Assembly (NCBI GenBank): GCA_963677925.2
Contig: CAXXYH010000004.1
Span: 160,001-224,000 of the forward strand
Reading direction: 5' to 3'
Source of the DNA: Spirochaetia bacterium
Lineage (GTDB): Bacteria; Spirochaetota; Spirochaetia; UBA9216
DNA: 64,000 nt
The notes beneath the pieces are model-generated. The model saw only the letters and a list, made by a program, of their open reading frames with translations. It made no database searches and was not told the DNA's origin. Shown here in pieces: positions 1 to 64,000 of this stretch (position 1 is its first letter; each line of letters starts with the position of its first letter). Both the position numbers and the translations under genes were made by a program.

Positions 1-939
1 GGTAAGAGCCATGGTTGCAGTCAAAGCAACTGAACCGGGCATATTAGCCACGCAGTAATGGACTATTCCATCCACCTCAAAAACAGGGTCATCATGAGTA
101 GTAGGATGAGTGGTTTCGGCACATCCTCCCTGGTCAACAGCAACGTCGACAATTACCGCACCCTTTTTCATCAGCTTGAGATCTTCCCGTCTGATAAGCC
201 ATGGAGCCTTTGCGCCCGGACGCAGAACTGCCCCGATCACAACATCGCTTTCACCAAGAACCTTCCTGATATTAGCCCTCGTACTGTAGAGGGTTTTAAG
301 GCCGGAACCGAACACATCATCAAGATAAGCAAGCCTTTCACCACTGATATCGAGCAAAGTTGTATCAGCCCCCATACCGACAGCTATTCGTGCAGCGTTA
401 GCGCCTACAACTCCGCCGCCGAGAATAGCAACTCGACCCCGCTCAACACCTGGAACACCTGAAAGAAGGATCCCTCGTCCACCGAAGGTCTTCTCGAGAT
501 ATTTTGCGCCTTCCTGTACACTTAGACGCCCCGCTATTTCACTCATGGGCGCCAGACAGGGAAGCTTTCTGTTAACCTCTATTGTTTCATAGGCAACCGA
601 ATTTACCCCTGCCTCAAGCAGCACACCTGTAAGATCCCTGCTTGCCGCAAGATGGAGATATGTGAAGAGAATCTGGTCTTTATGGAATAGCGAATACTCC
701 TCAGGAAGGGGCTCCTTAACCTTTACTATCATATCGCTTGAGTCAAAGAGAAGTTTTTTATCCTCAATTATTTCAGCACCGGCATCGATGTATTCTTCAT
801 CCTCGAACCCTGCACCAGAACCGGCATTTTTCTCGATAAGCACCCTGCTTCCTGTTTTTATATATTCAGCAGCATCGGATGGTGTCATACCGACCCTGTA
901 TTCATGTTTTTTTATTTCTTTTGGACAGCCTATTGTCAT
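1..939 (-). CDS. ald: Alanine dehydrogenase (3' end runs off the window start)
   Basis: Minus-strand translation from ATG 939 (GGAGG RBS upstream): MTIGCPKEIKKHEYRVGMTP...LFTYLHLAA...PMSEIAGRLSVQEG...ANMPGSVALTATMALT. Absent from the ORF track because it is open at the window edge. Confidence 0.95.
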   Translation of the reverse strand, partial: MTIGCPKEIKKHEYRVGMTPSDAAEYIKTGSRVLIEKNAGSGAGFEDEEYIDAGAEIIEDKKLLFDSSDMIVKVKEPLPEEYSLFHKDQILFTYLHLAASRDLTGVLLEAGVNSVAYETIEVNRKLPCLAPMSEIAGRLSVQEGAKYLEKTFGGRGILLSGVPGVERGRVAILGGGVVGANAARIAVGMGADTTLLDISGERLAYLDDVFGSGLKTLYSTRANIRKVLGESDVVIGAVLRPGAKAPWLIRREDLKLMKKGAVIVDVAVDQGGCAETTHPTTHDDPVFEVDGIVHYCVANMPGSVALTATMALT

Positions 940-964
940 ACTGCGCCTCCTGAGTCAAATATCG

Positions 965-1008
965 TACGCTTTACGTATTTTGTCAATATTTATTCTACGT
1001 TTTTCGTA
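965..1008. promoter_or_regulatory. Two TACG-N5-CGTA palindromes 31 bp apart; putative Lrp/AsnC operators
   Basis: TACGCTTTACGTA (965-977) and TACGTTTTTCGTA (996-1008), both followed by TTTT, flank a minus-strand TTGACA (981-986) between ald and the regulator. Confidence 0.55.
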
Positions 1009-1059
1009 TTTTAAATTGATCTGCTTGTCAAAAAGTTCAGAACTATCTATACTCCAATT

Positions 1060-1494
1060 ATGGAACCTGATGAACTGGATTGGAAAATAATCGATATTCT
1101 CCGTGAATCAAACGAATCAAACAACACTCTGGCTAAAACCCTCGGAATATCCGAAGGCACAGTAAGACAGCGAATAAAGAAACTGAAGGATGCCGGGATT
1201 CTGAATGTCCGCGGCCTTATAAACCCGGAAATACTTAGCAATCAGCAGCTGGCAGTAATAGCTGTCAATGTGTCCAAGAGCTCACTGCTAGAGAAGAAAG
1301 CCCAGGAAATTGCTGAGCTTGACAACGTGCTCAATGTATCAATGACCTCGGGACGCTACGATCTTTTCGTGGAAGTGCTGGTTGATTCAAACAAGGGACT
1401 GGTACACTTTCTTACGCAGGAACTCTCTACTATAGAAGAGATTTCAAAAACAGAGAGCTTTCTGCTGCTTCGAACCTTTCAGAAGTTTGTATAA
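1060..1494 (+). CDS. Lrp/AsnC family transcriptional regulator (probable regulator of ald)
   Basis: DELDWKII..L...LAKTLGISEGTVRQRIKKL HTH; C-terminal 'SGRYDLFVEV' RAM domain; divergent from ald. Confidence 0.9.
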   Translation: MEPDELDWKIIDILRESNESNNTLAKTLGISEGTVRQRIKKLKDAGILNVRGLINPEILSNQQLAVIAVNVSKSSLLEKKAQEIAELDNVLNVSMTSGRYDLFVEVLVDSNKGLVHFLTQELSTIEEISKTESFLLLRTFQKFV

Positions 1495-1505
1495 GTCCCG
1501 AAGAA

Positions 1506-1534
1506 TTGACAGCAGATGCATTTTCTACTATTAT
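1506..1534 (+). promoter_or_regulatory. sigma70 promoter of tRNA-Arg
   Basis: TTGACA (1506-1511), 17 nt, TATTAT (1529-1534), 10 nt before the tRNA. Confidence 0.75.
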
Positions 1535-1544
1535 ACATTCACTT

Positions 1545-1618
<74 letters not shown>

Positions 1619-1657
1619 AAAAAAGACTGGAGCCTATTTGGTTTCAGTCTTTTTTTA
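1619..1657 (+). terminator. Rho-independent terminator after the tRNA (A-tract and T-tract, possibly bidirectional)
   Basis: AAAAAAGACTGGAGCC-TATTT-GGTTTCAGTCTTTTTTT. Confidence 0.8.
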
Positions 1658-1887
1658 TTTCTGTAAAGTGATTCAGTGGAGTTTTATGGCTGCACACTAT
1701 GACATAAGATATGTTATATAAAATTGCGAGTTACAGGTTGCTACAAAGCTCAATGTAAAACTTCAAAAACAATGGCGCGCAGTGACATTGTTTCCGCGTC
1801 AGGGGACATATTGACTTTGAGAAGAAAATCTGCTGATTATTAGTTGTTTATAAACCATAGGTATTCCATACGAGGAGTTAAGTTTTA

Positions 1888-2403
1888 ATGAAAGGAACTG
1901 AAATACAAATAGCAAAAGTTAAGATTTCTGATTACGAGGAAGTAAATCAGGACGAACAAATCGCTTTAATGGATTTGATTGCTGATAACGAAGTCTTCAA
2001 TGAATATCTCTGTTATACATCGGATGATAAAAATGTAATGTCGCTGAGTGACTATGTCTCAGGTGTGACTCCTGATTATTTAGAACCTGATGAGTCCCCT
2101 GATGTTAACCTGCCCCCTTTAGCTGATGATGAAATGTACATCGGATTCAGTACCCTGGAAGAAGGTGTTCTAATTAACGAGGATACCGAAGATGAGGAAG
2201 AGGTTGATCTTGAGGAATGTTCGCACCTCCTTATAGACAAGTTTAAAATTACAATGGAAAACGGACAGAAGGAAATCGATGAGATTGTTGCGGTTGTTAT
2301 CGATGATGAGATCTACCAGGTTTATTTTGATTCAACCAACACAAAGGAGACCGAATTCTTTACCGTTAAGAAAGGTGGTAAAATTGAAACTCTGAATATA
2401 TAG
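1888..2403 (+). CDS. Hypothetical highly acidic protein
   Basis: 171-aa ORF with GAGGAG RBS; very D/E-rich; no family recognised. Confidence 0.7.
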   Translation: MKGTEIQIAKVKISDYEEVNQDEQIALMDLIADNEVFNEYLCYTSDDKNVMSLSDYVSGVTPDYLEPDESPDVNLPPLADDEMYIGFSTLEEGVLINEDTEDEEEVDLEECSHLLIDKFKITMENGQKEIDEIVAVVIDDEIYQVYFDSTNTKETEFFTVKKGGKIETLNI

Positions 2404-2450
2404 AAGCCGTAATTGCAGCAGTATTCAAAAATGATTTATCAGCTTAATAA

Positions 2451-2479
2451 TTGACTGAACCCGAATATTTTCATAAAAT
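2451..2479 (+). promoter_or_regulatory. sigma70 promoter upstream of the DUF2798 gene
   Basis: TTGACT (2451-2456), 17 nt, TAAAAT (2474-2479). Confidence 0.65.
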
Positions 2480-2506
2480 GCATAATCATTGTGCGTATAA
2501 TTGTTC

Positions 2507-2539
2507 AGCACGGACTTAACAGGTCCGTGCTTTTTTTTT
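2507..2539 (+). terminator. Intrinsic terminator inside the 5' leader of the DUF2798 gene (possible attenuator)
   Basis: AGCACGGAC-TTAACAG-GTCCGTGCT followed by a T-run, ~10 nt before the AAGGAG RBS. Confidence 0.7.
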
Positions 2540-2559
2540 GCGCTAAAAAGGAGTTTGAA

Positions 2560-3051
2560 ATGGATTTTTATACTAAGCTTCCACGAAACAGGAGAGAATT
2601 TTCTGTATTTCTCATTATAATTTCTTTAATTTCAGTTAATCTGATAGCCCCTCTCATTACATCCCTTGAACTCGGTTTCACTGCTCAAAACTGGGTGTAT
2701 GTTCTAAAAAAACTACCGATCCTCTGGCCGTCAGTTATAGCAGTTGTTCTTCTAACATACAAACCCGCAGAGTGGCTTACTTCAAAACTTACTAAACCGG
2801 GGGATAGTTTTAAAGCCATGATCACAATTAATATTCTCTGTTCAGTCTTTTTAATCTCTATACCTTTAACAGTCATCGGCTCCTGGATTGGAACCGGAAC
2901 AATAAGTACTGAACCGCTGCATAACTTTATTTATAAATGGCCGAGAAATATCGCTGTTGCTTTTATGATTGAATCATTGATTGCTCAGCCGGCGGCGAGA
3001 CAGGTTATGCTATTGATTCATAATAAAAATGATGGAACAAATCCTGATTAA
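2560..3051 (+). CDS. DUF2798-like membrane protein
   Basis: Start after AAGGAG: MDFYTKLPRNRRE...; four hydrophobic segments; C-terminal 'WPRNIAVAFMIESLIAQPAAR' typical of DUF2798. Confidence 0.75.
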   Translation: MDFYTKLPRNRREFSVFLIIISLISVNLIAPLITSLELGFTAQNWVYVLKKLPILWPSVIAVVLLTYKPAEWLTSKLTKPGDSFKAMITINILCSVFLISIPLTVIGSWIGTGTISTEPLHNFIYKWPRNIAVAFMIESLIAQPAARQVMLLIHNKNDGTNPD

Positions 3052-3169
3052 ACAGGAATTAAATCAAGATATTCCAAAATCTTAAGAGAGAAAACATACA
3101 GAAAGGTCGTCTTGCTGTCCTCATAGTTAGTTTCCATTGTTTCTGAACATTTCTGAATACGGTATTTTA

Positions 3170-3330
3170 CGGTATTTCTGTGAACATTCAGGATATCGGA
3201 GGTTGTGGAAAAACGTTTTTACCTTCCTACCGAAGCAGGATGGGAATATTCAGCATGATTTGCACAATCTGAAACGGAGTGGTTCCATCAAGAGGCAACT
3301 TTGTAATCGGCTTACACTTTTGCAGAACAA
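3170..3330 (+). pseudogene. Degraded remnant of an FGE-sulfatase (SUMF1-like) domain gene
   Basis: One frame reads ISEVVEKRFYLPTEAGWEYSA*FAQSETEWFH (LPTEA at 3223), matching the RLPTEAEWEYAA signature; broken by stops; 'FCE' lies upstream in another frame. Confidence 0.5.
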
Positions 3331-3817
3331 TAGAATAATTTTGAATTACAGCAGCTTTCCGTAAATGGCAGGCTGCTGTTTATAAAGGGTAGCAAACTAG
3401 AACATTACTGAATTTCATCAAAAAACTTTTTATTTTTTCTATAAAATTCTTCATATAGTTTTTCAGCAAGATCATATACCCATGAAAATGAAAACAGACT
3501 GTTTTTTTTCTTATCTAATCCATCAGTCATTATTTACTCCTTTAGCATATAAGCATATCGATAAAATATTACTTAAAAAGAAGAAAGTCAATAGATATAG
3601 TAACCACTTCCTGCATCATCTTTTTTGAAGAGCATCTCTCATTCAGAACCATCGCCCTACTCATAATTTTAATTTTGTAAACGAAAGGTAAACATAATGT
3701 AAATTACAAACAATCTCATAGAAAACAAATTTTTGATGTGTTAAATAATTTTATAGTTAAATTATTGTTAGTTTTTGGTTAACAGCAAAAATCCGAACAA
3801 TACATCATGAGGTTATA

Positions 3818-5074
3818 ATGCATCATAAAATATTTTTAAGCTTATCAGTTTTTTTAATCTTACTCCTTACAATTTCCTGTACAAACAGTATTACCGTCAG
3901 TGAAACATCAATTGATTTAAGCGACTATGACGGAAGCAGTATTAAAATAGAAGAGGCCGGTGAATACACACTGACAGGAACCATGACAGACGGACAGGTT
4001 ATTGTTGACGCAGGTGACGATGAAGTAACGCTGATACTTTACGAAGTTTCAATTACCAGCAGCGATGATGCACCCATATATGTATCAGACGGAACAGTTA
4101 CAATTTACCTTGCTGACGGCTCAGAGAATGAACTGATAGATACGGAAAATAACAGTTCAAATGCCGTTCTGTACAGCAAGGATGATTTGATCATAACAGG
4201 GAATGGCAGTCTGTATGTGGAAGCCAACGGCAATGACGGAATTACAAGCAGTAACGGCCTAACCATTGAAAGCGGCAGCATCGAAATTGAAGCCGCGGAT
4301 GACGGCATACAGGGTGAAGATTTCATTATCATAGAAGACGGCACAATCAACATCTCTGCCGGAACCTCCAGCGGAACAGGCTTGAAGGCTGACGATGAAG
4401 ACAGCAACTACATAACTATAAACGGCGGAGATATTACCATAAGCCAGTCATATGAAGGCATTGAAAGCATGGCAATAACGATAAATGCCGGCAGCATTGA
4501 TATAACCTCCTCGGATGACGGGATCAACGTTGCAGGAGGCTCTGACGATTCAGGATTTTTTACATCTTCAAGCACCTCAAGTGATTATTATCTGAAGATC
4601 ACCGGAGGCGTCACTTATATTGATTCGGACGGCGACGGTCTTGATTCAAACGGTTCAATTAGTATGACCGGAGGTACAGTCATAGTAAACGGCCCCACCA
4701 GCAGCGGTGATGGAGCCATTGATTATGACGGAAGCTTTTCGATGAACGGCGGAACACTGGCCGCGGCTGGATCTGATGGAATGGCGGAAGCGCCAAGCTC
4801 TTCTTCAAACGGATGTCTTGATATAACATTCTCAAGTACCTTATCTGCCGGCAAACTGATCACAATATTCAATTCAAGTGATGAACTTGTAATGGCCTAT
4901 GCACCGACCAAGGCCTTCAATTCTTTAATATTTACTTCGGACGGGATTGTTTCCGGAAGCACATATTATATTTATACAGGCGGAAGTGTGAGCGGTACTG
5001 AAAATAACGGATGGTATTCCGATGCAGAAGTGAGCAGCTCCGGAACCTATTACTCTGCACTGAAAGCAGACTGA
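3818..5074 (+). CDS. Cthe_2159-family (DUF4353) beta-helix carbohydrate-binding lipoprotein
   Basis: Lipobox LTISC; GEYTLTGT..DGQVIV, SKDDLIITGNGSL, DDGINVAGG, GDGLDSNG, VNGPTSSGDGAIDYDG motifs. Confidence 0.85.
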   Translation: MHHKIFLSLSVFLILLLTISCTNSITVSETSIDLSDYDGSSIKIEEAGEYTLTGTMTDGQVIVDAGDDEVTLILYEVSITSSDDAPIYVSDGTVTIYLADGSENELIDTENNSSNAVLYSKDDLIITGNGSLYVEANGNDGITSSNGLTIESGSIEIEAADDGIQGEDFIIIEDGTINISAGTSSGTGLKADDEDSNYITINGGDITISQSYEGIESMAITINAGSIDITSSDDGINVAGGSDDSGFFTSSSTSSDYYLKITGGVTYIDSDGDGLDSNGSISMTGGTVIVNGPTSSGDGAIDYDGSFSMNGGTLAAAGSDGMAEAPSSSSNGCLDITFSSTLSAGKLITIFNSSDELVMAYAPTKAFNSLIFTSDGIVSGSTYYIYTGGSVSGTENNGWYSDAEVSSSGTYYSALKAD

Positions 5075-5085
5075 GCCTGTACACC

Positions 5086-5874
5086 ATGAGTTTAATCGTG
5101 AACCAAAAATCAGCCCTTTATGCTGAACTTGAGAAATTCAGCTCTGTATCTCTTGAAGACTTATCCACAGTATCATTATTAAACAGGGTTGATACAAAAT
5201 ACATAGGACATATCAGTCAACTGAATGATATCCTTTCTGCAATACAGTCTGATTATCAGGTCCTCGAACATATGGACACCCGAAGTCATGAGTATTGTAC
5301 AACATACATGGATACTGAAGATCTGAAACTCTATACACAGCACCATCAGGGAAGATCAAACAGATATAAGATTAGAACCCGGATTTACATTGACTCAGAT
5401 CAAATATTCAATGAGATAAAATTCAAGGACAATAAAAGGAAAACATACAAAAAAAGAATTCAGAGAGATAACATTATAGATGGCGTCGACTCCGAGTTCC
5501 TGAACTTTATTGAAGAAAACACCACCCTGAACGGAATCAGCGCCGAGCTTAAACCAGCATTAACTGTCGGGTATAAGCGGGCTACTTTTGCAGACAAACA
5601 GTTTTCAGAAAGAATAACCCTGGATTATGATCTTCGTTTCAATAATGAATGCAGGAATAATCTTCTTAGTGACATTTTTATAATTGAAATAAAAAAACCC
5701 AGGCAGCACAGCCTGTCCGGTATAGAAAGTATACTCCGGCAAAAAAAGTTTTACCCTGAGCGGATAAGTAAATACTGCATAGGAATTATATGTACCAGGG
5801 AAAATATAAAACAGAACAGATTCAAACCACTTTTAAGACACATAAACATGATTAATTATCAAGGAGCATTTTAA
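5086..5874 (+). CDS. VTC domain (polyphosphate polymerase-like, CYTH superfamily) protein
   Basis: LLNRVDTKY, YMDT..L.LY..H..G...RYKIRTR.Y, EIKFK, ERITLD, IIEIK, ISKYCIG motifs; start moved to ATG 5086. Confidence 0.88.
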   Translation: MSLIVNQKSALYAELEKFSSVSLEDLSTVSLLNRVDTKYIGHISQLNDILSAIQSDYQVLEHMDTRSHEYCTTYMDTEDLKLYTQHHQGRSNRYKIRTRIYIDSDQIFNEIKFKDNKRKTYKKRIQRDNIIDGVDSEFLNFIEENTTLNGISAELKPALTVGYKRATFADKQFSERITLDYDLRFNNECRNNLLSDIFIIEIKKPRQHSLSGIESILRQKKFYPERISKYCIGIICTRENIKQNRFKPLLRHINMINYQGAF

Positions 5875-6494
5875 TGGATCAGCTATTAAATATATTCAGC
5901 TTTGCATCAATAAATAATGATTTTTTTATTACCCTGGTTGTAAGGCTGCTGTTAAATATAATTTTTCTTTATCTTGTAATTGAAAAGATTTACTGTAGGT
6001 ATAATCAGAGACATAAATTTCATCTATCCTTTTACCTTGTAAATCTATTAATTTTCTTTATATCGGCCCTTCTTGCAAGTGCTACTATAGAAGCTGGATT
6101 TGCATTCGGCCTTTTTGCAGTCTTCTCAATAATACGGTACAGAACAGATACAATAAGCATAAAGGACATGACGTACTTATTTATGTCTATTATTACTGCG
6201 GTAATAAATTCTCTTGTGACGGCACATATTTCCATATATATAATAATATTTTCAAACCTTTTTATTCTCTGTTCAATCTACATTCTGGAAAAACGTTTAT
6301 TTTCAGCCTCTGAAGATTTTATTACAATAGAAATCGAAGACATCGGGCTTGTTCATAAAGATAAAACTGAGATGCTGATAGAAGTATTGAGTTCAAGAAC
6401 AGGTCTCCCGATAGTTTCCACCGAGATTTTAAACATTAACTATCTTAGAGACTGCTTCAGTGTTAAGGCTTTCTATAACAACAAGGAGCTGTAA
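5874..6494 (+). CDS. DUF4956 membrane protein
   Basis: GFAFGLFAVFSIIRYRTDTISIKDMTYLF signature; translationally coupled to the VTC gene. Confidence 0.88.
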   Translation: MDQLLNIFSFASINNDFFITLVVRLLLNIIFLYLVIEKIYCRYNQRHKFHLSFYLVNLLIFFISALLASATIEAGFAFGLFAVFSIIRYRTDTISIKDMTYLFMSIITAVINSLVTAHISIYIIIFSNLFILCSIYILEKRLFSASEDFITIEIEDIGLVHKDKTEMLIEVLSSRTGLPIVSTEILNINYLRDCFSVKAFYNNKEL

Positions 6495-7450
6495 TGAAGA
6501 CCTTACGCATTATTTTACTTTTCTTCACGGTTTCAATATCTGCCTTTGCTGATGACTATAAGATGGATGTTGATGCAGATTTAAAAATAGATTCAGGAAA
6601 TCTCTTTTATATATCCAGAGACAATCCTGCAGGAGAGGCAAGCTTAAGCGGAAACCTTAAGTTTACATTTGAATATAAAGAGTTTCTGGAAGCCGGCATC
6701 GAAATAAAGAATCTCGATGAACTTGATCTGTATGCATCCTGTGAGCTTAACAGCTACATCAGTTTCAGCATCTCAAATATAGAACCCGAGATTTTTCTGG
6801 ATGACATACTATCTTATAATGAAAGAAGTTTTTCAGATTCTATCACCTACCAGTCCTATAAGGATAATTATAAAGAGCAGATGGAAACTGTAAATTTTCA
6901 AATATTTAAAGAAGATATTAAATTTCCGGCGCTATCGTATTTTATTCAGGCGAATTTAAACGAGAATGACCTGATACCAAATCTTACGACAGGCATATCA
7001 TATAATTTCAGCAGCAATTTAAACTTTATCGGACTTGCCTATACATCAATTTTCTCGATTGACGATCTTGATGATTATGACGGCCTCGTAAATTTATACT
7101 ATATTAACCATGACAACAATTTATGTTTAGGCACAGAAATAGTCAGCGGAATTATGTTTAGTTCAGATAATAACGAAACTAAATACTGGACATCATTTAA
7201 TTCAGAGGCTTCTTACAAAATTCAGTTAAACGAAGATTTTATTTTATCACCTGCATTAAGGGCATCATATCATCTTGATGATATTAGCGACGCAGAAGAT
7301 TATCAGCTTGAATCTCTCATTGGTGTACATCTGTCTTACGCAGATCTTCTGCAGTTAAAACTTTATGGCGGCTCTCAATACAATAATACAGCAGTGAATA
7401 AATATACTCCGTCGGTTAATTTTGAAATGAAACTTTCACTTGAAAAATAG
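6494..7450 (+). CDS. Exported protein, probable outer-membrane beta-barrel
   Basis: Sec signal (..SAFA-DD); alternating amphipathic strands; TAATG coupling to DUF4956. Confidence 0.55.
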   Translation: MKTLRIILLFFTVSISAFADDYKMDVDADLKIDSGNLFYISRDNPAGEASLSGNLKFTFEYKEFLEAGIEIKNLDELDLYASCELNSYISFSISNIEPEIFLDDILSYNERSFSDSITYQSYKDNYKEQMETVNFQIFKEDIKFPALSYFIQANLNENDLIPNLTTGISYNFSSNLNFIGLAYTSIFSIDDLDDYDGLVNLYYINHDNNLCLGTEIVSGIMFSSDNNETKYWTSFNSEASYKIQLNEDFILSPALRASYHLDDISDAEDYQLESLIGVHLSYADLLQLKLYGGSQYNNTAVNKYTPSVNFEMKLSLEK

Positions 7451-7476
7451 CAGTACATAGTACCGTATCCATTTTT

Positions 7477-7737
7477 TTACTGACCTATAGCCTTGCCTTT
7501 TTGCCACCAGTTGTCCTGTTTCTTCGCGGTCGCAAGATCTCTGTAAAGATCTTCGACCTTTTTTCTTGCCCAGGGAGTCTTTCTCAAGAATTTTAAACTT
7601 GATTTAACCGAAGGGTCAAAGTTGAAACAGTTTATCGTAATGTGAGCTCCCAGCTTTTCCCAGCCGAAATAGGAGACCAGTCTGTTAAGCATTATTTCGA
7701 GCGTAATCCCGTGCATCGGGTCGTTTGCTTCTTCCAC
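7477..7737 (-). CDS. VF530 (DUF2132) family putative DNA-binding protein
   Basis: [47 protein letters not shown]. Confidence 0.92.
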
Positions 7738-7778
7738 AGTAAATAGTAACTTTTTTTTGGATATAAAGACAATACAAA

Positions 7779-8771
7779 CTACTGAAGAATTATATCTATA
7801 AACTGCTCCAGACTTAGCCCCTTGAAGTATCGATCTATATCAACTCCGCTCAAAGCCTTCTCCAGCGACTCTTTATTGTTTTTGACACCGGCAATCTTAT
7901 TAACAAGATCTGAGCTGTCATCAAGACTGAAGTAATCGCCCCTGCTGGTAAAATCTTTTATGACACCCTTTTCTACTTCCATAAAAAGCTGTATCTTTCC
8001 GCAGCCCTCAATCCGCCGCTCCTTGCGTATACTGTATGTGGGAGAACGCCCATAATTCCAGTCCCAGGCATCATACTTTTTCCGGAGCTCTTTTACCGAT
8101 TCCTTATCAGCTTCGGTCAGCTCATAGGTTTCCATATTATTTTCTTTAATCATGAACTGTCTGAGAATATTCTGGAAATCGCCTGTAGTCATTTCAGTTT
8201 TCAGATGTTCCTTTATATTTGTCACCCGGCTCCGGACAGATTTAATACCCTTTGACTCAACCTTGTCGGCAGAAACATTCAGGGCCTTTGTAAGAACCTC
8301 AAGATTTGAGTCAAACATCAGTGTACCATGATGCATTACCCGCTTTTTGCGCAGGTACTGGGCATTGCCGGAAAACTTTCTCCCGTCAATCACAATATCA
8401 TTTCTGCCGCTTATCTCAGCATTTACACCGATTGAGTTAAGGGCTTTGACTACAGGAATACAGAACGAAGCCAGATCTATTCCGCCCTGCGCTTTGGCAT
8501 CGGTGACGAATGTATAGTTAAGGTTGCCCAGATCATGATATACAGCTCCGCCGCCGGAGAGCCTCCGGGCAACATTGATTTTATGCTCCTCAACGAAGGG
8601 AAGATTGATTTCTTCTATTGTATTCTGATGCTTGCCGATAATTATGGAATTATCGTTCTGCCAGAGCATGAAATATTCGTTATCTTTGGGAAGCTCGTTG
8701 AATACATATTCTTCCAAAGCGAGATTGTAATACGGATCAGTCTGATCACTTTCAAGGTATAACATTGCCAT
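7779..8771 (-). CDS. lplA: Lipoate-protein ligase A
   Basis: [61 protein letters not shown] motifs. Confidence 0.95.
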
Positions 8772-9747
8772 GGCTTATATTAGCACATGAATCCGGATTA
8801 TTCACCGGAAACTTTGGGCTTCTGCTGTGTAAAACATTCCAAATGTCCTGAGCGGCAAACAGTTCCATTCGATCTATTGATTCCACTGTCGATGGCGCAC
8901 AGTGCGGAGAAATAATTACATCTTTTCTTTTTAAAATCGGATTTGCGGGGTTCGTCGGCTCCTGCTCAAAAACATCCAGCCCTGCACCTGCAATCATCTT
9001 CTCATCCAGAGCATGAAGCAGAGCCGCCTCATCCACCAGCCCGCCGCGTGCGGCATTTATAAAAAAAGCCCCGGGCTTCATCCTTCGGAACTGCTCAAGA
9101 CCAATTGAATGATAAGTGGAATCAGTTAAAGGCTGATGTATACTAACAAAATCGGATCTTTCTAAGATGTCATTTAAATTATCAAGAAGACAGACCCCTT
9201 CCGGAATAAGTTCAGGCTTGATGTAGGGATCATATGCTAAGACCTGCATATCAAAACCATTTTTAGCTTTTTGAGCAACGAGGGTTCCAATATGACCGCA
9301 TCCAATTATACCGAGAACTTTATCCCGGAGTTCAATATTTCTTTTTACTTTTCTAATTTCAAAATTACCGGCAGCTGCCGCCTCCGCCATAATATTAGCG
9401 TTCTTTGCACATGCAAGCATGAGATACATTGTATGCTCGGCCACGGCATTTGAGTTTGCCGTACCGGAATTTGTAACGTAAATACCCTTTTCAGCAGCAT
9501 AATCAATATCAATATTTTCATAACCTGCACTGAAATTGCTTATAACTTTTAACCTGTAGGCTTTATCAAGAAGCTCACTTCCGAAAAAAGGGCCCTTTAT
9601 ACCTCCGGATAAAACAGCATCGAAGTCCATAATCTTAGTTCTGATTTTATCCTCTGAAGATTCAATTACAACCTCGCATCCTTTATCTTTTAGAAACTCA
9701 ACTCCCGAACCGGATACAACCGTAGTTATAAGAATATTATAACCCAT
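8752..9747 (-). CDS. D-isomer-specific 2-hydroxyacid dehydrogenase (SerA-like)
   Basis: GIIGCGHIG Rossmann motif, NAARG.LVDE, LDVFEQEP, SPHCA; start taken at MGYNILIT. Confidence 0.9.
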   Translation of the reverse strand: MGYNILITTVVSGSGVEFLKDKGCEVVIESSEDKIRTKIMDFDAVLSGGIKGPFFGSELLDKAYRLKVISNFSAGYENIDIDYAAEKGIYVTNSGTANSNAVAEHTMYLMLACAKNANIMAEAAAAGNFEIRKVKRNIELRDKVLGIIGCGHIGTLVAQKAKNGFDMQVLAYDPYIKPELIPEGVCLLDNLNDILERSDFVSIHQPLTDSTYHSIGLEQFRRMKPGAFFINAARGGLVDEAALLHALDEKMIAGAGLDVFEQEPTNPANPILKRKDVIISPHCAPSTVESIDRMELFAAQDIWNVLHSRSPKFPVNNPDSCANISHGNVIP

Positions 9748-10282
9748 ATAAATATCTCTTGAGATCTGAGACTGATGGCAGGTCTCCAACATTTTTTGAA
9801 TAATGCACAAACTTTATGACTCTGTTTTCATTCAGCAGTATTACAGCCGGCAGCTGAAGGGGATCTCCGCTGTCAGCCCCATGAATGTATCCTAGGCCCC
9901 TTGCAATATTTAATACATCATCTGTATCAGGAGCAGAAAGAGCCTCTTTAGACAGTGCAGGTGTTACTCCGAAATAATTATACAGATGTTTATCAATATC
10001 ACAGATGATGGGAAAACTAAAATTTCTGACTGAAGTCTTATCTTTCATCTCTCCCTGAGAGGTCTGCAGCACAACGGCTACCCTAAATTCATCACTCTTA
10101 AGTTTATTATAATCTGAATCAATAACACCAAGCTGATATTGTGTAAGTATACATCCGTAAAATCTGTGGAAAATCAAGAAGATTGATTTCCCATCCATCA
10201 ACTCAGATAATTTTACACATTTTAAGGGTAAATCAATTTGGAAATCGGGAATTATCTCACCGGGCTTCAATCTTCGGATCAT
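9737..10282 (-). CDS. AhpC/TSA peroxiredoxin-like protein
   Basis: FHRFYGCILTQ (CxxT instead of CxxC), FPIICD, GDPLQLPAV, HYSKNVGDLP. Confidence 0.75.
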   Translation of the reverse strand: MIRRLKPGEIIPDFQIDLPLKCVKLSELMDGKSIFLIFHRFYGCILTQYQLGVIDSDYNKLKSDEFRVAVVLQTSQGEMKDKTSVRNFSFPIICDIDKHLYNYFGVTPALSKEALSAPDTDDVLNIARGLGYIHGADSGDPLQLPAVILLNENRVIKFVHYSKNVGDLPSVSDLKRYLYGL

Positions 10283-10351
10283 TAAGTATCTCCAGGAATA
10301 TTATAGATTCCATGAAATGATTTCGTTTTCATGGAATCTTTTAATATTAAA

Positions 10352-11122
10352 TCAGTGAAGATGAATCTCACAATTCATTTCTTCTGCCATTTCATCCCAA
10401 TGCTTCATTCGTCTTTTCAGCTCTTTTTTGCTTTCTTCATCTTCCCTGAATGCGATAGCTGTCCAGGGCATTTCATCAAGAGCAGTTACAACTTCATCAA
10501 TTTTATTGAAGGGGATCGAAATCATTCTTAATCCAGGAGCGAAGGCCTTTCTTCGTTTAAGACCGTGATAGTATCCGGTCGTTATGTGATTGACCTTGCC
10601 GGAAATATAAGGATAGGCATACATCCAGGCGCAGCTTAGCACCGGAGTAGATTTTGACTCCCACAGATCCCCTGAAATATATGATGTAGCACGCATAATT
10701 ATCTCAGCCTTCTCCAGCTCTGCAAATACTACAATTAAATCAGGGTCAAAATCACAAATGCTTACCGGAGAAAAAACTACATAATTCACTGTATTAGGTT
10801 CGATGATAGGCAGCTGAGAATAAAGTTTCTGATTCGGCGCTGGCGTTTTATACATTTCAAAATCATACCCGGCCTGCCCTGAGGCTGTAATGGGAGGTTT
10901 TGGGATCATGCCCAAAGCAACCTGTCCGTAACAGGCATCATTATCTTTTGTTACAAAAAACTGTTCACCCGAATCCTGACACTCTTTTACAAACTGACAA
11001 AATGCCAGTTTCTTGTCGGTCTGTTTAATTTTTTCCGGTTTTACCGGAAGATATTTTATTGCTACAGCCGGAATATTCAATTCAAGCTTATTAAATATTT
11101 CTTTCGCTTTATCGCTTAACAT
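10352..11122 (-). CDS. DUF169 domain protein
   Basis: PAVAIKY, FCQFV, ACYG..ALG, FDPDLIVV, LSCAW..AYPYISGKVN pattern. Confidence 0.8.
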   Translation of the reverse strand: MLSDKAKEIFNKLELNIPAVAIKYLPVKPEKIKQTDKKLAFCQFVKECQDSGEQFFVTKDNDACYGQVALGMIPKPPITASGQAGYDFEMYKTPAPNQKLYSQLPIIEPNTVNYVVFSPVSICDFDPDLIVVFAELEKAEIIMRATSYISGDLWESKSTPVLSCAWMYAYPYISGKVNHITTGYYHGLKRRKAFAPGLRMISIPFNKIDEVVTALDEMPWTAIAFREDEESKKELKRRMKHWDEMAEEMNCEIHLH

Positions 11123-11258
11123 ATATAGTCCTTTTTCTTAAAACAAATTTCGGGCTATTTTCCGAAAAGTGAGTTTTAGATTTAATCTTTAGTTTAAAAG
11201 ATCAGGTCAGATGCTGATGGTTTACTTTATAAGTTTCACCAGCAGTTGACCTGACAGC

Positions 11259-12536
11259 TTATTTTAATACGGCAACCAGGAATTCAGACATCCAGGGCGA
11301 AAAGCCTACGAGAATCAAAGCTGCAATCATTGCAAGAACAAACGGAAGAGCGGCTTTTATAATTTTATCTGAAGACAGCCCTGTCATAGTCTGGGCAACA
11401 AATATATTTGCACAAACCGGCGGCGTAACAAATGCAATTGAGAGAGCCAGAATCATTATCACTCCAAAATGAAGTGTGCTGATTCCAACCGAATTAGCAA
11501 CAGCAAGAAGTACAGGTGAGAAAATTACTATTGCAGGTGTAGTTTGAACGAACATTCCGATTAAAAACAGAATTCCAAAAATAAACAGAAGTATAATTCC
11601 GGGGCTCGTGGAAATCCCCAGGAAGAAGCCGGTAATAGTTTTTGTAACACCCAAATATGCAAAAACTGTACCCAGAGCAGCTGCAGGCGCTACAGTCAGC
11701 ATCATACCGCCATTAAAGGTTGTGGTATCCTTGAACATTTTCCATAATCCTGCAAACGTAACTTCCTTATACACAAAAACACCAACAATGATACCGTATA
11801 CGGTAGCAACTACAGCAGCTTCGGTCGCGGTAAAAATACCAGCATATATACCGCCGAGAATTATAATCGGCATAAGCAGTGCGAGCTTTGCACTCCATAT
11901 AGCTTTTGCTGCTTTCTTCACCGATACCTTATGTGTTCCTTTTAGTCCGTGCTTCCTGGCATATACATAATTAACAATCATCAGCATAAGACCGACAACA
12001 ACAGCCGGTACAATTCCAGCAATAAAGAGATCTCCTATAGATTCATTGTTTGTTATTCCATATATGACCATCGGATAACTTGGGGGTACAATTATTCCCA
12101 GACCTCCGGCTACAGCACATAGGCCTGTTGCATAGTGCTTATCATATCCTGCTCTTACCATCTCTGGAATCATAATAATTCCGATTGCGGCTACCGTAGC
12201 GACAGCGGATCCTGATACAGCACCGAAAAACATACAGGAAAGTATTGCAACCATTCCGAGGCTGCCTGTTACATTTCCGATCAAAGAATTAGCTACATTT
12301 ACAAGACGTTTAGAAATGCCTCCTATATCCATAATATTTCCGCATATCATGAAAAAAGGAAGAGCTATCATAGTAAATGAAGCTGTACCGTTATAGAGAG
12401 TCTGCGCGATGAACTCCGGTGAAGTAATGGGATTCATAAGGAGTAAAACAAAGGTCGGCAATATCAGGCTGATACCGATAGGCACCCCTATTGCGAACAA
12501 TACAAACATTAAAATAAACATAATTGCAACTGACAT
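11259..12536 (-). CDS. dctM: TRAP transporter large permease
   Basis: ALPFFM..G.IM..GG, FFGAVSGS..AT, LGIIVPPS, GGIYAGIFTATEAA, TPPV motifs. Confidence 0.93.
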   Translation of the reverse strand: MSVAIMFILMFVLFAIGVPIGISLILPTFVLLLMNPITSPEFIAQTLYNGTASFTMIALPFFMICGNIMDIGGISKRLVNVANSLIGNVTGSLGMVAILSCMFFGAVSGSAVATVAAIGIIMIPEMVRAGYDKHYATGLCAVAGGLGIIVPPSYPMVIYGITNNESIGDLFIAGIVPAVVVGLMLMIVNYVYARKHGLKGTHKVSVKKAAKAIWSAKLALLMPIIILGGIYAGIFTATEAAVVATVYGIIVGVFVYKEVTFAGLWKMFKDTTTFNGGMMLTVAPAAALGTVFAYLGVTKTITGFFLGISTSPGIILLFIFGILFLIGMFVQTTPAIVIFSPVLLAVANSVGISTLHFGVIMILALSIAFVTPPVCANIFVAQTMTGLSSDKIIKAALPFVLAMIAALILVGFSPWMSEFLVAVLK

Positions 12537-13090
12537 TAGTTCGCACCTCCCTGTTCTTTTTCCAGTTCGTCAAAATTTATTGCAGGTACAGATGCACCTA
12601 TTTCTTTTTCCTGTTCATGAACCAATCTATAGATATCGTAAATAAGTTTTATACTTGAAATTGTCAGCATCAAGGGGATAAAGCCGTAGCTAAGCCGTTT
12701 TGGAAAATCCAAAATAGGAGAAGAAGCGTTTCCAAGGCCTTCAATGATATTTAAAAATGGAAACACTATATAAGTATTAAACCCGATGAATATAACATCA
12801 CTGATAATTAAAAGTATTTTTTTTACTTTAAACGGAACCGCATTCAATAAAGCATCGATTCGTAAATGTTTACGGTATGTGACTGCACTCGAAATTCCGA
12901 GATAGGTCATCCATAAAAACATTATTATTCCCAGTTCTTCGGTCCAGGTAATTGAATGCTTAAAAAGATACCTGCTGACAACCTGTACAGTCAGCAACAG
13001 CATAATAAAGATAAACAATACTGCACCAAGATATTTATCGATATTCGCTACATATTTTAACCACTTAAGGTTAAATTGTTTTTCCTTCAT
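12536..13090 (-). CDS. dctQ: TRAP transporter small permease
   Basis: QVVSRYLF..SITWTEEL, HLRID; four TMs. Confidence 0.92.
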   Translation of the reverse strand: MKEKQFNLKWLKYVANIDKYLGAVLFIFIMLLLTVQVVSRYLFKHSITWTEELGIIMFLWMTYLGISSAVTYRKHLRIDALLNAVPFKVKKILLIISDVIFIGFNTYIVFPFLNIIEGLGNASSPILDFPKRLSYGFIPLMLTISSIKLIYDIYRLVHEQEKEIGASVPAINFDELEKEQGGAN

Positions 13091-13113
13091 TGTAATAATC
13101 CTTCAATGATTAC

Positions 13114-13150
13114 AAAAAGTGTGCAGTATTAAACCATACTGCACACTCTT
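13114..13150 (-). terminator. Stem-loop between dctP and dctQ
   Basis: AGTGTGCAGTAT-TAAACC-ATACTGCACACT with an A-tract on the left (U-tract on the minus strand). Confidence 0.6.
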
Positions 13151-13179
13151 TTAATTAAATATAGTCAATATATCTTATT

Positions 13180-14256
13180 TTATTTTTCAGCTGCTTCAAC
13201 AGTTTCCAATAATGCATTATACCTGGCTTCACCCATCAGCTTTTCTGCATCTGTCCAGGCCTTTGATGCTGCAGCTCTAAAAGCCTTACTCTCACTGATA
13301 GTAGGTTCATAGATTTCAACACCTTCACCCCGAAGTAAATCAGCATATTCTTCTTCAGTACTGGCTGCAGCTATACGGCTGGCTTCTTTACATGCCAGAC
13401 TTGCAGCGTCTACTGCAGCCTTCTGGTTATCAGAAAGATCATCATAAACCTTTTTGTTCATAAATATAAATGTTGAAGTAAATGAATGTCTCGAGAGTGT
13501 CGCATAAGACTGAACTTCATACAGCTTGTTACTGTAAATTGTAGACAGTGGATTTTCCTGAGCATCAACCAGGTGCTGCTGCAGAGCGCTGTATAATTCA
13601 GAGAAAGGTGTAGGAGTAACTGTTGCACCCAAAGCTTCCATAGCTGCGATCTGAAGTTTGTCATTCATGGTTCTAATCTTCAGGCCTTTCATATCAGCCG
13701 GACTTTTAATCGGTTTTTTTGAGTTTGTAATATTACGGAAACCAATATCCATATAGGCTAATGCTTTTATGGATGGAACATCTGCTTCCAGCTTTTTCAT
13801 CATCTGTTCGCCTATTTCACCATCCATAACTGCGTGAACACTGTCAAAGCCTGAATACAGATAGGGAACATTAAGTTCAGCAAAGGCATCTGTATATTCA
13901 GCCCAGTTTCCGGTAGCAAAATGAGAAACTTCAAAACCACCTGTCTGAATTCCATTTACTGTTTCATCTGCTTTCTTTGCAAGCATAGCATCTGAGAAAA
14001 CTTTCACTTCAATCGTCCCGTTTGACTCTTCCTGTACAGTCCTGACCCAGGTATTCAGCCCTCTTGCCATTGAAGTATTATCTGCATCAAGCTCCTTTTG
14101 AGTAACAATAGTAGACAGCCTGAGTTTGACAACTTTCTCTGTATTATCCTGCGCCTGAGAATCGGCAGGAGCCTCTTTTTTCGCACATCCTGATACAAAA
14201 ACTAGTAATAAAACCGCGATCAAACTTAATGCAGTAAATTTTTTGTTGAATTTCAT
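13180..14256 (-). CDS. dctP: TRAP transporter solute-binding lipoprotein
   Basis: Lipobox VSGC; GFRNITN, DMKGLKIRT, FSELYSALQQ..VDAQENP. Confidence 0.93.
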   Translation of the reverse strand: MKFNKKFTALSLIAVLLLVFVSGCAKKEAPADSQAQDNTEKVVKLRLSTIVTQKELDADNTSMARGLNTWVRTVQEESNGTIEVKVFSDAMLAKKADETVNGIQTGGFEVSHFATGNWAEYTDAFAELNVPYLYSGFDSVHAVMDGEIGEQMMKKLEADVPSIKALAYMDIGFRNITNSKKPIKSPADMKGLKIRTMNDKLQIAAMEALGATVTPTPFSELYSALQQHLVDAQENPLSTIYSNKLYEVQSYATLSRHSFTSTFIFMNKKVYDDLSDNQKAAVDAASLACKEASRIAAASTEEEYADLLRGEGVEIYEPTISESKAFRAAASKAWTDAEKLMGEARYNALLETVEAAEK

Positions 14257-14320
14257 TAACCTCTCCTAAATTTTTTGAAGATCCATAGTCTCAAGGTCTT
14301 ACCTATTAACCACAGATGTC

Positions 14321-14336
14321 TACTTGTATAACAACC
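14321..14336. promoter_or_regulatory. FadR/GntR-type operator upstream of dctP
   Basis: TACTTGTATAACAACC, identical to 15332-15347; core palindrome TTGT-ATA-ACAA; weaker copies near 14418 and 14467. Confidence 0.75.
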
Positions 14337-14523
14337 TAACCATCTAACACATATTAGCATACATTTTTTATAAGTCAAATTTTTTCATAAATATTTTCAT
14401 CTGCCTAAAAGTGGACCTTGTTATAAAAACACTTTAACTTGCAAAATAAAGTAAATTCTGTAATGATACTTGTATTACAGTCAGATAGATTAACATATCA
14501 ACAGGACTGAAGGAGCTAGTTCA

Positions 14524-15231
14524 TTGGCTAAAATTGTAAAATCTAACTTAATTGATAAAATATTTGATTATATAACTGAACAAATTCTATCAGGGAACTG
14601 GAAGGCCAACACGAAAATACCTTCGGAAACCGAATTAGCAGAAACCTTGGGTGTCAGCAGAATGTCTCTCAGAATGGCAATTCAAAAATCAAACGTACTC
14701 GGCTTAACAGAAACCCTTGTAGGAGAAGGTACCTTTGTAAGAGATTTTAATATGCGAAGTTATTTCAATGAACTTTATAATTCTAAAATTCTGACAAAAG
14801 ACTATAATGTAATAAATGACTTCCGAATGATTCTTCAGATAGGAAGTATACGCCTTGCGTTTGAAAAAGACTCATACGGGAAAGGAGTCAAAGAACTGGA
14901 GAAAATATACTCTGCAATGGAAACTGCAGCTGCAGATGATGATGTTGAAAAATTTAATTCTCTGGATGCTCAATTCCACCAGACAGTCTGCGGGCTTTCC
15001 GACAATCTGCTTATGACAATGCTGTATGATGCTATCCACCACAGTTTCAATGAAGCTATGGCCCAGAACCTGCAGCGTTCTGTAAAAGATTCAGGTTCTT
15101 ATGAGAATGTCCTGAGGTTTCATAAAACAATGCTTGATGGCATCAAAGAAAAAGATATTCAAAAATGTATCGAAATGGAAATGGAATCAAGAGTTCGTTC
15201 ATATCGATATTATAAAAAGATGTCAGAATAA
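14524..15231 (+). CDS. GntR/FadR family transcriptional regulator
   Basis: KIPSETELAETLGVSRMSLR...GEGTFV wHTH; FCD domain 'DAQFHQTV..LSDN'. Confidence 0.92.
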   Translation: MAKIVKSNLIDKIFDYITEQILSGNWKANTKIPSETELAETLGVSRMSLRMAIQKSNVLGLTETLVGEGTFVRDFNMRSYFNELYNSKILTKDYNVINDFRMILQIGSIRLAFEKDSYGKGVKELEKIYSAMETAAADDDVEKFNSLDAQFHQTVCGLSDNLLMTMLYDAIHHSFNEAMAQNLQRSVKDSGSYENVLRFHKTMLDGIKEKDIQKCIEMEMESRVRSYRYYKKMSE

Positions 15232-15331
15232 GATCTCCTGGTCATAGTCACTGTACTTCAAAAACATTTTAACTCCAAAATAAGTTTCAAAATTAAATTT
15301 ATGTTGACATGAATCAAATCGAGTATTAGTA

Positions 15332-15355
15332 TACTTGTATAACAACCATACAAGT
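15332..15355. promoter_or_regulatory. FadR/GntR-type operator at the promoter of the enolase-family gene
   Basis: TACTTGTATAACAACCATACAAGT, downstream of TTGACA (15304-15309). Confidence 0.75.
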
Positions 15356-15415
15356 GGCTATATTTTAACAGACCACAGCCATCTGAAAATTTCACGTTTA
15401 AGGGAAAGATTTAAG

Positions 15416-16606
15416 ATGAAAATTACAAGTATCGATGTATTCGAACTGAATCCTAACGTTATGGGAGGAGTTATCTGTGTAAGAATAAACACAGATAAAG
15501 GAATCTCAGGCTTTGGAGAAGTAGGCTTATCATACGGAAAAGCACATTATGCCGGTGTTGGGATTGCGAGAGATTTTGGTGCTCTTCTCATCGGTATGGA
15601 TCCAAGAAAGATTGAAGCTATCTGGGAACATATATTCCGGACAACATTCTGGGGAATGGGCGGCGGTACCGTAATCAACGCGGGTATCAGTGCTATCGAC
15701 ACAGCACTCTGGGATATCAAAGGTAAAGCCCTGGGGGTTCCCGTCTATGAACTGCTGGGCGGTAAAACAAACGAGAAAATAAGAACCTATGCAAGCCAGC
15801 TGCAGTTTGACTGGGATGAGGAACACCGCTTCCTTACTGAACCTGAGCAGTATGCTGAAGCAACCCGAAAGGCAATGGCTGAAGGATATACAGCTATTAA
15901 AGTTGATCCGATAGGAGTTACAGCTGACGGAAAGTGGGCCCGGGAAGCGACTAACCCGGACTGGAAAATGAGGGGAAAACTCTCCAATGAAATGATCCAG
16001 ACTGCATACAACAGAACTGCTGCCATGAGGGAAGCAGGAGGGCCGGATCTGGATATAATTATTGAACTGCATTCTTTCACTGATACAATTACTGCAATTC
16101 AGCTTGGTCAGGCTCTTGAAGATCTGAATATTTATTATTATGAAGAACCCGTTCATCCGCTGAATGCAATCTCAATGCTTGAGATTCATAATAATGTAAA
16201 TATTCCCATAGCAAGCGGGGAAAGAATCTACACCCGATGGGGTTTCAGGGATTTCCTTGAAAAAAGAGCCATTCAGGTTATTCAGCCGGATCTTTGTATC
16301 ACCGGTGGAATAACAGAAACCAAGAAAATCTGTGATATGGCAAATACATATGACTGCGGTGTACAGCTTCATATCTGCGGGGGACCGATTGCTACTGCAG
16401 CTTCACTCCAGGTAGAAGCTGTTATTCCCAACTTCCTGATTCATGAGCTTCATGAAGGGGCTTTAAAGAAGGGAATGCGTGAACTCTGCGTACATGATTA
16501 CATGCCTGAAAACGGATTTTACGAAGTTCCGGATCTTCCCGGAATCGGTCAGGAACTTACTGAAAAGGCAATGTCTGAAGCCGTCAATGTTTATACTATA
16601 AAATAG
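15416..16606 (+). CDS. Mandelate racemase/muconate lactonizing enzyme family protein (probable acid-sugar dehydratase)
   Basis: AISAIDTALWDIKGKALGVPVYELLGGK, KVD, IELH, YEEP, GERIY, QPD; start MKITSID. Confidence 0.92.
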   Translation: MKITSIDVFELNPNVMGGVICVRINTDKGISGFGEVGLSYGKAHYAGVGIARDFGALLIGMDPRKIEAIWEHIFRTTFWGMGGGTVINAGISAIDTALWDIKGKALGVPVYELLGGKTNEKIRTYASQLQFDWDEEHRFLTEPEQYAEATRKAMAEGYTAIKVDPIGVTADGKWAREATNPDWKMRGKLSNEMIQTAYNRTAAMREAGGPDLDIIIELHSFTDTITAIQLGQALEDLNIYYYEEPVHPLNAISMLEIHNNVNIPIASGERIYTRWGFRDFLEKRAIQVIQPDLCITGGITETKKICDMANTYDCGVQLHICGGPIATAASLQVEAVIPNFLIHELHEGALKKGMRELCVHDYMPENGFYEVPDLPGIGQELTEKAMSEAVNVYTIK

Positions 16607-16650
16607 AAGAAATTAAGGTAAAACAGTATAAGCCTAAATATTTCAGCAAG

Positions 16651-16682
16651 AAGGAGAGCAACTAACCTGCTCTCCTTTTTTT
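16651..16682 (+). terminator. Rho-independent terminator
   Basis: AAGGAGAGCA-ACTAACC-TGCTCTCCTT followed by a T-run. Confidence 0.8.
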
Positions 16683-16724
16683 GAGTCCATTATCAACCGA
16701 CAGGCTGTATCAGTATTATGCAAA

Positions 16725-17516
16725 TTAAATAAACCACTTCACAATATTATAGATACAGATACAGATTATTATCGCCATAACTACGCAGAAAAGCCTGTCC
16801 ACATCCTTGTGCGTCATTCTGCCCAGAAGCTTAGAACCTATCATCCCGCCGCTTATTCCGCCGACAATCATAAGCACAAGTGTAAGCAAATTGAACGGCG
16901 GAATATTACTGCCTGAGAATGTAAAGATTAAATTGGCGACCTGTGAGAAAAAGATAATATACAAAGAGGTAAGGGCCGCTCTTTTAGAATCCATTGCAAA
17001 GAAAAAATACAAAACTGCAAGGTTAATTGGACCTCCGCCTATGCCCAGAAAGCTGGCAAAACAGCCGAGAATAATCCCGGTAAGCAGGCAGAAGCCGCTG
17101 TTTTTAATGTGCAGCGGTTTAATCTTTTCTTTGTTAAGAGTGAAGACAAATACGCCAGCAGTCATCAGAAGAAGGAGTGAAGACTGAGTCACTCCGATTA
17201 CAAGCTCATTGCTGTGGGCCGCTTTTATCATATCAAAAAGAAACTTTCCGATAAGCCCGCCTACAATAGCTCCTGCGGCCATCTGCGAACCTATACGCTT
17301 GTCAAGTTTTATATCTGATTTACGGTTTCGAATAAGTGAAGATGCAGTCATAGATAAAACCGTACTTCCTGATAAGAAACCGACTGACGCAACACTCATC
17401 GGACTTATCAAATCCAGTAATGGCTTAATAATGACACCGCCGCCTATTCCGCTTATAGCACCAACAACTGATGCTATGATACTTATAAAAAAATAGATTA
17501 ATACAATTATACTCAT
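16725..17516 (-). CDS. TauE/SafE (TSUP) family membrane transporter
   Basis: GAISGIGGGVIIKP and FLGIGGGPIN repeated motifs; ~8 TMs. Confidence 0.9.
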   Translation of the reverse strand: MSIIVLIYFFISIIASVVGAISGIGGGVIIKPLLDLISPMSVASVGFLSGSTVLSMTASSLIRNRKSDIKLDKRIGSQMAAGAIVGGLIGKFLFDMIKAAHSNELVIGVTQSSLLLLMTAGVFVFTLNKEKIKPLHIKNSGFCLLTGIILGCFASFLGIGGGPINLAVLYFFFAMDSKRAALTSLYIIFFSQVANLIFTFSGSNIPPFNLLTLVLMIVGGISGGMIGSKLLGRMTHKDVDRLFCVVMAIIICICIYNIVKWFI

Positions 17517-17557
17517 CTTTTAATTCCGGAGACAGTTTAGAGTATTATTGAAGTTTA

Positions 17558-19213
17558 TCAAAGCCTGGCCTCAAAAAGTGTTTCAACTTCTCCCTCGCAA
17601 AGTGCTGAATCAAAATAACTGAAATCATCAATGGCACCCTTGAAGTATGAGCTGTCGTAGTACCCTGTTCCGCCGAATATACAGGTGTCCGCACTGTAAA
17701 AGTATGAAGCATATGATTCATCTTCTTCAGCAAGTTCTCCGTCAAGATACAATTGCACCGATGATTCAGACTTTACCAGGCTGACCATATGCCAGAGGCC
17801 GTCGGAGAGTTCAGTATTTCCGCCTGCAGTTCGTGTCAGCTCGGGGCTTATACTGTCTGCATACAATTGAAGATCCAGCCCGGAATAAGAGTCATACCTG
17901 ACTGAAATTACAGCATCAGAATAGGCATCACAGCACTCAAAAACCAGGTAGTCTGTCTCACCTTCATAAGGCTTTATCCAGAAAACATATAAAAACTCAG
18001 GACTGTCCATCACACCAAGGGAATCATAAATTTCGAATGAGGCATATTCCCATAAGAACCAGAGCGCCGAATCAGTATAAGAGAACCGGTCATAAGTAAA
18101 ATCCATATTGTAATAATATTCTGTAAAATATCCGTAATCGGGGGTAAAATTGCCGTCAAAATCATATTGGAAAACAGTTTCTTCCATTATATCATCATAT
18201 AAATACATGATGTCACGCGCGGATATTACAATTCCGGAGGCTTCACTGAACTCCATAATGATGCTTTCATTATCGTCTGCATAGAAAATCAGATCGGAAA
18301 CTTCAGCATAGTCATCCCGCACCGTAAGGATATTTTGCGTATTTACGGACAATCTATAAGTTCGGGAAGCCCCTGCTTCAATATCAGAATAACCGATTTT
18401 AACCTCATCCATCTGCTGCTCTATAGGCTCACCATTCAGGTAGATTCTTACTATATACTCTTCAAGATTGTTAAATGTGAGAGATATTGATTTGACATTA
18501 GGGTCTCCGACAGCAGGTATTTCATGGCTTTTTCCTGCTTCATCTATGGTAAAGATAAATTCTTCAGACTTTTCAGCTGTAAGAACGGTTGTTCCGGCTA
18601 CACTTCCATTGCTGTAATATTTCCACAGAATATTAATTCTTCCGAAATCAACTTCAGTTGATACTCCCCGGTATTTATCATATGGGGAGAGAATGGCAAC
18701 CGGGGCAAAGGTTTCATCTCCATTAAGGTAACCTACAGCGTAATCCCAGTCTTTGGAGCCGGATTCAGGAGGATAAAAAATTATCTCTCCTGAATCTTCA
18801 GCAGTCGAAGACCCCGGAACCCACTCCCGTATTACTCCTGAACTATATAGTTTGGTAATCCAGCTGTAATCCGCATTTTCTACGTAAATGTCATCTTCAG
18901 AATCCACAGAAAATGCAGGAAGCAGCCAGAGGTTTTTCAACCCATCCGACTCCATTTTGATTTTTATCAGCAGATCACTCCCGGCTTTTACCGTTCCAAG
19001 GGCATCACCATTAACACAGAGGATATAATCTTCGCTTAGCTCCTCAGCATTAATCCTGAGGTTTCCATCATAACAGGATGAAAGAAATGGATATAGATAT
19101 GATGAAGTATCAGTTCCAGGCCCTGTTTCAGACATATCCATAAAAAAGCTGCATCCTGTTAGAAATGCTGTAACCAAAACTATATAAAGGATCTTCGGTT
19201 CTGCTGAGTTCAT
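17558..19213 (-). CDS. Lipoprotein with novel N-terminal beta domains and a C-terminal LamG/ConA-like domain
   Basis: GGAGG RBS before ATG 19213; lipobox FLTGC; C-terminal FWIKP...DGLWHMVSLV..LYLDGE...FKGAIDDF..FDSAL...EV..LF. Confidence 0.75.
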   Translation of the reverse strand: MNSAEPKILYIVLVTAFLTGCSFFMDMSETGPGTDTSSYLYPFLSSCYDGNLRINAEELSEDYILCVNGDALGTVKAGSDLLIKIKMESDGLKNLWLLPAFSVDSEDDIYVENADYSWITKLYSSGVIREWVPGSSTAEDSGEIIFYPPESGSKDWDYAVGYLNGDETFAPVAILSPYDKYRGVSTEVDFGRINILWKYYSNGSVAGTTVLTAEKSEEFIFTIDEAGKSHEIPAVGDPNVKSISLTFNNLEEYIVRIYLNGEPIEQQMDEVKIGYSDIEAGASRTYRLSVNTQNILTVRDDYAEVSDLIFYADDNESIIMEFSEASGIVISARDIMYLYDDIMEETVFQYDFDGNFTPDYGYFTEYYYNMDFTYDRFSYTDSALWFLWEYASFEIYDSLGVMDSPEFLYVFWIKPYEGETDYLVFECCDAYSDAVISVRYDSYSGLDLQLYADSISPELTRTAGGNTELSDGLWHMVSLVKSESSVQLYLDGELAEEDESYASYFYSADTCIFGGTGYYDSSYFKGAIDDFSYFDSALCEGEVETLFEARL

Positions 19214-19250
19214 ACTGCCTCCTGCCGTCCTGATATAAATAACTGCCGGT

Positions 19251-20225
19251 TTATAGTTCTGCAAGTCCGCCGGTTTCTGAAAAGATAAAGCTGAAAACAT
19301 CGCCGTCTTCGGCTGTAAAAGTGAAACTTGCCAGCTCCCCGGAATCTCCGGTGACTACAATGGTATTGCCGGCTTGAATTTCAAGCCCTTCAAAGGTCCT
19401 GCTTTCATAAGCATCCAGATATGAGTAACCCGCTTTAGAATCAGCCATGGAATCCTCTATCAGAGAACCGTTAAGATATATACTGATAATATAATTTTCA
19501 CTGTTGCTGATGCTCAGGCTCATCTCTGATTCGCTTTCCGATTCAAGGAGGGGCAGCTCAACAGTTTTAGACAGGTCGTCTTCAGTCAGGATAAACTCCT
19601 CGGTAATTTCAGAAATAAGTGCGGACTCCGAACTGTTTTCGGGATTGCTCTGATAAAATTTCCACGTAATCGAGGTTCTTCCGAACTCCAGATATGCCTC
19701 TACTCCTGATTTATCAGCAGGGCTTAGAACCGCTACAGGCAGATATGTATCATCATCATTTATATAACCGATAACATAATCCCATTCCTGAGATCCCATT
19801 GCATTGGGAATAAAGGTTACAAGCGAAGTATCGCTGCTGTTGTCTCCTCCGGGATTCCAGGATCTGACTTCCGAATCAACATAAAGCTTGGCAACCCAGC
19901 AGTACTGACAGTTTTCAATAATCAGATCAGCCTCGGAGGCAACAAGACTCACCGGAACAAGCCACAGGTTTTTAAGTGAATCTTCAAGAATCTCAATGCC
20001 GATTCGTACAATGATACCTGAGGGAACAACCCCTACCGCTTCACCGTCTGCACAAAGGACAAAGTCTTCTGACAAAGACAATGTTGAAATTTCAAGATTG
20101 CCATCCCGCTGATCTGCATCAAGAACTGCCAGCCCATCAATGTACGTCGGCTCTGTAAACAATTCACATCCGGAAAAGATTGCTGTACTAATCAAAACCA
20201 GTACCAAACTAAATAATTTATTCAT
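19251..20225 (-). CDS. Lipoprotein, paralog of the N-terminal part of 17558-19213
   Basis: GGAGG RBS, lipobox FSGC; shares DGNL.I...LSED..LC..G.A.G.V, LKNLWL.P, WDY..GY.N.D.T..PVA.LSP.DK and IYLNG..IE..M...K.GYS with its neighbour. Confidence 0.75.
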   Translation of the reverse strand: MNKLFSLVLVLISTAIFSGCELFTEPTYIDGLAVLDADQRDGNLEISTLSLSEDFVLCADGEAVGVVPSGIIVRIGIEILEDSLKNLWLVPVSLVASEADLIIENCQYCWVAKLYVDSEVRSWNPGGDNSSDTSLVTFIPNAMGSQEWDYVIGYINDDDTYLPVAVLSPADKSGVEAYLEFGRTSITWKFYQSNPENSSESALISEITEEFILTEDDLSKTVELPLLESESESEMSLSISNSENYIISIYLNGSLIEDSMADSKAGYSYLDAYESRTFEGLEIQAGNTIVVTGDSGELASFTFTAEDGDVFSFIFSETGGLAEL

Positions 20226-20257
20226 TTTTGAGTCCTCCAAACTAACTTATGAGATAT

Positions 20258-20284
20258 TTAGTGGAGAAAGAGTGGAAAAACTTT
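20258..20284 (-). promoter_or_regulatory. Putative alternative-sigma promoter AAAG-N16-CCACTAA (copy 1)
   Basis: Minus strand AAAG-tttttccactctttct-CCACTAA, 32 nt before ATG 20225. Confidence 0.7.
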
Positions 20285-20337
20285 CTGAATTTTGTGAATT
20301 TTTAAAAAATAAAAACTTTTCCTGACTGATTTTTTAA

Positions 20338-20366
20338 TTGACAGCCTTAATATTCATGCCTATCAT
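20338..20366 (+). promoter_or_regulatory. sigma70 promoter of the vWA lipoprotein operon
   Basis: TTGACA (20338-20343), 17 nt, TATCAT (20361-20366). Confidence 0.7.
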
Positions 20367-20418
20367 CTTAACTGGTTTGCTCAAACCGTATATTTTACAT
20401 GCACCCGGAGGTCCTGCT

Positions 20419-21516
20419 TTGAAAAAGCATATGATTTTAATGACTACAGGTATACTTGCCGCACTGACAATTTTTTCCTGCAGCTTTATCGGCGGGCAGT
20501 CCGGAGTAACCGGATTGTATCTCGGCATAGTAGCATTTAATAACGGAACCACTCCTATGAGTATAGGCCCCCTCAATTCCAATACAGATACATCATATAA
20601 AAGCTTTATTAACGCTCTTGAAATGGATGATTCAACTACAATGTACCATGCGATCAATGAAGCCATAGATATGCTTCAGGCTGCCTCGCTTCCTGATGAC
20701 GTAACAAGTGTAAACCTGATAACAGTTACAGACGGAGTTGATCAGGGCTCGTACGATTTAAATGCTGCTTATGACAATAATTCCGAGTACCTGGCAGCAA
20801 TCCAGGATCGTTTTGCCGATGAAACCGTTAACGGAATTAAAATAGATGCATATTCATGCGGTGTTGAAGGAAACTATCCGGGAACACCGGAATCCTTCGA
20901 ATCTTCACTTGAAAGTATTACAGCCAATAACGGTTATGACTTGTCAGGCTCTCTGGATACTATCATTTACCAGTTTCAGGCCCTCGTCGAACAGCTTTCA
21001 ACATCATCAAGCGCACAGAACATGTCGATTACCCTTCCAGCAGTGAACCCCAGTGATGTTGTTTGTTTCACATTTGACAGTTTATCACCTGTCACTTCAG
21101 CTCTGTATATACAAGGCACATTCAACAATTCCGCAGGAGTTTCCTCACTGACAGGCGTTACATATGGAGGAATGAGTTCAGGCAGCGGAACATCAATAAC
21201 AGGAACAAACGGCGACGGGGTTGAGAAAATCTTCAACTTTGAAAATATTGCACTTGATTCAGGAGACATGCTTGAAACAACCAATATCCAGCTTTGGCTT
21301 CGCGAATACAACGATGCTGACGGAACCTGGGGAGACTGGGTACAGCGCGGAGAATTCGATTCTGATAATGCAACACTGACGACTGTAACAAGCTCAAGCG
21401 CAGTGTTTGTATTTGTTCTGGATGCCAGCAGCTCCCTTGGAACAGATTTCAGCAGAATTCAGACCATGGCAAACGATACGATTGATACCATGATTGAAAG
21501 CTACAACTACGAATAA
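20419..21516 (+). CDS. Lipoprotein with a circularly permuted vWA domain
   Basis: GGAGG RBS then TTG; lipobox IFSC; LGIVAFN, TTMYHAI, LITVTDG in the N-half; FVLDASSSL (DxSxS) at the extreme C-terminus. Confidence 0.75.
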   Translation: MKKHMILMTTGILAALTIFSCSFIGGQSGVTGLYLGIVAFNNGTTPMSIGPLNSNTDTSYKSFINALEMDDSTTMYHAINEAIDMLQAASLPDDVTSVNLITVTDGVDQGSYDLNAAYDNNSEYLAAIQDRFADETVNGIKIDAYSCGVEGNYPGTPESFESSLESITANNGYDLSGSLDTIIYQFQALVEQLSTSSSAQNMSITLPAVNPSDVVCFTFDSLSPVTSALYIQGTFNNSAGVSSLTGVTYGGMSSGSGTSITGTNGDGVEKIFNFENIALDSGDMLETTNIQLWLREYNDADGTWGDWVQRGEFDSDNATLTTVTSSSAVFVFVLDASSSLGTDFSRIQTMANDTIDTMIESYNYE

Positions 21517-21531
21517 ATAAGGAATACAATT

Positions 21532-22155
21532 ATGCTTCGAAAACTTTCTCTGATTTTGTGTATTTTTTTTCTGACACAGTCCCTGTTTGCGCTGAACTTC
21601 ATTCGGGCGGCCTACCGTGAAACATACCGGAACTATGATTTCAACAGCAGTGAATCTGAATATGAAACTGAATCAACAAAAATCGGTGAACTTGGACTGA
21701 ATTATACCTATGTTGAAGATAATGGTATGTATTTAAGTACATCTATACTGCTTCCGGGAATTTATACACAGAAGATTGATGATACAGACACTGGTCTCAC
21801 AATATACGATGTAAGGGATTATAACGGACTAAGTATTGGTATCGACACCCTGTTCGGCTTTGGCGGCATTATGTATGACGATATTTTAACCTCAGCAGGC
21901 TTCGGTGCCCATTTGAACGGTACATCTATTAAAACATGGAACGATGAATACATCCATAGATATAACCTTGGATTCGGATTTGCAGCAGATATGATTTTTC
22001 TAATAAGTGATGCATTTAATCTGAATATAGGAGGCATGGTTGCCTGGGATTTAATAAGAATTGCTGAAGATCCTGTTATTACCGAAGATGCTGGCGCTTC
22101 AATTGGAACCGTATCCTGGAGTATTTATGCCGGTACAGGCTGGGGATATTATTAA
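21532..22155 (+). CDS. Probable small outer-membrane beta-barrel protein
   Basis: Signal peptide (SLFA); Gly/aromatic-rich amphipathic strands; ends ...IYAGTGWGYY. Confidence 0.6.
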   Translation: MLRKLSLILCIFFLTQSLFALNFIRAAYRETYRNYDFNSSESEYETESTKIGELGLNYTYVEDNGMYLSTSILLPGIYTQKIDDTDTGLTIYDVRDYNGLSIGIDTLFGFGGIMYDDILTSAGFGAHLNGTSIKTWNDEYIHRYNLGFGFAADMIFLISDAFNLNIGGMVAWDLIRIAEDPVITEDAGASIGTVSWSIYAGTGWGYY

Positions 22156-22171
22156 TTTTTAAAATTCGTGT

Positions 22172-22198
22172 AAAGATTTCATCTGCTTCTCCCACTAA
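22172..22198 (+). promoter_or_regulatory. Putative alternative-sigma promoter AAAG-N16-CCACTAA (copy 2)
   Basis: AAAG-atttcatctgcttctc-CCACTAA, 33 nt before ATG 22232. Confidence 0.7.
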
Positions 22199-22231
22199 CT
22201 GAATTAACGAGAATAATTCAAGGAGAAACAG

Positions 22232-22927
22232 ATGAAAAAAATCATTTCAATACTGTTCCTGCTTTTAGCCGGAACCGCCCTTTTTGCTGATACAGTCAGC
22301 TGGTACACAAGCTACGACAAGGCGCTTGCCGCCGCAAAAAAAGAAAACAAAAATATATTTCTTCTTATTACCGCCCCCAGCTGGTGCGGATGGTGTGTCA
22401 AACTGGAAGAAAATGTACTGAGTAAATCAGACGTTCAGCAAGCCATAAGCAAAGACTACATCCCCTTAAAACTGCTCGATGAGATAAACGGGGTCCGTAA
22501 TCCGGAACTCTCCAATTTCAACTTCAGCGGATATCCTACGGTACGTATCTACAGCAAGGACGGGAATTTTGTACAGGATATATATTCCCAGGATAAAAAC
22601 AAAATGCTTGCATCATTGGACAGCTATAAAAATCCGGCAATCAGCAGCAATCAGGCCAAACCGGAAAAATTCATTGCCTACCCGAATTCAAACGGTGATA
22701 AGTGGGAATTTGAAAGCAGCGGCGACGGCTTCTGGTCTTTGACAGTCGGAGAAGATGAGGAAGTTCTGATGGAGTTTGAATCAGATAATGATTTTATCTA
22801 TCTTATGGACGGCAGCGGCATGTATGCCATAGCACTGCCGCTGAAAGGGAGCGACGGCGGTCTTGGAAGAGTTGGTGATGATGGTGTCGACTGGACAGTA
22901 TTGGCAGGATTTGAAAAAGTTGAATAA
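22232..22927 (+). CDS. Exported thioredoxin-family protein with an extra C-terminal beta domain
   Basis: Signal peptide; W.TSYDKAL..AK.ENK.IFL.ITAPSWCGWC; cis-Pro GYPT. Confidence 0.85.
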   Translation: MKKIISILFLLLAGTALFADTVSWYTSYDKALAAAKKENKNIFLLITAPSWCGWCVKLEENVLSKSDVQQAISKDYIPLKLLDEINGVRNPELSNFNFSGYPTVRIYSKDGNFVQDIYSQDKNKMLASLDSYKNPAISSNQAKPEKFIAYPNSNGDKWEFESSGDGFWSLTVGEDEEVLMEFESDNDFIYLMDGSGMYAIALPLKGSDGGLGRVGDDGVDWTVLAGFEKVE

Positions 22928-22952
22928 TTAAAGTCTATTAAAAATATCACTG

Positions 22953-22980
22953 AAGCAGGGCTTTTTTGTCCTGCTTTTTT
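22953..22980 (+). terminator. Rho-independent terminator
   Basis: AAGCAGGGC-TTTTTT-GTCCTGCTT followed by a T-run. Confidence 0.7.
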
Positions 22981-23059
22981 CTGTTTAAATCCGGCAGCTG
23001 ATTTATCAAAAAGAAGTAATTATGTAGTATAAGAGGACACAAAAGCACAGGAACCATAA

Positions 23060-24547
23060 TTGAAAGTTAAAAGAAGGATTTTGAAACCATACAGGTCCAA
23101 TATCGATATCACCCCCCTTATGATCGAAATTACAGTTTCGGTACTGGCCGGCTTTTTCCTCCTTTTCTGGGGGATGATTTTTTTCAGCAACACATTTTAT
23201 CAGCAGTCAAAGCTCACAAAACTTCGCAATACATTTATTGGAAATGCAGGCGATGAAGAAATATACAGGGATGTCACAATCTTATCACCTGACATTGATG
23301 ATACAATAATCAATAATGGTGAAAATGATTCATCCTATCTTCTGAAGTTTATCACTGATGCAGTTTCAGTATGTGCTGAATTCGCCCGAAACGGTTCACC
23401 TGACTCAATAATTGTTCTGGGTATTGATTATGCCATCGCCGGGGCTGATTTTTCAGACGAAGAACTCCGTCCGCTGGCAGATCTTATAGGCTCGCTCCCT
23501 CCGAACTTTCGTGTAGTTTTCGGAACCTTTCTTCTGGATTCACCGGGCGGTCCCGTTTCAGGAACCCAGCATCTGTTCAGCCGTATAGCCGGTCTTTCAA
23601 AAACGCCTGTTAGAACAGTTCCACATAGTACCCAGATTTACTTCGGATCAATTGAAACTCTGAATGCGACTGTTACAGCCGGCTTCGAAGGAGGCGGGGG
23701 ATATTCAATTGCAGCAGGATACCAGCCGCTGATACCAGTCAATTCAACCACTGTGGCAGCGGGAGCCTCTGTTAAAAGCGTATCGGCCTACCTTTCCTTT
23801 CCTTTGGCTATGTTTGCTGCTGGAGAGATAAATCCGCTTCAGTTCGGAGGGAATCCTTCAGAGTTCATACTTTCCGATTACGGTTCGGCCGCAGGCGCAG
23901 CACGGCGTCAAAGCGTTACTCTTTTTATATCTGAAGACGGAGCAGACTCTATCACAGTAATAGAAGAGAGAACTGGATATTCACGTGAGGAATTATCCGG
24001 TCCGGTATATTATGACATCAGAACTTCCAATGATACTGATGCAGTCCCCGGCCGTTTTTACTGGCTGTCGGATTTCCGGGCGCTTGTAAATAATGCCAAA
24101 CCCGGCGATAGCCAGGGAGTTAAGTACATTTTTGCAATCCCACCGCTTCTCCCGGCTTATTTTTCAGAAGCCGACAACGATCTGACCCTTACATCAGCCA
24201 GCGGAATCAATCGTTTTACCGGCGAATACACTCAGGTGCGTGGTGTCGTCAAACACATAACTGCTCTCTCAAATCTAAGAAACGCCCGGCGCCTGGTACA
24301 GAAACCGGGATGGTCTGTAATACTATCTGTTATTTTCGGAGCTGCGGTAATAGTTTTGTCTGCGGTTGCCCCTTCCTTTTTCCACAGCCTGCTGTGGACT
24401 TCAGGATTAATGGCAGCCTTTGTGCTAATTATTTTCACTGCATTTACTTTCGGGAATCTGATTTCCTGGAATTTAGGGCTTGGATTAATTCTGGGCGGCT
24501 TTATTATCATGAGCTTTATTCGACTGCTGGCAGCAGACCGGCAGTGA
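23060..24547 (+). CDS. CHASE2-like membrane protein lacking a cytoplasmic output domain
   Basis: N-terminal TM, large extracytoplasmic region with 'IVLGIDY' and 'RGVVKHITALSNL' (cf. CHASE2 IGLDI / GVEIHA), then three terminal TMs and a stop. Confidence 0.55.
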   Translation: MKVKRRILKPYRSNIDITPLMIEITVSVLAGFFLLFWGMIFFSNTFYQQSKLTKLRNTFIGNAGDEEIYRDVTILSPDIDDTIINNGENDSSYLLKFITDAVSVCAEFARNGSPDSIIVLGIDYAIAGADFSDEELRPLADLIGSLPPNFRVVFGTFLLDSPGGPVSGTQHLFSRIAGLSKTPVRTVPHSTQIYFGSIETLNATVTAGFEGGGGYSIAAGYQPLIPVNSTTVAAGASVKSVSAYLSFPLAMFAAGEINPLQFGGNPSEFILSDYGSAAGAARRQSVTLFISEDGADSITVIEERTGYSREELSGPVYYDIRTSNDTDAVPGRFYWLSDFRALVNNAKPGDSQGVKYIFAIPPLLPAYFSEADNDLTLTSASGINRFTGEYTQVRGVVKHITALSNLRNARRLVQKPGWSVILSVIFGAAVIVLSAVAPSFFHSLLWTSGLMAAFVLIIFTAFTFGNLISWNLGLGLILGGFIIMSFIRLLAADRQ

Positions 24548-24594
24548 CTCTAAGATATAAAATTAATCATTACTATTAAATTGGGGGATACCTG

Positions 24595-25536
24595 ATGAAC
24601 AGCAAACGCTATTCCATTTTCACAATACTTCTTCTTTTATGTACAATTGGTATTACAGCACAAAACCAGCCTGTAGGAGTCATTCTGGAAACCGCAGGAG
24701 ATATACAGATCAGCAGTATCGACGGAAAACCCGAGGTCGCAAAACCGGGGCAGGAAGTATATCAGGACAGCCTGTTTTTTTCCAACTCATGGGAAGCATA
24801 TGCATTCGTAGTAGTTGGCAGCGCCTCTGATACCGGAGCTGACAGAAACATTGTTATTGAATATCTGCCGGCCTATCCGGACGGACTTGGAATCGAACTT
24901 ACGAATCTTCCAATTCTGAGCTCTGATAAATTACATAGTTATAAGGAAGCTCTTGGAGGAAAGACTCTTCGCAGCAGCGGTGAAATCAATATTCCTGAAG
25001 GAGTTCCCGAAGGAGCAATGCCGATCACTCCCGGAGGAATAGAATCGTTCTTTATGGATTCAATTAATTCAGGAATCAATCTGCTGTTCGGTCTTCCATC
25101 AGAAGGATTTAAGAGATCGGACTCAAATACCCGGTTATTTCCTGTTTCATCGCTGAGTGATGTAAAAGCAATCAGTTTATCATTCTCAGTTCCGGAAGAG
25201 GAAATCACTCCGGATAAAAAAGAGCAGCGGACATTTGCTCTTTCCCCCGCTGATAACGGCTTCTGGTCATTTCCTTTGAATTCTGAAACCCTTCCCGAAG
25301 GTTTTAAATCAATGGGCAACCTGATACTGCTGCTTAATGTATCAAACTCTGACGGAAGCGGCCAGGACTTGTGGCTGAATGTCAGAATTGCATCAAACAG
25401 CTATCTCGACTTTCTAAAGATGTCTATACAGAGGTCAACTTCAGACCCGGTCCAGCAGTCAACCAGACTGAACGCAGCACTTCTCAGTGAAGGCTTCAGA
25501 TATGCAGTAGAAAACGGAGTAGTGATTGCCGACTAA
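24595..25536 (+). CDS. Exported hypothetical protein with FecR-like N-terminal strands and a GGxxxRS motif
   Basis: Signal peptide; 'VGVILETAGDIQI...AKPGQEVYQD' resembles FecR-type N-termini; 3' end overlaps the CHAT gene start. Confidence 0.55.
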   Translation: MNSKRYSIFTILLLLCTIGITAQNQPVGVILETAGDIQISSIDGKPEVAKPGQEVYQDSLFFSNSWEAYAFVVVGSASDTGADRNIVIEYLPAYPDGLGIELTNLPILSSDKLHSYKEALGGKTLRSSGEINIPEGVPEGAMPITPGGIESFFMDSINSGINLLFGLPSEGFKRSDSNTRLFPVSSLSDVKAISLSFSVPEEEITPDKKEQRTFALSPADNGFWSFPLNSETLPEGFKSMGNLILLLNVSNSDGSGQDLWLNVRIASNSYLDFLKMSIQRSTSDPVQQSTRLNAALLSEGFRYAVENGVVIAD

Positions 25537-28500
25537 CCCCCGGATTCGTAGTTTTTTTATAACACTTTTTTTTCTCGTGTTATCAACAGGGCTGTCTGCG
25601 CAGACTGACCGATGGCTCGATGCAGAGAGTATATCCGAGTTCAGGCTTGTTGATTCAACAGGGATAAGGGCTGTTGCGGTTTCACCCGACGGGAACTTTT
25701 TAGTTACCGGAGGAAATGACGGAACAGCAAGAATCTGGGAAACGTTCAGCGGAAAACTGACACGGGAATTGTACTCAAATGAAGATGACAGAATATTTTC
25801 CGTTTCCATTTCGCCTGATGGAGAAAGTATTGCAGCCGGATACTACAGCGGAATCATCAGACTATGGTCGACTGACACAGGTGAGATAATCTGGGAGACT
25901 CCAAAGATCTATGGAGCCTCTACAGTAGAGGAATTGAACTTCTCTCCTGATGGAGCAAGCATAGCGGCAATAGTCGGGTATGACGGACTTGTTATTCTTA
26001 ATGCTCTTAATGGGAGCACCCTCCTCCCGATCAATAGCATTGAATCGACTTATCAGCACCCAACTTCTGCAGCATTTTCAAAAGACAGCAGATTTGTTTT
26101 TGTAACTGCATCTATTTACATATATAAAGTGGAGATATCCTCCGGTGAAATATTACAGAAGGAACGGGGCGGCAACCCCTTAGCAGCATTTCCAGATAGC
26201 GGGCTGCTTGTAAATAACGGCTCTGAAAATCCGTCAATAATAAGAACCTCAGACCTGCAGCAGAAAACAGAATTTGAAGCACCAGGACATGCACACGCTT
26301 CAACCGGGACTATCAATGATATAGCAGTAGCCCCTGATGAAAGTATAATCGCAACATCCGGCCCGGACGGAACAATCAGATTGTGGGATACAGCTGACGG
26401 CGCCCAGTTAAACAAGCTTGTTTTCACGGGAGAACCGGAAGCTGTTGTTTTCCTGCCTGACAGCCGTTTTTTTGCAGCCGGCTTCAGTACCGGAGAAACC
26501 CTTATCTTCCGTGTAAGCGACGGAGCTCCGATCATGTCCTATGGAGAGAAAAAGTCCAATCCTGAAAAACCAGCAGCGCGCGAAATTGATCTTAAGGGTA
26601 ACGACTCATTTGCCAGATACGGACTGAAATGGCAGCAACTGAATGAGACAGCCCGCGAAGCCATAGAGTCCGGAAACCCGGCGGATGCTCTGGTTTATAC
26701 ACTCAACTATATTACCCAAAACCAGCCGGAGATCAGAGGCTTGGGCTCAGTGATGAGCACATCACTGCTTTTTGATACATATCTGATCGCTTCTGCAGCA
26801 GCATACATGCTTGATTTACACGCAGATGCAGTTGAATTTTTTTCACTTGCAGTTTCACCATGGGAAAAATCCGAGTACTATCCGGACAGGAATAACCCCA
26901 TGCTTTCTTCCTATGCAGGCTGGATAGGGTTTTCAGACAGAGAAAATGAACTTCGTAATTTTACAGGACTCAGCCCGGAGGAATCATTAAGCGGTATTAT
27001 TGAACTGCTGTATCCGGATCAGGCTGCAGAATTACTGATTGAATTTGTAGAAAGAGGCGTGACATTTCATATGCCGATTGTAAGGCAGGGGAAATTCTCA
27101 AATCTGCCCTTTCCCCGAAAGTCCATACTCAATGAGATTTTAAAACTGTTTAAGAGCAGTAATTTAAACGATCAAATTCTTTCAGTAAATCTTTCAACCG
27201 CGTACATTCTCCTTGCATATGCAGACTCGCCATGGAATCAGATTGAGGATGAAGAGTTCAAAATAATTGATAATCTTTATCAAGAAATCTCTGTGTTTGA
27301 TTCATCCTCATCACCTGACTTAGCAAGGAAAAAAAGCCGCTTTCTTCTGAATTACGGAGTCCTGTTGATACAAAGATCTGCAGACAGCACCCGCTATAAC
27401 CGCATAATACAGCAGGCTCTCGATACCGCAAAGATTTCCCGGGATGGAGATCTCATTATTGCTGTAGTTAGTGTGATCGAACAAATGTTACGTACTGAAA
27501 ACGATGTTAACTGGGAAAACATTTTCACTGAAGATCTTATTGCCGGGATTATTTCAGAAATAAAGGAGAACAACCAGGATACTCATGAACTGATCCTGAT
27601 GAACGATTTATTTGATGAACTGAAATTATTCCAGGAACAGAAACTGATGTACAAGGTACTTAACATTGATCCAGAATATGAATCATCTGATGAGGATTGG
27701 CTTTCACCGCCTTTCAGTATTCTTGATTCCGCATTCGGTGCTGATGAAGGAAATGACTGGACATGGGATGTCCGGACAGAAACATCACTCAAAAACGGTA
27801 TGGAAGCCTTGTCACAGTATTACAGCACAGACCCGCTTCTAACAGAGATTGATGCTGAACTGATAAGTGAACTATTTGAGTTTACAGATGATCTGATTTA
27901 TTATGATGAAGATTTCATTTCTTCATCCATAATTATCAATTGGCTGCTCAATTTTATCATAGAACATCCTGCATTCTCACTGCTTGGAGATTACGGGTAT
28001 TTCGACGATCTCATGGAAATGTTTGATAACGCCCTCACGGCAGCAGCTTTCACTCAGGATGTTGAAATGCTTGAAAAAACCCAGCAGGTATTATCATCTT
28101 TTGGGATTGATTCCGATGCAATGGCCCTCGAGCAGGAGACTGTCTCTTTGCTATTTTCGACATATATGAGATCAGGAAATCTTAATGCGGCAGCCGGCCT
28201 GCTGGAAAGCTTCCTTGAGCCTTTTTTCAGCTATGCAGCATCAACTGACTCTTATGCCAATGATCTTTCAGGGTTTATAGATCAATACCTTCTGGTTTTA
28301 AGTTCACTCGGCAGAAATGACGAGGTCATAACCTATTCATTAAAAAACCGTCATAGCCTGAGGCCCCTTCCTCCGGAAATATGGTTCCGCCTGGGCTATT
28401 CATTAATGGCAGAAAACCGGTATGAAGCGGCGGTATTTGCATATGAAAATGCTTACGGTTTATTCAGATCTTTCGGCGGTGATAATATAGACATCCTTGG

Positions 28501-30598
28501 AACTGCAATAAATCTCGGAACCGTTTACTTCCTGCTTGAAGACATGGAAAAGGCCTGGTTATGGTACTCAACAGCAGAGAAATTTCTCGCTTTAAAAAGA
28601 GTGAGCTTCGATTCAATCGGTTCTGCCCGGGATGAACTTACTGTATACATCAATTTGGCCTCAATTATCAGTGTCAGCGGACAAAACAGTATTAATTCGT
28701 GGGCTGAAAAATATCATACATCCTTGTGGACTACTGATCAGCTGCTGAAGAAAGCAGAAATGCGGCTGAAAGAATACAGAACGGCTCTTGATAAAGAACT
28801 TGCAGACTTCTCAGATTCTGCCCTCATGAGTAATGCCGTAAATACCGCCTTTATTGAAGAGCTTGATACCGCAGAAATGACCCTGAATTTCTTCAGTTCA
28901 GAGATTAGAATGAAGGAAGGTCGTGACGAAGAAGCACTGCAGCTGCACCGGGATTCAATGGATTTCATCATCGAACTTCTTCGTAAAGTACTGCCCGCTC
29001 TGCCTGAGCAGGCACGGGAACAGCTTTTGCAGAGTTATTCAAACTTTTTCTCAAAGCACTACCGTTTTATACACGATAACTATGAACAGATTCCGGAGCT
29101 TGCCGGTGAATTTTTTGATACAATGCTCTTCAGAAAGGGTGTGCTGCTGCAGTCTGTTGTGAGAATGGAAGCACGCATAGCGAAAAGCGGCGATCCAGGG
29201 TTAATTGAAAACTTTGCAACGTGGAAAACTCTCAAAGAAAAGATTGCCCTCAAAAATATTGAAGGTGATAACAGAAATAAAACATCTTCCGACAGTCTTC
29301 AATCACTTGAGGCTGAAGCTCTAGCTCTTGAAACAAAGATTGCAAGACAGTCTTCAGCATTCCGAAAAGAACAGTCAATTGATGACGCCACCTGGAAAGA
29401 CGTTCAGGCCGTGCTCGGTGCTAAAGAAGCTGCAATCGAAATGATTCGTTATGAAAGTATGCTTGACCGTTCAGGAAGCACTTCAGTCTATTACGGCATT
29501 TCGGTTCTGACAACAGACCGGGAACCGGAAATTACTTTCCTTGATAATGGAAGAAACATTGAAACAGAAGCGTATGAGGCATACCGGGAATGGATTGCAG
29601 CAATGGAGGCCGGTGAATACAGCCTTGAATTTTTCCAGCTGATGCAGAAATACGGCGGACCTGAACTGCCTGTACTGAAACAGCTGCTTAATACGTCATT
29701 TCTGGAACCATTGAATCAGCTGCTGCCGGAGAAAGTAGATACAGTTTATCTGAGCCCCGACGGTGTCTTCAGTCTGATTAACCTTGATATAATTTCAGAA
29801 TCTCCAAGAAGGATTCAGCTTGTCACAAGCACAAGGAAACTGATAGAGGAGCGTACAGCTGAGGAGAAGTTGGTCAGCAGACCTGATGACGCTGTTCTTA
29901 TTGGCGATCCGCAATTCAGCATTTTCCCTGAAAGCCCTGTTCAGGCCGGTGATTTATCAAAACCGCTCTACCGGGGAGGATCGCTGGCAAAGCTTCCGGG
30001 AACCCGGGAAGTAAAGATGCTGGGTCAAACTCTCAGCAGGGCAGGAACCGATGTAATTATTTACCTTGGAAATGAGGCCAGCGAAGAAAACGTAAAATCA
30101 CTTAACAGCTCACCATCCGTTCTGCACCTTGCAACACATGGCTTCTTTTTTGCCGATGCAAGCCCTGACCCGCTTTTGAACGGAGGTGTATATCTCTCGG
30201 GAGCACAGGACTCTATCAACTTCGGAGGTTTTCCTCCCGGACAGAAAGAGGACGGTCTGCTGACGGGCAGGGAAGTAAGTCTGCTTGATCTTTCAGATAC
30301 CAAACTGGTTGTTCTAAGCGCCTGTGAAACAGGACTTGGTGAACCGAGATCGGGAGAAGGTGTATACGGACTTCTAAGGGGATTTCAGGCGGCGGGTGCA
30401 GGGAATTTAATAGTCAGCCGCTGGAAGGTTTCTGATGAGGCTACAGCTGTTTTTATGCAGAGTTTCTACACAAGCTGGACTGAAGGGAAAACTGTAAGAG
30501 CGGCCTTCGAGCAGGCACAGCAGGAATTACGTAATAAGCCTGATTATGATTCTCCTTTCTACTGGGGAGCCTTCGTCCTTATTGATGCTGTTGAATAG
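25526..30598 (+). CDS. Exported WD40 + TPR + CHAT (caspase-like, clan CD) protease
   Basis: Signal peptide (GLSA-Q); WD40 repeats (SPDG..LVTGG.DGTARIW, ATSGPDGTIRLWD); helical/TPR middle; CHAT dyad HLATHG and LSACETG; FYWGAFVL end. Confidence 0.92.
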   Translation: MPTNPRIRSFFITLFFLVLSTGLSAQTDRWLDAESISEFRLVDSTGIRAVAVSPDGNFLVTGGNDGTARIWETFSGKLTRELYSNEDDRIFSVSISPDGESIAAGYYSGIIRLWSTDTGEIIWETPKIYGASTVEELNFSPDGASIAAIVGYDGLVILNALNGSTLLPINSIESTYQHPTSAAFSKDSRFVFVTASIYIYKVEISSGEILQKERGGNPLAAFPDSGLLVNNGSENPSIIRTSDLQQKTEFEAPGHAHASTGTINDIAVAPDESIIATSGPDGTIRLWDTADGAQLNKLVFTGEPEAVVFLPDSRFFAAGFSTGETLIFRVSDGAPIMSYGEKKSNPEKPAAREIDLKGNDSFARYGLKWQQLNETAREAIESGNPADALVYTLNYITQNQPEIRGLGSVMSTSLLFDTYLIASAAAYMLDLHADAVEFFSLAVSPWEKSEYYPDRNNPMLSSYAGWIGFSDRENELRNFTGLSPEESLSGIIELLYPDQAAELLIEFVERGVTFHMPIVRQGKFSNLPFPRKSILNEILKLFKSSNLNDQILSVNLSTAYILLAYADSPWNQIEDEEFKIIDNLYQEISVFDSSSSPDLARKKSRFLLNYGVLLIQRSADSTRYNRIIQQALDTAKISRDGDLIIAVVSVIEQMLRTENDVNWENIFTEDLIAGIISEIKENNQDTHELILMNDLFDELKLFQEQKLMYKVLNIDPEYESSDEDWLSPPFSILDSAFGADEGNDWTWDVRTETSLKNGMEALSQYYSTDPLLTEIDAELISELFEFTDDLIYYDEDFISSSIIINWLLNFIIEHPAFSLLGDYGYFDDLMEMFDNALTAAAFTQDVEMLEKTQQVLSSFGIDSDAMALEQETVSLLFSTYMRSGNLNAAAGLLESFLEPFFSYAASTDSYANDLSGFIDQYLLVLSSLGRNDEVITYSLKNRHSLRPLPPEIWFRLGYSLMAENRYEAAVFAYENAYGLFRSFGGDNIDILGTAINLGTVYFLLEDMEKAWLWYSTAEKFLALKRVSFDSIGSARDELTVYINLASIISVSGQNSINSWAEKYHTSLWTTDQLLKKAEMRLKEYRTALDKELADFSDSALMSNAVNTAFIEELDTAEMTLNFFSSEIRMKEGRDEEALQLHRDSMDFIIELLRKVLPALPEQAREQLLQSYSNFFSKHYRFIHDNYEQIPELAGEFFDTMLFRKGVLLQSVVRMEARIAKSGDPGLIENFATWKTLKEKIALKNIEGDNRNKTSSDSLQSLEAEALALETKIARQSSAFRKEQSIDDATWKDVQAVLGAKEAAIEMIRYESMLDRSGSTSVYYGISVLTTDREPEITFLDNGRNIETEAYEAYREWIAAMEAGEYSLEFFQLMQKYGGPELPVLKQLLNTSFLEPLNQLLPEKVDTVYLSPDGVFSLINLDIISESPRRIQLVTSTRKLIEERTAEEKLVSRPDDAVLIGDPQFSIFPESPVQAGDLSKPLYRGGSLAKLPGTREVKMLGQTLSRAGTDVIIYLGNEASEENVKSLNSSPSVLHLATHGFFFADASPDPLLNGGVYLSGAQDSINFGGFPPGQKEDGLLTGREVSLLDLSDTKLVVLSACETGLGEPRSGEGVYGLLRGFQAAGAGNLIVSRWKVSDEATAVFMQSFYTSWTEGKTVRAAFEQAQQELRNKPDYDSPFYWGAFVLIDAVE

Positions 30599-30606
30599 GA
30601 ATTAAT

Positions 30607-33600
30607 CTACTCAACCAGAATAAAAGCTCCCCAGTAATAGGCGTCTTCATATTTTTCCCGCAGCTCTGATATTGCCATATTATATGCAGTTCTGGTTTCC
30701 TCTCCGGAATATAGATGCCTGTAAAAACTAACCATCAGTTCTTTTGTGGCCGAATCATCTACCTTCCATAAACTCATAAGTACTGCATCAGCTCCGGCGC
30801 TCAGAAAAGCACGCTGCAGGCCGTACACCCCTTCTCCATTTACAACCTTTCCAAGTCCGGTCTCGCATGCCGAAAGGGTTACCAGCTTTGTTCCGTACAG
30901 ATCCAGATTCATAACTTCATAGGCTGTAAGGATGCCGTCATCCATACTGGAAGTATTTTCCGGAGATTGAAGGCTCCACCCTGCGCCTGCCAGATATAAT
31001 CCGGAACGAAGCAGAGGATTTTCCAGATATCTGTTTACTCCGGTATTAATTCCAGTAGCTTTTTTATTCTTGATTTGTGTATCAGTTAAGAAAAAACCGT
31101 GAGTTGTTATATGCAGTATTTCCGGATTTTTGATAGATTTAACAGCGTTCTCGGTAGCCTCATCAGCATGCAGCTCGAAATATTCGATATTCTTCTCTTC
31201 AAGTATTTCCAGAATACCATTCATTTCTTCTGCTGAGCCGGCAAGCGGTTCAAGTGAACCGCCGCTTCTGGTGTTTATCTCTGAAAGCAGTCCATCGGGC
31301 AGCATCGATGCGGAACCTGCAGGAGCAGATGAAGATGTACTCAAATAATAATCGGGATATCCGACAAGAACCGGTTCAGCAGAATTCAGCGATGCAGTTT
31401 TATCATACTGCTCAACAATTTCACGGGAATTGGTCACGATTCTGAAAGCATACCTGTCCGATAAATAATCCCCCTCCGGAGTTTTCAGTGTCTGCAGGTT
31501 GAGCAGATTATAAACTCCGTCCGGACTTAGAAAGACCGTTTTGACTCCCTCGGGAAGAATACTTTCGACAGACTCCCAGAAGGCTTCATATAGAAGTTCA
31601 TGCAGCTCAGAAAGCTCCTGACCTCCGTAGTTCTCTTTAAGATTGAATAATTCAAAACTATATTCACCCGATTCCATGGCTGCAACCCATTCACGATAGG
31701 CAGAATATGCTTCGTTCTCGATATATGATCCATCCTTCATAAGCTGAAAAAGAGGCTGCTCTTTTGAATCAGAAGTGATAACCAATGCTGCATAATGAAC
31801 ATCATCACCATAGGGATAGCGAAGAATCTCTACAGCGGCCTCATCAGGATTGAGAACATTTCGTATGTCCTGCCAGGAATACTCAATCTTATCACTCTCT
31901 CTGGCAAAAACAGAGGATTCGCGCGACAAGTCCTTTTCAAGGAAATTGATTTCACTCTTTAATTCTTCTTCAGTCAAGCCTGCAAGGGCTCCGGCGTTGC
32001 CCCCAAGATATTGTGCATACTGCTCTTTTAATCCTAACCAGCGTTTGTAATCTGAAATTAGTCCTGAATCATTACTTTCCATAATGCGGCTGCGCATCTG
32101 CTGTGATGAACGTAAAAGAGCCCCCTTCGTTCGAATTTGAGTATCAAAAAGAAAAGAAGCTGTCGCAGGAACAGTGGAATATGCATCTTCTGTAAATTTT
32201 TTAAGATTTAAAAGAAGCAGCGATACTGTTGACTGATACTGAGCCCGCTCCTTTTCACTCATGGACATATACTGCAAATCAAGATTATCCAGAACTATGG
32301 AAATAGACTGCCTATATAATGATGCTGCTTCTGAATACCTTTTCATTCTTTCATACAGAACCGCTGTATTATTAAGGATATCAGCATAATCAGGATGCCT
32401 GCCGACAGGTTCAAGTTTTCTGCAGGCCGACTGTACAATTTTATAAAGCTGTTCACTCTCTTCATACTCACCCAGGTTCATACTTATTCCGGCAAGGTTA
32501 GCAACTGCAGATATAAAAACCGGATGCCGTAACTTAGGTTCCAGCTCAGCTGAAATTTCAAGGCTCTGTTCATACAGAATCCGTGCATCATCATCAAATC
32601 CCGTTTCATAATACAGGAAAGCAAGGTTATTAAGCGCCAGAGCATACTGCGAGCTTCTTCCGGCAGGGACCTGCTCTTTCTGAATACCCACCGCCTTCTT
32701 TAAAAGAGGTTCCGCCTCAGCATAACGTCCTGTTTCATAGTAGAGAGTAGCCAGATTATTCAGAGACAGTGCATAATCAGAATGCATTTCTGACGGCTCA
32801 AAAGTCTTTCTTATCTCCAGCGCTTTTATACAGTTCAGTTCAGCCTCTGCAAATCTTCCGGTTTTCTGATACAAAAGTGCAAGGCCGTTCAGTGTGGAAG
32901 CATAGTATGAACTATACCCTTTCGGTTCTAATTCTATTCTTATCTTCAGTGCTTCCATAAACAGTGGTTCAGCCTTTCCATACTGACCCATTTCAAAATA
33001 GAGGGATGCAAGATTGTGCAGCGCCGTAGAATAATCTCGTTTTAAACCGGCTGAATCAGAACCAGCCGTTATTTCCAGAACTTTCCTGTACAAAGGTTCA
33101 GATTCTGCATATCGCCCCATATCTTCATAAACCAGAGCAATATGTATTAGCGATGTTGTGTAACAGACATTTTTTTCACCATAATCTTTCAGCGCTATTT
33201 CCGCCGCGCTTTCGCCCCATCTCAAGGCCGTCAGAAACCGGCCTGAGTCTTTCAAATCTATAAAGCGGTAAATTGCATATTCCCAGTCAAAGCTTTCTGT
33301 ACGGCCGGCCTCTTCGTAAAGCAGGGCATCCTCTATCTTCCGGAAATCGGCCTTCTTAAACAGGTCCACTCCTGATTTAAGCATTTCAGGTTTCCAGGTA
33401 CTTAACTCTACAGCCGATACAAAATTTGTTTCAAATTCTGTATCGGCTGTGCTATCCTGATTATCAAAAAGATCAAGCATTGTAAAAACATAAGAAAGTC
33501 CTGCTTTCTCACCGTATTCTGTCTGAAACTCCGTATACAGCCCCCGAAGTCTTTCAAAAAACCATTGATATTCGGAATTGTTGAATGTCTCAGCCAGGCA

Positions 33601-34248
33601 GAGAGTAAACCAGCCCAAGGCCTCAGAGGGTCTTCCTACAGCAAAGGATGACAATGATGCAAATATAAAAGCACCGGGAACAGAGGATCCAAGCTTCAGG
33701 TACTCTTCGGCAAGTTTGAGACAACCCTCATAGTTGCCGTCATAATATTCATACATACAGAGGTCCCAGAAAACATTCGGTTTTTCCGGGTCATCTAAAC
33801 GTTTTAAGCCTTCCAGAAGAACGTCCTTCGCCTCTGCTCTTTTTCCTGTTCTATCAAGAACCGAAGCGTATCTGGTAAAAACCCATGAAGAGGGATTTTG
33901 ATGATAATTGCAGTTGCTGATATAGCCCGGCAGCGCCTGTGCCATAGCCCCGGACTGATAGTATCTTTCAGCCAGCATCCAGGAAATGTTTAAATATGAT
34001 GTTTGAAACTCTGTTAATGTTTCAGGTTTACCGTCAGGAAAGACTTCCTCATCAGAAAAATTAAGGTCATCAAACATTTCCGCGATTTCCTGAAAGGTTT
34101 TCGTGTCAGCATTATCAGAAACAGACAGCAGCTTACAGGCAGTCTCTGCCCATATTATAAATGTCTGCTGAAAATCAGGTGAAAATTCTGCAAAGACAAA
34201 GGAGCAGTTTAAAATAATCAATAAAGCGGATACTAATAACTTTTTCAT
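30607..34248 (-). CDS. Exported TPR + CHAT (caspase-like) protease
   Basis: Signal peptide MKKLLVSALLIILNCSFVFA; seven ~43-aa TPR repeats (Y..SLNNLA.LY...GRY.EAEPL); HITTHG and LSACETG dyad; YYWGAFILVE end. Confidence 0.93.
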   Translation of the reverse strand: MKKLLVSALLIILNCSFVFAEFSPDFQQTFIIWAETACKLLSVSDNADTKTFQEIAEMFDDLNFSDEEVFPDGKPETLTEFQTSYLNISWMLAERYYQSGAMAQALPGYISNCNYHQNPSSWVFTRYASVLDRTGKRAEAKDVLLEGLKRLDDPEKPNVFWDLCMYEYYDGNYEGCLKLAEEYLKLGSSVPGAFIFASLSSFAVGRPSEALGWFTLCLAETFNNSEYQWFFERLRGLYTEFQTEYGEKAGLSYVFTMLDLFDNQDSTADTEFETNFVSAVELSTWKPEMLKSGVDLFKKADFRKIEDALLYEEAGRTESFDWEYAIYRFIDLKDSGRFLTALRWGESAAEIALKDYGEKNVCYTTSLIHIALVYEDMGRYAESEPLYRKVLEITAGSDSAGLKRDYSTALHNLASLYFEMGQYGKAEPLFMEALKIRIELEPKGYSSYYASTLNGLALLYQKTGRFAEAELNCIKALEIRKTFEPSEMHSDYALSLNNLATLYYETGRYAEAEPLLKKAVGIQKEQVPAGRSSQYALALNNLAFLYYETGFDDDARILYEQSLEISAELEPKLRHPVFISAVANLAGISMNLGEYEESEQLYKIVQSACRKLEPVGRHPDYADILNNTAVLYERMKRYSEAASLYRQSISIVLDNLDLQYMSMSEKERAQYQSTVSLLLLNLKKFTEDAYSTVPATASFLFDTQIRTKGALLRSSQQMRSRIMESNDSGLISDYKRWLGLKEQYAQYLGGNAGALAGLTEEELKSEINFLEKDLSRESSVFARESDKIEYSWQDIRNVLNPDEAAVEILRYPYGDDVHYAALVITSDSKEQPLFQLMKDGSYIENEAYSAYREWVAAMESGEYSFELFNLKENYGGQELSELHELLYEAFWESVESILPEGVKTVFLSPDGVYNLLNLQTLKTPEGDYLSDRYAFRIVTNSREIVEQYDKTASLNSAEPVLVGYPDYYLSTSSSAPAGSASMLPDGLLSEINTRSGGSLEPLAGSAEEMNGILEILEEKNIEYFELHADEATENAVKSIKNPEILHITTHGFFLTDTQIKNKKATGINTGVNRYLENPLLRSGLYLAGAGWSLQSPENTSSMDDGILTAYEVMNLDLYGTKLVTLSACETGLGKVVNGEGVYGLQRAFLSAGADAVLMSLWKVDDSATKELMVSFYRHLYSGEETRTAYNMAISELREKYEDAYYWGAFILVE

Positions 34249-34285
34249 TTTAATTTCTGTTCCACAGTTGTTCTTCATATGCATA

Positions 34286-34312
34286 TTAGTGGAAAAATCC
34301 TACCATTTATTT
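34286..34312 (-). promoter_or_regulatory. Putative alternative-sigma promoter AAAT-N16-CCACTAA (copy 3)
   Basis: Minus strand AAAT-aaatggtaggattttt-CCACTAA, 37 nt before ATG 34248. Confidence 0.65.
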
Positions 34313-34359
34313 GTAAAAATAACCTGTATTTTCAGGAAAATTATTATACAGTAATTGTT

Positions 34360-35436
34360 ATGCCGGTTGATAATATCCGAATACCACAGGAGCTATACCA
34401 CTTCAACAGAATACAATCGCTCTTTGATCCCGAAGTAATCAACCTTATCCTCAGAACCACGGCCTCTAACTATGAGAGGGAGCTTAAAAAGGATACAAAA
34501 GCCCTTTTCTGCAAGGCGGATTCTACTGAATATAGAGACAGGCTTAATGCTCTGATGAAGATCGTGCAGGAATATCATAATGTAGACGGGAAAATTATTC
34601 TCTATATAGATAAATCAAATACAAGCACAGCCAAAACCTACCCTACAACAAAAGAACAGACAGACAATTATGTGGTTATTTCAGAATCGCTTCTTGATAA
34701 ACTTACAGATGATGAACTGCTTTTTATCATGGGTCATGAAATCAGCCATATCAGCTTTCATCATGCGGTAATCAACTGGATCATCGGAACTATCTACCCG
34801 GAAGGCCAGAAAATGCCGCCGATTATAAGGAATGAATGGAATATATGGACCCGTCTGGCCGAAATATCAGCGGATAACGCCGGACTGCAGCTTTGCAGAG
34901 ACAGGGCTTCCGCCCAATCAGCACTAATAAAGACAATTCCGGCAGACAACAGCGAACTGAAAAACAGAATTGCCTGTCTTGGAAACGGCGAAAGATTTGA
35001 ACTTTATTATAAAGAGATAATCAGCAGGATATCTGAGGATTATTCAGAACTATATGCCAACTTCTTTGAAAAAGCTTTTCTGCTGATCAGCGAACTCGAC
35101 GGCCATGTCTGCAGTGATGAAGAGGAGTTTATTCTTAATCGTCTTTCCTTTCATAAATATCTTACAGATAACCCAGTCCGCAACAAAAAAACAGTCAGTC
35201 ACAGACAATTACTGAAAGAAGGCAAAAGGATAGCTGAGCAGTTTCCTGATAAAACTGAAGAATTATTTCTAAACCTTTCCGCATTAACTCTGAAGGACAA
35301 TACACTGACACAGGAAGAATACAGGCTCCTTTACGAGATAGGTACAAAGGCTTTCGGATTCACGCCCGAAACTGTCGATTCACTTTTTCTTTCAATAATC
35401 CGTTCAACTATTTTCCAGCCTCATAAAGAGTTGTAA
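34360..35436 (+). CDS. M48-family zinc metallopeptidase fused to a C-terminal TerB-like domain
   Basis: LLDKLTDDELLFIMGHEISH (HExxH), AEISADNAG; C-terminal DGHVCSDEEEFI and DNTLTQEEYRLL TerB-like motifs; start uncertain (34279 or 34360). Confidence 0.8.
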   Translation: MPVDNIRIPQELYHFNRIQSLFDPEVINLILRTTASNYERELKKDTKALFCKADSTEYRDRLNALMKIVQEYHNVDGKIILYIDKSNTSTAKTYPTTKEQTDNYVVISESLLDKLTDDELLFIMGHEISHISFHHAVINWIIGTIYPEGQKMPPIIRNEWNIWTRLAEISADNAGLQLCRDRASAQSALIKTIPADNSELKNRIACLGNGERFELYYKEIISRISEDYSELYANFFEKAFLLISELDGHVCSDEEEFILNRLSFHKYLTDNPVRNKKTVSHRQLLKEGKRIAEQFPDKTEELFLNLSALTLKDNTLTQEEYRLLYEIGTKAFGFTPETVDSLFLSIIRSTIFQPHKEL

Positions 35437-35459
35437 AAGCAAATATATACACATATAAT
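35431..35459 (+). promoter_or_regulatory. sigma70 promoter probably giving a leaderless mRNA for the sigma factor
   Basis: TTGTAA (35431-35436), 17 nt, TATAAT (35454-35459), 6 nt, ATG; no SD sequence. Confidence 0.65.
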
Positions 35460-35465
35460 ACCCCT

Positions 35466-36242
35466 ATGACTAAAGATGAGTTTGTAGCTGACTATGGTGA
35501 GTATCTGTACCGGGCTGCATATAAATGTTACTGGAAGCTGAAGGGCAAACCTAAAACCGAAGAAGAAATAGAAATTATCCATGATGTATTTACCAATATT
35601 TTAGAGACATTCTCCACTAAGATTGATGAAGGCAACTTTAATTTCAGGGGAGAATGTGATATCAGGACTTTTTTCTTCAGTTCAGTATACAGAAAAATGC
35701 GTGAAACTCTGTATGGAAAAGTTTTCTATCCGGCAGCCCTGAAACCCTTCGGGGAAGCAGGGAGAAGCATCTATTATCACAGATATATACTTTCTTATCC
35801 CAGAACAGAAGCCCTCATGCTGAGCTGTCAGGAGCTGGGAGCTGAATGGGATGACATTGACAGCATGGATAAACAGATAGAGGCAAATCTTAAAACCTCC
35901 ATTGTAAAAAAGAAAGGCCCTGTATCTAATACCGAAGTAGGTGAAAATCAGCTTGAAGAATTCGTTGCACAAACTCTTTTTGCACATTCAAGAACACCGG
36001 AAGCAGAAGTCTTAATGAGTGAATTACGCACAAAAATGAGCTGCATTCTTGAAAACCTGAGCCTTCAGCACAGGCAGATAATAATTCTGGATCAGGACGG
36101 TTTCAACACTGAAGATATTCAGAAAACCTTAAAGCTTAAAGACAGGCAGGCAGTTTATAACACGCTTTTCTCGGCAAAAAAAGCTTTCCGAAAAGAAGCT
36201 GAAAACCAGAAGCTTGAGGAATGGACAGATCACATCTGTTAA
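35466..36242 (+). CDS. ECF-like sigma70 factor with an insertion between regions 2 and 4
   Basis: Region 2: F...YGEYLY...DVFTNIL...FRGECDIRTFF.S.V; region 4: TPEAEVL...LENLSLQHRQII.L...GF..EDI..TL....QAVYN.L..AKK. Confidence 0.8.
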   Translation: MTKDEFVADYGEYLYRAAYKCYWKLKGKPKTEEEIEIIHDVFTNILETFSTKIDEGNFNFRGECDIRTFFFSSVYRKMRETLYGKVFYPAALKPFGEAGRSIYYHRYILSYPRTEALMLSCQELGAEWDDIDSMDKQIEANLKTSIVKKKGPVSNTEVGENQLEEFVAQTLFAHSRTPEAEVLMSELRTKMSCILENLSLQHRQIIILDQDGFNTEDIQKTLKLKDRQAVYNTLFSAKKAFRKEAENQKLEEWTDHIC

Positions 36243-36252
36243 GGATTGAATT

Positions 36253-36558
36253 ATGAATGATGATTTATTTTTAAATAAACTTAATAAAATATTTTCCAGG
36301 GAAGAGCTTGCGGATTTAATGAAAGAGGACATGGACATTCCTGTTCCCGATAAGGTTCGGGACTTAATTAATCAGGCGAAACGGAATGTGGCAAATCAAA
36401 AAAAGAATTCCGGCAAGATTATAGACATAGTAAACAAGGATGACCCAATTGATTTGAAAGCCTGCGCAATAGAAGGCCAGGATGAAGCTCCGAAGGACGA
36501 GGATCCAATAAAGAAGCTGCTGAATAAAACAAGTAAAGGGTCTGAAAAAGGGGAATAA
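36253..36558 (+). CDS. Small soluble protein directly downstream of the sigma factor (candidate anti-sigma or partner)
   Basis: 101 aa, AAGGA RBS, charged, no TM; role inferred from position only. Confidence 0.55.
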   Translation: MNDDLFLNKLNKIFSREELADLMKEDMDIPVPDKVRDLINQAKRNVANQKKNSGKIIDIVNKDDPIDLKACAIEGQDEAPKDEDPIKKLLNKTSKGSEKGE

Positions 36559-36560
36559 AA

Positions 36561-37034
36561 CTGAAGAAAAATATTTTTATATTGCTATTTTTTATATCGG
36601 GCTTTTCATTACACGCTCAAAGCCTTGAGGAAAGCCTGAACACAATGAGTCGTTTAGTAGCAAAATACGACCTACACGACTCAGCTCAACTATATTTTGA
36701 TGGATTACATTTAGTCTATAATACCCTGGGGTACCAACGAATAGACGGGAAACGCTGGGGCGTTACAGTTGTATGTAAAGCCTATTTGCCGGATTTATAT
36801 ACGGAATATTATGATATTGAAGAATATGGCAGACCTGTAGTGTACTGCACAACTGTGAATGGAAAATCAATAAACGTCACCAAAGAGGAGGAAAAGGAAA
36901 TCGGCAGGGATACTGTAAAAAAGGAATTTGTCTCTGAATTCATTAGATTTCAATTTACGACAATCAAATCAGCAGTAGAATTTCAGGAGACTTTAATTCA
37001 TGTATTAGAAATTCTAAGAGAAGAATTTCAATAA
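36561..37034 (+). CDS. Exported hypothetical protein
   Basis: A signal peptide (L)KKNIFILLFFISGFSLHA-Q is complete only from CTG 36561 after AAGGGG; the ORF track start is 36582. Confidence 0.6.
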   Translation: MKKNIFILLFFISGFSLHAQSLEESLNTMSRLVAKYDLHDSAQLYFDGLHLVYNTLGYQRIDGKRWGVTVVCKAYLPDLYTEYYDIEEYGRPVVYCTTVNGKSINVTKEEEKEIGRDTVKKEFVSEFIRFQFTTIKSAVEFQETLIHVLEILREEFQ

Positions 37035-37675
37035 AACTCTTCCAGCGGCTTATCCCTGAACAGAATATACTGAAGAAGATACATATACGGATCAAGAACC
37101 AGACCGAATTGGATAAAATATTCTGCGGTTTTCATTGTCCAGTTTTCAGTATAGCTGATTTTTAAAACGCCATGCAGATCTGCAGTAGAAAGTTCTTCAC
37201 CATACCAGAATCTCTCTTTACAGTTACTTAAAATTAGACTGAAGACATTATAATCAGGAATGAAAAACTCTCTTGGAAGACTGTTCAAGTTTCTGCCTCT
37301 TTTAATTTGTACTTCATCACCAATCGAGTATGAGATATTCACCGGATATGACACAATACATCCCCAGCTTCCGTTGAACTCAACAGAAGTTATTTCCAGT
37401 TCAGGATCAATTTCGCCTATCTTGACCATTTTAAAAACATTCTCAATATTATCAAAATGTGTGAATCCATATTCAATATAGGAATACTCATGATATAAAT
37501 CGTCAGCCTGATCGGGATATTGTTCGCAGAGATCCCTTAACCTGAGGTATGAAATAAACCAGTTTCTTTCTAAAAATAAGGACCGTTTTAGTTCTATCTC
37601 ATATTCCTCAAGTGCCTGTGCATATAAGTTAATAGACAAAATAATAAAAATTGATAATAACCAGTATTTTTTCAT
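37028..37675 (-). CDS. Exported hypothetical protein
   Basis: AGGGG RBS; signal peptide MKKYWLLSIFIILSINLYA-Q. Confidence 0.7.
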   Translation of the reverse strand: MKKYWLLSIFIILSINLYAQALEEYEIELKRSLFLERNWFISYLRLRDLCEQYPDQADDLYHEYSYIEYGFTHFDNIENVFKMVKIGEIDPELEITSVEFNGSWGCIVSYPVNISYSIGDEVQIKRGRNLNSLPREFFIPDYNVFSLILSNCKERFWYGEELSTADLHGVLKISYTENWTMKTAEYFIQFGLVLDPYMYLLQYILFRDKPLEEFY

Positions 37676-37706
37676 ATTACGCCCCTATTCCATTTGCATG
37701 TCATTA

Positions 37707-37733
37707 TTAGTGGTATTATCGTGTGATTTCTTT
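37707..37733 (-). promoter_or_regulatory. Putative alternative-sigma promoter AAAG-N16-CCACTAA (copy 4)
   Basis: Minus strand AAAG-aaatcacacgataata-CCACTAA, 31 nt before ATG 37675. Confidence 0.7.
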
Positions 37734-37782
37734 GAGATAAGTATACATTTTGTGATATTATCAGAGATAACAAGGTATTTAA

Positions 37783-38607
37783 ATGTTCCGAAAAATTAAA
37801 CTTATTGTACTGCTTTTTTTTATACCCTTTATCACATTTCCGGCAGGTGTGGATTATCCATATGAAATAAATATCGAAGGAAAACTGCAGCACTGGACAT
37901 GGGCTAATACACAGAACAAACTGGCCCTGGTTATTCAAAATGCAGATCAACAGGTACTTCGTATTATAGAGGCAGAAACAATGCATCTGAGTGCAGCTGT
38001 ACAGATTCCTGAGCATTTATCTATACGAAACATGGAATGGGCTGCAGATGATTCAGGAATAATCTTTCTTTCCGACCGCTCTATTGAAAATATTGAAGGC
38101 TTAACTTTCTTCGACTTTAAAACCATATCATTTAAAAATAATTATGATTTCAATTACATAGAATTCAGTTCTACTGAACAACGCTGGTCTCTCTACTACG
38201 ACCCGCAGAGCCGATGCTGGGCAACCCTTTCAACCGGAGAAGGTCATCCGGATATTACAGTAAGCCGTAACGGTACAGAAATCATGAAAACAAATATCTA
38301 CCCCGGGTATATATCGATTATCGGATGGCAATCCGGCAGACTCTTTCTTGAAACCTCACTTCCTTTAAAATTAATAACAGCACGAAATGATATTTATTAT
38401 CTGGAAAACGAACTAAGGGATTCTAACGAAGACATTTCAAATCTGGGAGATTTCATTTACTCATTTGATTTTGGAGCGGGAATTCTAAATAGAGTAGATT
38501 ACGTATTTTTACCTGATTTCAGAAATACATCTAAAATTGAAAGCCAGTTTTACTTTCAGTATGAATTCATTGAATCCGAATATAAGACAATTATTCGGAT
38601 GTGGTAA
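37783..38607 (+). CDS. Exported hypothetical protein, possibly beta-propeller-like
   Basis: N-terminal hydrophobic leader; 'WAADDSGIIFLS' resembles a TolB/PD40 blade. Confidence 0.55.
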   Translation: MFRKIKLIVLLFFIPFITFPAGVDYPYEINIEGKLQHWTWANTQNKLALVIQNADQQVLRIIEAETMHLSAAVQIPEHLSIRNMEWAADDSGIIFLSDRSIENIEGLTFFDFKTISFKNNYDFNYIEFSSTEQRWSLYYDPQSRCWATLSTGEGHPDITVSRNGTEIMKTNIYPGYISIIGWQSGRLFLETSLPLKLITARNDIYYLENELRDSNEDISNLGDFIYSFDFGAGILNRVDYVFLPDFRNTSKIESQFYFQYEFIESEYKTIIRMW

Positions 38608-38637
38608 ATTCAATTCCAATTTGAATTTACCTGATGT

Positions 38638-39063
38638 TTAATCATTAATAACTTCAAAAAATTTAATTACGACTCCGCCGTTTCCGGGATGCCCTTCTCC
38701 TCTAAATTTATTACAGTGCAGATAAGGGGCCAGGGCTTTGCTGTCGGTATAGAAGGTTGGAATCGTCTTAAAAGGTTTTGGAGCATCAACATTAAAAAAG
38801 GCATTATTCTCGATATAGATTTTACAGGCAGCTCCGGTATTGTCTGTGCCTTCAGCCATATAACGGGCGGACATATGCTTAACACCGTTAACATCGACAA
38901 TCTGAGTATCAACTCCCCCGGGAAGCAGAACTCCGCTGAATATATCGCTCTTAACAGTACCGCTGAAAGGAATCATTATAACCGACCCTGCGGGGCCGTC
39001 AAGCTGACTTTTTTCTTCAGGTTTAATTTCAACAAAAACTTCCATCATAAGCTTATCAGCCAT
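38638..39063 (-). CDS. DUF3237 family protein
   Basis: MIPFSG.V....FSG..LPGGVDTQ...MSARY...G.D.....IYIEN. Confidence 0.8.
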   Translation of the reverse strand: MADKLMMEVFVEIKPEEKSQLDGPAGSVIMIPFSGTVKSDIFSGVLLPGGVDTQIVDVNGVKHMSARYMAEGTDNTGAACKIYIENNAFFNVDAPKPFKTIPTFYTDSKALAPYLHCNKFRGEGHPGNGGVVIKFFEVIND

Positions 39064-39126
39064 ATCTATTACTCCATTCTTCAGCTGTAATTTAGAGACA
39101 GAGTTTAACTGTTAATCTTCATTACT

Positions 39127-39993
39127 TCAATAGCGAACAGGGTTAACCCTCACATCCCTGATATTGAAGCGGGCGTAGGAATATTCCGAACCATCCCTAA
39201 GCCATACTGCCTCTCCGTACGATGCTATATTTAAGCCGTTGTTTTCTCTGTACTCAATTAGAGGGGTAGCCCATCGCAGAAGTTCGTATGTACCATCCTC
39301 ATTAAGATAGTATCGATCTTCGGATATAAAATTAACAAGCTGGCCTGACTCATTAAAATAGAGAACAGCAGTTACACTTATCCCTCCATTTGTAAATGTT
39401 CCCTCTGCAGTAAGGTTATCAATCTCATGCCAGCTTATTCTTGAATCTATAAGCGAAGAAGGAACAAAAACACACATATCATTGAACACAGTGACGGTCT
39501 CTCCCTTGTTCATCTCAGGCCCTCTGGCATCCGCTGCCTTAAAAAGGTCGAGAACCTTAACCACCATAGTAGCCTTAGCTGATTCATAATGATGCAGTCC
39601 GAATATTTTGAGCCCCATAAATTTCAGCTTCATAAAAAATAATCTTGCCGGGTTTTCGATAAAGCTGATCTGCTCAACCTGAACAGGGGCCCAGTCCCTA
39701 TCAGGACTCATCTTAAAATCTCCGTCTATCTCCGCTGTAAAAAACTTCACCTTCTCTGTTCCGACTGCTCCTGTATACTCAAGATATCTTCTTACAGGTT
39801 CAGGCAGTGGAGCAAGATCCTCAGATGTAATCAGTTCGGATTCAGAGGCAGGCAAAGATTCTGTAAGACGTTTCTCCTGATTCTTAAAGTTCCTGTAAGT
39901 CGATTTCAAAGTCATTACCACAACCAAACCTGCAAGCAGCAGAATAAGAATAGAGGCAATAATTAGCGTTACTATTATATTTTCCTTTGTCAT
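39127..39993 (-). CDS. DUF6544/DUF6920-like membrane-anchored protein
   Basis: DLAPLPEPVRRYL..TG.VG, ARGPEMNKGETVT.FND.C, FNESGQL.NF.S.DRY, W.TP; start MTKEN after GGAG. Confidence 0.75.
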   Translation of the reverse strand: MTKENIIVTLIIASILILLLAGLVVVMTLKSTYRNFKNQEKRLTESLPASESELITSEDLAPLPEPVRRYLEYTGAVGTEKVKFFTAEIDGDFKMSPDRDWAPVQVEQISFIENPARLFFMKLKFMGLKIFGLHHYESAKATMVVKVLDLFKAADARGPEMNKGETVTVFNDMCVFVPSSLIDSRISWHEIDNLTAEGTFTNGGISVTAVLYFNESGQLVNFISEDRYYLNEDGTYELLRWATPLIEYRENNGLNIASYGEAVWLRDGSEYSYARFNIRDVRVNPVRY

Positions 39994-40076
39994 AAAATCT
40001 CCGATATTAATAACAAACACATTAAAGCACATAAAATGTTACCGCTTTATTAAAATTTTAAAGTAAGGCCAGTCAT

Positions 40077-41672
40077 ATGAAAAAATTAATAATTCCAATG
40101 TTCTTCGCGTTAAGCTTATCAATTTGGTCCTGCCGCAGCATTCCTGAAAAAGTATATATTCCAGACACAGACATCTCCGGACAACTGTCAGAGAAAGAAT
40201 CTGAAACCTCTGAAAAAATGAACTTCTGGAACAGCCCGAAAAAAGGAGCCAATTATTTACCGTCGAACTATAATTCTGAATATTTCAAGGCTGCTGCAGA
40301 TGCAGGAATTCAATACATTAGGTTGGGACCAAATCTTCTTCCGGCAGATGACAAAGATTTCCTTATTGGTGATCTTGATAACTATCAGGCAATAAATAAG
40401 ACGGATCTTGAAGTCCTTCTTGATATTCTTGATGATGCTGAAAAAAGCGGTATTGCTGTGATCCTCACTATGTTTGAACTTCCCGGTCACAAATACGGAA
40501 ATCCCAACGAAGAGGAAACAGACTGCCGCCTCTGGAATGATCAGGAATACTGGGTGCAGTCATTTGAATTCTGGAAGGATCTGGCCGCTGCAGTTAAAGA
40601 CCATCCGGCGGTTGCAGCCTACAATCCTGTCAATGAGCCGGTTGCCGCATATGCGTTCGGCTTTGACGAACCTGATTCTTCATTCAGGCGATGGCTGAAA
40701 GCTTCTGAAGGAACAACCGCTGATCTGAACCTCTTCAACAAGATGATTGTTAAAGCCATACGCGAAGCAGACTCCAATACTCCGATACTACTCGACGGGT
40801 ATTTATGGGCTGATCCCAAAGGAATGCCGTATACCGTGCCGGTGGATGATCCGTACATCCTGTATTCATTTCACAACCCGGCGCCGTGGAACTTTTCATC
40901 ACTAAGCGGAAATATGGGGCGTTATAGCTATCCTGATGCGATGCCGGCATACTGGAACGGGCCGCAGGAAACCTGGGATATTAACCGGCTGGCAGAACTT
41001 CTCAAACCGGTTGAAAAATTTGCAGAAGAAAACGGTATCCCGTCAAACCGTATTATCGCTGCCGAGTTCTGGTGCAATCGGAGAATCGCCGGATGCGCCG
41101 AGTACCTCAATGATTTAATTCACCTATACAACCGCCATGAATGGCACTGGAGCTTCTGGTCGTACCGCTGCGGCGGAACATTTACGGCTTATGAATATGA
41201 ACTTGGAGATGCACCCGATTCCGGAGAGTTTATTGTAAAGACAAGAAAAGGAGCTCAAAAACCTGAAGATCTATATATTTATACCGACAACAGAAGCTGG
41301 AGGGTACTCAGCGCGGCTCTGAATAATACTGAGCCTGTTTTTTCAGATCTTGTGCCGCAGCCGTCCTCTGCATCTGAACTTGCAGGACTTATTTCAAATC
41401 TCAGAGATGAGGAGTGGATTGTCCGGGACAGGTCGGCTTTACTCCTGGCTGAATCCGGTCCATATGCAGCAGAAGCCGTACCGGAGCTTATCAGGCTGCT
41501 TGATGATGAAGAATGGATAGTAAGGCGATCAGCTGTTTATGCCCTGTCAAAAATCGCAGCTTTCGATGATGAGCAAGTCTGGAATGAAGTAGAAAAACTG
41601 AGAAATGATGAGGAAGACGCAGTGAGGGTACAGGCAGCCCTTGCTCTTGGCCTGCGAAAGGCCGGTTTATGA
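40077..41672 (+). CDS. GH5 (cellulase family) glycoside hydrolase lipoprotein with C-terminal HEAT repeats
   Basis: Lipobox IWSC; acid/base NEP (YNPVNEP), YSFH, nucleophile AEF, WHWSFW; C-terminal L.DEEWIVR..A repeats. Confidence 0.8.
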   Translation: MKKLIIPMFFALSLSIWSCRSIPEKVYIPDTDISGQLSEKESETSEKMNFWNSPKKGANYLPSNYNSEYFKAAADAGIQYIRLGPNLLPADDKDFLIGDLDNYQAINKTDLEVLLDILDDAEKSGIAVILTMFELPGHKYGNPNEEETDCRLWNDQEYWVQSFEFWKDLAAAVKDHPAVAAYNPVNEPVAAYAFGFDEPDSSFRRWLKASEGTTADLNLFNKMIVKAIREADSNTPILLDGYLWADPKGMPYTVPVDDPYILYSFHNPAPWNFSSLSGNMGRYSYPDAMPAYWNGPQETWDINRLAELLKPVEKFAEENGIPSNRIIAAEFWCNRRIAGCAEYLNDLIHLYNRHEWHWSFWSYRCGGTFTAYEYELGDAPDSGEFIVKTRKGAQKPEDLYIYTDNRSWRVLSAALNNTEPVFSDLVPQPSSASELAGLISNLRDEEWIVRDRSALLLAESGPYAAEAVPELIRLLDDEEWIVRRSAVYALSKIAAFDDEQVWNEVEKLRNDEEDAVRVQAALALGLRKAGL

Positions 41673-42995
41673 CAACCGCCCCGAGCCGAAAACATCCCTG
41701 CACCAGAAGCCGCTGTCCTTGACTGTCCGTTTCTGCGTGTCCATATCTACATGCACTACACCGTACTTAAGACTGTAGCCGGAGCTCCACTCAAAATTAT
41801 CAAGAAGCGACCAGACAAAAAAACCTTTAAGCGGAACACCGTCCTGCAGTGCTTTCTGCGCGATGCTGAAATGATCGCGAAGAAAATTCACCCGGCTTTC
41901 ATCATGGACCCGCCCGTCAGCCGGAGCAGGATCATCAAAGGCCGCTCCGTTCTCGGTAATATAAACAGCCTTGGGACTGTAATCGGACTGAATACTCATA
42001 AGTGTATCGTAGAGCCCCTGGGGATATATCTCACGATCAGCACTATGCTCAACTTTCTGCATCGGAACACTTTCTGTTTCCAGCAGCCCGCTCCCCGGAC
42101 TTTGTTTAATCATAAGAGCGTTGTAGTAATTAATACCGATAAAATCCAGGGGTACAGCAATAGCCTTGATATCCTCATCGCTGACAGCCGGCATTGAGTT
42201 TCCATAAAACTCAAGCATATCATTCGGATAGCCCTTTCCGAAAACCGGATCAAAAAACCAGCGGTTAAAGTAGCCGTCAAACCGTGCTGCCGCAGCATTA
42301 TCCTCATCAGAATCAGAGGCCGGATAAACCGGAAGGTAGTTCGGCCCTATCCCGTATTCAAGCTTATCAACATTGCTTCGAATCGGAACCGCAGCAAGGC
42401 CGTGTGACAGCAGAAGGTTGTGCGAGGCGGTCAGTGTATCTTTCAAATCTCCGTATCCGGGGGCAAACTCACCATGAAGCATTCCAAGAAAGCTCACGCA
42501 CCAGGGCTCATTGTGGCTTATCCATTTTTTTACACGGTCTCCCAGTTTTCGGCTGACAGCATCAGCATATTCAGTGAAGCGGAAGGCAGTGTCCCTGTTA
42601 ACCCAGCCCCCTTTATCCTGCAGGCTCTGAGGGAGATCCCAGTGATAGAGTTTTGCAAATGGCTCAATCCCGGACTCAAGAAGTTCGTCCACAAGGCGGC
42701 TGTAAAAATCAATGCCTTCAGGGTTGAAAACTCCGCCCTTCATAACCCTGGGCCATGCAATTGAAAAAAGGTAGGCCTCGGCATTCAGGGTCTTCATCAG
42801 TTTTACATCTTCTTTGTAAAGATGGTAATGATTACAGGCTGCTGCGCCTGATGAGCCGTCTTTTATCTTTCCCGGCATTTCACAGAAGGTATCCCAGATT
42901 GAGGGCTCCCGTCCGCCTTCACTTACAGCCCCTTCTATCTGATATGATGAAGTTCCGAATCCGAAAATAAAATCTTCTGGAAAATCAGTATTCAT
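41667..42995 (-). CDS. GH1 beta-glucosidase
   Basis: SSYQIEGA, LYHWDLP, HNEP (acid/base), YITENG (nucleophile), WSLLDNFEW. Confidence 0.95.
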   Translation of the reverse strand: MNTDFPEDFIFGFGTSSYQIEGAVSEGGREPSIWDTFCEMPGKIKDGSSGAAACNHYHLYKEDVKLMKTLNAEAYLFSIAWPRVMKGGVFNPEGIDFYSRLVDELLESGIEPFAKLYHWDLPQSLQDKGGWVNRDTAFRFTEYADAVSRKLGDRVKKWISHNEPWCVSFLGMLHGEFAPGYGDLKDTLTASHNLLLSHGLAAVPIRSNVDKLEYGIGPNYLPVYPASDSDEDNAAAARFDGYFNRWFFDPVFGKGYPNDMLEFYGNSMPAVSDEDIKAIAVPLDFIGINYYNALMIKQSPGSGLLETESVPMQKVEHSADREIYPQGLYDTLMSIQSDYSPKAVYITENGAAFDDPAPADGRVHDESRVNFLRDHFSIAQKALQDGVPLKGFFVWSLLDNFEWSSGYSLKYGVVHVDMDTQKRTVKDSGFWCRDVFGSGRLS

Positions 42996-43012
42996 ATTCG
43001 TTCCTGGATGAA

Positions 43013-43861
43013 TCAGCCCTTAACACTTCCAAGTGTCACACCCTTGATGATGTGCTTTGACAAAAGCAGGTAGACAATCATAAGCGGAACTATCGCAACA
43101 AAGATAAGCATATAAACCTTGCCCAGATCAAACTTCATATAGTCGGCACTCCGCAGCTGGGCGATGAGGATGGGAACGGTCTTTTTTGCTTTTGAGTTTA
43201 TTATCAGCGCAGGCATAAAATAGTTGTTCCATGAGGTGACAAAGGAAAAAATAGCCTGGACCGCCATTGCCGGTTTCATGATGGGCAGAACAATTGTGTT
43301 GAATGTTCTTATCTCGTTTGATCCGTCCACCCTTGCAGCTTCAACAATCTCGAAGGGAAGAGAGGCTTCCATGTACTGAAGCATAAAAAAGAAAACTATA
43401 GGAGAGGCTATGGAAGGAACTATAAGCGGAATAAAACTGTCCATCAGACCCATTTTCATAACCAGCTGAATGAAGCCTGCGGCGGAAACCTGGGGAGGAA
43501 CCATCATCACAAGCATAATAAATCTGAATGCAAACTCGCGCCCCTTAAACCGGTACATGTGAATAGCATAAGCTGTCATTGCCGAGAAATAGGCGGTAAA
43601 CAGTGCTGTTACCGTGGATATAAAAACCGAGTTTCCTAGTGCCTGCACTATCGGAATGTTCTCATCGGTAAAGAGACTATTCCAGTTCAGAAAAAATGCG
43701 TTCCCCGGAAGAATCGAAAAGCCTTTTATTATCTGGCCGTGAAGCCTGGTTGAATTGATAATCAGAATAATAAACGGGAAAAGAGATATCGCAGCCAGAA
43801 GAATCAGAGCGGCATAACATATTCCGCGCTGCAGCTTTATGGTGTTTCGTTCAATTCTCAT
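43013..43861 (-). CDS. Carbohydrate ABC transporter permease (MalG-like)
   Basis: EAARVDG EAA loop, WNNYFMP. Confidence 0.93.
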   Translation of the reverse strand: MRIERNTIKLQRGICYAALILLAAISLFPFIILIINSTRLHGQIIKGFSILPGNAFFLNWNSLFTDENIPIVQALGNSVFISTVTALFTAYFSAMTAYAIHMYRFKGREFAFRFIMLVMMVPPQVSAAGFIQLVMKMGLMDSFIPLIVPSIASPIVFFFMLQYMEASLPFEIVEAARVDGSNEIRTFNTIVLPIMKPAMAVQAIFSFVTSWNNYFMPALIINSKAKKTVPILIAQLRSADYMKFDLGKVYMLIFVAIVPLMIVYLLLSKHIIKGVTLGSVKG

Positions 43862-44814
43862 TTCAGCTTTCCTCTCTTTCCGTTTCCGTAATAGCTTTTC
43901 ATGGTGATGTTGTAAACGACAAAACTGAGTACCGCAGTTACGATAAAAATCAGTGTGGATACTGCGCCTCCCAGTCCGAAGTTCCTGCTGAAGAGGTGCT
44001 TATTCAGATACATAATCAGAGTCATTGTAGTACGGTTAGGAAGTCCGTCTCCTTTGGTTAAAACCTGCGGAACGTCGAACATCTGGATACCGCCGATTAG
44101 ACTTGTAATCATCACATAGGCAAGTATGGGTAGAAGCAGAGGCATAATTATCCGGAAAAAAATCTGCAGCGAATTCGCACCGTCCATCCTGGCGGCTTCA
44201 AAGAGGCTTTCATCTATACCCATTATGCCGGCCATCAGAAGTATTGTTGTGTTGCCGTACCACATGAGAAAATTCATAAGAGCAACTAGTCCGCGGGCTG
44301 TCGTTTTAATTGCAAGAAACCTTATCGGTGTTTCAGATATTCCCATGCTCTGAAGAATACTGTTTACCGGTCCTGCATCAGAAAAGAGTGTAAAAAACAG
44401 CATGGAAAATGCCGCTGCCATGATCAGGTTAGGCATGTAGACAACCGTCTTAAAAAACGGCTGGGCCTTAAGTTTCAGCTTGCTGCTGGTAAACCAGACT
44501 GAAAGAACAAGTGAAATTACAATCTGCGGAACAAAACCCATCAGCCACATAACAATTGTATTCCATGCATATTTGGGAACATCGGAATTAAGAAGTATTT
44601 CCGCATAGTTTTTAAGACCTACAAAATTGGGCCCGACCTGAAGAAGTCCGATTCTGTAATTCTCAAAAAGACTGTTATAAAAAGTTGATATCAGCGGTAT
44701 AAGGGTAAATGTAATATAGATCAGAAAAAACGGAGCAAGAAAAATATATCCCCACCGCGAATAGCTGATACTCTTTTTGCCCGGTGCAGCACTGTTACGC
44801 ATAAAGATCCTCAT
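43858..44814 (-). CDS. Carbohydrate ABC transporter permease (MalF-like)
   Basis: FVGLKNY, LFEAARMDGA, QMFD.P. Confidence 0.93.
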   Translation of the reverse strand: MRIFMRNSAAPGKKSISYSRWGYIFLAPFFLIYITFTLIPLISTFYNSLFENYRIGLLQVGPNFVGLKNYAEILLNSDVPKYAWNTIVMWLMGFVPQIVISLVLSVWFTSSKLKLKAQPFFKTVVYMPNLIMAAAFSMLFFTLFSDAGPVNSILQSMGISETPIRFLAIKTTARGLVALMNFLMWYGNTTILLMAGIMGIDESLFEAARMDGANSLQIFFRIIMPLLLPILAYVMITSLIGGIQMFDVPQVLTKGDGLPNRTTMTLIMYLNKHLFSRNFGLGGAVSTLIFIVTAVLSFVVYNITMKSYYGNGKRGKLK

Positions 44815-44862
44815 TGTAGTTTATACACAGGCAGGGCTATCCGCTGCCTGATTTAAAAAAAG

Positions 44863-44894
44863 AAACCCGCTCACAGCTCTGCCTGAGCGGGTTT
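44863..44894 (-). terminator. Stem-loop after the solute-binding protein gene
   Basis: AAACCCGCTCA-CAGCTCTGCC-TGAGCGGGTTT with an A-run on the left (U-run on the minus strand). Confidence 0.65.
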
Positions 44895-44902
44895 GATTTT
44901 CT

Positions 44903-46237
44903 TTATCTGGATAAGTTAGGATACAGTTCGGTAACGGCTGTGTAAAAGTTGTTCCAGGCCTGTTCCTCTGAAATTGTTCCATTGAAGTAATCACTGAAAG
45001 CATTCTGAAGCTTTTCTGTCATTCCCTGATCATAAGGGCTCATATTGCTTCTGTCTATACTTTTTGCTGAGTCGAGAAGAACTGATATGTGGTTCTGTCC
45101 AGCAAGAAATTTGTTGTTATATTCGCTCTTAGCAATATCAGCCATAGCTTCTTCATTGTTGGTGAAATCACCGTATTCCATCGCGATTGATTTAAGGGTT
45201 TCTTCATCGCAGGTGAGTGTGTACATTACATCACGGATAAGGTCCAGATTATCGCTTCCTGCAGCGCCGCAGATCCATGTTCCGCCCCAGCTGAATCCCT
45301 GAGGACCCATACAGAGCGCCCAGTCTCCATAACTTCCGTTTCCGGCTTCCTTGGCACCGTTTGGATCTTCAAGAGTAGCAGGAGCAAGACAGAAGTCCTG
45401 GAACCAGCTTGGACCGAAGTAGCCGAAAACCTTACCTGAAAGTGTAGCTCCCTGGAAACTTTCCGCAGACCAGAGGTTTGCCTTGTTGTTATAGCCGTTC
45501 TCTGAGTAGAGTTTAGTCTGGGCAATCCATCTTTCAATGGAAGGATCAATATTTATCTTGTTGCCGTCGACCCATGCACTTCCCATATTATCAGAGAAAA
45601 CACGGAAGGCATCATCATAACCGCTGAGCATAAAGTATCCCTTGGCCTTTGCATCTGCAGCAACCTTGTCGAATTTATCCCAGCTTGAAAGAGCGGCCTG
45701 TACATCTTCAGGTTTATCAGAGCCGATTACAGCCTTGGCAATAGATCTTCTGTAGATAAAACCGCCCGGGCAGGCCTGCCATGAAACACCCTTAAGAACA
45801 CCATTTTTATCTGTCATGATATCTTTAGTGTATTTATACTGTTTTGAAACATCAGCCTGAGTAAGACCGACTTCATTTATGACATCCAGCGTGTATGGAG
45901 TATCAACATACTTCAGGGCGTAGTCAGCTTCGACAAGAAAGATATCTACTTTTTCATCATCAGCGATATTTTCCTGCTGAAGAAGTGCTTCATCAAGCTT
46001 GTTCTGGTAAGCATTTCCTTCATTAGGAGTAATTACCCAGTTTACTGTTACACCTTCGGGGATTAATCCCTTTTCTTCAAAATATGCCTTGAAACGAGTC
46101 TGAAATTCCTCATTCCAGCAGTAGATGTTGAGAACCTTGCCCTGTTCTTTGGCAGTCTCCTTTTCTGCAGTTCCTCCGGCAAAAAGGCCTGTTACTGTAA
46201 GAAGCAGGCATACCGAAACGATTAGCATTCTTTTCAT
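44903..46237 (-). CDS. Carbohydrate ABC transporter solute-binding protein (probably cellodextrins)
   Basis: Spirochaete-type leader LFAGG; LNIYCWNEEF, FSWGGTW; locus context. Confidence 0.88.
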   Translation of the reverse strand: MKRMLIVSVCLLLTVTGLFAGGTAEKETAKEQGKVLNIYCWNEEFQTRFKAYFEEKGLIPEGVTVNWVITPNEGNAYQNKLDEALLQQENIADDEKVDIFLVEADYALKYVDTPYTLDVINEVGLTQADVSKQYKYTKDIMTDKNGVLKGVSWQACPGGFIYRRSIAKAVIGSDKPEDVQAALSSWDKFDKVAADAKAKGYFMLSGYDDAFRVFSDNMGSAWVDGNKINIDPSIERWIAQTKLYSENGYNNKANLWSAESFQGATLSGKVFGYFGPSWFQDFCLAPATLEDPNGAKEAGNGSYGDWALCMGPQGFSWGGTWICGAAGSDNLDLIRDVMYTLTCDEETLKSIAMEYGDFTNNEEAMADIAKSEYNNKFLAGQNHISVLLDSAKSIDRSNMSPYDQGMTEKLQNAFSDYFNGTISEEQAWNNFYTAVTELYPNLSR

Positions 46238-46272
46238 ACAAATCCTCCAAATTTATTTTTATATGAAACCTT

Positions 46273-47286
46273 TCACTTCAGGTTTAAATCACATACTGAT
46301 GCTCCGGGAATTAGTTCTCCGGGTACTGAAACAATCTCCGGACTGAAGCTGTCTGAGTTCTCAATATTCCGAATCAGCTGATAAGCCATCTGCTTCCCGA
46401 GCATTTCACCATTCTGCCTGTAGGTGGTCAGCGGCGGATGAAGAAGCCTTGAAAGAAGAATGCCGTCGTAACCGGCAATCGAAATATCCTTACCTATCTC
46501 AAGCTGCATTTCCTGAATAACCTTGATTCCTCCAAGAATAGCAAAGTCGTCCGGATACAAAATACATGTCGGCGGTTCAGCCATGGCAAGAAGCGCCCTT
46601 GTGGCTTCTTCACTCTGGCCCGGTTCGTGATACATCCCTTCCAGAAGATAATCAGAAGGAACAGTGATTCCGTTTTCACCGCAGACCGCCAGAAAAGACT
46701 CAAGGCGCTGACTGGTTACGTCAGTGTCCTCACCGTAGATAAAGGCAATCCTTCTGTGCCCAAGACCCGCCGCATATTCGGTAAGCTTTCTCATCCCGAC
46801 GGTATTGTCACTCACAACAGCAGTATGACCATCTACAACATGGTCAAGGGTTGTAACCGGGATACCGCTTGTAAGCAGCTGGATGATATCCGGCTTTGAA
46901 TAATCCACTACAACCATCGCAATACCGTCGCAGCCGCGGTATCTTGTATGCTTGAAATAATTGTCCTGGCCGCCCAGATTGTTGCTGATAAAGGTTATGT
47001 CATAACCCCTTGATTCCGCCTCAACCTTGAGACTGTCGAATATAGTAGCAAAGTATCCATGCTGGAGCCCGCTCTTTGTCTTATCCTCAAAAATTACGCC
47101 GATATTGTATGTCCTGCTTGTTTTGAGCGCACGTGCGGCAGAATTGGGCTGATACCCAAGCTCTTCGGCCGCAGCCCTAACCATCTTCGAGGTCTGCTCT
47201 CCTATTTCCCTGCTGCCGTTAAGCACCTTGCTTACAGTGGACAGCGAAACATTGCATTTTTCAGCTACATCCTTCAACTTAGCCAT
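46273..47286 (-). CDS. LacI family transcriptional regulator
   Basis: LKDVAEKCNVSLSTVSKVLN HTH, LGYQPN..ARAL, ISIAGYD, PPLTT. Confidence 0.95.
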   Translation of the reverse strand: MAKLKDVAEKCNVSLSTVSKVLNGSREIGEQTSKMVRAAAEELGYQPNSAARALKTSRTYNIGVIFEDKTKSGLQHGYFATIFDSLKVEAESRGYDITFISNNLGGQDNYFKHTRYRGCDGIAMVVVDYSKPDIIQLLTSGIPVTTLDHVVDGHTAVVSDNTVGMRKLTEYAAGLGHRRIAFIYGEDTDVTSQRLESFLAVCGENGITVPSDYLLEGMYHEPGQSEEATRALLAMAEPPTCILYPDDFAILGGIKVIQEMQLEIGKDISIAGYDGILLSRLLHPPLTTYRQNGEMLGKQMAYQLIRNIENSDSFSPEIVSVPGELIPGASVCDLNLK

Positions 47287-47295
47287 TTATGCTCC

Positions 47296-47331
47296 TTTCT
47301 GATTTACTACAACGTTGTAGTAAATCAGAAA
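47296..47331. promoter_or_regulatory. 36-bp perfect palindrome containing a LacI-type operator
   Basis: TTTCTGATTTACTACAAC|GTTGTAGTAAATCAGAAA with central CG, next to the RBS of the LacI gene. Confidence 0.8.
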
Positions 47332-47358
47332 AATAAAACCAATCCAAGCCCCGCATAC

Positions 47359-49761
47359 TCATAAAAGAACAGCCTCCACTTCAGCGCTTCCACTGATCTC
47401 GCTAAGCAGTTCTTCTGTTATAACATTCCCCGGACATAATCGGCCGTTTATCCTGAACTCGCGGACACTCCCGCAGCAGGATTCAGGATTTAAAATTTTT
47501 ATACTGATATCAATACCGCGGAATTTACGCTTCACCGTGAACCTCTCCCAGGATGCCGGTATACAGGGGTCTATTTTCAGTCCTTCAAATACCGGCCTTA
47601 TTCCGAGTATATATTCAGTTGCAGCCCGGTATGCCCAGGCGGCAGACCCTGTGAGCCAGGAATTCCTGCCGAGGCCGAACCCCGGATGCTCATCGCTTAG
47701 TATATTCTGAGCGTAACAGTAGGGTTCACATTCATAGGTATCAATAATTTTATTTTTGGAAGCCGGATTGATAGCCGAATAGTACTCAAAAGCTCTCTCT
47801 CCGTTTCCAAGCATAGTTTCGGCTATCATCACCCATGGATTTGCGTGAAGAAATATTCCGGCATTCTCCTTTGCTCCCGGCGGATAGGTTGTAACACCGC
47901 CCTTCTCCGGATCGTAACCTTCATACCCAGGACTCATCAGTTTGATTCCCGCTTCAGTCGCAAGCCGCCGGTTTACAGAATCAAGAGCCCTGACAGCCCT
48001 GTCCCTCGGGGCAAAACCGCTTAATACAGCCCAGCTCTGTGCATTAGCAAAGATTGAAGCATACCTGTCTTCAGGTGCACCGAGAGCCTTGCCCCTGTGA
48101 TCAAAATAGCGTACATACCAGTCGCCGACCCAGGCTTCGGCATTAAAGATATCTTTCATTTTTACATAATCTGACTGAAGATTTTCAGCCAAAGCTGTAT
48201 CCAGGCTGCAGTATTCCAGAAGCTGAATCATTTCGCTTAAAGCAAAGCCGTAAAGACATGCTATAAAGGAAGATTCTGCTCCGGCAGGCAGATTCACAGT
48301 ATCATTCCAGTCTGCAAAACCCAGAAGAGGAAGTCCGTGCGCTCCGGTGTTCTCTCCGGTAAATTTCAATGCCCGCAGCAAATGCTCAAGCACCGTGGCG
48401 GATTCATCTGAATCATAAAATCTGATTTCTTTATCAAGGAAGGCGGTATCACCGGTTTCTTTTATAAGCGAACATACAGCATATACAGCCCATAGGTGAT
48501 CATCGCCGTAATACTGCGGACGGTCTGGCATTTCTTCAGTTTCCCCCGGATGAGCCTCGCCCGATAGAGGATTATACTGATGCATAGCCGAACCGTTGCT
48601 TTTCTGGGTTTTAAGGATTTCCAGAAGGTAGTCAGCGGCCTCGGCCGGTTTCTGCGATATAATTCCGCATACATCCTGACAGGCATCCCGGAAACCGATT
48701 CCCCGCGCCCCGTAACCGGTCTGATAAATGGAAAGATATCTCGCCCAGTTCTTGGTGATATAGCACTGCCTGGGATTATGAATATTCACCATGCTGTTCA
48801 TATCATCAGCAGGAGTGTCTGCATTGAAATAAGAAAGATGCTCATCCCAGAAGGATTTAATATTGCTGAAGGCTGAATCAACCTCATCTTCAGAGCTGAA
48901 CCTTTCAACAGCTGACACCGCACCGGCTTCCGAATCCGCCTGCCCGAGCATAGTAAAGAAGCGTTCAGTTTTTCCCGGAGCTATCTCAAGAGGAATCATC
49001 AAGGCAGCTATATTATCACCGCGTTTCGCCTCGGTTTCCGACAGTTCAGCTGCTTCCATGGAGACGGGAGATTTCCACGAGCCGTATTCATTTGAGCCAA
49101 GAAAAATCCTCCGATCCGTTTCGAAGGATGAAGCCGCCCGGCTTGAACTGAAAAAATTAAGCATTGTATCGCGGTTCATATAGGCTGACTGCAGCAGAAC
49201 GGTGCGTCCTGAACTGCTTTTTACCGCACGGCTCTGCATGGTCTGGGGAACCCAGTCCGCGTTTGTAAGCTGCTTGAGCGCATCAAAGTGAGAATATTCT
49301 GCAGCCGGAATGAAATCCAGAGTCAGAGACTTTCCGGACTTATTATGAATTCTTACATCTCTTATTTCAAGTTTTTCACCAACCGGTACAAAGATACAAA
49401 TCTCCGATTCAAACTCACCGAAATCAGTCCTTATAATCAGATACTGTGTTCCGATACGGCATTCATAACTAATAATCCCTTCAGGAGAGGGCAGATAAAA
49501 CGGGCTCAGAAGCCTGTAGCCGGAAGCATCCTTAATCCGGATATATGCAGTAGTTCCGCGCATCTCTCCTGCCGGCAGGAATGAAAGGTAGCGTGTTATC
49601 CGGTTCAGAGCCGGGTCACCGCAGCAGAGCAGAGCTCCTCCTGTATGGTCGACAAAACCGCCGAAGGCAATTGTGCCGATATAGTTTATCCATTTAACAG
49701 GTGTGAGGGGATTGGTAATTACGTATTCCTTTGAATCATCATCAAAGTAGCCGTATTTCAC
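47359..49761 (-). CDS. GH94 glycoside phosphorylase (cellodextrin phosphorylase-like)
   Basis: YGYFDD..KEYVIT.P.TP..WINY, GIGFRD..QD, GFADWND, KENAGIF.H.NPW, NSWLTG. Confidence 0.88.
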   Translation of the reverse strand: MKYGYFDDDSKEYVITNPLTPVKWINYIGTIAFGGFVDHTGGALLCCGDPALNRITRYLSFLPAGEMRGTTAYIRIKDASGYRLLSPFYLPSPEGIISYECRIGTQYLIIRTDFGEFESEICIFVPVGEKLEIRDVRIHNKSGKSLTLDFIPAAEYSHFDALKQLTNADWVPQTMQSRAVKSSSGRTVLLQSAYMNRDTMLNFFSSSRAASSFETDRRIFLGSNEYGSWKSPVSMEAAELSETEAKRGDNIAALMIPLEIAPGKTERFFTMLGQADSEAGAVSAVERFSSEDEVDSAFSNIKSFWDEHLSYFNADTPADDMNSMVNIHNPRQCYITKNWARYLSIYQTGYGARGIGFRDACQDVCGIISQKPAEAADYLLEILKTQKSNGSAMHQYNPLSGEAHPGETEEMPDRPQYYGDDHLWAVYAVCSLIKETGDTAFLDKEIRFYDSDESATVLEHLLRALKFTGENTGAHGLPLLGFADWNDTVNLPAGAESSFIACLYGFALSEMIQLLEYCSLDTALAENLQSDYVKMKDIFNAEAWVGDWYVRYFDHRGKALGAPEDRYASIFANAQSWAVLSGFAPRDRAVRALDSVNRRLATEAGIKLMSPGYEGYDPEKGGVTTYPPGAKENAGIFLHANPWVMIAETMLGNGERAFEYYSAINPASKNKIIDTYECEPYCYAQNILSDEHPGFGLGRNSWLTGSAAWAYRAATEYILGIRPVFEGLKIDPCIPASWERFTVKRKFRGIDISIKILNPESCCGSVREFRINGRLCPGNVITEELLSEISGSAEVEAVLL

Positions 49762-52187
49762 AAAAGCACCTCTACTTCGTGTTTAGAATTATCAGAAAAA
49801 TAAGGAACGAATTTACCTTCAGCAGGCTTTCCGTCAACCTTCACAGCTGGGCCTTCACCCGTAGACGCCCGTTTAACTTCAATGTGGTAAAGGCTGCCTC
49901 TGCAGGTTCTTTCCACTGTAAATCCGGTCCAGTCATCAGGGATCACCGGATCGATTACCAGGTGATCAAAATCAGGCCTGATACCCAGTACATACTGTGT
50001 AAAAGCAAAGAAGCTCCAGGATGCCGTTCCGGTAAGCCATGAGTTCTTGGCTTCACCCTGAATAAAACCGTCGCGGCCGGATATCATCTGCGAATATACG
50101 TAGGGCTCAGTCTTATGCCTCTCCATAAGCGCATCATCATAGCCGGGGCAGATTGTCCGGTGATATTCCATAGCCTGAGCTCCGCGGCCCGCCATAGTCT
50201 CGGCAATTATTACCCAGGGATTATTGTGGCAGAAGATTGAACCGTTTTCCTTGTAGCCTTCCGGATAACTCGATATTTCTCCCAGCTCAATATGGTAGCC
50301 GGTGTAGGGCGGCGAAAGGATCTGGATGCCGTAGGGTGAGTACAGATGGTTTTTAACTGAATCAAGCGCCTTAAGCGGCAGCCCCTCATCCTTTCCAATC
50401 TCAGCCATTCCGCACATTCCCTGCGGTTCAATATAAATACTGCCTTCCGGGCATTCACTGCTGCCTACCCTGCTTCCGTTGTGATCATATGCCCTGACAA
50501 ACCACTCGCCGTCCCAGCCCTCGGCTTTTACAGCAGCTTCCATCTCAAGAATGGATTTATCCATTTCCTCTGCTTCCTTATCAAGCCCGAGTTTGCTGCA
50601 GAGGGCTGAAAAAGCACGGCCGGAGAATATAAACAGGCCTGCTATGAAAACAGATTCGGCTTTTCCACCTTCGGCATGTCCGCAGGTCTGAAAAGATTCG
50701 TCAGGATTATCCGAAAAAGCGTTGAGGTTCAGACAGTCGTTCCAGTCGCCCCGGCCGATAAGCGGAAGCCCGTGCGGACCTAGGTTTGAAAGCGTGAACC
50801 TGAATGAGCTTCTTATATGATCGAGCAGACTCCCGGTTTCTCCGTCGCGGTCCGCCCATTTGACCTGTTCATCAAGAATGGAATAATCCCCGGTTTCCCT
50901 TATGTATGTAGCTACCCCCATCGGCAGCCATAGAGGATCATCATTGAAATCTCCGCCGATATCACTGTTGCCGGTCTTGGTCAAAGGCTGATACTGATGG
51001 TAGGAACTTCCGTCTGAAAACTGAAGGGACGCACCGTCCAGTATTCTGGTTCTGACCCTCTGCGGTACAAGATGGTTGCAGGAAAGAGTATCCTGGAACG
51101 TATCCCTGAAACCTATACCGCGGCTTATCCCCGACTCAAAAAGAGAGGCGCTTCGGGCAAGGTTGAATGTAACCATGCACTGGTACTGGTTCCAGGTGTT
51201 TATAATTCGGTCAATCCTGTTGTCCGGGGTTGAAATCTGAAATGCTGAAAGATAATCGGCCCAGTATTCTGCAAGATCTGTCAGACCTGCAGCAATCTTC
51301 TCAGCCGAATCATACTTACTAATCATTTCCAGTGCGGTATCTTTTCGAAGCTTTCCCTCATCATCCCATTTCTGATCCCCTGGATTTTCAGCATAGCCGA
51401 GAACAAAGACAGCAGTTCTGCTTTCTCCAGGAGCAAGAGTCATTTTAAGATGGTGTGAGGCCTGCGGATGCCATCCGTGACAGACTGAATTTCCCGCTTT
51501 ACCTGCTTCTACCGCCTGCGGCATAGCCAGCCCGCGGTTTCGGCCCAGAAATGAGTCCCGATCGGTATCAAAGCCAGTGTAATCATCTGATACACAGCTG
51601 AAAAATGAATAATGGTTTCTTCTTTCCCGGTATTCGGTGCGATGATAAATAACCTGATTTTCAACTTCCACTTCTCCGGTGCTGAAGTTGCGCTGAAAGT
51701 TGGTCATATCATCAAGAGCATTCCAGAGGCAGAACTCCACAAAAGAAAAGACATCTGCAGTCTTTTGAGAACTGCTCTTATTACTCACTTTCAGGCGGAT
51801 TACTTCACCCTTATATCCGCGGGGAATGAAATGCAGCTGTGAAACTTCAAGCCCGTTTTTAGCTCCGGTGATTTCGGTATAGCCCATTCCATGCCTGCAT
51901 GAATAACTGTCAAGTTCTGCACATACCGGCTTGAATGAAGGACTCCAGACATCCTTTCCATCATTTAGATAGAAGTAACGGCCGTTGCTGTCCACCGGAA
52001 CATCATTGTAGCGGTACCTTGTAATACGTCGAAGCTTGGGATCCCGGTAGAAGGCATAACCTCCGGCTGTGTTGCTTATAATGGAAAAGAACTCATCGGT
52101 TCCAAGGTAGTTTATCCATGGATATGGTGTATCAGGTGTATTGATGCGGAATTCCCGTGCTTTTTCATCAAACTGTCCGAAATTCAC
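49758..52187 (-). CDS. cbpA: GH94 cellobiose phosphorylase
   Basis: TPYPWINYLG, RRITRYRYN, DDMTNFQRN.STGEVEVE, FNDDPLW, DWNDCLNL, GEAKNSWLTGTA; GTG start. Confidence 0.88.
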   Translation of the reverse strand: MNFGQFDEKAREFRINTPDTPYPWINYLGTDEFFSIISNTAGGYAFYRDPKLRRITRYRYNDVPVDSNGRYFYLNDGKDVWSPSFKPVCAELDSYSCRHGMGYTEITGAKNGLEVSQLHFIPRGYKGEVIRLKVSNKSSSQKTADVFSFVEFCLWNALDDMTNFQRNFSTGEVEVENQVIYHRTEYRERRNHYSFFSCVSDDYTGFDTDRDSFLGRNRGLAMPQAVEAGKAGNSVCHGWHPQASHHLKMTLAPGESRTAVFVLGYAENPGDQKWDDEGKLRKDTALEMISKYDSAEKIAAGLTDLAEYWADYLSAFQISTPDNRIDRIINTWNQYQCMVTFNLARSASLFESGISRGIGFRDTFQDTLSCNHLVPQRVRTRILDGASLQFSDGSSYHQYQPLTKTGNSDIGGDFNDDPLWLPMGVATYIRETGDYSILDEQVKWADRDGETGSLLDHIRSSFRFTLSNLGPHGLPLIGRGDWNDCLNLNAFSDNPDESFQTCGHAEGGKAESVFIAGLFIFSGRAFSALCSKLGLDKEAEEMDKSILEMEAAVKAEGWDGEWFVRAYDHNGSRVGSSECPEGSIYIEPQGMCGMAEIGKDEGLPLKALDSVKNHLYSPYGIQILSPPYTGYHIELGEISSYPEGYKENGSIFCHNNPWVIIAETMAGRGAQAMEYHRTICPGYDDALMERHKTEPYVYSQMISGRDGFIQGEAKNSWLTGTASWSFFAFTQYVLGIRPDFDHLVIDPVIPDDWTGFTVERTCRGSLYHIEVKRASTGEGPAVKVDGKPAEGKFVPYFSDNSKHEVEVLL

Positions 52188-53377
52188 TATTCTGCTTCTC
52201 CTCTGGCGTCAACGATAGACTCTATGCTGCTTATAATATTCTGCCTGGTGCTCTGATTCTGATCCGGCGCTATTGTCTGGGGCGGAATTGAAAAGAGGTG
52301 CTCCAGAATAAGTCCCGAAGCCCCATAGGCAACAGAAAACTCTTTTTTGGAAAACTCCGAAATGCTGCACTCCGGCTGTTCACTGTACATCCAGTTATCT
52401 TTTATGGCGGCTTCCATAACAGGAATAATCTCATCCTGAAAATCAGTCTCTGTTCCGCCAAAGAAAAGATGATCCATATTGAAGGTATTAACCAGAAGCG
52501 CAGCATTTTTCGAAAGCTCGCTTATAAACTTCAAAAAAACAGATTTATCGTTCATGATATTGACGGTCTCATCCTTTGTTAGTGAGAACTGGTTAAGACT
52601 TCCCGGAGCAGTGAATATACTTTTGAACTCACCGGCTGTGTGGTCCGACCCGCTGTAGACCTTCCGGTCTATCGCTATTCCAAGACCGACAGCAATACCG
52701 CCCTTTCCTGTATTCAGAATCTCATCCTTTCTGAACTCAATAAGAAGAACAAGGTAATTCCTCAGTTTTTCATCACGGTTAAGGGCCAGCTCTCCCCAGG
52801 CACAGCAGTTGGCATCATTCTCAATAAAAACAGGGATGCTGAAACTGTGCTTTTCAAATTCCTCATAAACATTGAAATCTGAAGTTATATCAAGCGGTAT
52901 TGATCGTCTGATTATTCCGTTTACAGAATCTATAATACCGGAAATACCTATTCCAACTGAAATAATCGGAGCTTCAATCTCTTCCTGAATTGAATTAGTA
53001 ATCTCAATAATCTTGGATGCAAGGTTTTCGCTAGTAAAAACCTCGTTCCTTATTTCAGAACGAACCAGTTCACCTTCAAGATTTGTCACAGCAAGCTTGT
53101 ATGATGAATAAGGCTGAATCTCAACACCCAGAATTACGCCGAAGTTCTTGTTAATTGCAAGATGAACCGGCTTACGTCCGCCGGTAGCCCCGGCCTTGCC
53201 TTCGGCTATAGTCTCAATGATTCCTGATTCGAGCAGTTTTGAAACAATCAGGGTAACAGTGGATTTATCTATTTCAAGGAGTCTTGAAAGTTCAATCCTG
53301 CTTATCCCCTTGTTCTGCCATACCGCACGGAGAATCTTAGGGATATTTAAAGAATTTGTGTCAGTAAAAAATGCCAA
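52187..53377 (-). CDS. ROK family transcriptional regulator
   Basis: ISRIELSRLLEIDKSTVT.IV..L wHTH, GGRKP, IENDANCCAWGE, AGEF. Confidence 0.92.
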   Translation of the reverse strand: MAFFTDTNSLNIPKILRAVWQNKGISRIELSRLLEIDKSTVTLIVSKLLESGIIETIAEGKAGATGGRKPVHLAINKNFGVILGVEIQPYSSYKLAVTNLEGELVRSEIRNEVFTSENLASKIIEITNSIQEEIEAPIISVGIGISGIIDSVNGIIRRSIPLDITSDFNVYEEFEKHSFSIPVFIENDANCCAWGELALNRDEKLRNYLVLLIEFRKDEILNTGKGGIAVGLGIAIDRKVYSGSDHTAGEFKSIFTAPGSLNQFSLTKDETVNIMNDKSVFLKFISELSKNAALLVNTFNMDHLFFGGTETDFQDEIIPVMEAAIKDNWMYSEQPECSISEFSKKEFSVAYGASGLILEHLFSIPPQTIAPDQNQSTRQNIISSIESIVDARGEAE

Positions 53378-53392
53378 AATAACCTCTTTTGA

Positions 53393-53413
53393 TTGGTTGA
53401 ATAAATCAACTAA
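53393..53413. promoter_or_regulatory. Putative ROK operator just downstream of a minus-strand TTGACA-16-TAGACT promoter
   Basis: TTGGTTGA-ATAAA-TCAACTAA near-palindrome; -35 at 53440-53445, -10 at 53418-53423 (minus strand). Confidence 0.55.
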
Positions 53414-53489
53414 CCTAAGTCTAACATAGATCCACTGACTGTCAATAAAAAATTAACACTAAAAACAGTAAATTTGCTGAAAATAAAAT

Positions 53490-53520
53490 TTGACCTTCCC
53501 ATTTTGGCAAGGTTTATAAT
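53490..53520 (+). promoter_or_regulatory. MerR-type promoter/operator of the glycyl radical enzyme gene
   Basis: TTGACC, 19 nt, TATAAT with dyad CCTTCCCA-TTT-TGGCAAGG. Confidence 0.85.
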
Positions 53521-53549
53521 TTTTTTGTAACCCAAATGGAGGAAAATAT

Positions 53550-55940
53550 ATGATTACTGCAAGAGTCCAGAGAATGATGGACCGGCTGGAGGTAGAGAAA
53601 TATCCGATACTAGCCGAAAAGGCCAGACTTACAATTGAAGCATGGAACAGTCACGAAGGTCTTCCTTCCGTCCTGCAGCGTGCTTATGCTACCGCACACT
53701 ACCTTGATAACCGCACCATTTATATAGATGACGATGAGCTTATTGCCGGAAATGTATCCAGCAAACCGATGGGAATGGAAGCGGCAACATGGGGTCCCTT
53801 CTGGGAGGATAAGGATCTTGAAACAATGGACAGCGTTTTTGAGATCAGTGATGAGGATCGTAAAACACTTAGGGGCCTTGATTCTTTCTGGGAAGGCAAG
53901 GGCCGTCAGATTTATGAATGGCAGGGACGTTACTATGACGATCACCACTTATGGCCTTTTATAAGATCAGGAATCCTCTGCCCGCCCTGGACAGATAAAA
54001 CCAAGGGACGCGGTTCAGGAGGCGCAGGCTTCGGATGGGGTCTGGGAATCGGACTCTCATTCTTTGTTCCTGACTATGAAAAAATCGTAAAAGAAGGAAT
54101 AAGCAAAACCCTGCATGATGCTGAGGAAGAACTTTTAACTCTCAGATACCATGACCAGGATTCAATCGACAAAGCCGACTACCTTAAGGCGGTAATTATT
54201 GCGCTCAGTTCCATGGTAAGAATGTACCACCGCTACGGAGACGCCTGTCAGAAAAAGGCAGATGAAACTGCTGATGAAACACGAAAGAAGGAACTTCTGC
54301 GAATGGCCGACACCTGTCACTGGATAGCCGATAATCCTTCCCGTAATTTCCGTGATGCCCTTCAGAATTTCTATTTTTACTGGATGATGATTGCCCACGG
54401 AGTTACTCCGGGCGGACGTTTTGACCAGTATATGTACCCATACTATAAAAAAGACATTGAATCCGGCGAAATTACCGAAGATGAGGTAATTGAACTTCTG
54501 GGAATGCTTCGAATAAAGATAATGCAGTTCAACTTTATAAGCGGCGGAGCACTTCAGCGCGATAAATGGGCCGGAATGGCCAGATGGCACAACTTTGTGA
54601 TCGGCGGCGTGGACAAAAACGGAAACGACGCAACAAATGACCTGTCCTACCACGTTCTTCAGGCGGCATTCGACGTAAGAGTTCCGCAGTACACAATTAC
54701 TATCAGGGTAAACAAAAATACCCCCGACGCACTTATGAAAAAGGGAGCTGAACTGGTAAGAACCGGAATAGGAATGCCGGCTTTTATATCCGACGACAGC
54801 TATATTGCCGGACTTGTTGACCAGGGAGTACCTCTTGAAGAGGCTCGCGGCTATGCCCTTGCAGGCTGTCTGGACCTCAATATCCCCGGAAAATCCAGAA
54901 TAAATGCCCTGGGAATGTTCATAGTTCCGAAGGTTCTGGATATCACAATGCACAATGGTTTACTTACCTCTACCGGAGAACAGATCGGTCCGAAAACCGG
55001 CGAAATGAAGGACTTTAAAACTTTTGATGAGTTCTACACAGCCTTCAAAACCCAGCTTTTTCACTTTATGGGTATGTACAATGAGGAACATAATATCCTT
55101 ATCCATGTAACTCATCATACTCAGCCCGATGTAGTGCATTCCGCCTTCACCTACGAGGGTATTACATCAGGAAAAGACATGAATCAGCGGAAGATGTTCT
55201 ATGAGAATGCTTCCATGTTCAACCCTGTGGGAATGATCAACGTTGTCAATTCAATGGCTGCTGTTAAGAAACTTGTCTTTGATGAAAAGAAATTTTCAAT
55301 GGAAGAACTCTATTCTGCTATTGAGGCTGACTGGCTAGGATATGAAAATATTCAGGATCTCTGCCTGAATGCTCCAAAATACGGAAACAATGACTCCTTT
55401 GTAGACGAAATTGCCAAAGATCTCTTCGGGTACTGGATATCATCAACTTCAAAATTCAGATCCGTTTACGGAGAACAGCCCAGACCGACCGGAATATCAA
55501 TTACCGCGCACGCACCGGGCGGTTCATATACCTGCGCAACTCCCGACGGCCGGAAATCGGGCGAAACCCTCTGTGACGGAGTAGTATCTCCGGCCCAGGG
55601 AAGTGATGTCCATGGTCCTACTGCCTCACTGCAGAGCGCAATGCAGATCGATCAGACTCCTTTCAATGCCATGCTGCTGAACATGAAGATTGATCCAAGC
55701 GCGCTTAAAAGTGATTCCGACCTTGCGAAGCTTTCCGCTCTTATCAAAACCTACATGTTCAACGGCGGAAAACATATTCAGTTCAATGTTGTAGATAATA
55801 AAACACTTAGAACTGCACAGATAACACCTGAGAAATACAGGGATCTGATTGTAAGGGTAGCAGGATACAGCACATATTTCACAATTCTGACCCCTGCCGT
55901 TCAGGAAGAAATCATTAAGCGGACAGAGAATAAACTATAG
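53550..55940 (+). CDS. Glycyl radical enzyme (PFL-like family), substrate unknown
   Basis: GRFDQYMYPYY, GIGMPAF, Cys loop YALAGCLD, PKYGNND, ATPDGR..GE.L.DG, HIQFNVV, Gly loop LIVRVAGYS. Confidence 0.93.
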   Translation: MITARVQRMMDRLEVEKYPILAEKARLTIEAWNSHEGLPSVLQRAYATAHYLDNRTIYIDDDELIAGNVSSKPMGMEAATWGPFWEDKDLETMDSVFEISDEDRKTLRGLDSFWEGKGRQIYEWQGRYYDDHHLWPFIRSGILCPPWTDKTKGRGSGGAGFGWGLGIGLSFFVPDYEKIVKEGISKTLHDAEEELLTLRYHDQDSIDKADYLKAVIIALSSMVRMYHRYGDACQKKADETADETRKKELLRMADTCHWIADNPSRNFRDALQNFYFYWMMIAHGVTPGGRFDQYMYPYYKKDIESGEITEDEVIELLGMLRIKIMQFNFISGGALQRDKWAGMARWHNFVIGGVDKNGNDATNDLSYHVLQAAFDVRVPQYTITIRVNKNTPDALMKKGAELVRTGIGMPAFISDDSYIAGLVDQGVPLEEARGYALAGCLDLNIPGKSRINALGMFIVPKVLDITMHNGLLTSTGEQIGPKTGEMKDFKTFDEFYTAFKTQLFHFMGMYNEEHNILIHVTHHTQPDVVHSAFTYEGITSGKDMNQRKMFYENASMFNPVGMINVVNSMAAVKKLVFDEKKFSMEELYSAIEADWLGYENIQDLCLNAPKYGNNDSFVDEIAKDLFGYWISSTSKFRSVYGEQPRPTGISITAHAPGGSYTCATPDGRKSGETLCDGVVSPAQGSDVHGPTASLQSAMQIDQTPFNAMLLNMKIDPSALKSDSDLAKLSALIKTYMFNGGKHIQFNVVDNKTLRTAQITPEKYRDLIVRVAGYSTYFTILTPAVQEEIIKRTENKL

Positions 55941-55994
55941 AGATTCGATAATCCTTCTAAATATCGATTATTTAAAAAAGTTACAACCAGCCAC

Positions 55995-56029
55995 GGGGTC
56001 ATCCAATAAGTATTGGGTGACCTCCTTTT
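55995..56029 (+). terminator. Rho-independent terminator after the GRE gene
   Basis: GGGGTCATCCAATA-AG-TATTGGGTGACCTC followed by CTTTT. Confidence 0.65.
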
Positions 56030-56077
56030 ATAAAAACTTTGAAAAACAGTGATTTTAATCATTCGAAATAATTTTTC

Positions 56078-56108
56078 TTGACCTTCCCAATATGGGAAGG
56101 CTTAAAAT
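56078..56108 (+). promoter_or_regulatory. MerR-type promoter/operator of tctBAC
   Basis: TTGACC, 19 nt, TAAAAT with perfect dyad CCTTCCCA-ATA-TGGGAAGG. Confidence 0.85.
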
Positions 56109-56204
56109 TTCGAGAAATTCTCAAATGAATTGGTTGATTATCAGTTAGCGGCACTGACATGCATTACGCAGCTAAAAACTGAGAAAATTAAAAGGAGAAG
56201 GGTT

Positions 56205-56678
56205 TTGACCTCGAAATTTATCCACAAGGACAGAGTCCTAGGACTCATAATGCTGGCTTTAACAGGCTTCTTCGGATTTCACACCATGCGCCTTCCTGAA
56301 TCCGTTGTCCAGGGAGATCCTGGCCCCAAGGTATTCCCCTATATAGGATGTTTCCTCATGGGCGTGATCGGCATTTCCTATCTGTTTAAGAAACATCCGG
56401 ATACTGCAAAAGAAATAGACAGGGAAGAACTGAAACGTCTTGTGCTTCTTTTTTCTCTTTACGTTCTGTTCTTTGTAGTCCTTTGGCTTTTCGGCTACCT
56501 GGTTGCAATTCCTGTAGCAACATTCCTTATTTCAATGCTGTTCTCAAGGGAAGCAAATATTAAGACCAGAAATGTTGTTATCTATACCGTACTGGTAACG
56601 CTAGGAATCTACATCGCATACGTCGTAGCTCTCGGCTCTTCTCTTCCGAAGGGCATATTCTGGAACCTTTTCAGGTAA
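56205..56678 (+). CDS. tctB: Tripartite tricarboxylate transporter small permease
   Basis: GDPGPKVFP, LFGYLVA, LPKG; TTG start after AGGAG. Confidence 0.88.
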   Translation: MTSKFIHKDRVLGLIMLALTGFFGFHTMRLPESVVQGDPGPKVFPYIGCFLMGVIGISYLFKKHPDTAKEIDREELKRLVLLFSLYVLFFVVLWLFGYLVAIPVATFLISMLFSREANIKTRNVVIYTVLVTLGIYIAYVVALGSSLPKGIFWNLFR

Positions 56679-56696
56679 GACAGGAAGGTAGATAAA

Positions 56697-58187
56697 ATGA
56701 TACTTGAAACATTACAGACAATCGCCACACCCGCTGGCCTGATTTATATTTTCGGAGGAGCCGTTCTTGGAATGCTTCTCGGAGCAATCCCGGGACTCAG
56801 CGGAGGAACAATCACGATCCTGCTGCTGCCGATATCCTACAAGATGAATCCGGCTCTTGCACTGGGTCTGTTTACTTCAATTTACATAGGAAGTACATCC
56901 GGAGGCTGTATCGGTTCAATTCTGCTTGGAATTCCCGGCACGAACTCATCGATTGTAACTACATTTGACGGTTACCCAATGACTAAAAAGGGCGAGCCGG
57001 TACGTGCACTCAGTGCCGCGGTCAGCTCAAACTTCATAGCGATGATCCCCTCTCTTGTAATCGCTATAATCGCAGCACCCCTGCTTGCAAAGCTTGCTGT
57101 AAAACTTGGCCCCTGGGAATACTTTGCACTTTGTCTTTGCGCAATCGCAATGGTTGTCGGGCTTTCAAAAGAGAATGCAACGAAGGGCTTACTTGCTGTA
57201 GGGCTTGCAATTATTGCCGCCTCAGTGGGAATGGCTCCAATCTCATCTACCCAGCGTTTCACATTCGGCAACCTCTACCTTTATGACGGCTTCAGCATTG
57301 TAAACATAATGATGGGTATGTTCGCTGCAAAGATTATACTGCAGGAGTTTGCCAGCGGTAAAAAAGCCAAGGAAGCATCAAACATAAAGGTCAGCGGATT
57401 CAAACTTCCGGTAAAAGATCTTCTTAATAATGTAGGCAACATCATCAGGTCCTTTTTCACCGGCCTGATAATCGGATTCCTCCCGGGACTCGGCGGAAAA
57501 ACCTCAACATTCCTGGCTTATTCAACTGAAAGAAACCTGTCCAAAAATAAAGAAAACTGGGGAAAGGGTGAGGTTGCAGGCGTCATTGCACCGGAAGTTG
57601 CAAATAATGCAGGAATAGGAGGAGAGCTTATTCCGCTTATCGCCCTGGGTATACCGGGAAGCACACCAATGACTCTCTTTCTGGCAGCGCTTACAATTCA
57701 TGGAATAAACCCGGGTCCGCTCCTGATAAGGAATAACCCTGAAATTGTTTACATGATCTACATCGCAGCTATCATAGCTGCAGTGCTCATCCTCATTGTT
57801 GAAATAGTAGGCATGCCCATTTTCCCGAGAATGCTGAAAGCACCATATCACTATCTGTATCCTTTAATTATCATAATTTCACTGCTTGGCGCATATCTCT
57901 CCGGTAACAGCTTATTCGGACTGTTCGTTACTCTTGTTGCCTGCCTGCTCGGACTCGCGATGGATTATTTCAGCATTCCGATAGTTCCATTCATCATGAC
58001 CTATATCCTGAGTACGCTTCTTGAAAGAAATCTAAGGATGGCTTTGAACTATTCCGATACAGGCTTCCTATCATTTTTTACCCGTCCGGTTTCCGCAATT
58101 CTACTTCTAATAGGAGCAGGGTTACTGGTTTGGAACCTGGTAGGTCATTTAATCAAACCTGCGAAACAGAAAGCCGAAGTTCGATAA
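56697..58187 (+). CDS. tctA: Tripartite tricarboxylate transporter large permease
   Basis: GAIPGL, ILLGIPGT, DGYPM, APEVANNA, LGIPGS, PGPLL. Confidence 0.93.
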   Translation: MILETLQTIATPAGLIYIFGGAVLGMLLGAIPGLSGGTITILLLPISYKMNPALALGLFTSIYIGSTSGGCIGSILLGIPGTNSSIVTTFDGYPMTKKGEPVRALSAAVSSNFIAMIPSLVIAIIAAPLLAKLAVKLGPWEYFALCLCAIAMVVGLSKENATKGLLAVGLAIIAASVGMAPISSTQRFTFGNLYLYDGFSIVNIMMGMFAAKIILQEFASGKKAKEASNIKVSGFKLPVKDLLNNVGNIIRSFFTGLIIGFLPGLGGKTSTFLAYSTERNLSKNKENWGKGEVAGVIAPEVANNAGIGGELIPLIALGIPGSTPMTLFLAALTIHGINPGPLLIRNNPEIVYMIYIAAIIAAVLILIVEIVGMPIFPRMLKAPYHYLYPLIIIISLLGAYLSGNSLFGLFVTLVACLLGLAMDYFSIPIVPFIMTYILSTLLERNLRMALNYSDTGFLSFFTRPVSAILLLIGAGLLVWNLVGHLIKPAKQKAEVR

Positions 58188-58249
58188 AAATATTATGCAA
58201 TTAATGCTGCAATTTGCAGCATTTGAAAAATATTAAATAGGAGAAAAGA

Positions 58250-59263
58250 ATGAAAAAGAAGAGGAAAATTTTATTGCTGGCAGTTGCTGTTCTGGTTTTA
58301 TTCAGTCTGCATACTCTTTCTGCAAACGGACAGCAGGAAGGTGCTGCGGGCGGAGCTGAGGCCTGGCCGGCAAAAGATGTAACAGTTTACATCCCGAACC
58401 CGCCGGGAGCACCAATCGATTTATCCACAAGAATTATGCTTGAATACCTGACTGAAAAAACTGGTGGAACATTTATTCCTGTAAATGAAAACACCGGTGT
58501 CGGCACCCTGGCATTAAAAAAACTTTCAGGTGCAAAACCGGACGGATATACACTCATGTTTACCGGCTCAGGTGCAAATATCCAGTATCATACAGGACAG
58601 AATGATATTAACCCAATGAATCCTGACCAGGTAACAATTATTTCTTCAACTCCGGGTTTAAAGGTTGATTTTGACTCTGTACTTCTCACAACTCCCGATC
58701 ATCCTTATAAGACCTGGGAAGAATTTGTTGATTACGTAAAAGCACATCCCGGTGATGTAAATTACGGAACAAGTACAGGAAGTACTGTTGAGGTTAAGGC
58801 CCGAATGATCCTGAAACAGTTCGACCTTGAAGACAAGGTTAAACTTGTATATTCCGGTAATTCAGAAATTCCTATCGGGATGCTGGGCGGTTCTATTGAT
58901 GCCGCAGTTCTGTCAGGCTTGAGTGCCATGCAGTACCTGCAGGACGGTTCCTTTATTGCCCTTATGCATACAATAGATGAGTACAACGGCAGCAACCCGC
59001 TTTTTGTAGATCTTCCTACTTATACAGATCTCGGATGCCCTGAACTGTATTCCGCATTTCCGATGTACCTGGTAGGACCCGGAAATATGGATCCTGAACT
59101 TGTTAACAAGATTAATTCAATGCTGACCGATGCAGCTTCAATAGATAAGTATGTAGAACGATGGGATAAAATGCACAGTATTTATATACCAAAATCTCCG
59201 GAAGAAATCCGTGAAATGGTTGCCCGCATGGATAAAAACATCGAAAAAGTTTACAAAAAATAA
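58250..59263 (+). CDS. tctC: Tripartite tricarboxylate transporter substrate-binding protein (Bug/TctC)
   Basis: WPAKDVTVYIP.PPG...D...R, AKPDGYTL, V.YVKAHPG, LPT..DLG. Confidence 0.88.
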   Translation: MKKKRKILLLAVAVLVLFSLHTLSANGQQEGAAGGAEAWPAKDVTVYIPNPPGAPIDLSTRIMLEYLTEKTGGTFIPVNENTGVGTLALKKLSGAKPDGYTLMFTGSGANIQYHTGQNDINPMNPDQVTIISSTPGLKVDFDSVLLTTPDHPYKTWEEFVDYVKAHPGDVNYGTSTGSTVEVKARMILKQFDLEDKVKLVYSGNSEIPIGMLGGSIDAAVLSGLSAMQYLQDGSFIALMHTIDEYNGSNPLFVDLPTYTDLGCPELYSAFPMYLVGPGNMDPELVNKINSMLTDAASIDKYVERWDKMHSIYIPKSPEEIREMVARMDKNIEKVYKK

Positions 59264-59314
59264 AACATCTTCAGGCGGGAGTAATTTAAACTCCCGCCTC
59301 GCCTAGAGAAACCT

Positions 59315-60145
59315 ATGAACAAAAACTGGGGCTCCGATAATTTACTGATTGGCCAGATGGCCAGAATGCATAATATCTCACCAAAAATGCTTCGATATTG
59401 GGACAGAATCGATGTGCTTAAACCCGCAGTAACCAATGAAATAAACGGCTACAGGTATTATACAACCAGGCAGTTCCACACACTTAATTTTATAATCTAT
59501 ATGCGATCAATGGGCCTTTCATACAAGGAAATTAAAAATTACCTTAAGAACGATCATCACAACAGCCTGATTGAACTTCTTGATTCACAAATTGATATCA
59601 GCGAAAAGCGAATACAGGAACTTCAAACTACTCAGACAATGCTCAAAGGACTGAAGTCAGAGATTGAGAATGCGCTGGATGTAAAGCAGGATGAAGCCGT
59701 CAGACTTGAACGGAGGAAGGCCAGGCAGATCCTCCGGATGAAGGGCGATATCAAAACCAGGGTTGAGTTTGAGACTCTGGTATACAGTCTACGGAACAAA
59801 ATTGAGAACAAACCTCATATCCTGATGCCGAAGGTAGGATTGTTCCTTGACCGTGAAGAATTTAAAAAAGGGAATTTTGATGTATTCAGCGGAATCTATA
59901 TTCTTAAAGAAAACTACAACACATCCCCAGGATTTATTTCAAGCCTGCCGGCCGGAGATTATGCCTCAATCACATTCTGGGGGAGGACTGAAGAATCTGA
60001 AAACCAGTTTGCCAAACTGGCTGATTTTCTGGACCGGAACAATCTTCAAATGAAGGATGATGTTATACGCTGTGTTGTTGCACCCGGCATGCATGAGGAC
60101 GAGCGTGGTCATCTGGCCCAGATTGCTGTCCGGGTTTCAGACTGA
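59315..60145 (+). CDS. MerR family regulator with a C-terminal GyrI-like ligand-binding domain
   Basis: IGQMARMHNISPKMLRYWD..D.LKP......NGYRYY; LPAGDYASI.F.G. Confidence 0.9.
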   Translation: MNKNWGSDNLLIGQMARMHNISPKMLRYWDRIDVLKPAVTNEINGYRYYTTRQFHTLNFIIYMRSMGLSYKEIKNYLKNDHHNSLIELLDSQIDISEKRIQELQTTQTMLKGLKSEIENALDVKQDEAVRLERRKARQILRMKGDIKTRVEFETLVYSLRNKIENKPHILMPKVGLFLDREEFKKGNFDVFSGIYILKENYNTSPGFISSLPAGDYASITFWGRTEESENQFAKLADFLDRNNLQMKDDVIRCVVAPGMHEDERGHLAQIAVRVSD

Positions 60146-60147
60146 AA

Positions 60148-60873
60148 CTACTCCCAGGGCGTTTTAGTTTTCCTTCTGACAACTATCTCATCTATAACAG
60201 CATTGCCGTTCATTCCCAGCAGAAAGCCTACTGAGGCCGCAATATCTTCAGGCTGTATCATTTCCGATGTATCAATGTCCGGCCTGACAGTTCTTACCAT
60301 ATCAGTATCAACCCCGCCCGGCAGCACAGCATGAACACGGATATTAGTTTTGGATAAATCCCGCGCTGTTGATTTTGTCAGGCCGTAGAGTGCATGCTTT
60401 GATGCAGAATATAAAACCTGATTTTCATAACCCTTCTGTGAAACAATTGAACAGATATTTATTATAAAACCGGGGTCTGCCTTCTTCAGAAAAGGTATTG
60501 CTTCCTGAATCAGAAAAAAGGGGATCTTTGCATTTATGTTCATCACACGATCCCATTCCTCAGAAGAATATCCGCCGACAGGCTTTGCCATTGTAATTCC
60601 AGCATTATTCACAAGAAGATCCAGTCTGCCGAACTGTTCTACAGAAGCTCTTACTATATCAGCACAGTCAGAAACTTCAGAAAGCTCAGCCTGTCTTATG
60701 ACAACATTAACTTTATCTCCGGCAGGAAGTGATTCAAAAACCTTAGCTTTGGTTTCTTCAAGTCTGGCAGCATTTCTTCCTGTCAGAAAGAGGCTGTATC
60801 CATGGGAAGCAGCCTCTACTGCTATAGCCCTTCCTATACCGCCGGATGCCCCTGTAACAAGAGCAGCCTTCAT
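60148..60873 (-). CDS. SDR family oxidoreductase
   Basis: TGASGGIG, LVNNAG, YSASK, PGGVDT. Confidence 0.92.
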   Translation of the reverse strand: MKAALVTGASGGIGRAIAVEAASHGYSLFLTGRNAARLEETKAKVFESLPAGDKVNVVIRQAELSEVSDCADIVRASVEQFGRLDLLVNNAGITMAKPVGGYSSEEWDRVMNINAKIPFFLIQEAIPFLKKADPGFIINICSIVSQKGYENQVLYSASKHALYGLTKSTARDLSKTNIRVHAVLPGGVDTDMVRTVRPDIDTSEMIQPEDIAASVGFLLGMNGNAVIDEIVVRRKTKTPWE

Positions 60874-61334
60874 TTCTTTAGAGCTTCCAGGGCTTTCGGA
60901 ACGGTATCTCCGGGTTTTACCTTATACCAGGCTTCTATAATTTTTCCGTAGGGATCAACAAGAAAAGAAGATCTGATAATGCCGAAATACTTTTTACCAT
61001 ACATACTCTTCTCGCCCCAGACATTGAATGCCTCTGCAGCAACATGGTCTTCATCAGCAAGAAGAGGAAAACCAAGTTCGTATTTTTCATCAAATTTTTT
61101 CTGTTTTGCGGGTGCATCCGGACTTATCCCTACAGCCTTACAGCTCAGTTTTGAAAAGTCATCACGGGCCTCACTGACGGCACAGCTCTGTGTTGTACAG
61201 CCGGAAGTCATGGCCTTCGGATAAAAGTAAACAAGTAAATAACTTCCATTAAAATCTTTAAGTTCAACCGTATTTCCGTCCTGATCGGAAAGTGAAAAAT
61301 CGGGACATCTATCCCCGGCTTTAAGTTTATCCAT
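60870..61334 (-). CDS. bcp: Thioredoxin-dependent thiol peroxidase (Bcp/PrxQ)
   Basis: YFYPKAMTSGCTTQSC, GISPD, FPLLAD, MYGKKY.GI.RSSF. Confidence 0.92.
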   Translation of the reverse strand: MDKLKAGDRCPDFSLSDQDGNTVELKDFNGSYLLVYFYPKAMTSGCTTQSCAVSEARDDFSKLSCKAVGISPDAPAKQKKFDEKYELGFPLLADEDHVAAEAFNVWGEKSMYGKKYFGIIRSSFLVDPYGKIIEAWYKVKPGDTVPKALEALKK

Positions 61335-61335
61335 T

Positions 61336-62514
61336 TTATTCTCCTGATATTCTTTTAAATTCCTGTTTTATATAAACACCTATCTCCGAACCGCTGCAGA
61401 TAAAAACAGCAAACTCCCGTCCTGCATCATTCGTTATATTTTCCTGATACCGGATCTGTGAATGAAGCCACAGAAAATCAGCCAGTTCCGCAGCCTTCTC
61501 GGACCTTAGAATAACAGATAAATCCGCTCCGGTTTCATCTGCAAAATCCCGCGCCATGGCTTCAACGGCATAAGACCTGGGCCAGGCTGTCAGTTCATCT
61601 CGCACCAGAGTAACTTCATCCGGAATCAGCTCTGCATCAACACCGAAAAAGAAATCTGAATCACCCTCCCAGACACCGTATGCTCCTGAAGGTTCAATAT
61701 ATTCAGACTCAACCCCGCTGCGGTTTTCGAACTCCCCGGAACCGTCTCCGGCATTACGGAGAAATCCGAAGTAGATTACCAGCCCGGCTGCTATAACAAA
61801 GGTAATAATAAAATTGACCCGCATCAACTTTCTTATTCCTGATGAGGGCTGGATATTCCTGATATTCTCCCGGAACTCTTCAGGGAATACGGTTTCGGCT
61901 ATACTTTCAGAGGTTCTGATATCTATCCCCCTGGCTTCAAGTTTTTCTGTAAATGCGGCAGGGTCTTTCGGTGTAATTATATAATAGCCGTTTGCAGTAT
62001 TCAGTATAACGGCATCTGATCCCGCATTAACACCGTAGCTGCGGATATCTATCGGACCGCCCCTCCGAATCTCACTCATAATCGGGGCCACGGACATAAA
62101 ACCCGTTACCTCTCCGTATGATTTTGACGCCTTTATCCACTTAAAAAATTCAAGCCCCTTCTCCGCCTCAACCACGGGTCTGTACAGATTCTCCAGAAAA
62201 CCCCTCAGTTCTTTCCTGCTGACTGCGGAAACCCATTTGATATCAGAAATATCAAGTTCCCTCTTTGTCATCCGGGCTTTTAGAATAAGACTGTATTTCC
62301 CGATTCCATATTTCCGGCTTCCGGGCAGGTTCTGAAGACCCGCAGCAAGAAAAAGCAGAAGGCCGAAAGAGGCAGCCGCTATTCCTTCCACGGAGTGTGA
62401 TGTCAAAATTGCAAAGACCCCCATCAGGAGGAAAAACAGAAGGCCCAGAAACATCGGCAGCAGCCTGACTGCCCTGTAGCGGGCAGGAAAGTATTCGAAG
62501 CTATATTCTTCCAT
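61336..62514 (-). CDS. Membrane protein with a bacterial PH-like domain
   Basis: Two N-terminal TMs; 'AVILNTANGYYIITPKDPAAF...L' bPH-type motif; third TM and acidic C-terminal domain. Confidence 0.55.
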   Translation of the reverse strand: MEEYSFEYFPARYRAVRLLPMFLGLLFFLLMGVFAILTSHSVEGIAAASFGLLLFLAAGLQNLPGSRKYGIGKYSLILKARMTKRELDISDIKWVSAVSRKELRGFLENLYRPVVEAEKGLEFFKWIKASKSYGEVTGFMSVAPIMSEIRRGGPIDIRSYGVNAGSDAVILNTANGYYIITPKDPAAFTEKLEARGIDIRTSESIAETVFPEEFRENIRNIQPSSGIRKLMRVNFIITFVIAAGLVIYFGFLRNAGDGSGEFENRSGVESEYIEPSGAYGVWEGDSDFFFGVDAELIPDEVTLVRDELTAWPRSYAVEAMARDFADETGADLSVILRSEKAAELADFLWLHSQIRYQENITNDAGREFAVFICSGSEIGVYIKQEFKRISGE

Positions 62515-62598
62515 ATTTAAAATGATAGATATCCGTACATCAAAAATAAATAGCAGCAGAACTTCTTTTTACTGTTTTATTATCTTATGGACCGAAAA

Positions 62599-64000
62599 TT
62601 ACAGCTTTTCAAGCTCGGAATTCAGCTGCTTCATCTGCTCGATATTCTGCTTTCCAATCTCTTCCAGTCCGGCGGCTTCGCTTACAATTTTTTTACCGAT
62701 ATCTGTTAGAACGGCAATATGCTCCTTGGTTTCACCGCAGGATTCCGATATATTTTTGACAGACTTGTCACTAAGCACAATATCCTGCTCCATGCTGTCC
62801 AGCGCCTTCAGCACATCTTCATTTGACTGAAGAAGATGTTTTACTGATGTTGTTATGATGGTTGTTCCGGAGGAAAGCTCCTTCATACTTCCGACAATCT
62901 CCCTCAGTGAGTCTCCGACATTCATTACTTCATCAATTATTTTATTAAATACCAGTTTAAGTTCATTTATTGACTGGTTAGATTCTTCAAAATACCTGTT
63001 GTTGTTTTCAAGACTCTTCTTAACTGCATCCGAGTTCTGACCGGTTTCCTCAGACAGTTTTCTTATTTCCTCTGCAACAACAGCGAATCCCCGTCCGGCA
63101 TCTCCGGCATGAGCCGCTTCAATAGCAGCATTCATGGCAAGAAGATTCGTCCTGCTGGATATAGATTCAATGACTTCAATAATTTCGAGTATTTCTTTTG
63201 ATGATTCAGAAAGTTTTTTAATAGAATCAATTGACTCATCCAGTCTTTCACCGCCCTCTACGGAAGAATCCTTAAGCTCTGCGAGAATTTTAAGCCGCTG
63301 CTCTGCAGCACTGCTTATAAATGAAATCTGATCTACAATCTGATTTGCTGAACTGCTTGAATCGGAAACAGCCCTGGTCTGAATATCCATTCGCTCCCGA
63401 ACCTGCTTCTCTGAAGCTGCAATCTTCCGGTTTGACTGCCCGGTTTCTACAGTCGACGAAAAAAGCACTTCCGAGGTTCTTGTCAAATCCTGAATATCAG
63501 AAGTAAGTTCCTCAGTTACTTTGCTTGTGTTTTCAGCAGCAAGAAGAAGCCTTTCTCCGATATTGAATGTAGACTTCATAGAGCCTACTATCCGGTTAAG
63601 CTGTGTATAGCCTTTGGCAGTATTGTCACGCTCTTTTTCTATGAGAGATATTGACTTCAGCTGCATCCTGAAGACCATGGTGGCAAAAAGCGCTGCTACA
63701 AAAAGAAAAGCTATCGCTATTACAAAAGAACCGTAATCAGCTTCAGCACCCTGACTTTTAAGCATAGGCATCATCATAGTAAAAAAGAAGAAAATCTCCC
63801 CTACAATGCCTATTCCCGCTATGGCTATCATCTGCCACAGGTGATAGGACATTAAGGGGGCTACACAGATGATGGAAATGGTATAGGTTGAAAAGACATA
63901 TAAATCATCAAGTTCAGTATGTTCCTGCATCATAAACAGCCCGAAGGCAGCCATTATAAACAGAAAGACGCTGACGGTACTGCTGATTTTGTAAAACCCC
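62599..64000 (-). CDS. Methyl-accepting chemotaxis protein (5' end beyond the window)
   Basis: [38 protein letters not shown]; the frame stays open to the window end; several TMs. Confidence 0.95.

What the first reader, a model, noticed from the sequence alone, without database searches (positions are those of the whole stretch)
17558..38607. Candidate undescribed system: exported caspase-like TPR-CHAT proteases with their own ECF-like sigma factor, CHASE2-like sensor and M48-TerB protein
Seen: a ~21 kb block between metabolic genes with two intact CHAT proteases carrying signal peptides, an output-less CHASE2-like membrane protein, an M48-TerB fusion, an ECF-like sigma factor, a small partner ORF and about nine other exported proteins or lipoproteins (LamG, vWA, thioredoxin, barrel). 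A shared upstream motif ties four of the genes together. Established: TPR-CHAT proteases act in proteolytic signalling and defence, e.g. type III-E CRISPR Csx29 cleaves Csx30, which binds an RpoE-like sigma factor, and HetF acts in heterocyst development. Inference: a CRISPR-independent, envelope-located proteolytic signalling circuit that turns on a surface-protein regulon, perhaps for stress, conflict or cell-cell sensing. The route from exported protease to cytoplasmic sigma factor is not evident from the sequence.
Basis: partly seen in the sequence, partly recalled or inferred. Interest (0 to 1): 0.9.

Follow-up and report, generated by a model that had tools for sequence, protein, structure and literature searches.

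The report
Exported CHAT protease signalling island
A 21-kb island in a spirochaete genome joins two secreted caspase-like proteases, a membrane sensor and a private sigma factor; it is probably an envelope-to-gene signalling circuit built from recurring gene pairs, related in idea to a known bacterial defence switch but wired differently.

Summary
Window 17558-38607 is a real 21-kb block. A sister species has the same flanks at 86-90% DNA identity but lacks about 17626-38692.

The block holds the genome's only two CHAT genes, which are paralogs with the His and Cys kept and N-terminal signal-like segments. It also holds an output-less membrane protein of a divergent CHASE2-related family, an M48 peptidase of an M48-TerB family, a divergent sigma-70-family factor, and 11 of 15 proteins with N-terminal hydrophobic segments. 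The word TTAGTGG is 19-fold enriched in the block.

The 15-gene block was found as a unit in no other genome searched. It looks assembled from recurring pairs:
- Exported CHAT next to a CHASE2 receptor: 7 of 31 CHAT loci examined.
- This sigma family next to M48-TerB: both genomes that clearly carry the sigma, each near a caspase-fold protease.
- Ordinary ECF sigma with a putative anti-sigma next to an exported caspase-fold protease: two further loci.

The closest published case is Myxococcus DdvA/DdvS, where a periplasmic TPR-CHAT is fused to an anti-sigma. That fusion is absent here, so the link from periplasm to sigma stays inferred.

Verdict: a new variant of a known kind. Interest 0.6.

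The parts
17558..19300 (-). Lipoprotein-like protein, 580 aa, with a C-terminal LamG (Laminin_G_3) domain. Its N-terminal 330 aa are paralogous to the next gene.
   Evidence: Pfam 51.6 bits. 39% identity to p329 over 332 aa. Hydrophobic N-terminus ending in L-T-G-C. The 3' end survives as two remnants in sister genome G001.
19251..20240 (-). Lipoprotein-like protein, 329 aa, paralog of the LamG protein's N-terminal part.
   Evidence: No family hit.
20258..20264 (+). TTAGTGG motif copy in the divergent intergenic region, about 160 nt before the likely start (about 20421) of the vWA-like gene.
20338..21516 (+). Lipoprotein-like protein with a weak vWA-like match; the true start is probably near 20421.
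   Evidence: VWA E=7e-4, below cut-off. N-terminal segment.
21532..22155 (+). Exported 207-aa protein, possibly a small outer-membrane barrel (aromatic C-terminus, judged by eye).
   Evidence: No family hit.
22232..22927 (+). Exported thioredoxin-like protein (Thioredoxin_7 / DsbH-like). The hairpin terminator at 22952-22977 ends this operon.
   Evidence: Pfam 54.5 bits. Terminator-like site with 10 pairs.
23060..24547 (+). Output-less membrane protein of a divergent CHASE2-related family: 1 TM, a periplasmic domain of about 370 aa, then 3 TM.
   Evidence: Topology. 21 HMMER relatives including itself. CHASE2 model hit in relatives only. No match of its own.
24595..25536 (+). Exported 313-aa protein of unknown fold, a conserved downstream partner of the CHASE2-like family.
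   Evidence: 19-23% identical to the genes that follow the CHASE2-like gene in G167 and G304. Fold model failed.
25526..30598 (+). Exported WD40-TPR-CHAT protease, 1690 aa. Its start overlaps the end of the previous gene by 11 nt, so the two share an operon.
30607..34284 (-). Exported TPR-CHAT protease (1225-aa ORF; likely start at the M-K-K-L-L codons near 34248), paralog of the former and convergent with it.
34286..34313 (+). Bipartite motif TTAGTGG-N12-ATTTATTTG, 74 nt before the M48-TerB start. One of only two such sites in the genome.
34360..35436 (+). Cytoplasmic M48 zinc peptidase (HExxH plus a downstream Glu kept) with a C-terminal domain that is TerB in its relatives.
   Evidence: No TM-like segment.
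35466..36242 (+). Divergent sigma-70-family factor, 258 aa.
36253..36558 (+). Charged 101-aa cytoplasmic protein, 10 nt after the sigma gene. Possible sigma partner, no relatives found.
36582..37034 (+). 150-aa protein. A signal-like segment continues upstream of the first canonical start codon.
37028..37675 (-). Exported 215-aa protein, no family.
37707..37734 (+). Second bipartite motif, TTAGTGG-N12-ATTTCTTTG, 76 nt before the next gene.
37783..38607 (+). Exported 274-aa protein, no family, followed by a hairpin at 38603-38631.

Best explanation
The block is a strain-variable island of a spirochaete. I read it as an envelope-to-transcription signalling circuit built from three linked modules.

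Module 1, periplasmic and membrane. It is an operon encoding a CHASE2-related membrane protein without an output domain, an exported 313-aa partner and an exported WD40-TPR-CHAT protease. A second, paralogous exported TPR-CHAT protease is encoded convergently. I propose that the CHAT proteases work in the periplasm with the CHASE2-type receptor as a sense-and-cleave pair.

Module 2, cytoplasmic. It is transcribed divergently from the second CHAT gene and encodes an M48-TerB metallopeptidase, a divergent sigma-70-family factor and a 101-aa protein. I propose that M48-TerB controls the availability of the sigma factor. The sigma would then drive the promoters marked by TTAGTGG, including its own operon.

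Module 3, cargo. It comprises exported proteins and lipoproteins.

Shown: the gene content, the operon structure, the indel against the sister species, the recurrence of the CHAT/CHASE2 pair and of the sigma/M48-TerB pair, and the motif enrichment.

Inferred: export of the CHATs, protease activity, which protein is cleaved, any contact between module 1 and module 2, and that the motif is a promoter for this sigma.
For: Island status. Sister genome G001 matches the flanks at 86-90% identity up to window 17625 and again from 38693. Between them it has only two remnants of the LamG gene's 3' end plus about 206 unmatched bases.

Operon structure. The p313 stop overlaps the WD40-CHAT start by 11 nt. 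The gaps M48 to sigma, sigma to p101 and p101 to p150 are 29, 10 and about 3-23 nt. A strong terminator follows the thioredoxin gene.

CHAT with CHASE2.
- Among 31 CHAT ORFs in fetched loci, 7 have a CHASE2-adenylate-cyclase gene at most 676 nt away. Four overlap by 4 nt, two have gaps of 46-48 nt, and one is convergent. They come from 7 genomes of 4 families.
- The four other genomes that carry a full-length member of the mem495 family all carry CHAT genes (4 of 4). In the class sample without G000 the rate is 32 of 400.
- A Deinococcus plasmid has an annotated stand-alone CHASE2 protein divergent from a TPR-CHAT gene. This was 1 of 5 plasmid contexts viewed.

Sigma with M48-TerB. The sigma profile finds 3 of 401 class genomes: G000, G223 and a weak partial hit in G324. 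In G223 the sigma gene is divergently adjacent to an M48-TerB homolog (E=6e-31). A 721-aa Peptidase_C14 caspase protein lies 2.4 kb away.

Sigma with exported caspase-fold proteases elsewhere.
- G167:C81 has an ECF sigma and a 690-aa membrane protein divergent from a signal-bearing TPR-CHAT.
- G223:C68 has an ECF sigma, a 313-aa membrane protein and a 760-aa C14 protein with a hydrophobic N-terminal segment.

Motif. 5 of the genome's 63 TTAGTGG sites lie in the island. The bipartite form occurs only at 34286 and 37707, which are 74 and 76 nt before start codons.

Precedent. DdvA of M. xanthus has a periplasmic TPR-CHAT joined to a cytoplasmic anti-sigma domain that holds the ECF sigma DdvS (passages of PMC11506125).
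Against: - No other genome searched has the whole combination.
- The mem495-family loci in G082, G167, G304 and G058 show no CHAT on the same contigs of 8-42 kb.
- 14 and then 14 more CHAT loci share nothing with the island except CHAT and, in some, CHASE2.
- G018's CHAT sits beside chemotaxis genes and LrgAB.
- Of 80 loci with M48-TerB relatives, 1 has CHAT within 10 kb and none has the sigma family within 5 kb.
- G384's M48-TerB-like gene has neither neighbour on its 7.4-kb contig.
- No membrane-spanning anti-sigma is evident. Both CHATs lack the cytoplasmic anti-sigma domain of DdvA, and M48-TerB, the sigma and p101 have no TM-like segment.
- In G223 the caspase next to the sigma/M48-TerB pair has four N-terminal TM-like segments (by eye), so it may face the cytoplasm.
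- One motif copy (22192) points the wrong way and one (35614) is inside the sigma gene. The CHASE2-like/CHAT operon has no copy in front of it. The motif is absent from the G223 locus.
- Sigma-70-like hexamers also precede several island genes.
- The sigma/M48-TerB association rests on two genomes.
Confidence: 0.4

Rival explanations
1. Mosaic of independent modules. The region is a variable spot where separate units have accumulated: a CHAT/CHASE2-type periplasmic unit, a sigma/M48-TerB regulatory unit, and unrelated surface proteins. They do not signal to each other. The sigma controls a few neighbouring genes only, and the CHAT/CHASE2 pair has a different output.
For: Each pair recurs elsewhere without the other. 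CHAT/CHASE2-cyclase loci have no sigma258 or M48-TerB relatives. The G223 sigma/M48-TerB locus has no CHAT or CHASE2-like gene on its 27-kb contig. The mem495-family operons lack CHAT on their contigs. No motif copy lies in front of the CHASE2-like/CHAT operon. Elsewhere the CHASE2 partner usually carries its own cyclase output.
Against: In both genomes that clearly carry the sigma/M48-TerB pair, it lies within a few kb of a caspase-fold protease gene. G223 has two C14 matches and one CHAT match, and G000 has two CHAT matches and three C14 matches. The second CHAT gene and the sigma operon share one intergenic region of about 110 nt that carries the motif. Here the CHASE2-like protein has lost any output of its own, so it needs a partner to signal. 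The whole block is present or absent as one piece between sister species.
Confidence: 0.3
2. Conflict or anti-phage surveillance island. Periplasmic CHAT proteases sense an invader-derived or damage-derived protein and switch on a sigma regulon, or kill the cell, as proposed for DdvA/DdvS and for the cytoplasmic craspase and SAVED-CHAT/PCaspase systems.
For: Published protease-sigma defence modules: Csx29/Csx30/CASP-sigma, SAVED-CHAT/PCaspase/PCc-sigma and CalpL/T/S (passages of 10.1101/2023.06.23.546230), and DdvA/DdvS. The G223 counterpart lies among an AAA ATPase, a radical-SAM-like protein, a ClpB-like AAA_2 protein and a vWA protein. Distribution is sporadic: CHAT in 0 of 10 genomes of the own family and 33 of 401 of the class. 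The island is present or absent between sister species.
Against: PADLOC gives no defence-model hit for 9 of 10 island proteins, and only a weak repeat match (HEAT-ARM_XIII, E=7e-6) on the WD40 region of the tenth. The repeat finder over 17000-39200 listed no spacer-repeat array. The Pfam scans of the island ORFs named no nuclease, cyclase or other known effector family. No mobile-element genes were seen and the only tRNA in the window is at 1544. The cargo looks like surface and periplasmic proteins (LamG, vWA-like, thioredoxin-like).
Confidence: 0.2
3. Surface remodelling or nutrition. The CHATs are secreted degradative or maturation proteases for the island's own lipoproteins and adhesin-like proteins. 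The sigma factor merely switches the set on, with no proteolytic signalling.
For: 11 of 15 proteins have N-terminal hydrophobic segments. LamG, vWA-like and thioredoxin-like domains suit surface proteins. The neighbouring genes are for carbohydrate use. About 19-21 of 31 CHAT ORFs in the class start with a signal-like segment (by eye), so exported CHATs are common there.
Against: It does not explain the repeated pairing of CHAT with a CHASE2 receptor-cyclase, nor that of caspase-fold proteases with sigma and putative anti-sigma genes. TPR and WD40 scaffolds point to specific partners rather than bulk degradation (inference).
Confidence: 0.1

Closest known systems
[quoted passage not shown]
   Same: A TPR-CHAT module with a His-Cys dyad lies outside the cytoplasmic membrane and is genetically tied to a sigma-70-family factor. 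The proposed logic runs from a periplasmic signal, through proteolysis, to a free sigma and then a regulon.
   Different: In DdvA the TPR-CHAT is fused through one TM helix to a zinc-binding anti-sigma domain of about 70 residues. Here both CHATs have only 8-12 residues before the hydrophobic segment, so they are separate exported proteins. The sigma is not a canonical ECF and is paired with a cytoplasmic M48-TerB peptidase. A CHASE2-type membrane protein is part of the operon. No CBASS or CRISPR cargo is present.
Type III-E craspase (Cas7-11 with the TPR-CHAT Csx29, plus Csx30, Csx31 and CASP-sigma/RpoE) and the Haliangium SAVED-CHAT/PCaspase/PCc-sigma cascade (search listing; passages of 10.1101/2023.06.23.546230)
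   Same: Caspase-fold proteases are encoded beside a dedicated sigma factor and small partner proteins. In the Haliangium case two proteases of the fold sit in one locus.
   Different: Those systems are cytoplasmic and are triggered by RNA-guided or cyclic-oligonucleotide sensing. Here no Cas, SAVED or cyclase genes are present, PADLOC gives no hit, and the proteases carry export signals.
CHASE2 receptor-adenylate cyclases, and the C14 metacaspase fused to CHASE2 in Trichodesmium (PMC2853523, passages read)
   Same: The membrane topology is the same: 1 TM, a periplasmic domain, then 3 TM. A link between a caspase-fold protease and CHASE2 is already known in one published fusion.
   Different: The island protein fails the CHASE2 model itself and has no output domain. 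The link here is an operon with CHAT, not a fusion with C14. Three literature searches found no paper describing a CHAT/CHASE2 gene pair.
HtpX/LoiP-type M48 peptidases, and TerB-domain proteins
   Same: HExxH plus a downstream Glu, with weak matches to HtpX models. Relatives carry the TerB domain.
   Different: It is soluble, with no TM segments. It is fused to TerB and paired with a sigma factor. Most relatives (80 loci, mainly gut Bacteroidales and Myxococcota) have neither a sigma258 relative within 5 kb (0 of 80) nor, with one exception, a CHAT neighbour.

Membership tests
CHAT (PF12770), caspase-fold cysteine protease | Match to the family model above its cut-off | tested here: met
   185 and 188 bits against a cut-off of 24. 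Both are also found by the whole-genome search.
CHAT (PF12770), caspase-fold cysteine protease | Catalytic His and Cys retained | tested here: met
   Both paralogs keep H in T-H-G-F-F and C in S-A-C-E-T-G. Assigning these as the dyad is by analogy with DdvA H862/C907 and recall of the family.
CHAT (PF12770), caspase-fold cysteine protease | Proteolytic activity | not testable with these tools
   Needs an enzyme assay.
CHASE2 (PF05226) extracellular sensor domain | Match of the protein itself to the family model | tested here: not met
   No hit at E<=10. The whole-genome scan finds true CHASE2 genes at three other places but not here.
CHASE2 (PF05226) extracellular sensor domain | Homology through intermediate sequences | tested here: inconclusive
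   Of 10 relatives scanned, P0015 scores 26.8 bits (cut-off 26.3), P0016 E=3e-4 and P0013 E=6e-3; 7 give nothing.
CHASE2 (PF05226) extracellular sensor domain | Topology of TM, periplasmic domain, then three TM | tested here: met
   TM-like segments at 17-46, 415-446, 440-470 and 467-493.
DdvA-type anti-sigma with periplasmic TPR-CHAT | N-terminal cytoplasmic anti-sigma (zinc-binding) domain fused by one TM helix to the TPR-CHAT | tested here: not met
   Only 8 and 12 residues precede the hydrophobic segment in the two proteins.
DdvA-type anti-sigma with periplasmic TPR-CHAT | Cognate sigma gene adjacent | tested here: inconclusive
   A sigma gene lies one gene away in the divergent operon. 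It is not a canonical ECF.
ECF (group 4) sigma factor, TIGR02937 | Score at or above the model cut-off | tested here: not met
   26 bits against 42.9. No Pfam sigma region found.
Sigma-70 family (any group) | Sigma fold | tested here: met
   Model pLDDT 77.1. All 50 listed Foldseek hits are sigma factors, the best being 8x6g_H SigB at E=8e-4. TM-scores are low (0.21-0.29), as expected for a multi-domain protein.
Type III-E craspase module | Cas7-11/CRISPR neighbourhood and cytoplasmic Csx29 | tested here: not met
   The Pfam scans of the island ORFs named no Cas-type family. No repeat array in 17000-39200. No PADLOC hit. The proteases carry export signals. cas genes were not searched by their own models.
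M48 zinc peptidase | Family match with HExxH and the third ligand Glu | tested here: met
   52 bits against a cut-off of 20.3. H126, E127, H130 and E168 are invariant in 6 sequences.
TerB (PF05099) | Match to the family model | tested here: inconclusive
   The island protein gives no hit at E<=1. 4 of 6 aligned family members do, the best at 2.3e-6.

The most novel reading that the evidence does not exclude
The island is one integrated, undescribed signalling system. Exported TPR/WD40-CHAT proteases cleave or gate an output-less CHASE2-type membrane receptor (or its exported 313-aa partner). The change is passed across the membrane to a TerB-tethered M48 peptidase, which removes an inhibitor (p101 or a part of the sigma itself). 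A new sigma-70 subfamily is thereby released and turns on TTAGTGG promoters and a surface-protein regulon. This would be an unfused, two-protease version of regulated proteolysis, distinct from both DdvA/DdvS and RseP-type pathways. It would also give a first function to the widespread CHAT/CHASE2 gene pair.
Probability: 0.2. Interest if true: 0.85.

Novelty: new variant of a known kind. Interest (0 to 1): 0.6.

Why it matters
Exported TPR-CHAT proteins appear common in this spirochaete class: about 19-21 of 31 ORFs seen start with a signal-like segment by eye. Yet only one periplasmic CHAT, DdvA, has been studied.

This locus and its relatives point to two recurring gene pairs. For the first, CHAT with a CHASE2 receptor, I found no description in three literature searches. 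For the second, a new sigma subfamily with an M48-TerB peptidase next to caspase-fold proteases, I ran no literature search. If the pairs work as proposed, they extend caspase-like proteolytic signalling in bacteria from the cytoplasm and CRISPR-linked defence to the cell envelope. They would also give testable partners for CHASE2, a sensor domain whose ligands are, to my recollection, largely unknown (no call checked this).

Tried and rejected
Ideas tested and dropped
- FecR idea: by eye p313 looked FecR-like. hhalign of its alignment against the 690-aa putative anti-sigma of G167 gave probability 0.3%. I dropped the idea.
- p313 fold: the AlphaFold model had pLDDT 44 and was not searched further.
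- Protein atlas: for p313 it gave only unnamed clusters at 0.91; for p101 it gave nothing usable.
- Complex prediction of M48-TerB with the sigma gave no verdict (score 0.00, mark 0.32). This is evidence neither for nor against binding.

Searches that found little or nothing
- Two metagenome scans, with the sigma alignment and with the CHAT paralog alignment, found no relatives. The peptide patterns used were narrow.
- The word-based homolog search for mem495 found only itself. The protein search in 40 relatives found none.
- The order-level sigma search found 1 of 11 genomes, G000 itself.
- tblastn of mem495 against plasmids found no match.
- The Deinococcus CHASE2 and its 276-aa neighbour do not match my mem495 or p313 profiles.
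- Sequencing runs: no RNA holder is listed, and only one DNA run holds the stretch.
- The repeat finder gave no convincing long shared upstream repeat. The motif was found by reading the intergenic DNA.
- PDB sequence searches with the sigma gave only chance-level hits.

Limits
- A mobile-element origin is not supported: the island ORF scans showed no integrase or transposase and there is no flanking tRNA. GC content is unremarkable.
- No supplementary file of any paper was opened. Table S7 of PMC11506125, the list of DdvA-like proteins, may bear on how far that family reaches.

Full report
WHAT IS THERE

The window is G000:C4:160001-224000 of a 5.04-Mb genome in four contigs. The organism is a spirochaete: the FlaA family gives four matches in this genome and none in 14 control genomes. 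That FlaA is the periplasmic-flagellum sheath protein of spirochaetes is my recollection.

ORF listing and family scans give this order:
- On the minus strand, two paralogous lipoprotein-like genes. One is 580 aa with a LamG domain, the other 329 aa. They are 39% identical over 332 aa.
- On the plus strand, a weakly vWA-like lipoprotein, a 207-aa exported protein and an exported thioredoxin-like protein, ended by a strong hairpin at 22952-22977.
- A 495-aa membrane protein (mem495), an exported 313-aa protein (p313) and a 1690-aa WD40-TPR-CHAT protein whose start overlaps the p313 stop by 11 nt.
- Convergent to it, a 1225-aa TPR-CHAT protein.
- Divergent from that, an M48 peptidase (likely start 34360), a 258-aa sigma-like protein, a 101-aa protein and a 150-aa protein, with gaps of 29, 10 and about 3-23 nt.
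- A 215-aa exported protein on the minus strand and a 274-aa exported protein on the plus strand.

The flanks are metabolic, and the only tRNA in the window is at 1544. A hydropathy script finds an N-terminal hydrophobic segment in 11 of 15 island proteins. It finds none in the M48 protein, the sigma or p101, and finds 1+3 TM-like segments in mem495. I ran no signal-peptide predictor, so 'exported' is inference.

IT IS AN ISLAND

The sister species G001 (same genus) matches the left flank at 87-88% and the right flank at 86-90% identity. A finer BLAST of the junction shows the following:
- The G001 match ends at window 17625.
- A 53-nt piece then matches 17901-17953. Both pieces lie inside the 3' end of the LamG gene.
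- About 206 unmatched bases follow, and the match resumes at 38693.

These remnants argue for loss in G001 rather than a clean insertion in G000, but either is possible. The two CHAT genes are the only ones in G000. CHAT was found in 0 of 10 other genomes of the family and in 33 of 401 genomes of the class sample.

IDENTITY OF THE KEY PROTEINS

CHAT proteins. Their C-terminal halves are 42% identical. Both keep the His and Cys that I take to be the dyad.

mem495.
- It fails the CHASE2 model even at E<=10, although the genome has true CHASE2 genes at three other places.
- A full HMMER scan of 1.84 billion representatives found 21 proteins including itself.
- In my alignment of 18 of them, 12 of the 17 relatives carry a C-terminal extension of about 230 aa with the look of a degenerate class III cyclase domain. 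That is my reading of the motifs, supported by the fact below that the profile's C-terminal part hits many cyclase proteins.
- Of 10 relatives scanned against Pfam, one reaches the CHASE2 cut-off (26.8 against 26.3 bits), two are sub-threshold and seven give nothing.
- 'CHASE2-like and output-less' is therefore a fair description, but membership is not proven.

Sigma. It scores 26 bits on TIGR02937 (cut-off 42.9) and has no Pfam hit. A model built on four sequences has pLDDT 77, and all 50 listed Foldseek PDB hits are sigma-70-family factors, with SigB, sigma-28 and sigma-S types ahead of ECFs. It is a real but divergent sigma. Its length and helix count fit three domains better than a minimal ECF.

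M48 protein. It keeps HExxH and a downstream Glu. TerB is matched by 4 of 6 aligned family members but not by the island protein itself.

THE MOTIF

TTAGTGG occurs 5 times in the window, all inside the island. The dinucleotide-shuffle expectation for the window is 6.1, so the count is not itself an excess. TAG-containing words are rare in this genome, however. The 7-mer occurs only 63 times on both strands in 5.04 Mb, against 109 expected from a fifth-order model. Five of 63 in 0.42% of the genome is a 19-fold enrichment, while TAG, TTAG and TAGTG are not enriched in the island, with ratios of 0.92-1.06. By my arithmetic a Poisson mean of 0.26 gives P of about 1e-5 for five or more. The word was picked after reading the region, so this overstates the case.

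The extended form TTAGTGG-N12-ATTT[AC]TTTG occurs only twice in the genome. One site is 74 nt before the M48-TerB start and the other is 76 nt before the 274-aa gene.

Against a simple promoter reading:
- The copy at 22192 is on the opposite strand to the genes around it.
- The copy at 35614 is inside the sigma gene.
- There is none before mem495.
- Sigma-70-like hexamers also precede several genes.
- The G223 locus has no such site near its sigma gene.

IS IT A CONSERVED SYSTEM? THE WHOLE BLOCK IS NOT

- mem495 was not found in 40 relatives.
- The sigma profile finds 3 of 401 class genomes (G000, G223 and a weak partial hit in G324) and 1 of 11 in the order.
- Two metagenome scans found nothing.
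- A genome-wide scan with the M48-TerB alignment gave 160 relatives, of which the best 80 loci were kept. These are mostly gut Bacteroidales MAGs and Myxococcota. Only 1 of 80 has a CHAT gene within 10 kb: L030, a Cryptobacteroides MAG, where the TPR-CHAT is followed by an unknown gene and a PrsW protease. None of the 80 has a sigma258-family ORF within 5 kb.
- The CHAT loci of G018, G023 and G027 share only CHAT with the island. So do 28 further CHAT-containing stretches, apart from CHASE2 in some.

THE PAIRS DO RECUR

(a) CHAT with CHASE2.
- A profile of the mem495 family matches 248 of 401 class genomes at E<=1e-8. Only five matches are full-length: G000, G082, G167, G304 and G058. The rest match its membrane-plus-cyclase part in proteins of about 800 aa.
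- In three of those four other genomes (G082, G167, G304) the gene sits in a conserved run of genes of about 280 aa and about 150 aa, then the CHASE2-like gene. In G167 and G304 a gene of about 305 aa follows it; in G082 the gene runs off the contig end. I did not list the ORFs of G058's locus. That last gene aligns with p313 at 19-23% identity.
- No CHAT lies on those contigs, but all four genomes carry 2-5 CHAT genes. The rate in the class sample without G000 is 32 of 400. My arithmetic for four of four is about 3e-5. Two of the four belong to one family, so the evidence is less than that figure suggests.
- Searching ORFs of all fetched CHAT loci with the same profile showed that 7 of 31 CHAT ORFs have a gene of about 590 aa at most 676 nt away. 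These are in G023, G058, G223, G273, G280, G324 and G372, from four families.
- Six of those seven neighbours (G023's was not included in that comparison) match G000's own CHASE2 proteins in both the N-terminal and the cyclase parts and show the CHASE2 sequence motifs by eye. They are ordinary CHASE2-adenylate cyclases.
- Several of the other 24 loci had little DNA on one side, so 7 of 31 is a lower bound.
- Outside the class, I viewed five annotated plasmid contexts of CHAT genes. One, from Deinococcus taeanensis, has an annotated 451-aa stand-alone CHASE2 protein divergent from a TPR-CHAT gene. One, from Flammeovirga, has a 7TM-DISM sensor convergent to it. Three have neither.

(b) Sigma with M48-TerB.
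- In G223 (another family) the sigma relative (E=3e-17) is divergently adjacent to an M48-TerB relative that is 24% identical over residues 32-381 (E=6e-31).
- 2.4 kb further lies a 721-aa Peptidase_C14 protein with four N-terminal TM-like segments by eye. A ClpB-like AAA_2 protein and a vWA protein follow it. Upstream are an AAA ATPase and a radical-SAM-like protein.
- A class search with the M48-TerB profile gives 68 of 401 genomes at E<=1e-8. Full-length matches occur only in G000, G223 and G384. G384 has no sigma or caspase on its 7.4-kb contig.

(c) Ordinary ECF sigmas beside exported caspase-fold proteases.
- I compared Sigma70_r2 matches in five genomes with the positions of CHAT and C14 genes.
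- G167:C81 has an ECF sigma and a 690-aa single-TM protein divergent from a signal-bearing 874-aa TPR-CHAT.
- G223:C68 has an ECF sigma, a 313-aa single-TM protein and a 760-aa C14 protein with an N-terminal hydrophobic segment, all in one direction.
- Calling the two TM proteins anti-sigmas rests on position and topology only.

HOW IT COMPARES WITH WHAT IS KNOWN

The closest published system is DdvA/DdvS. From the passages I read:
- DdvA has a cytoplasmic zinc-binding anti-sigma domain, one TM helix and a periplasmic TPR-CHAT of about 900 residues with a His-Cys dyad.
- The authors propose CHAT autoproteolysis as the site-1 step before RseP.
- They found DdvA-like proteins only in Myxococcota and one Comamonas species.

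The island's CHATs lack the anti-sigma part, so they are not members of that family. The logic may still be the same with the parts on separate polypeptides.

Cytoplasmic protease-sigma modules of CRISPR-linked defence are further away. These are Csx29/Csx30/CASP-sigma, SAVED-CHAT/PCaspase/PCc-sigma and CalpL/T/S (search listing; passages). The island has no Cas or cyclic-oligonucleotide genes, and PADLOC gave no defence-model hit for 9 of 10 proteins.

A C14 metacaspase fused to CHASE2 is recorded in Trichodesmium (passages). Three full-text searches pairing CHASE2 with 'CHAT domain', 'caspase' or CHAT returned 0, 10 and 3 papers. None, by title or by the passages I read, describes a CHAT/CHASE2 gene pair. 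The library covers open-access papers and bioRxiv only.

MECHANISM AND ODDS

I commit, at 0.4, to a circuit in which periplasmic CHAT proteases act with the CHASE2-type membrane protein, and the M48-TerB/sigma module is the transcriptional output.
- The strongest parts are the two pairings.
- The weakest is the link between them. It rests on co-location in one indel, a shared intergenic region of about 110 nt, the loss of any output domain in mem495, and the fact that the sigma/M48-TerB pair is seen twice, each time next to a caspase-fold protease.
- The main rival, at 0.3, is that the modules are merely neighbours.
- A defence role (0.2) and a surface-maturation role (0.1) are not excluded. 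The first overlaps with the main reading, since DdvA/DdvS is itself a defence switch.

VERDICT

- The finding is a new variant of a known kind, not a categorically new system.
- Its most useful yield is two testable gene pairs and a clear comparator.

Noticed in passing
whole genome G000 (scripts on /data/genome.fa): Words containing TAG are strongly under-represented. CTAG occurs 2,882 times against about 37,400 expected from base composition, and TTAG 14,216 times against about 51,700. Dinucleotide-shuffle expectations for TAG-containing motifs are therefore too high in this genome.
   Followed up: partly
window 30560-30636: A 26-nt inverted repeat (77% complementary) spans the 8-nt gap between the two convergent CHAT genes. 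It arises because both genes end with the same conserved peptide read on opposite strands. It could double as a two-way terminator.
   Followed up: no
window 36546-36584: The 150-aa ORF's signal-like segment continues upstream of its first ATG/GTG/TTG in the same frame, with no stop before it back to at least 36546. This suggests a non-canonical start such as CTG or ATA.
   Followed up: no
G171:C1:5451213-5473609 (L166-L168): Five CHAT genes lie in tandem within 22 kb of one complete spirochaete genome, with a sixth CHAT ORF a few kb further on. Most start with signal-like N-termini.
   Followed up: no
L094/L097 (G223:C44): The G223 sigma/M48-TerB pair lies in a cluster with an AAA ATPase, a radical-SAM-like protein, a membrane-anchored C14 caspase, a ClpB-like AAA_2 protein and a vWA protein. 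It looks like a conflict-system neighbourhood.
   Followed up: partly
L030 12907-17636 (Cryptobacteroides MAG): A signal-bearing TPR-CHAT (889 aa) is followed by a 405-aa unknown protein and a PrsW-family intramembrane protease, 2 kb from an M48-TerB-family gene. PrsW is, from my recollection, a site-1 protease of an anti-sigma in Bacillus.
   Followed up: no
L133 3700-7308 (G082:C60): A 1202-aa protein fuses an N-terminal TerB domain to an ABC transporter (ATPase plus ABC-2 membrane domain), about 1.5 kb from a mem495-family gene.
   Followed up: no
L179 (Nostoc punctiforme plasmid pNPUN01, 84422-91823): Two CHAT genes and a 'caspase family protein' gene are annotated in tandem, with a filamentous-haemagglutinin-type gene about 3.6 kb further on and a lanthipeptide cluster upstream.
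   Followed up: no
G000:C3:822640-824217: One of the genome's CHASE2 matches lies in a 934-aa frame with 4 TGA and 1 TAA inside the match. It is possibly a broken CHASE2 gene.
   Followed up: no
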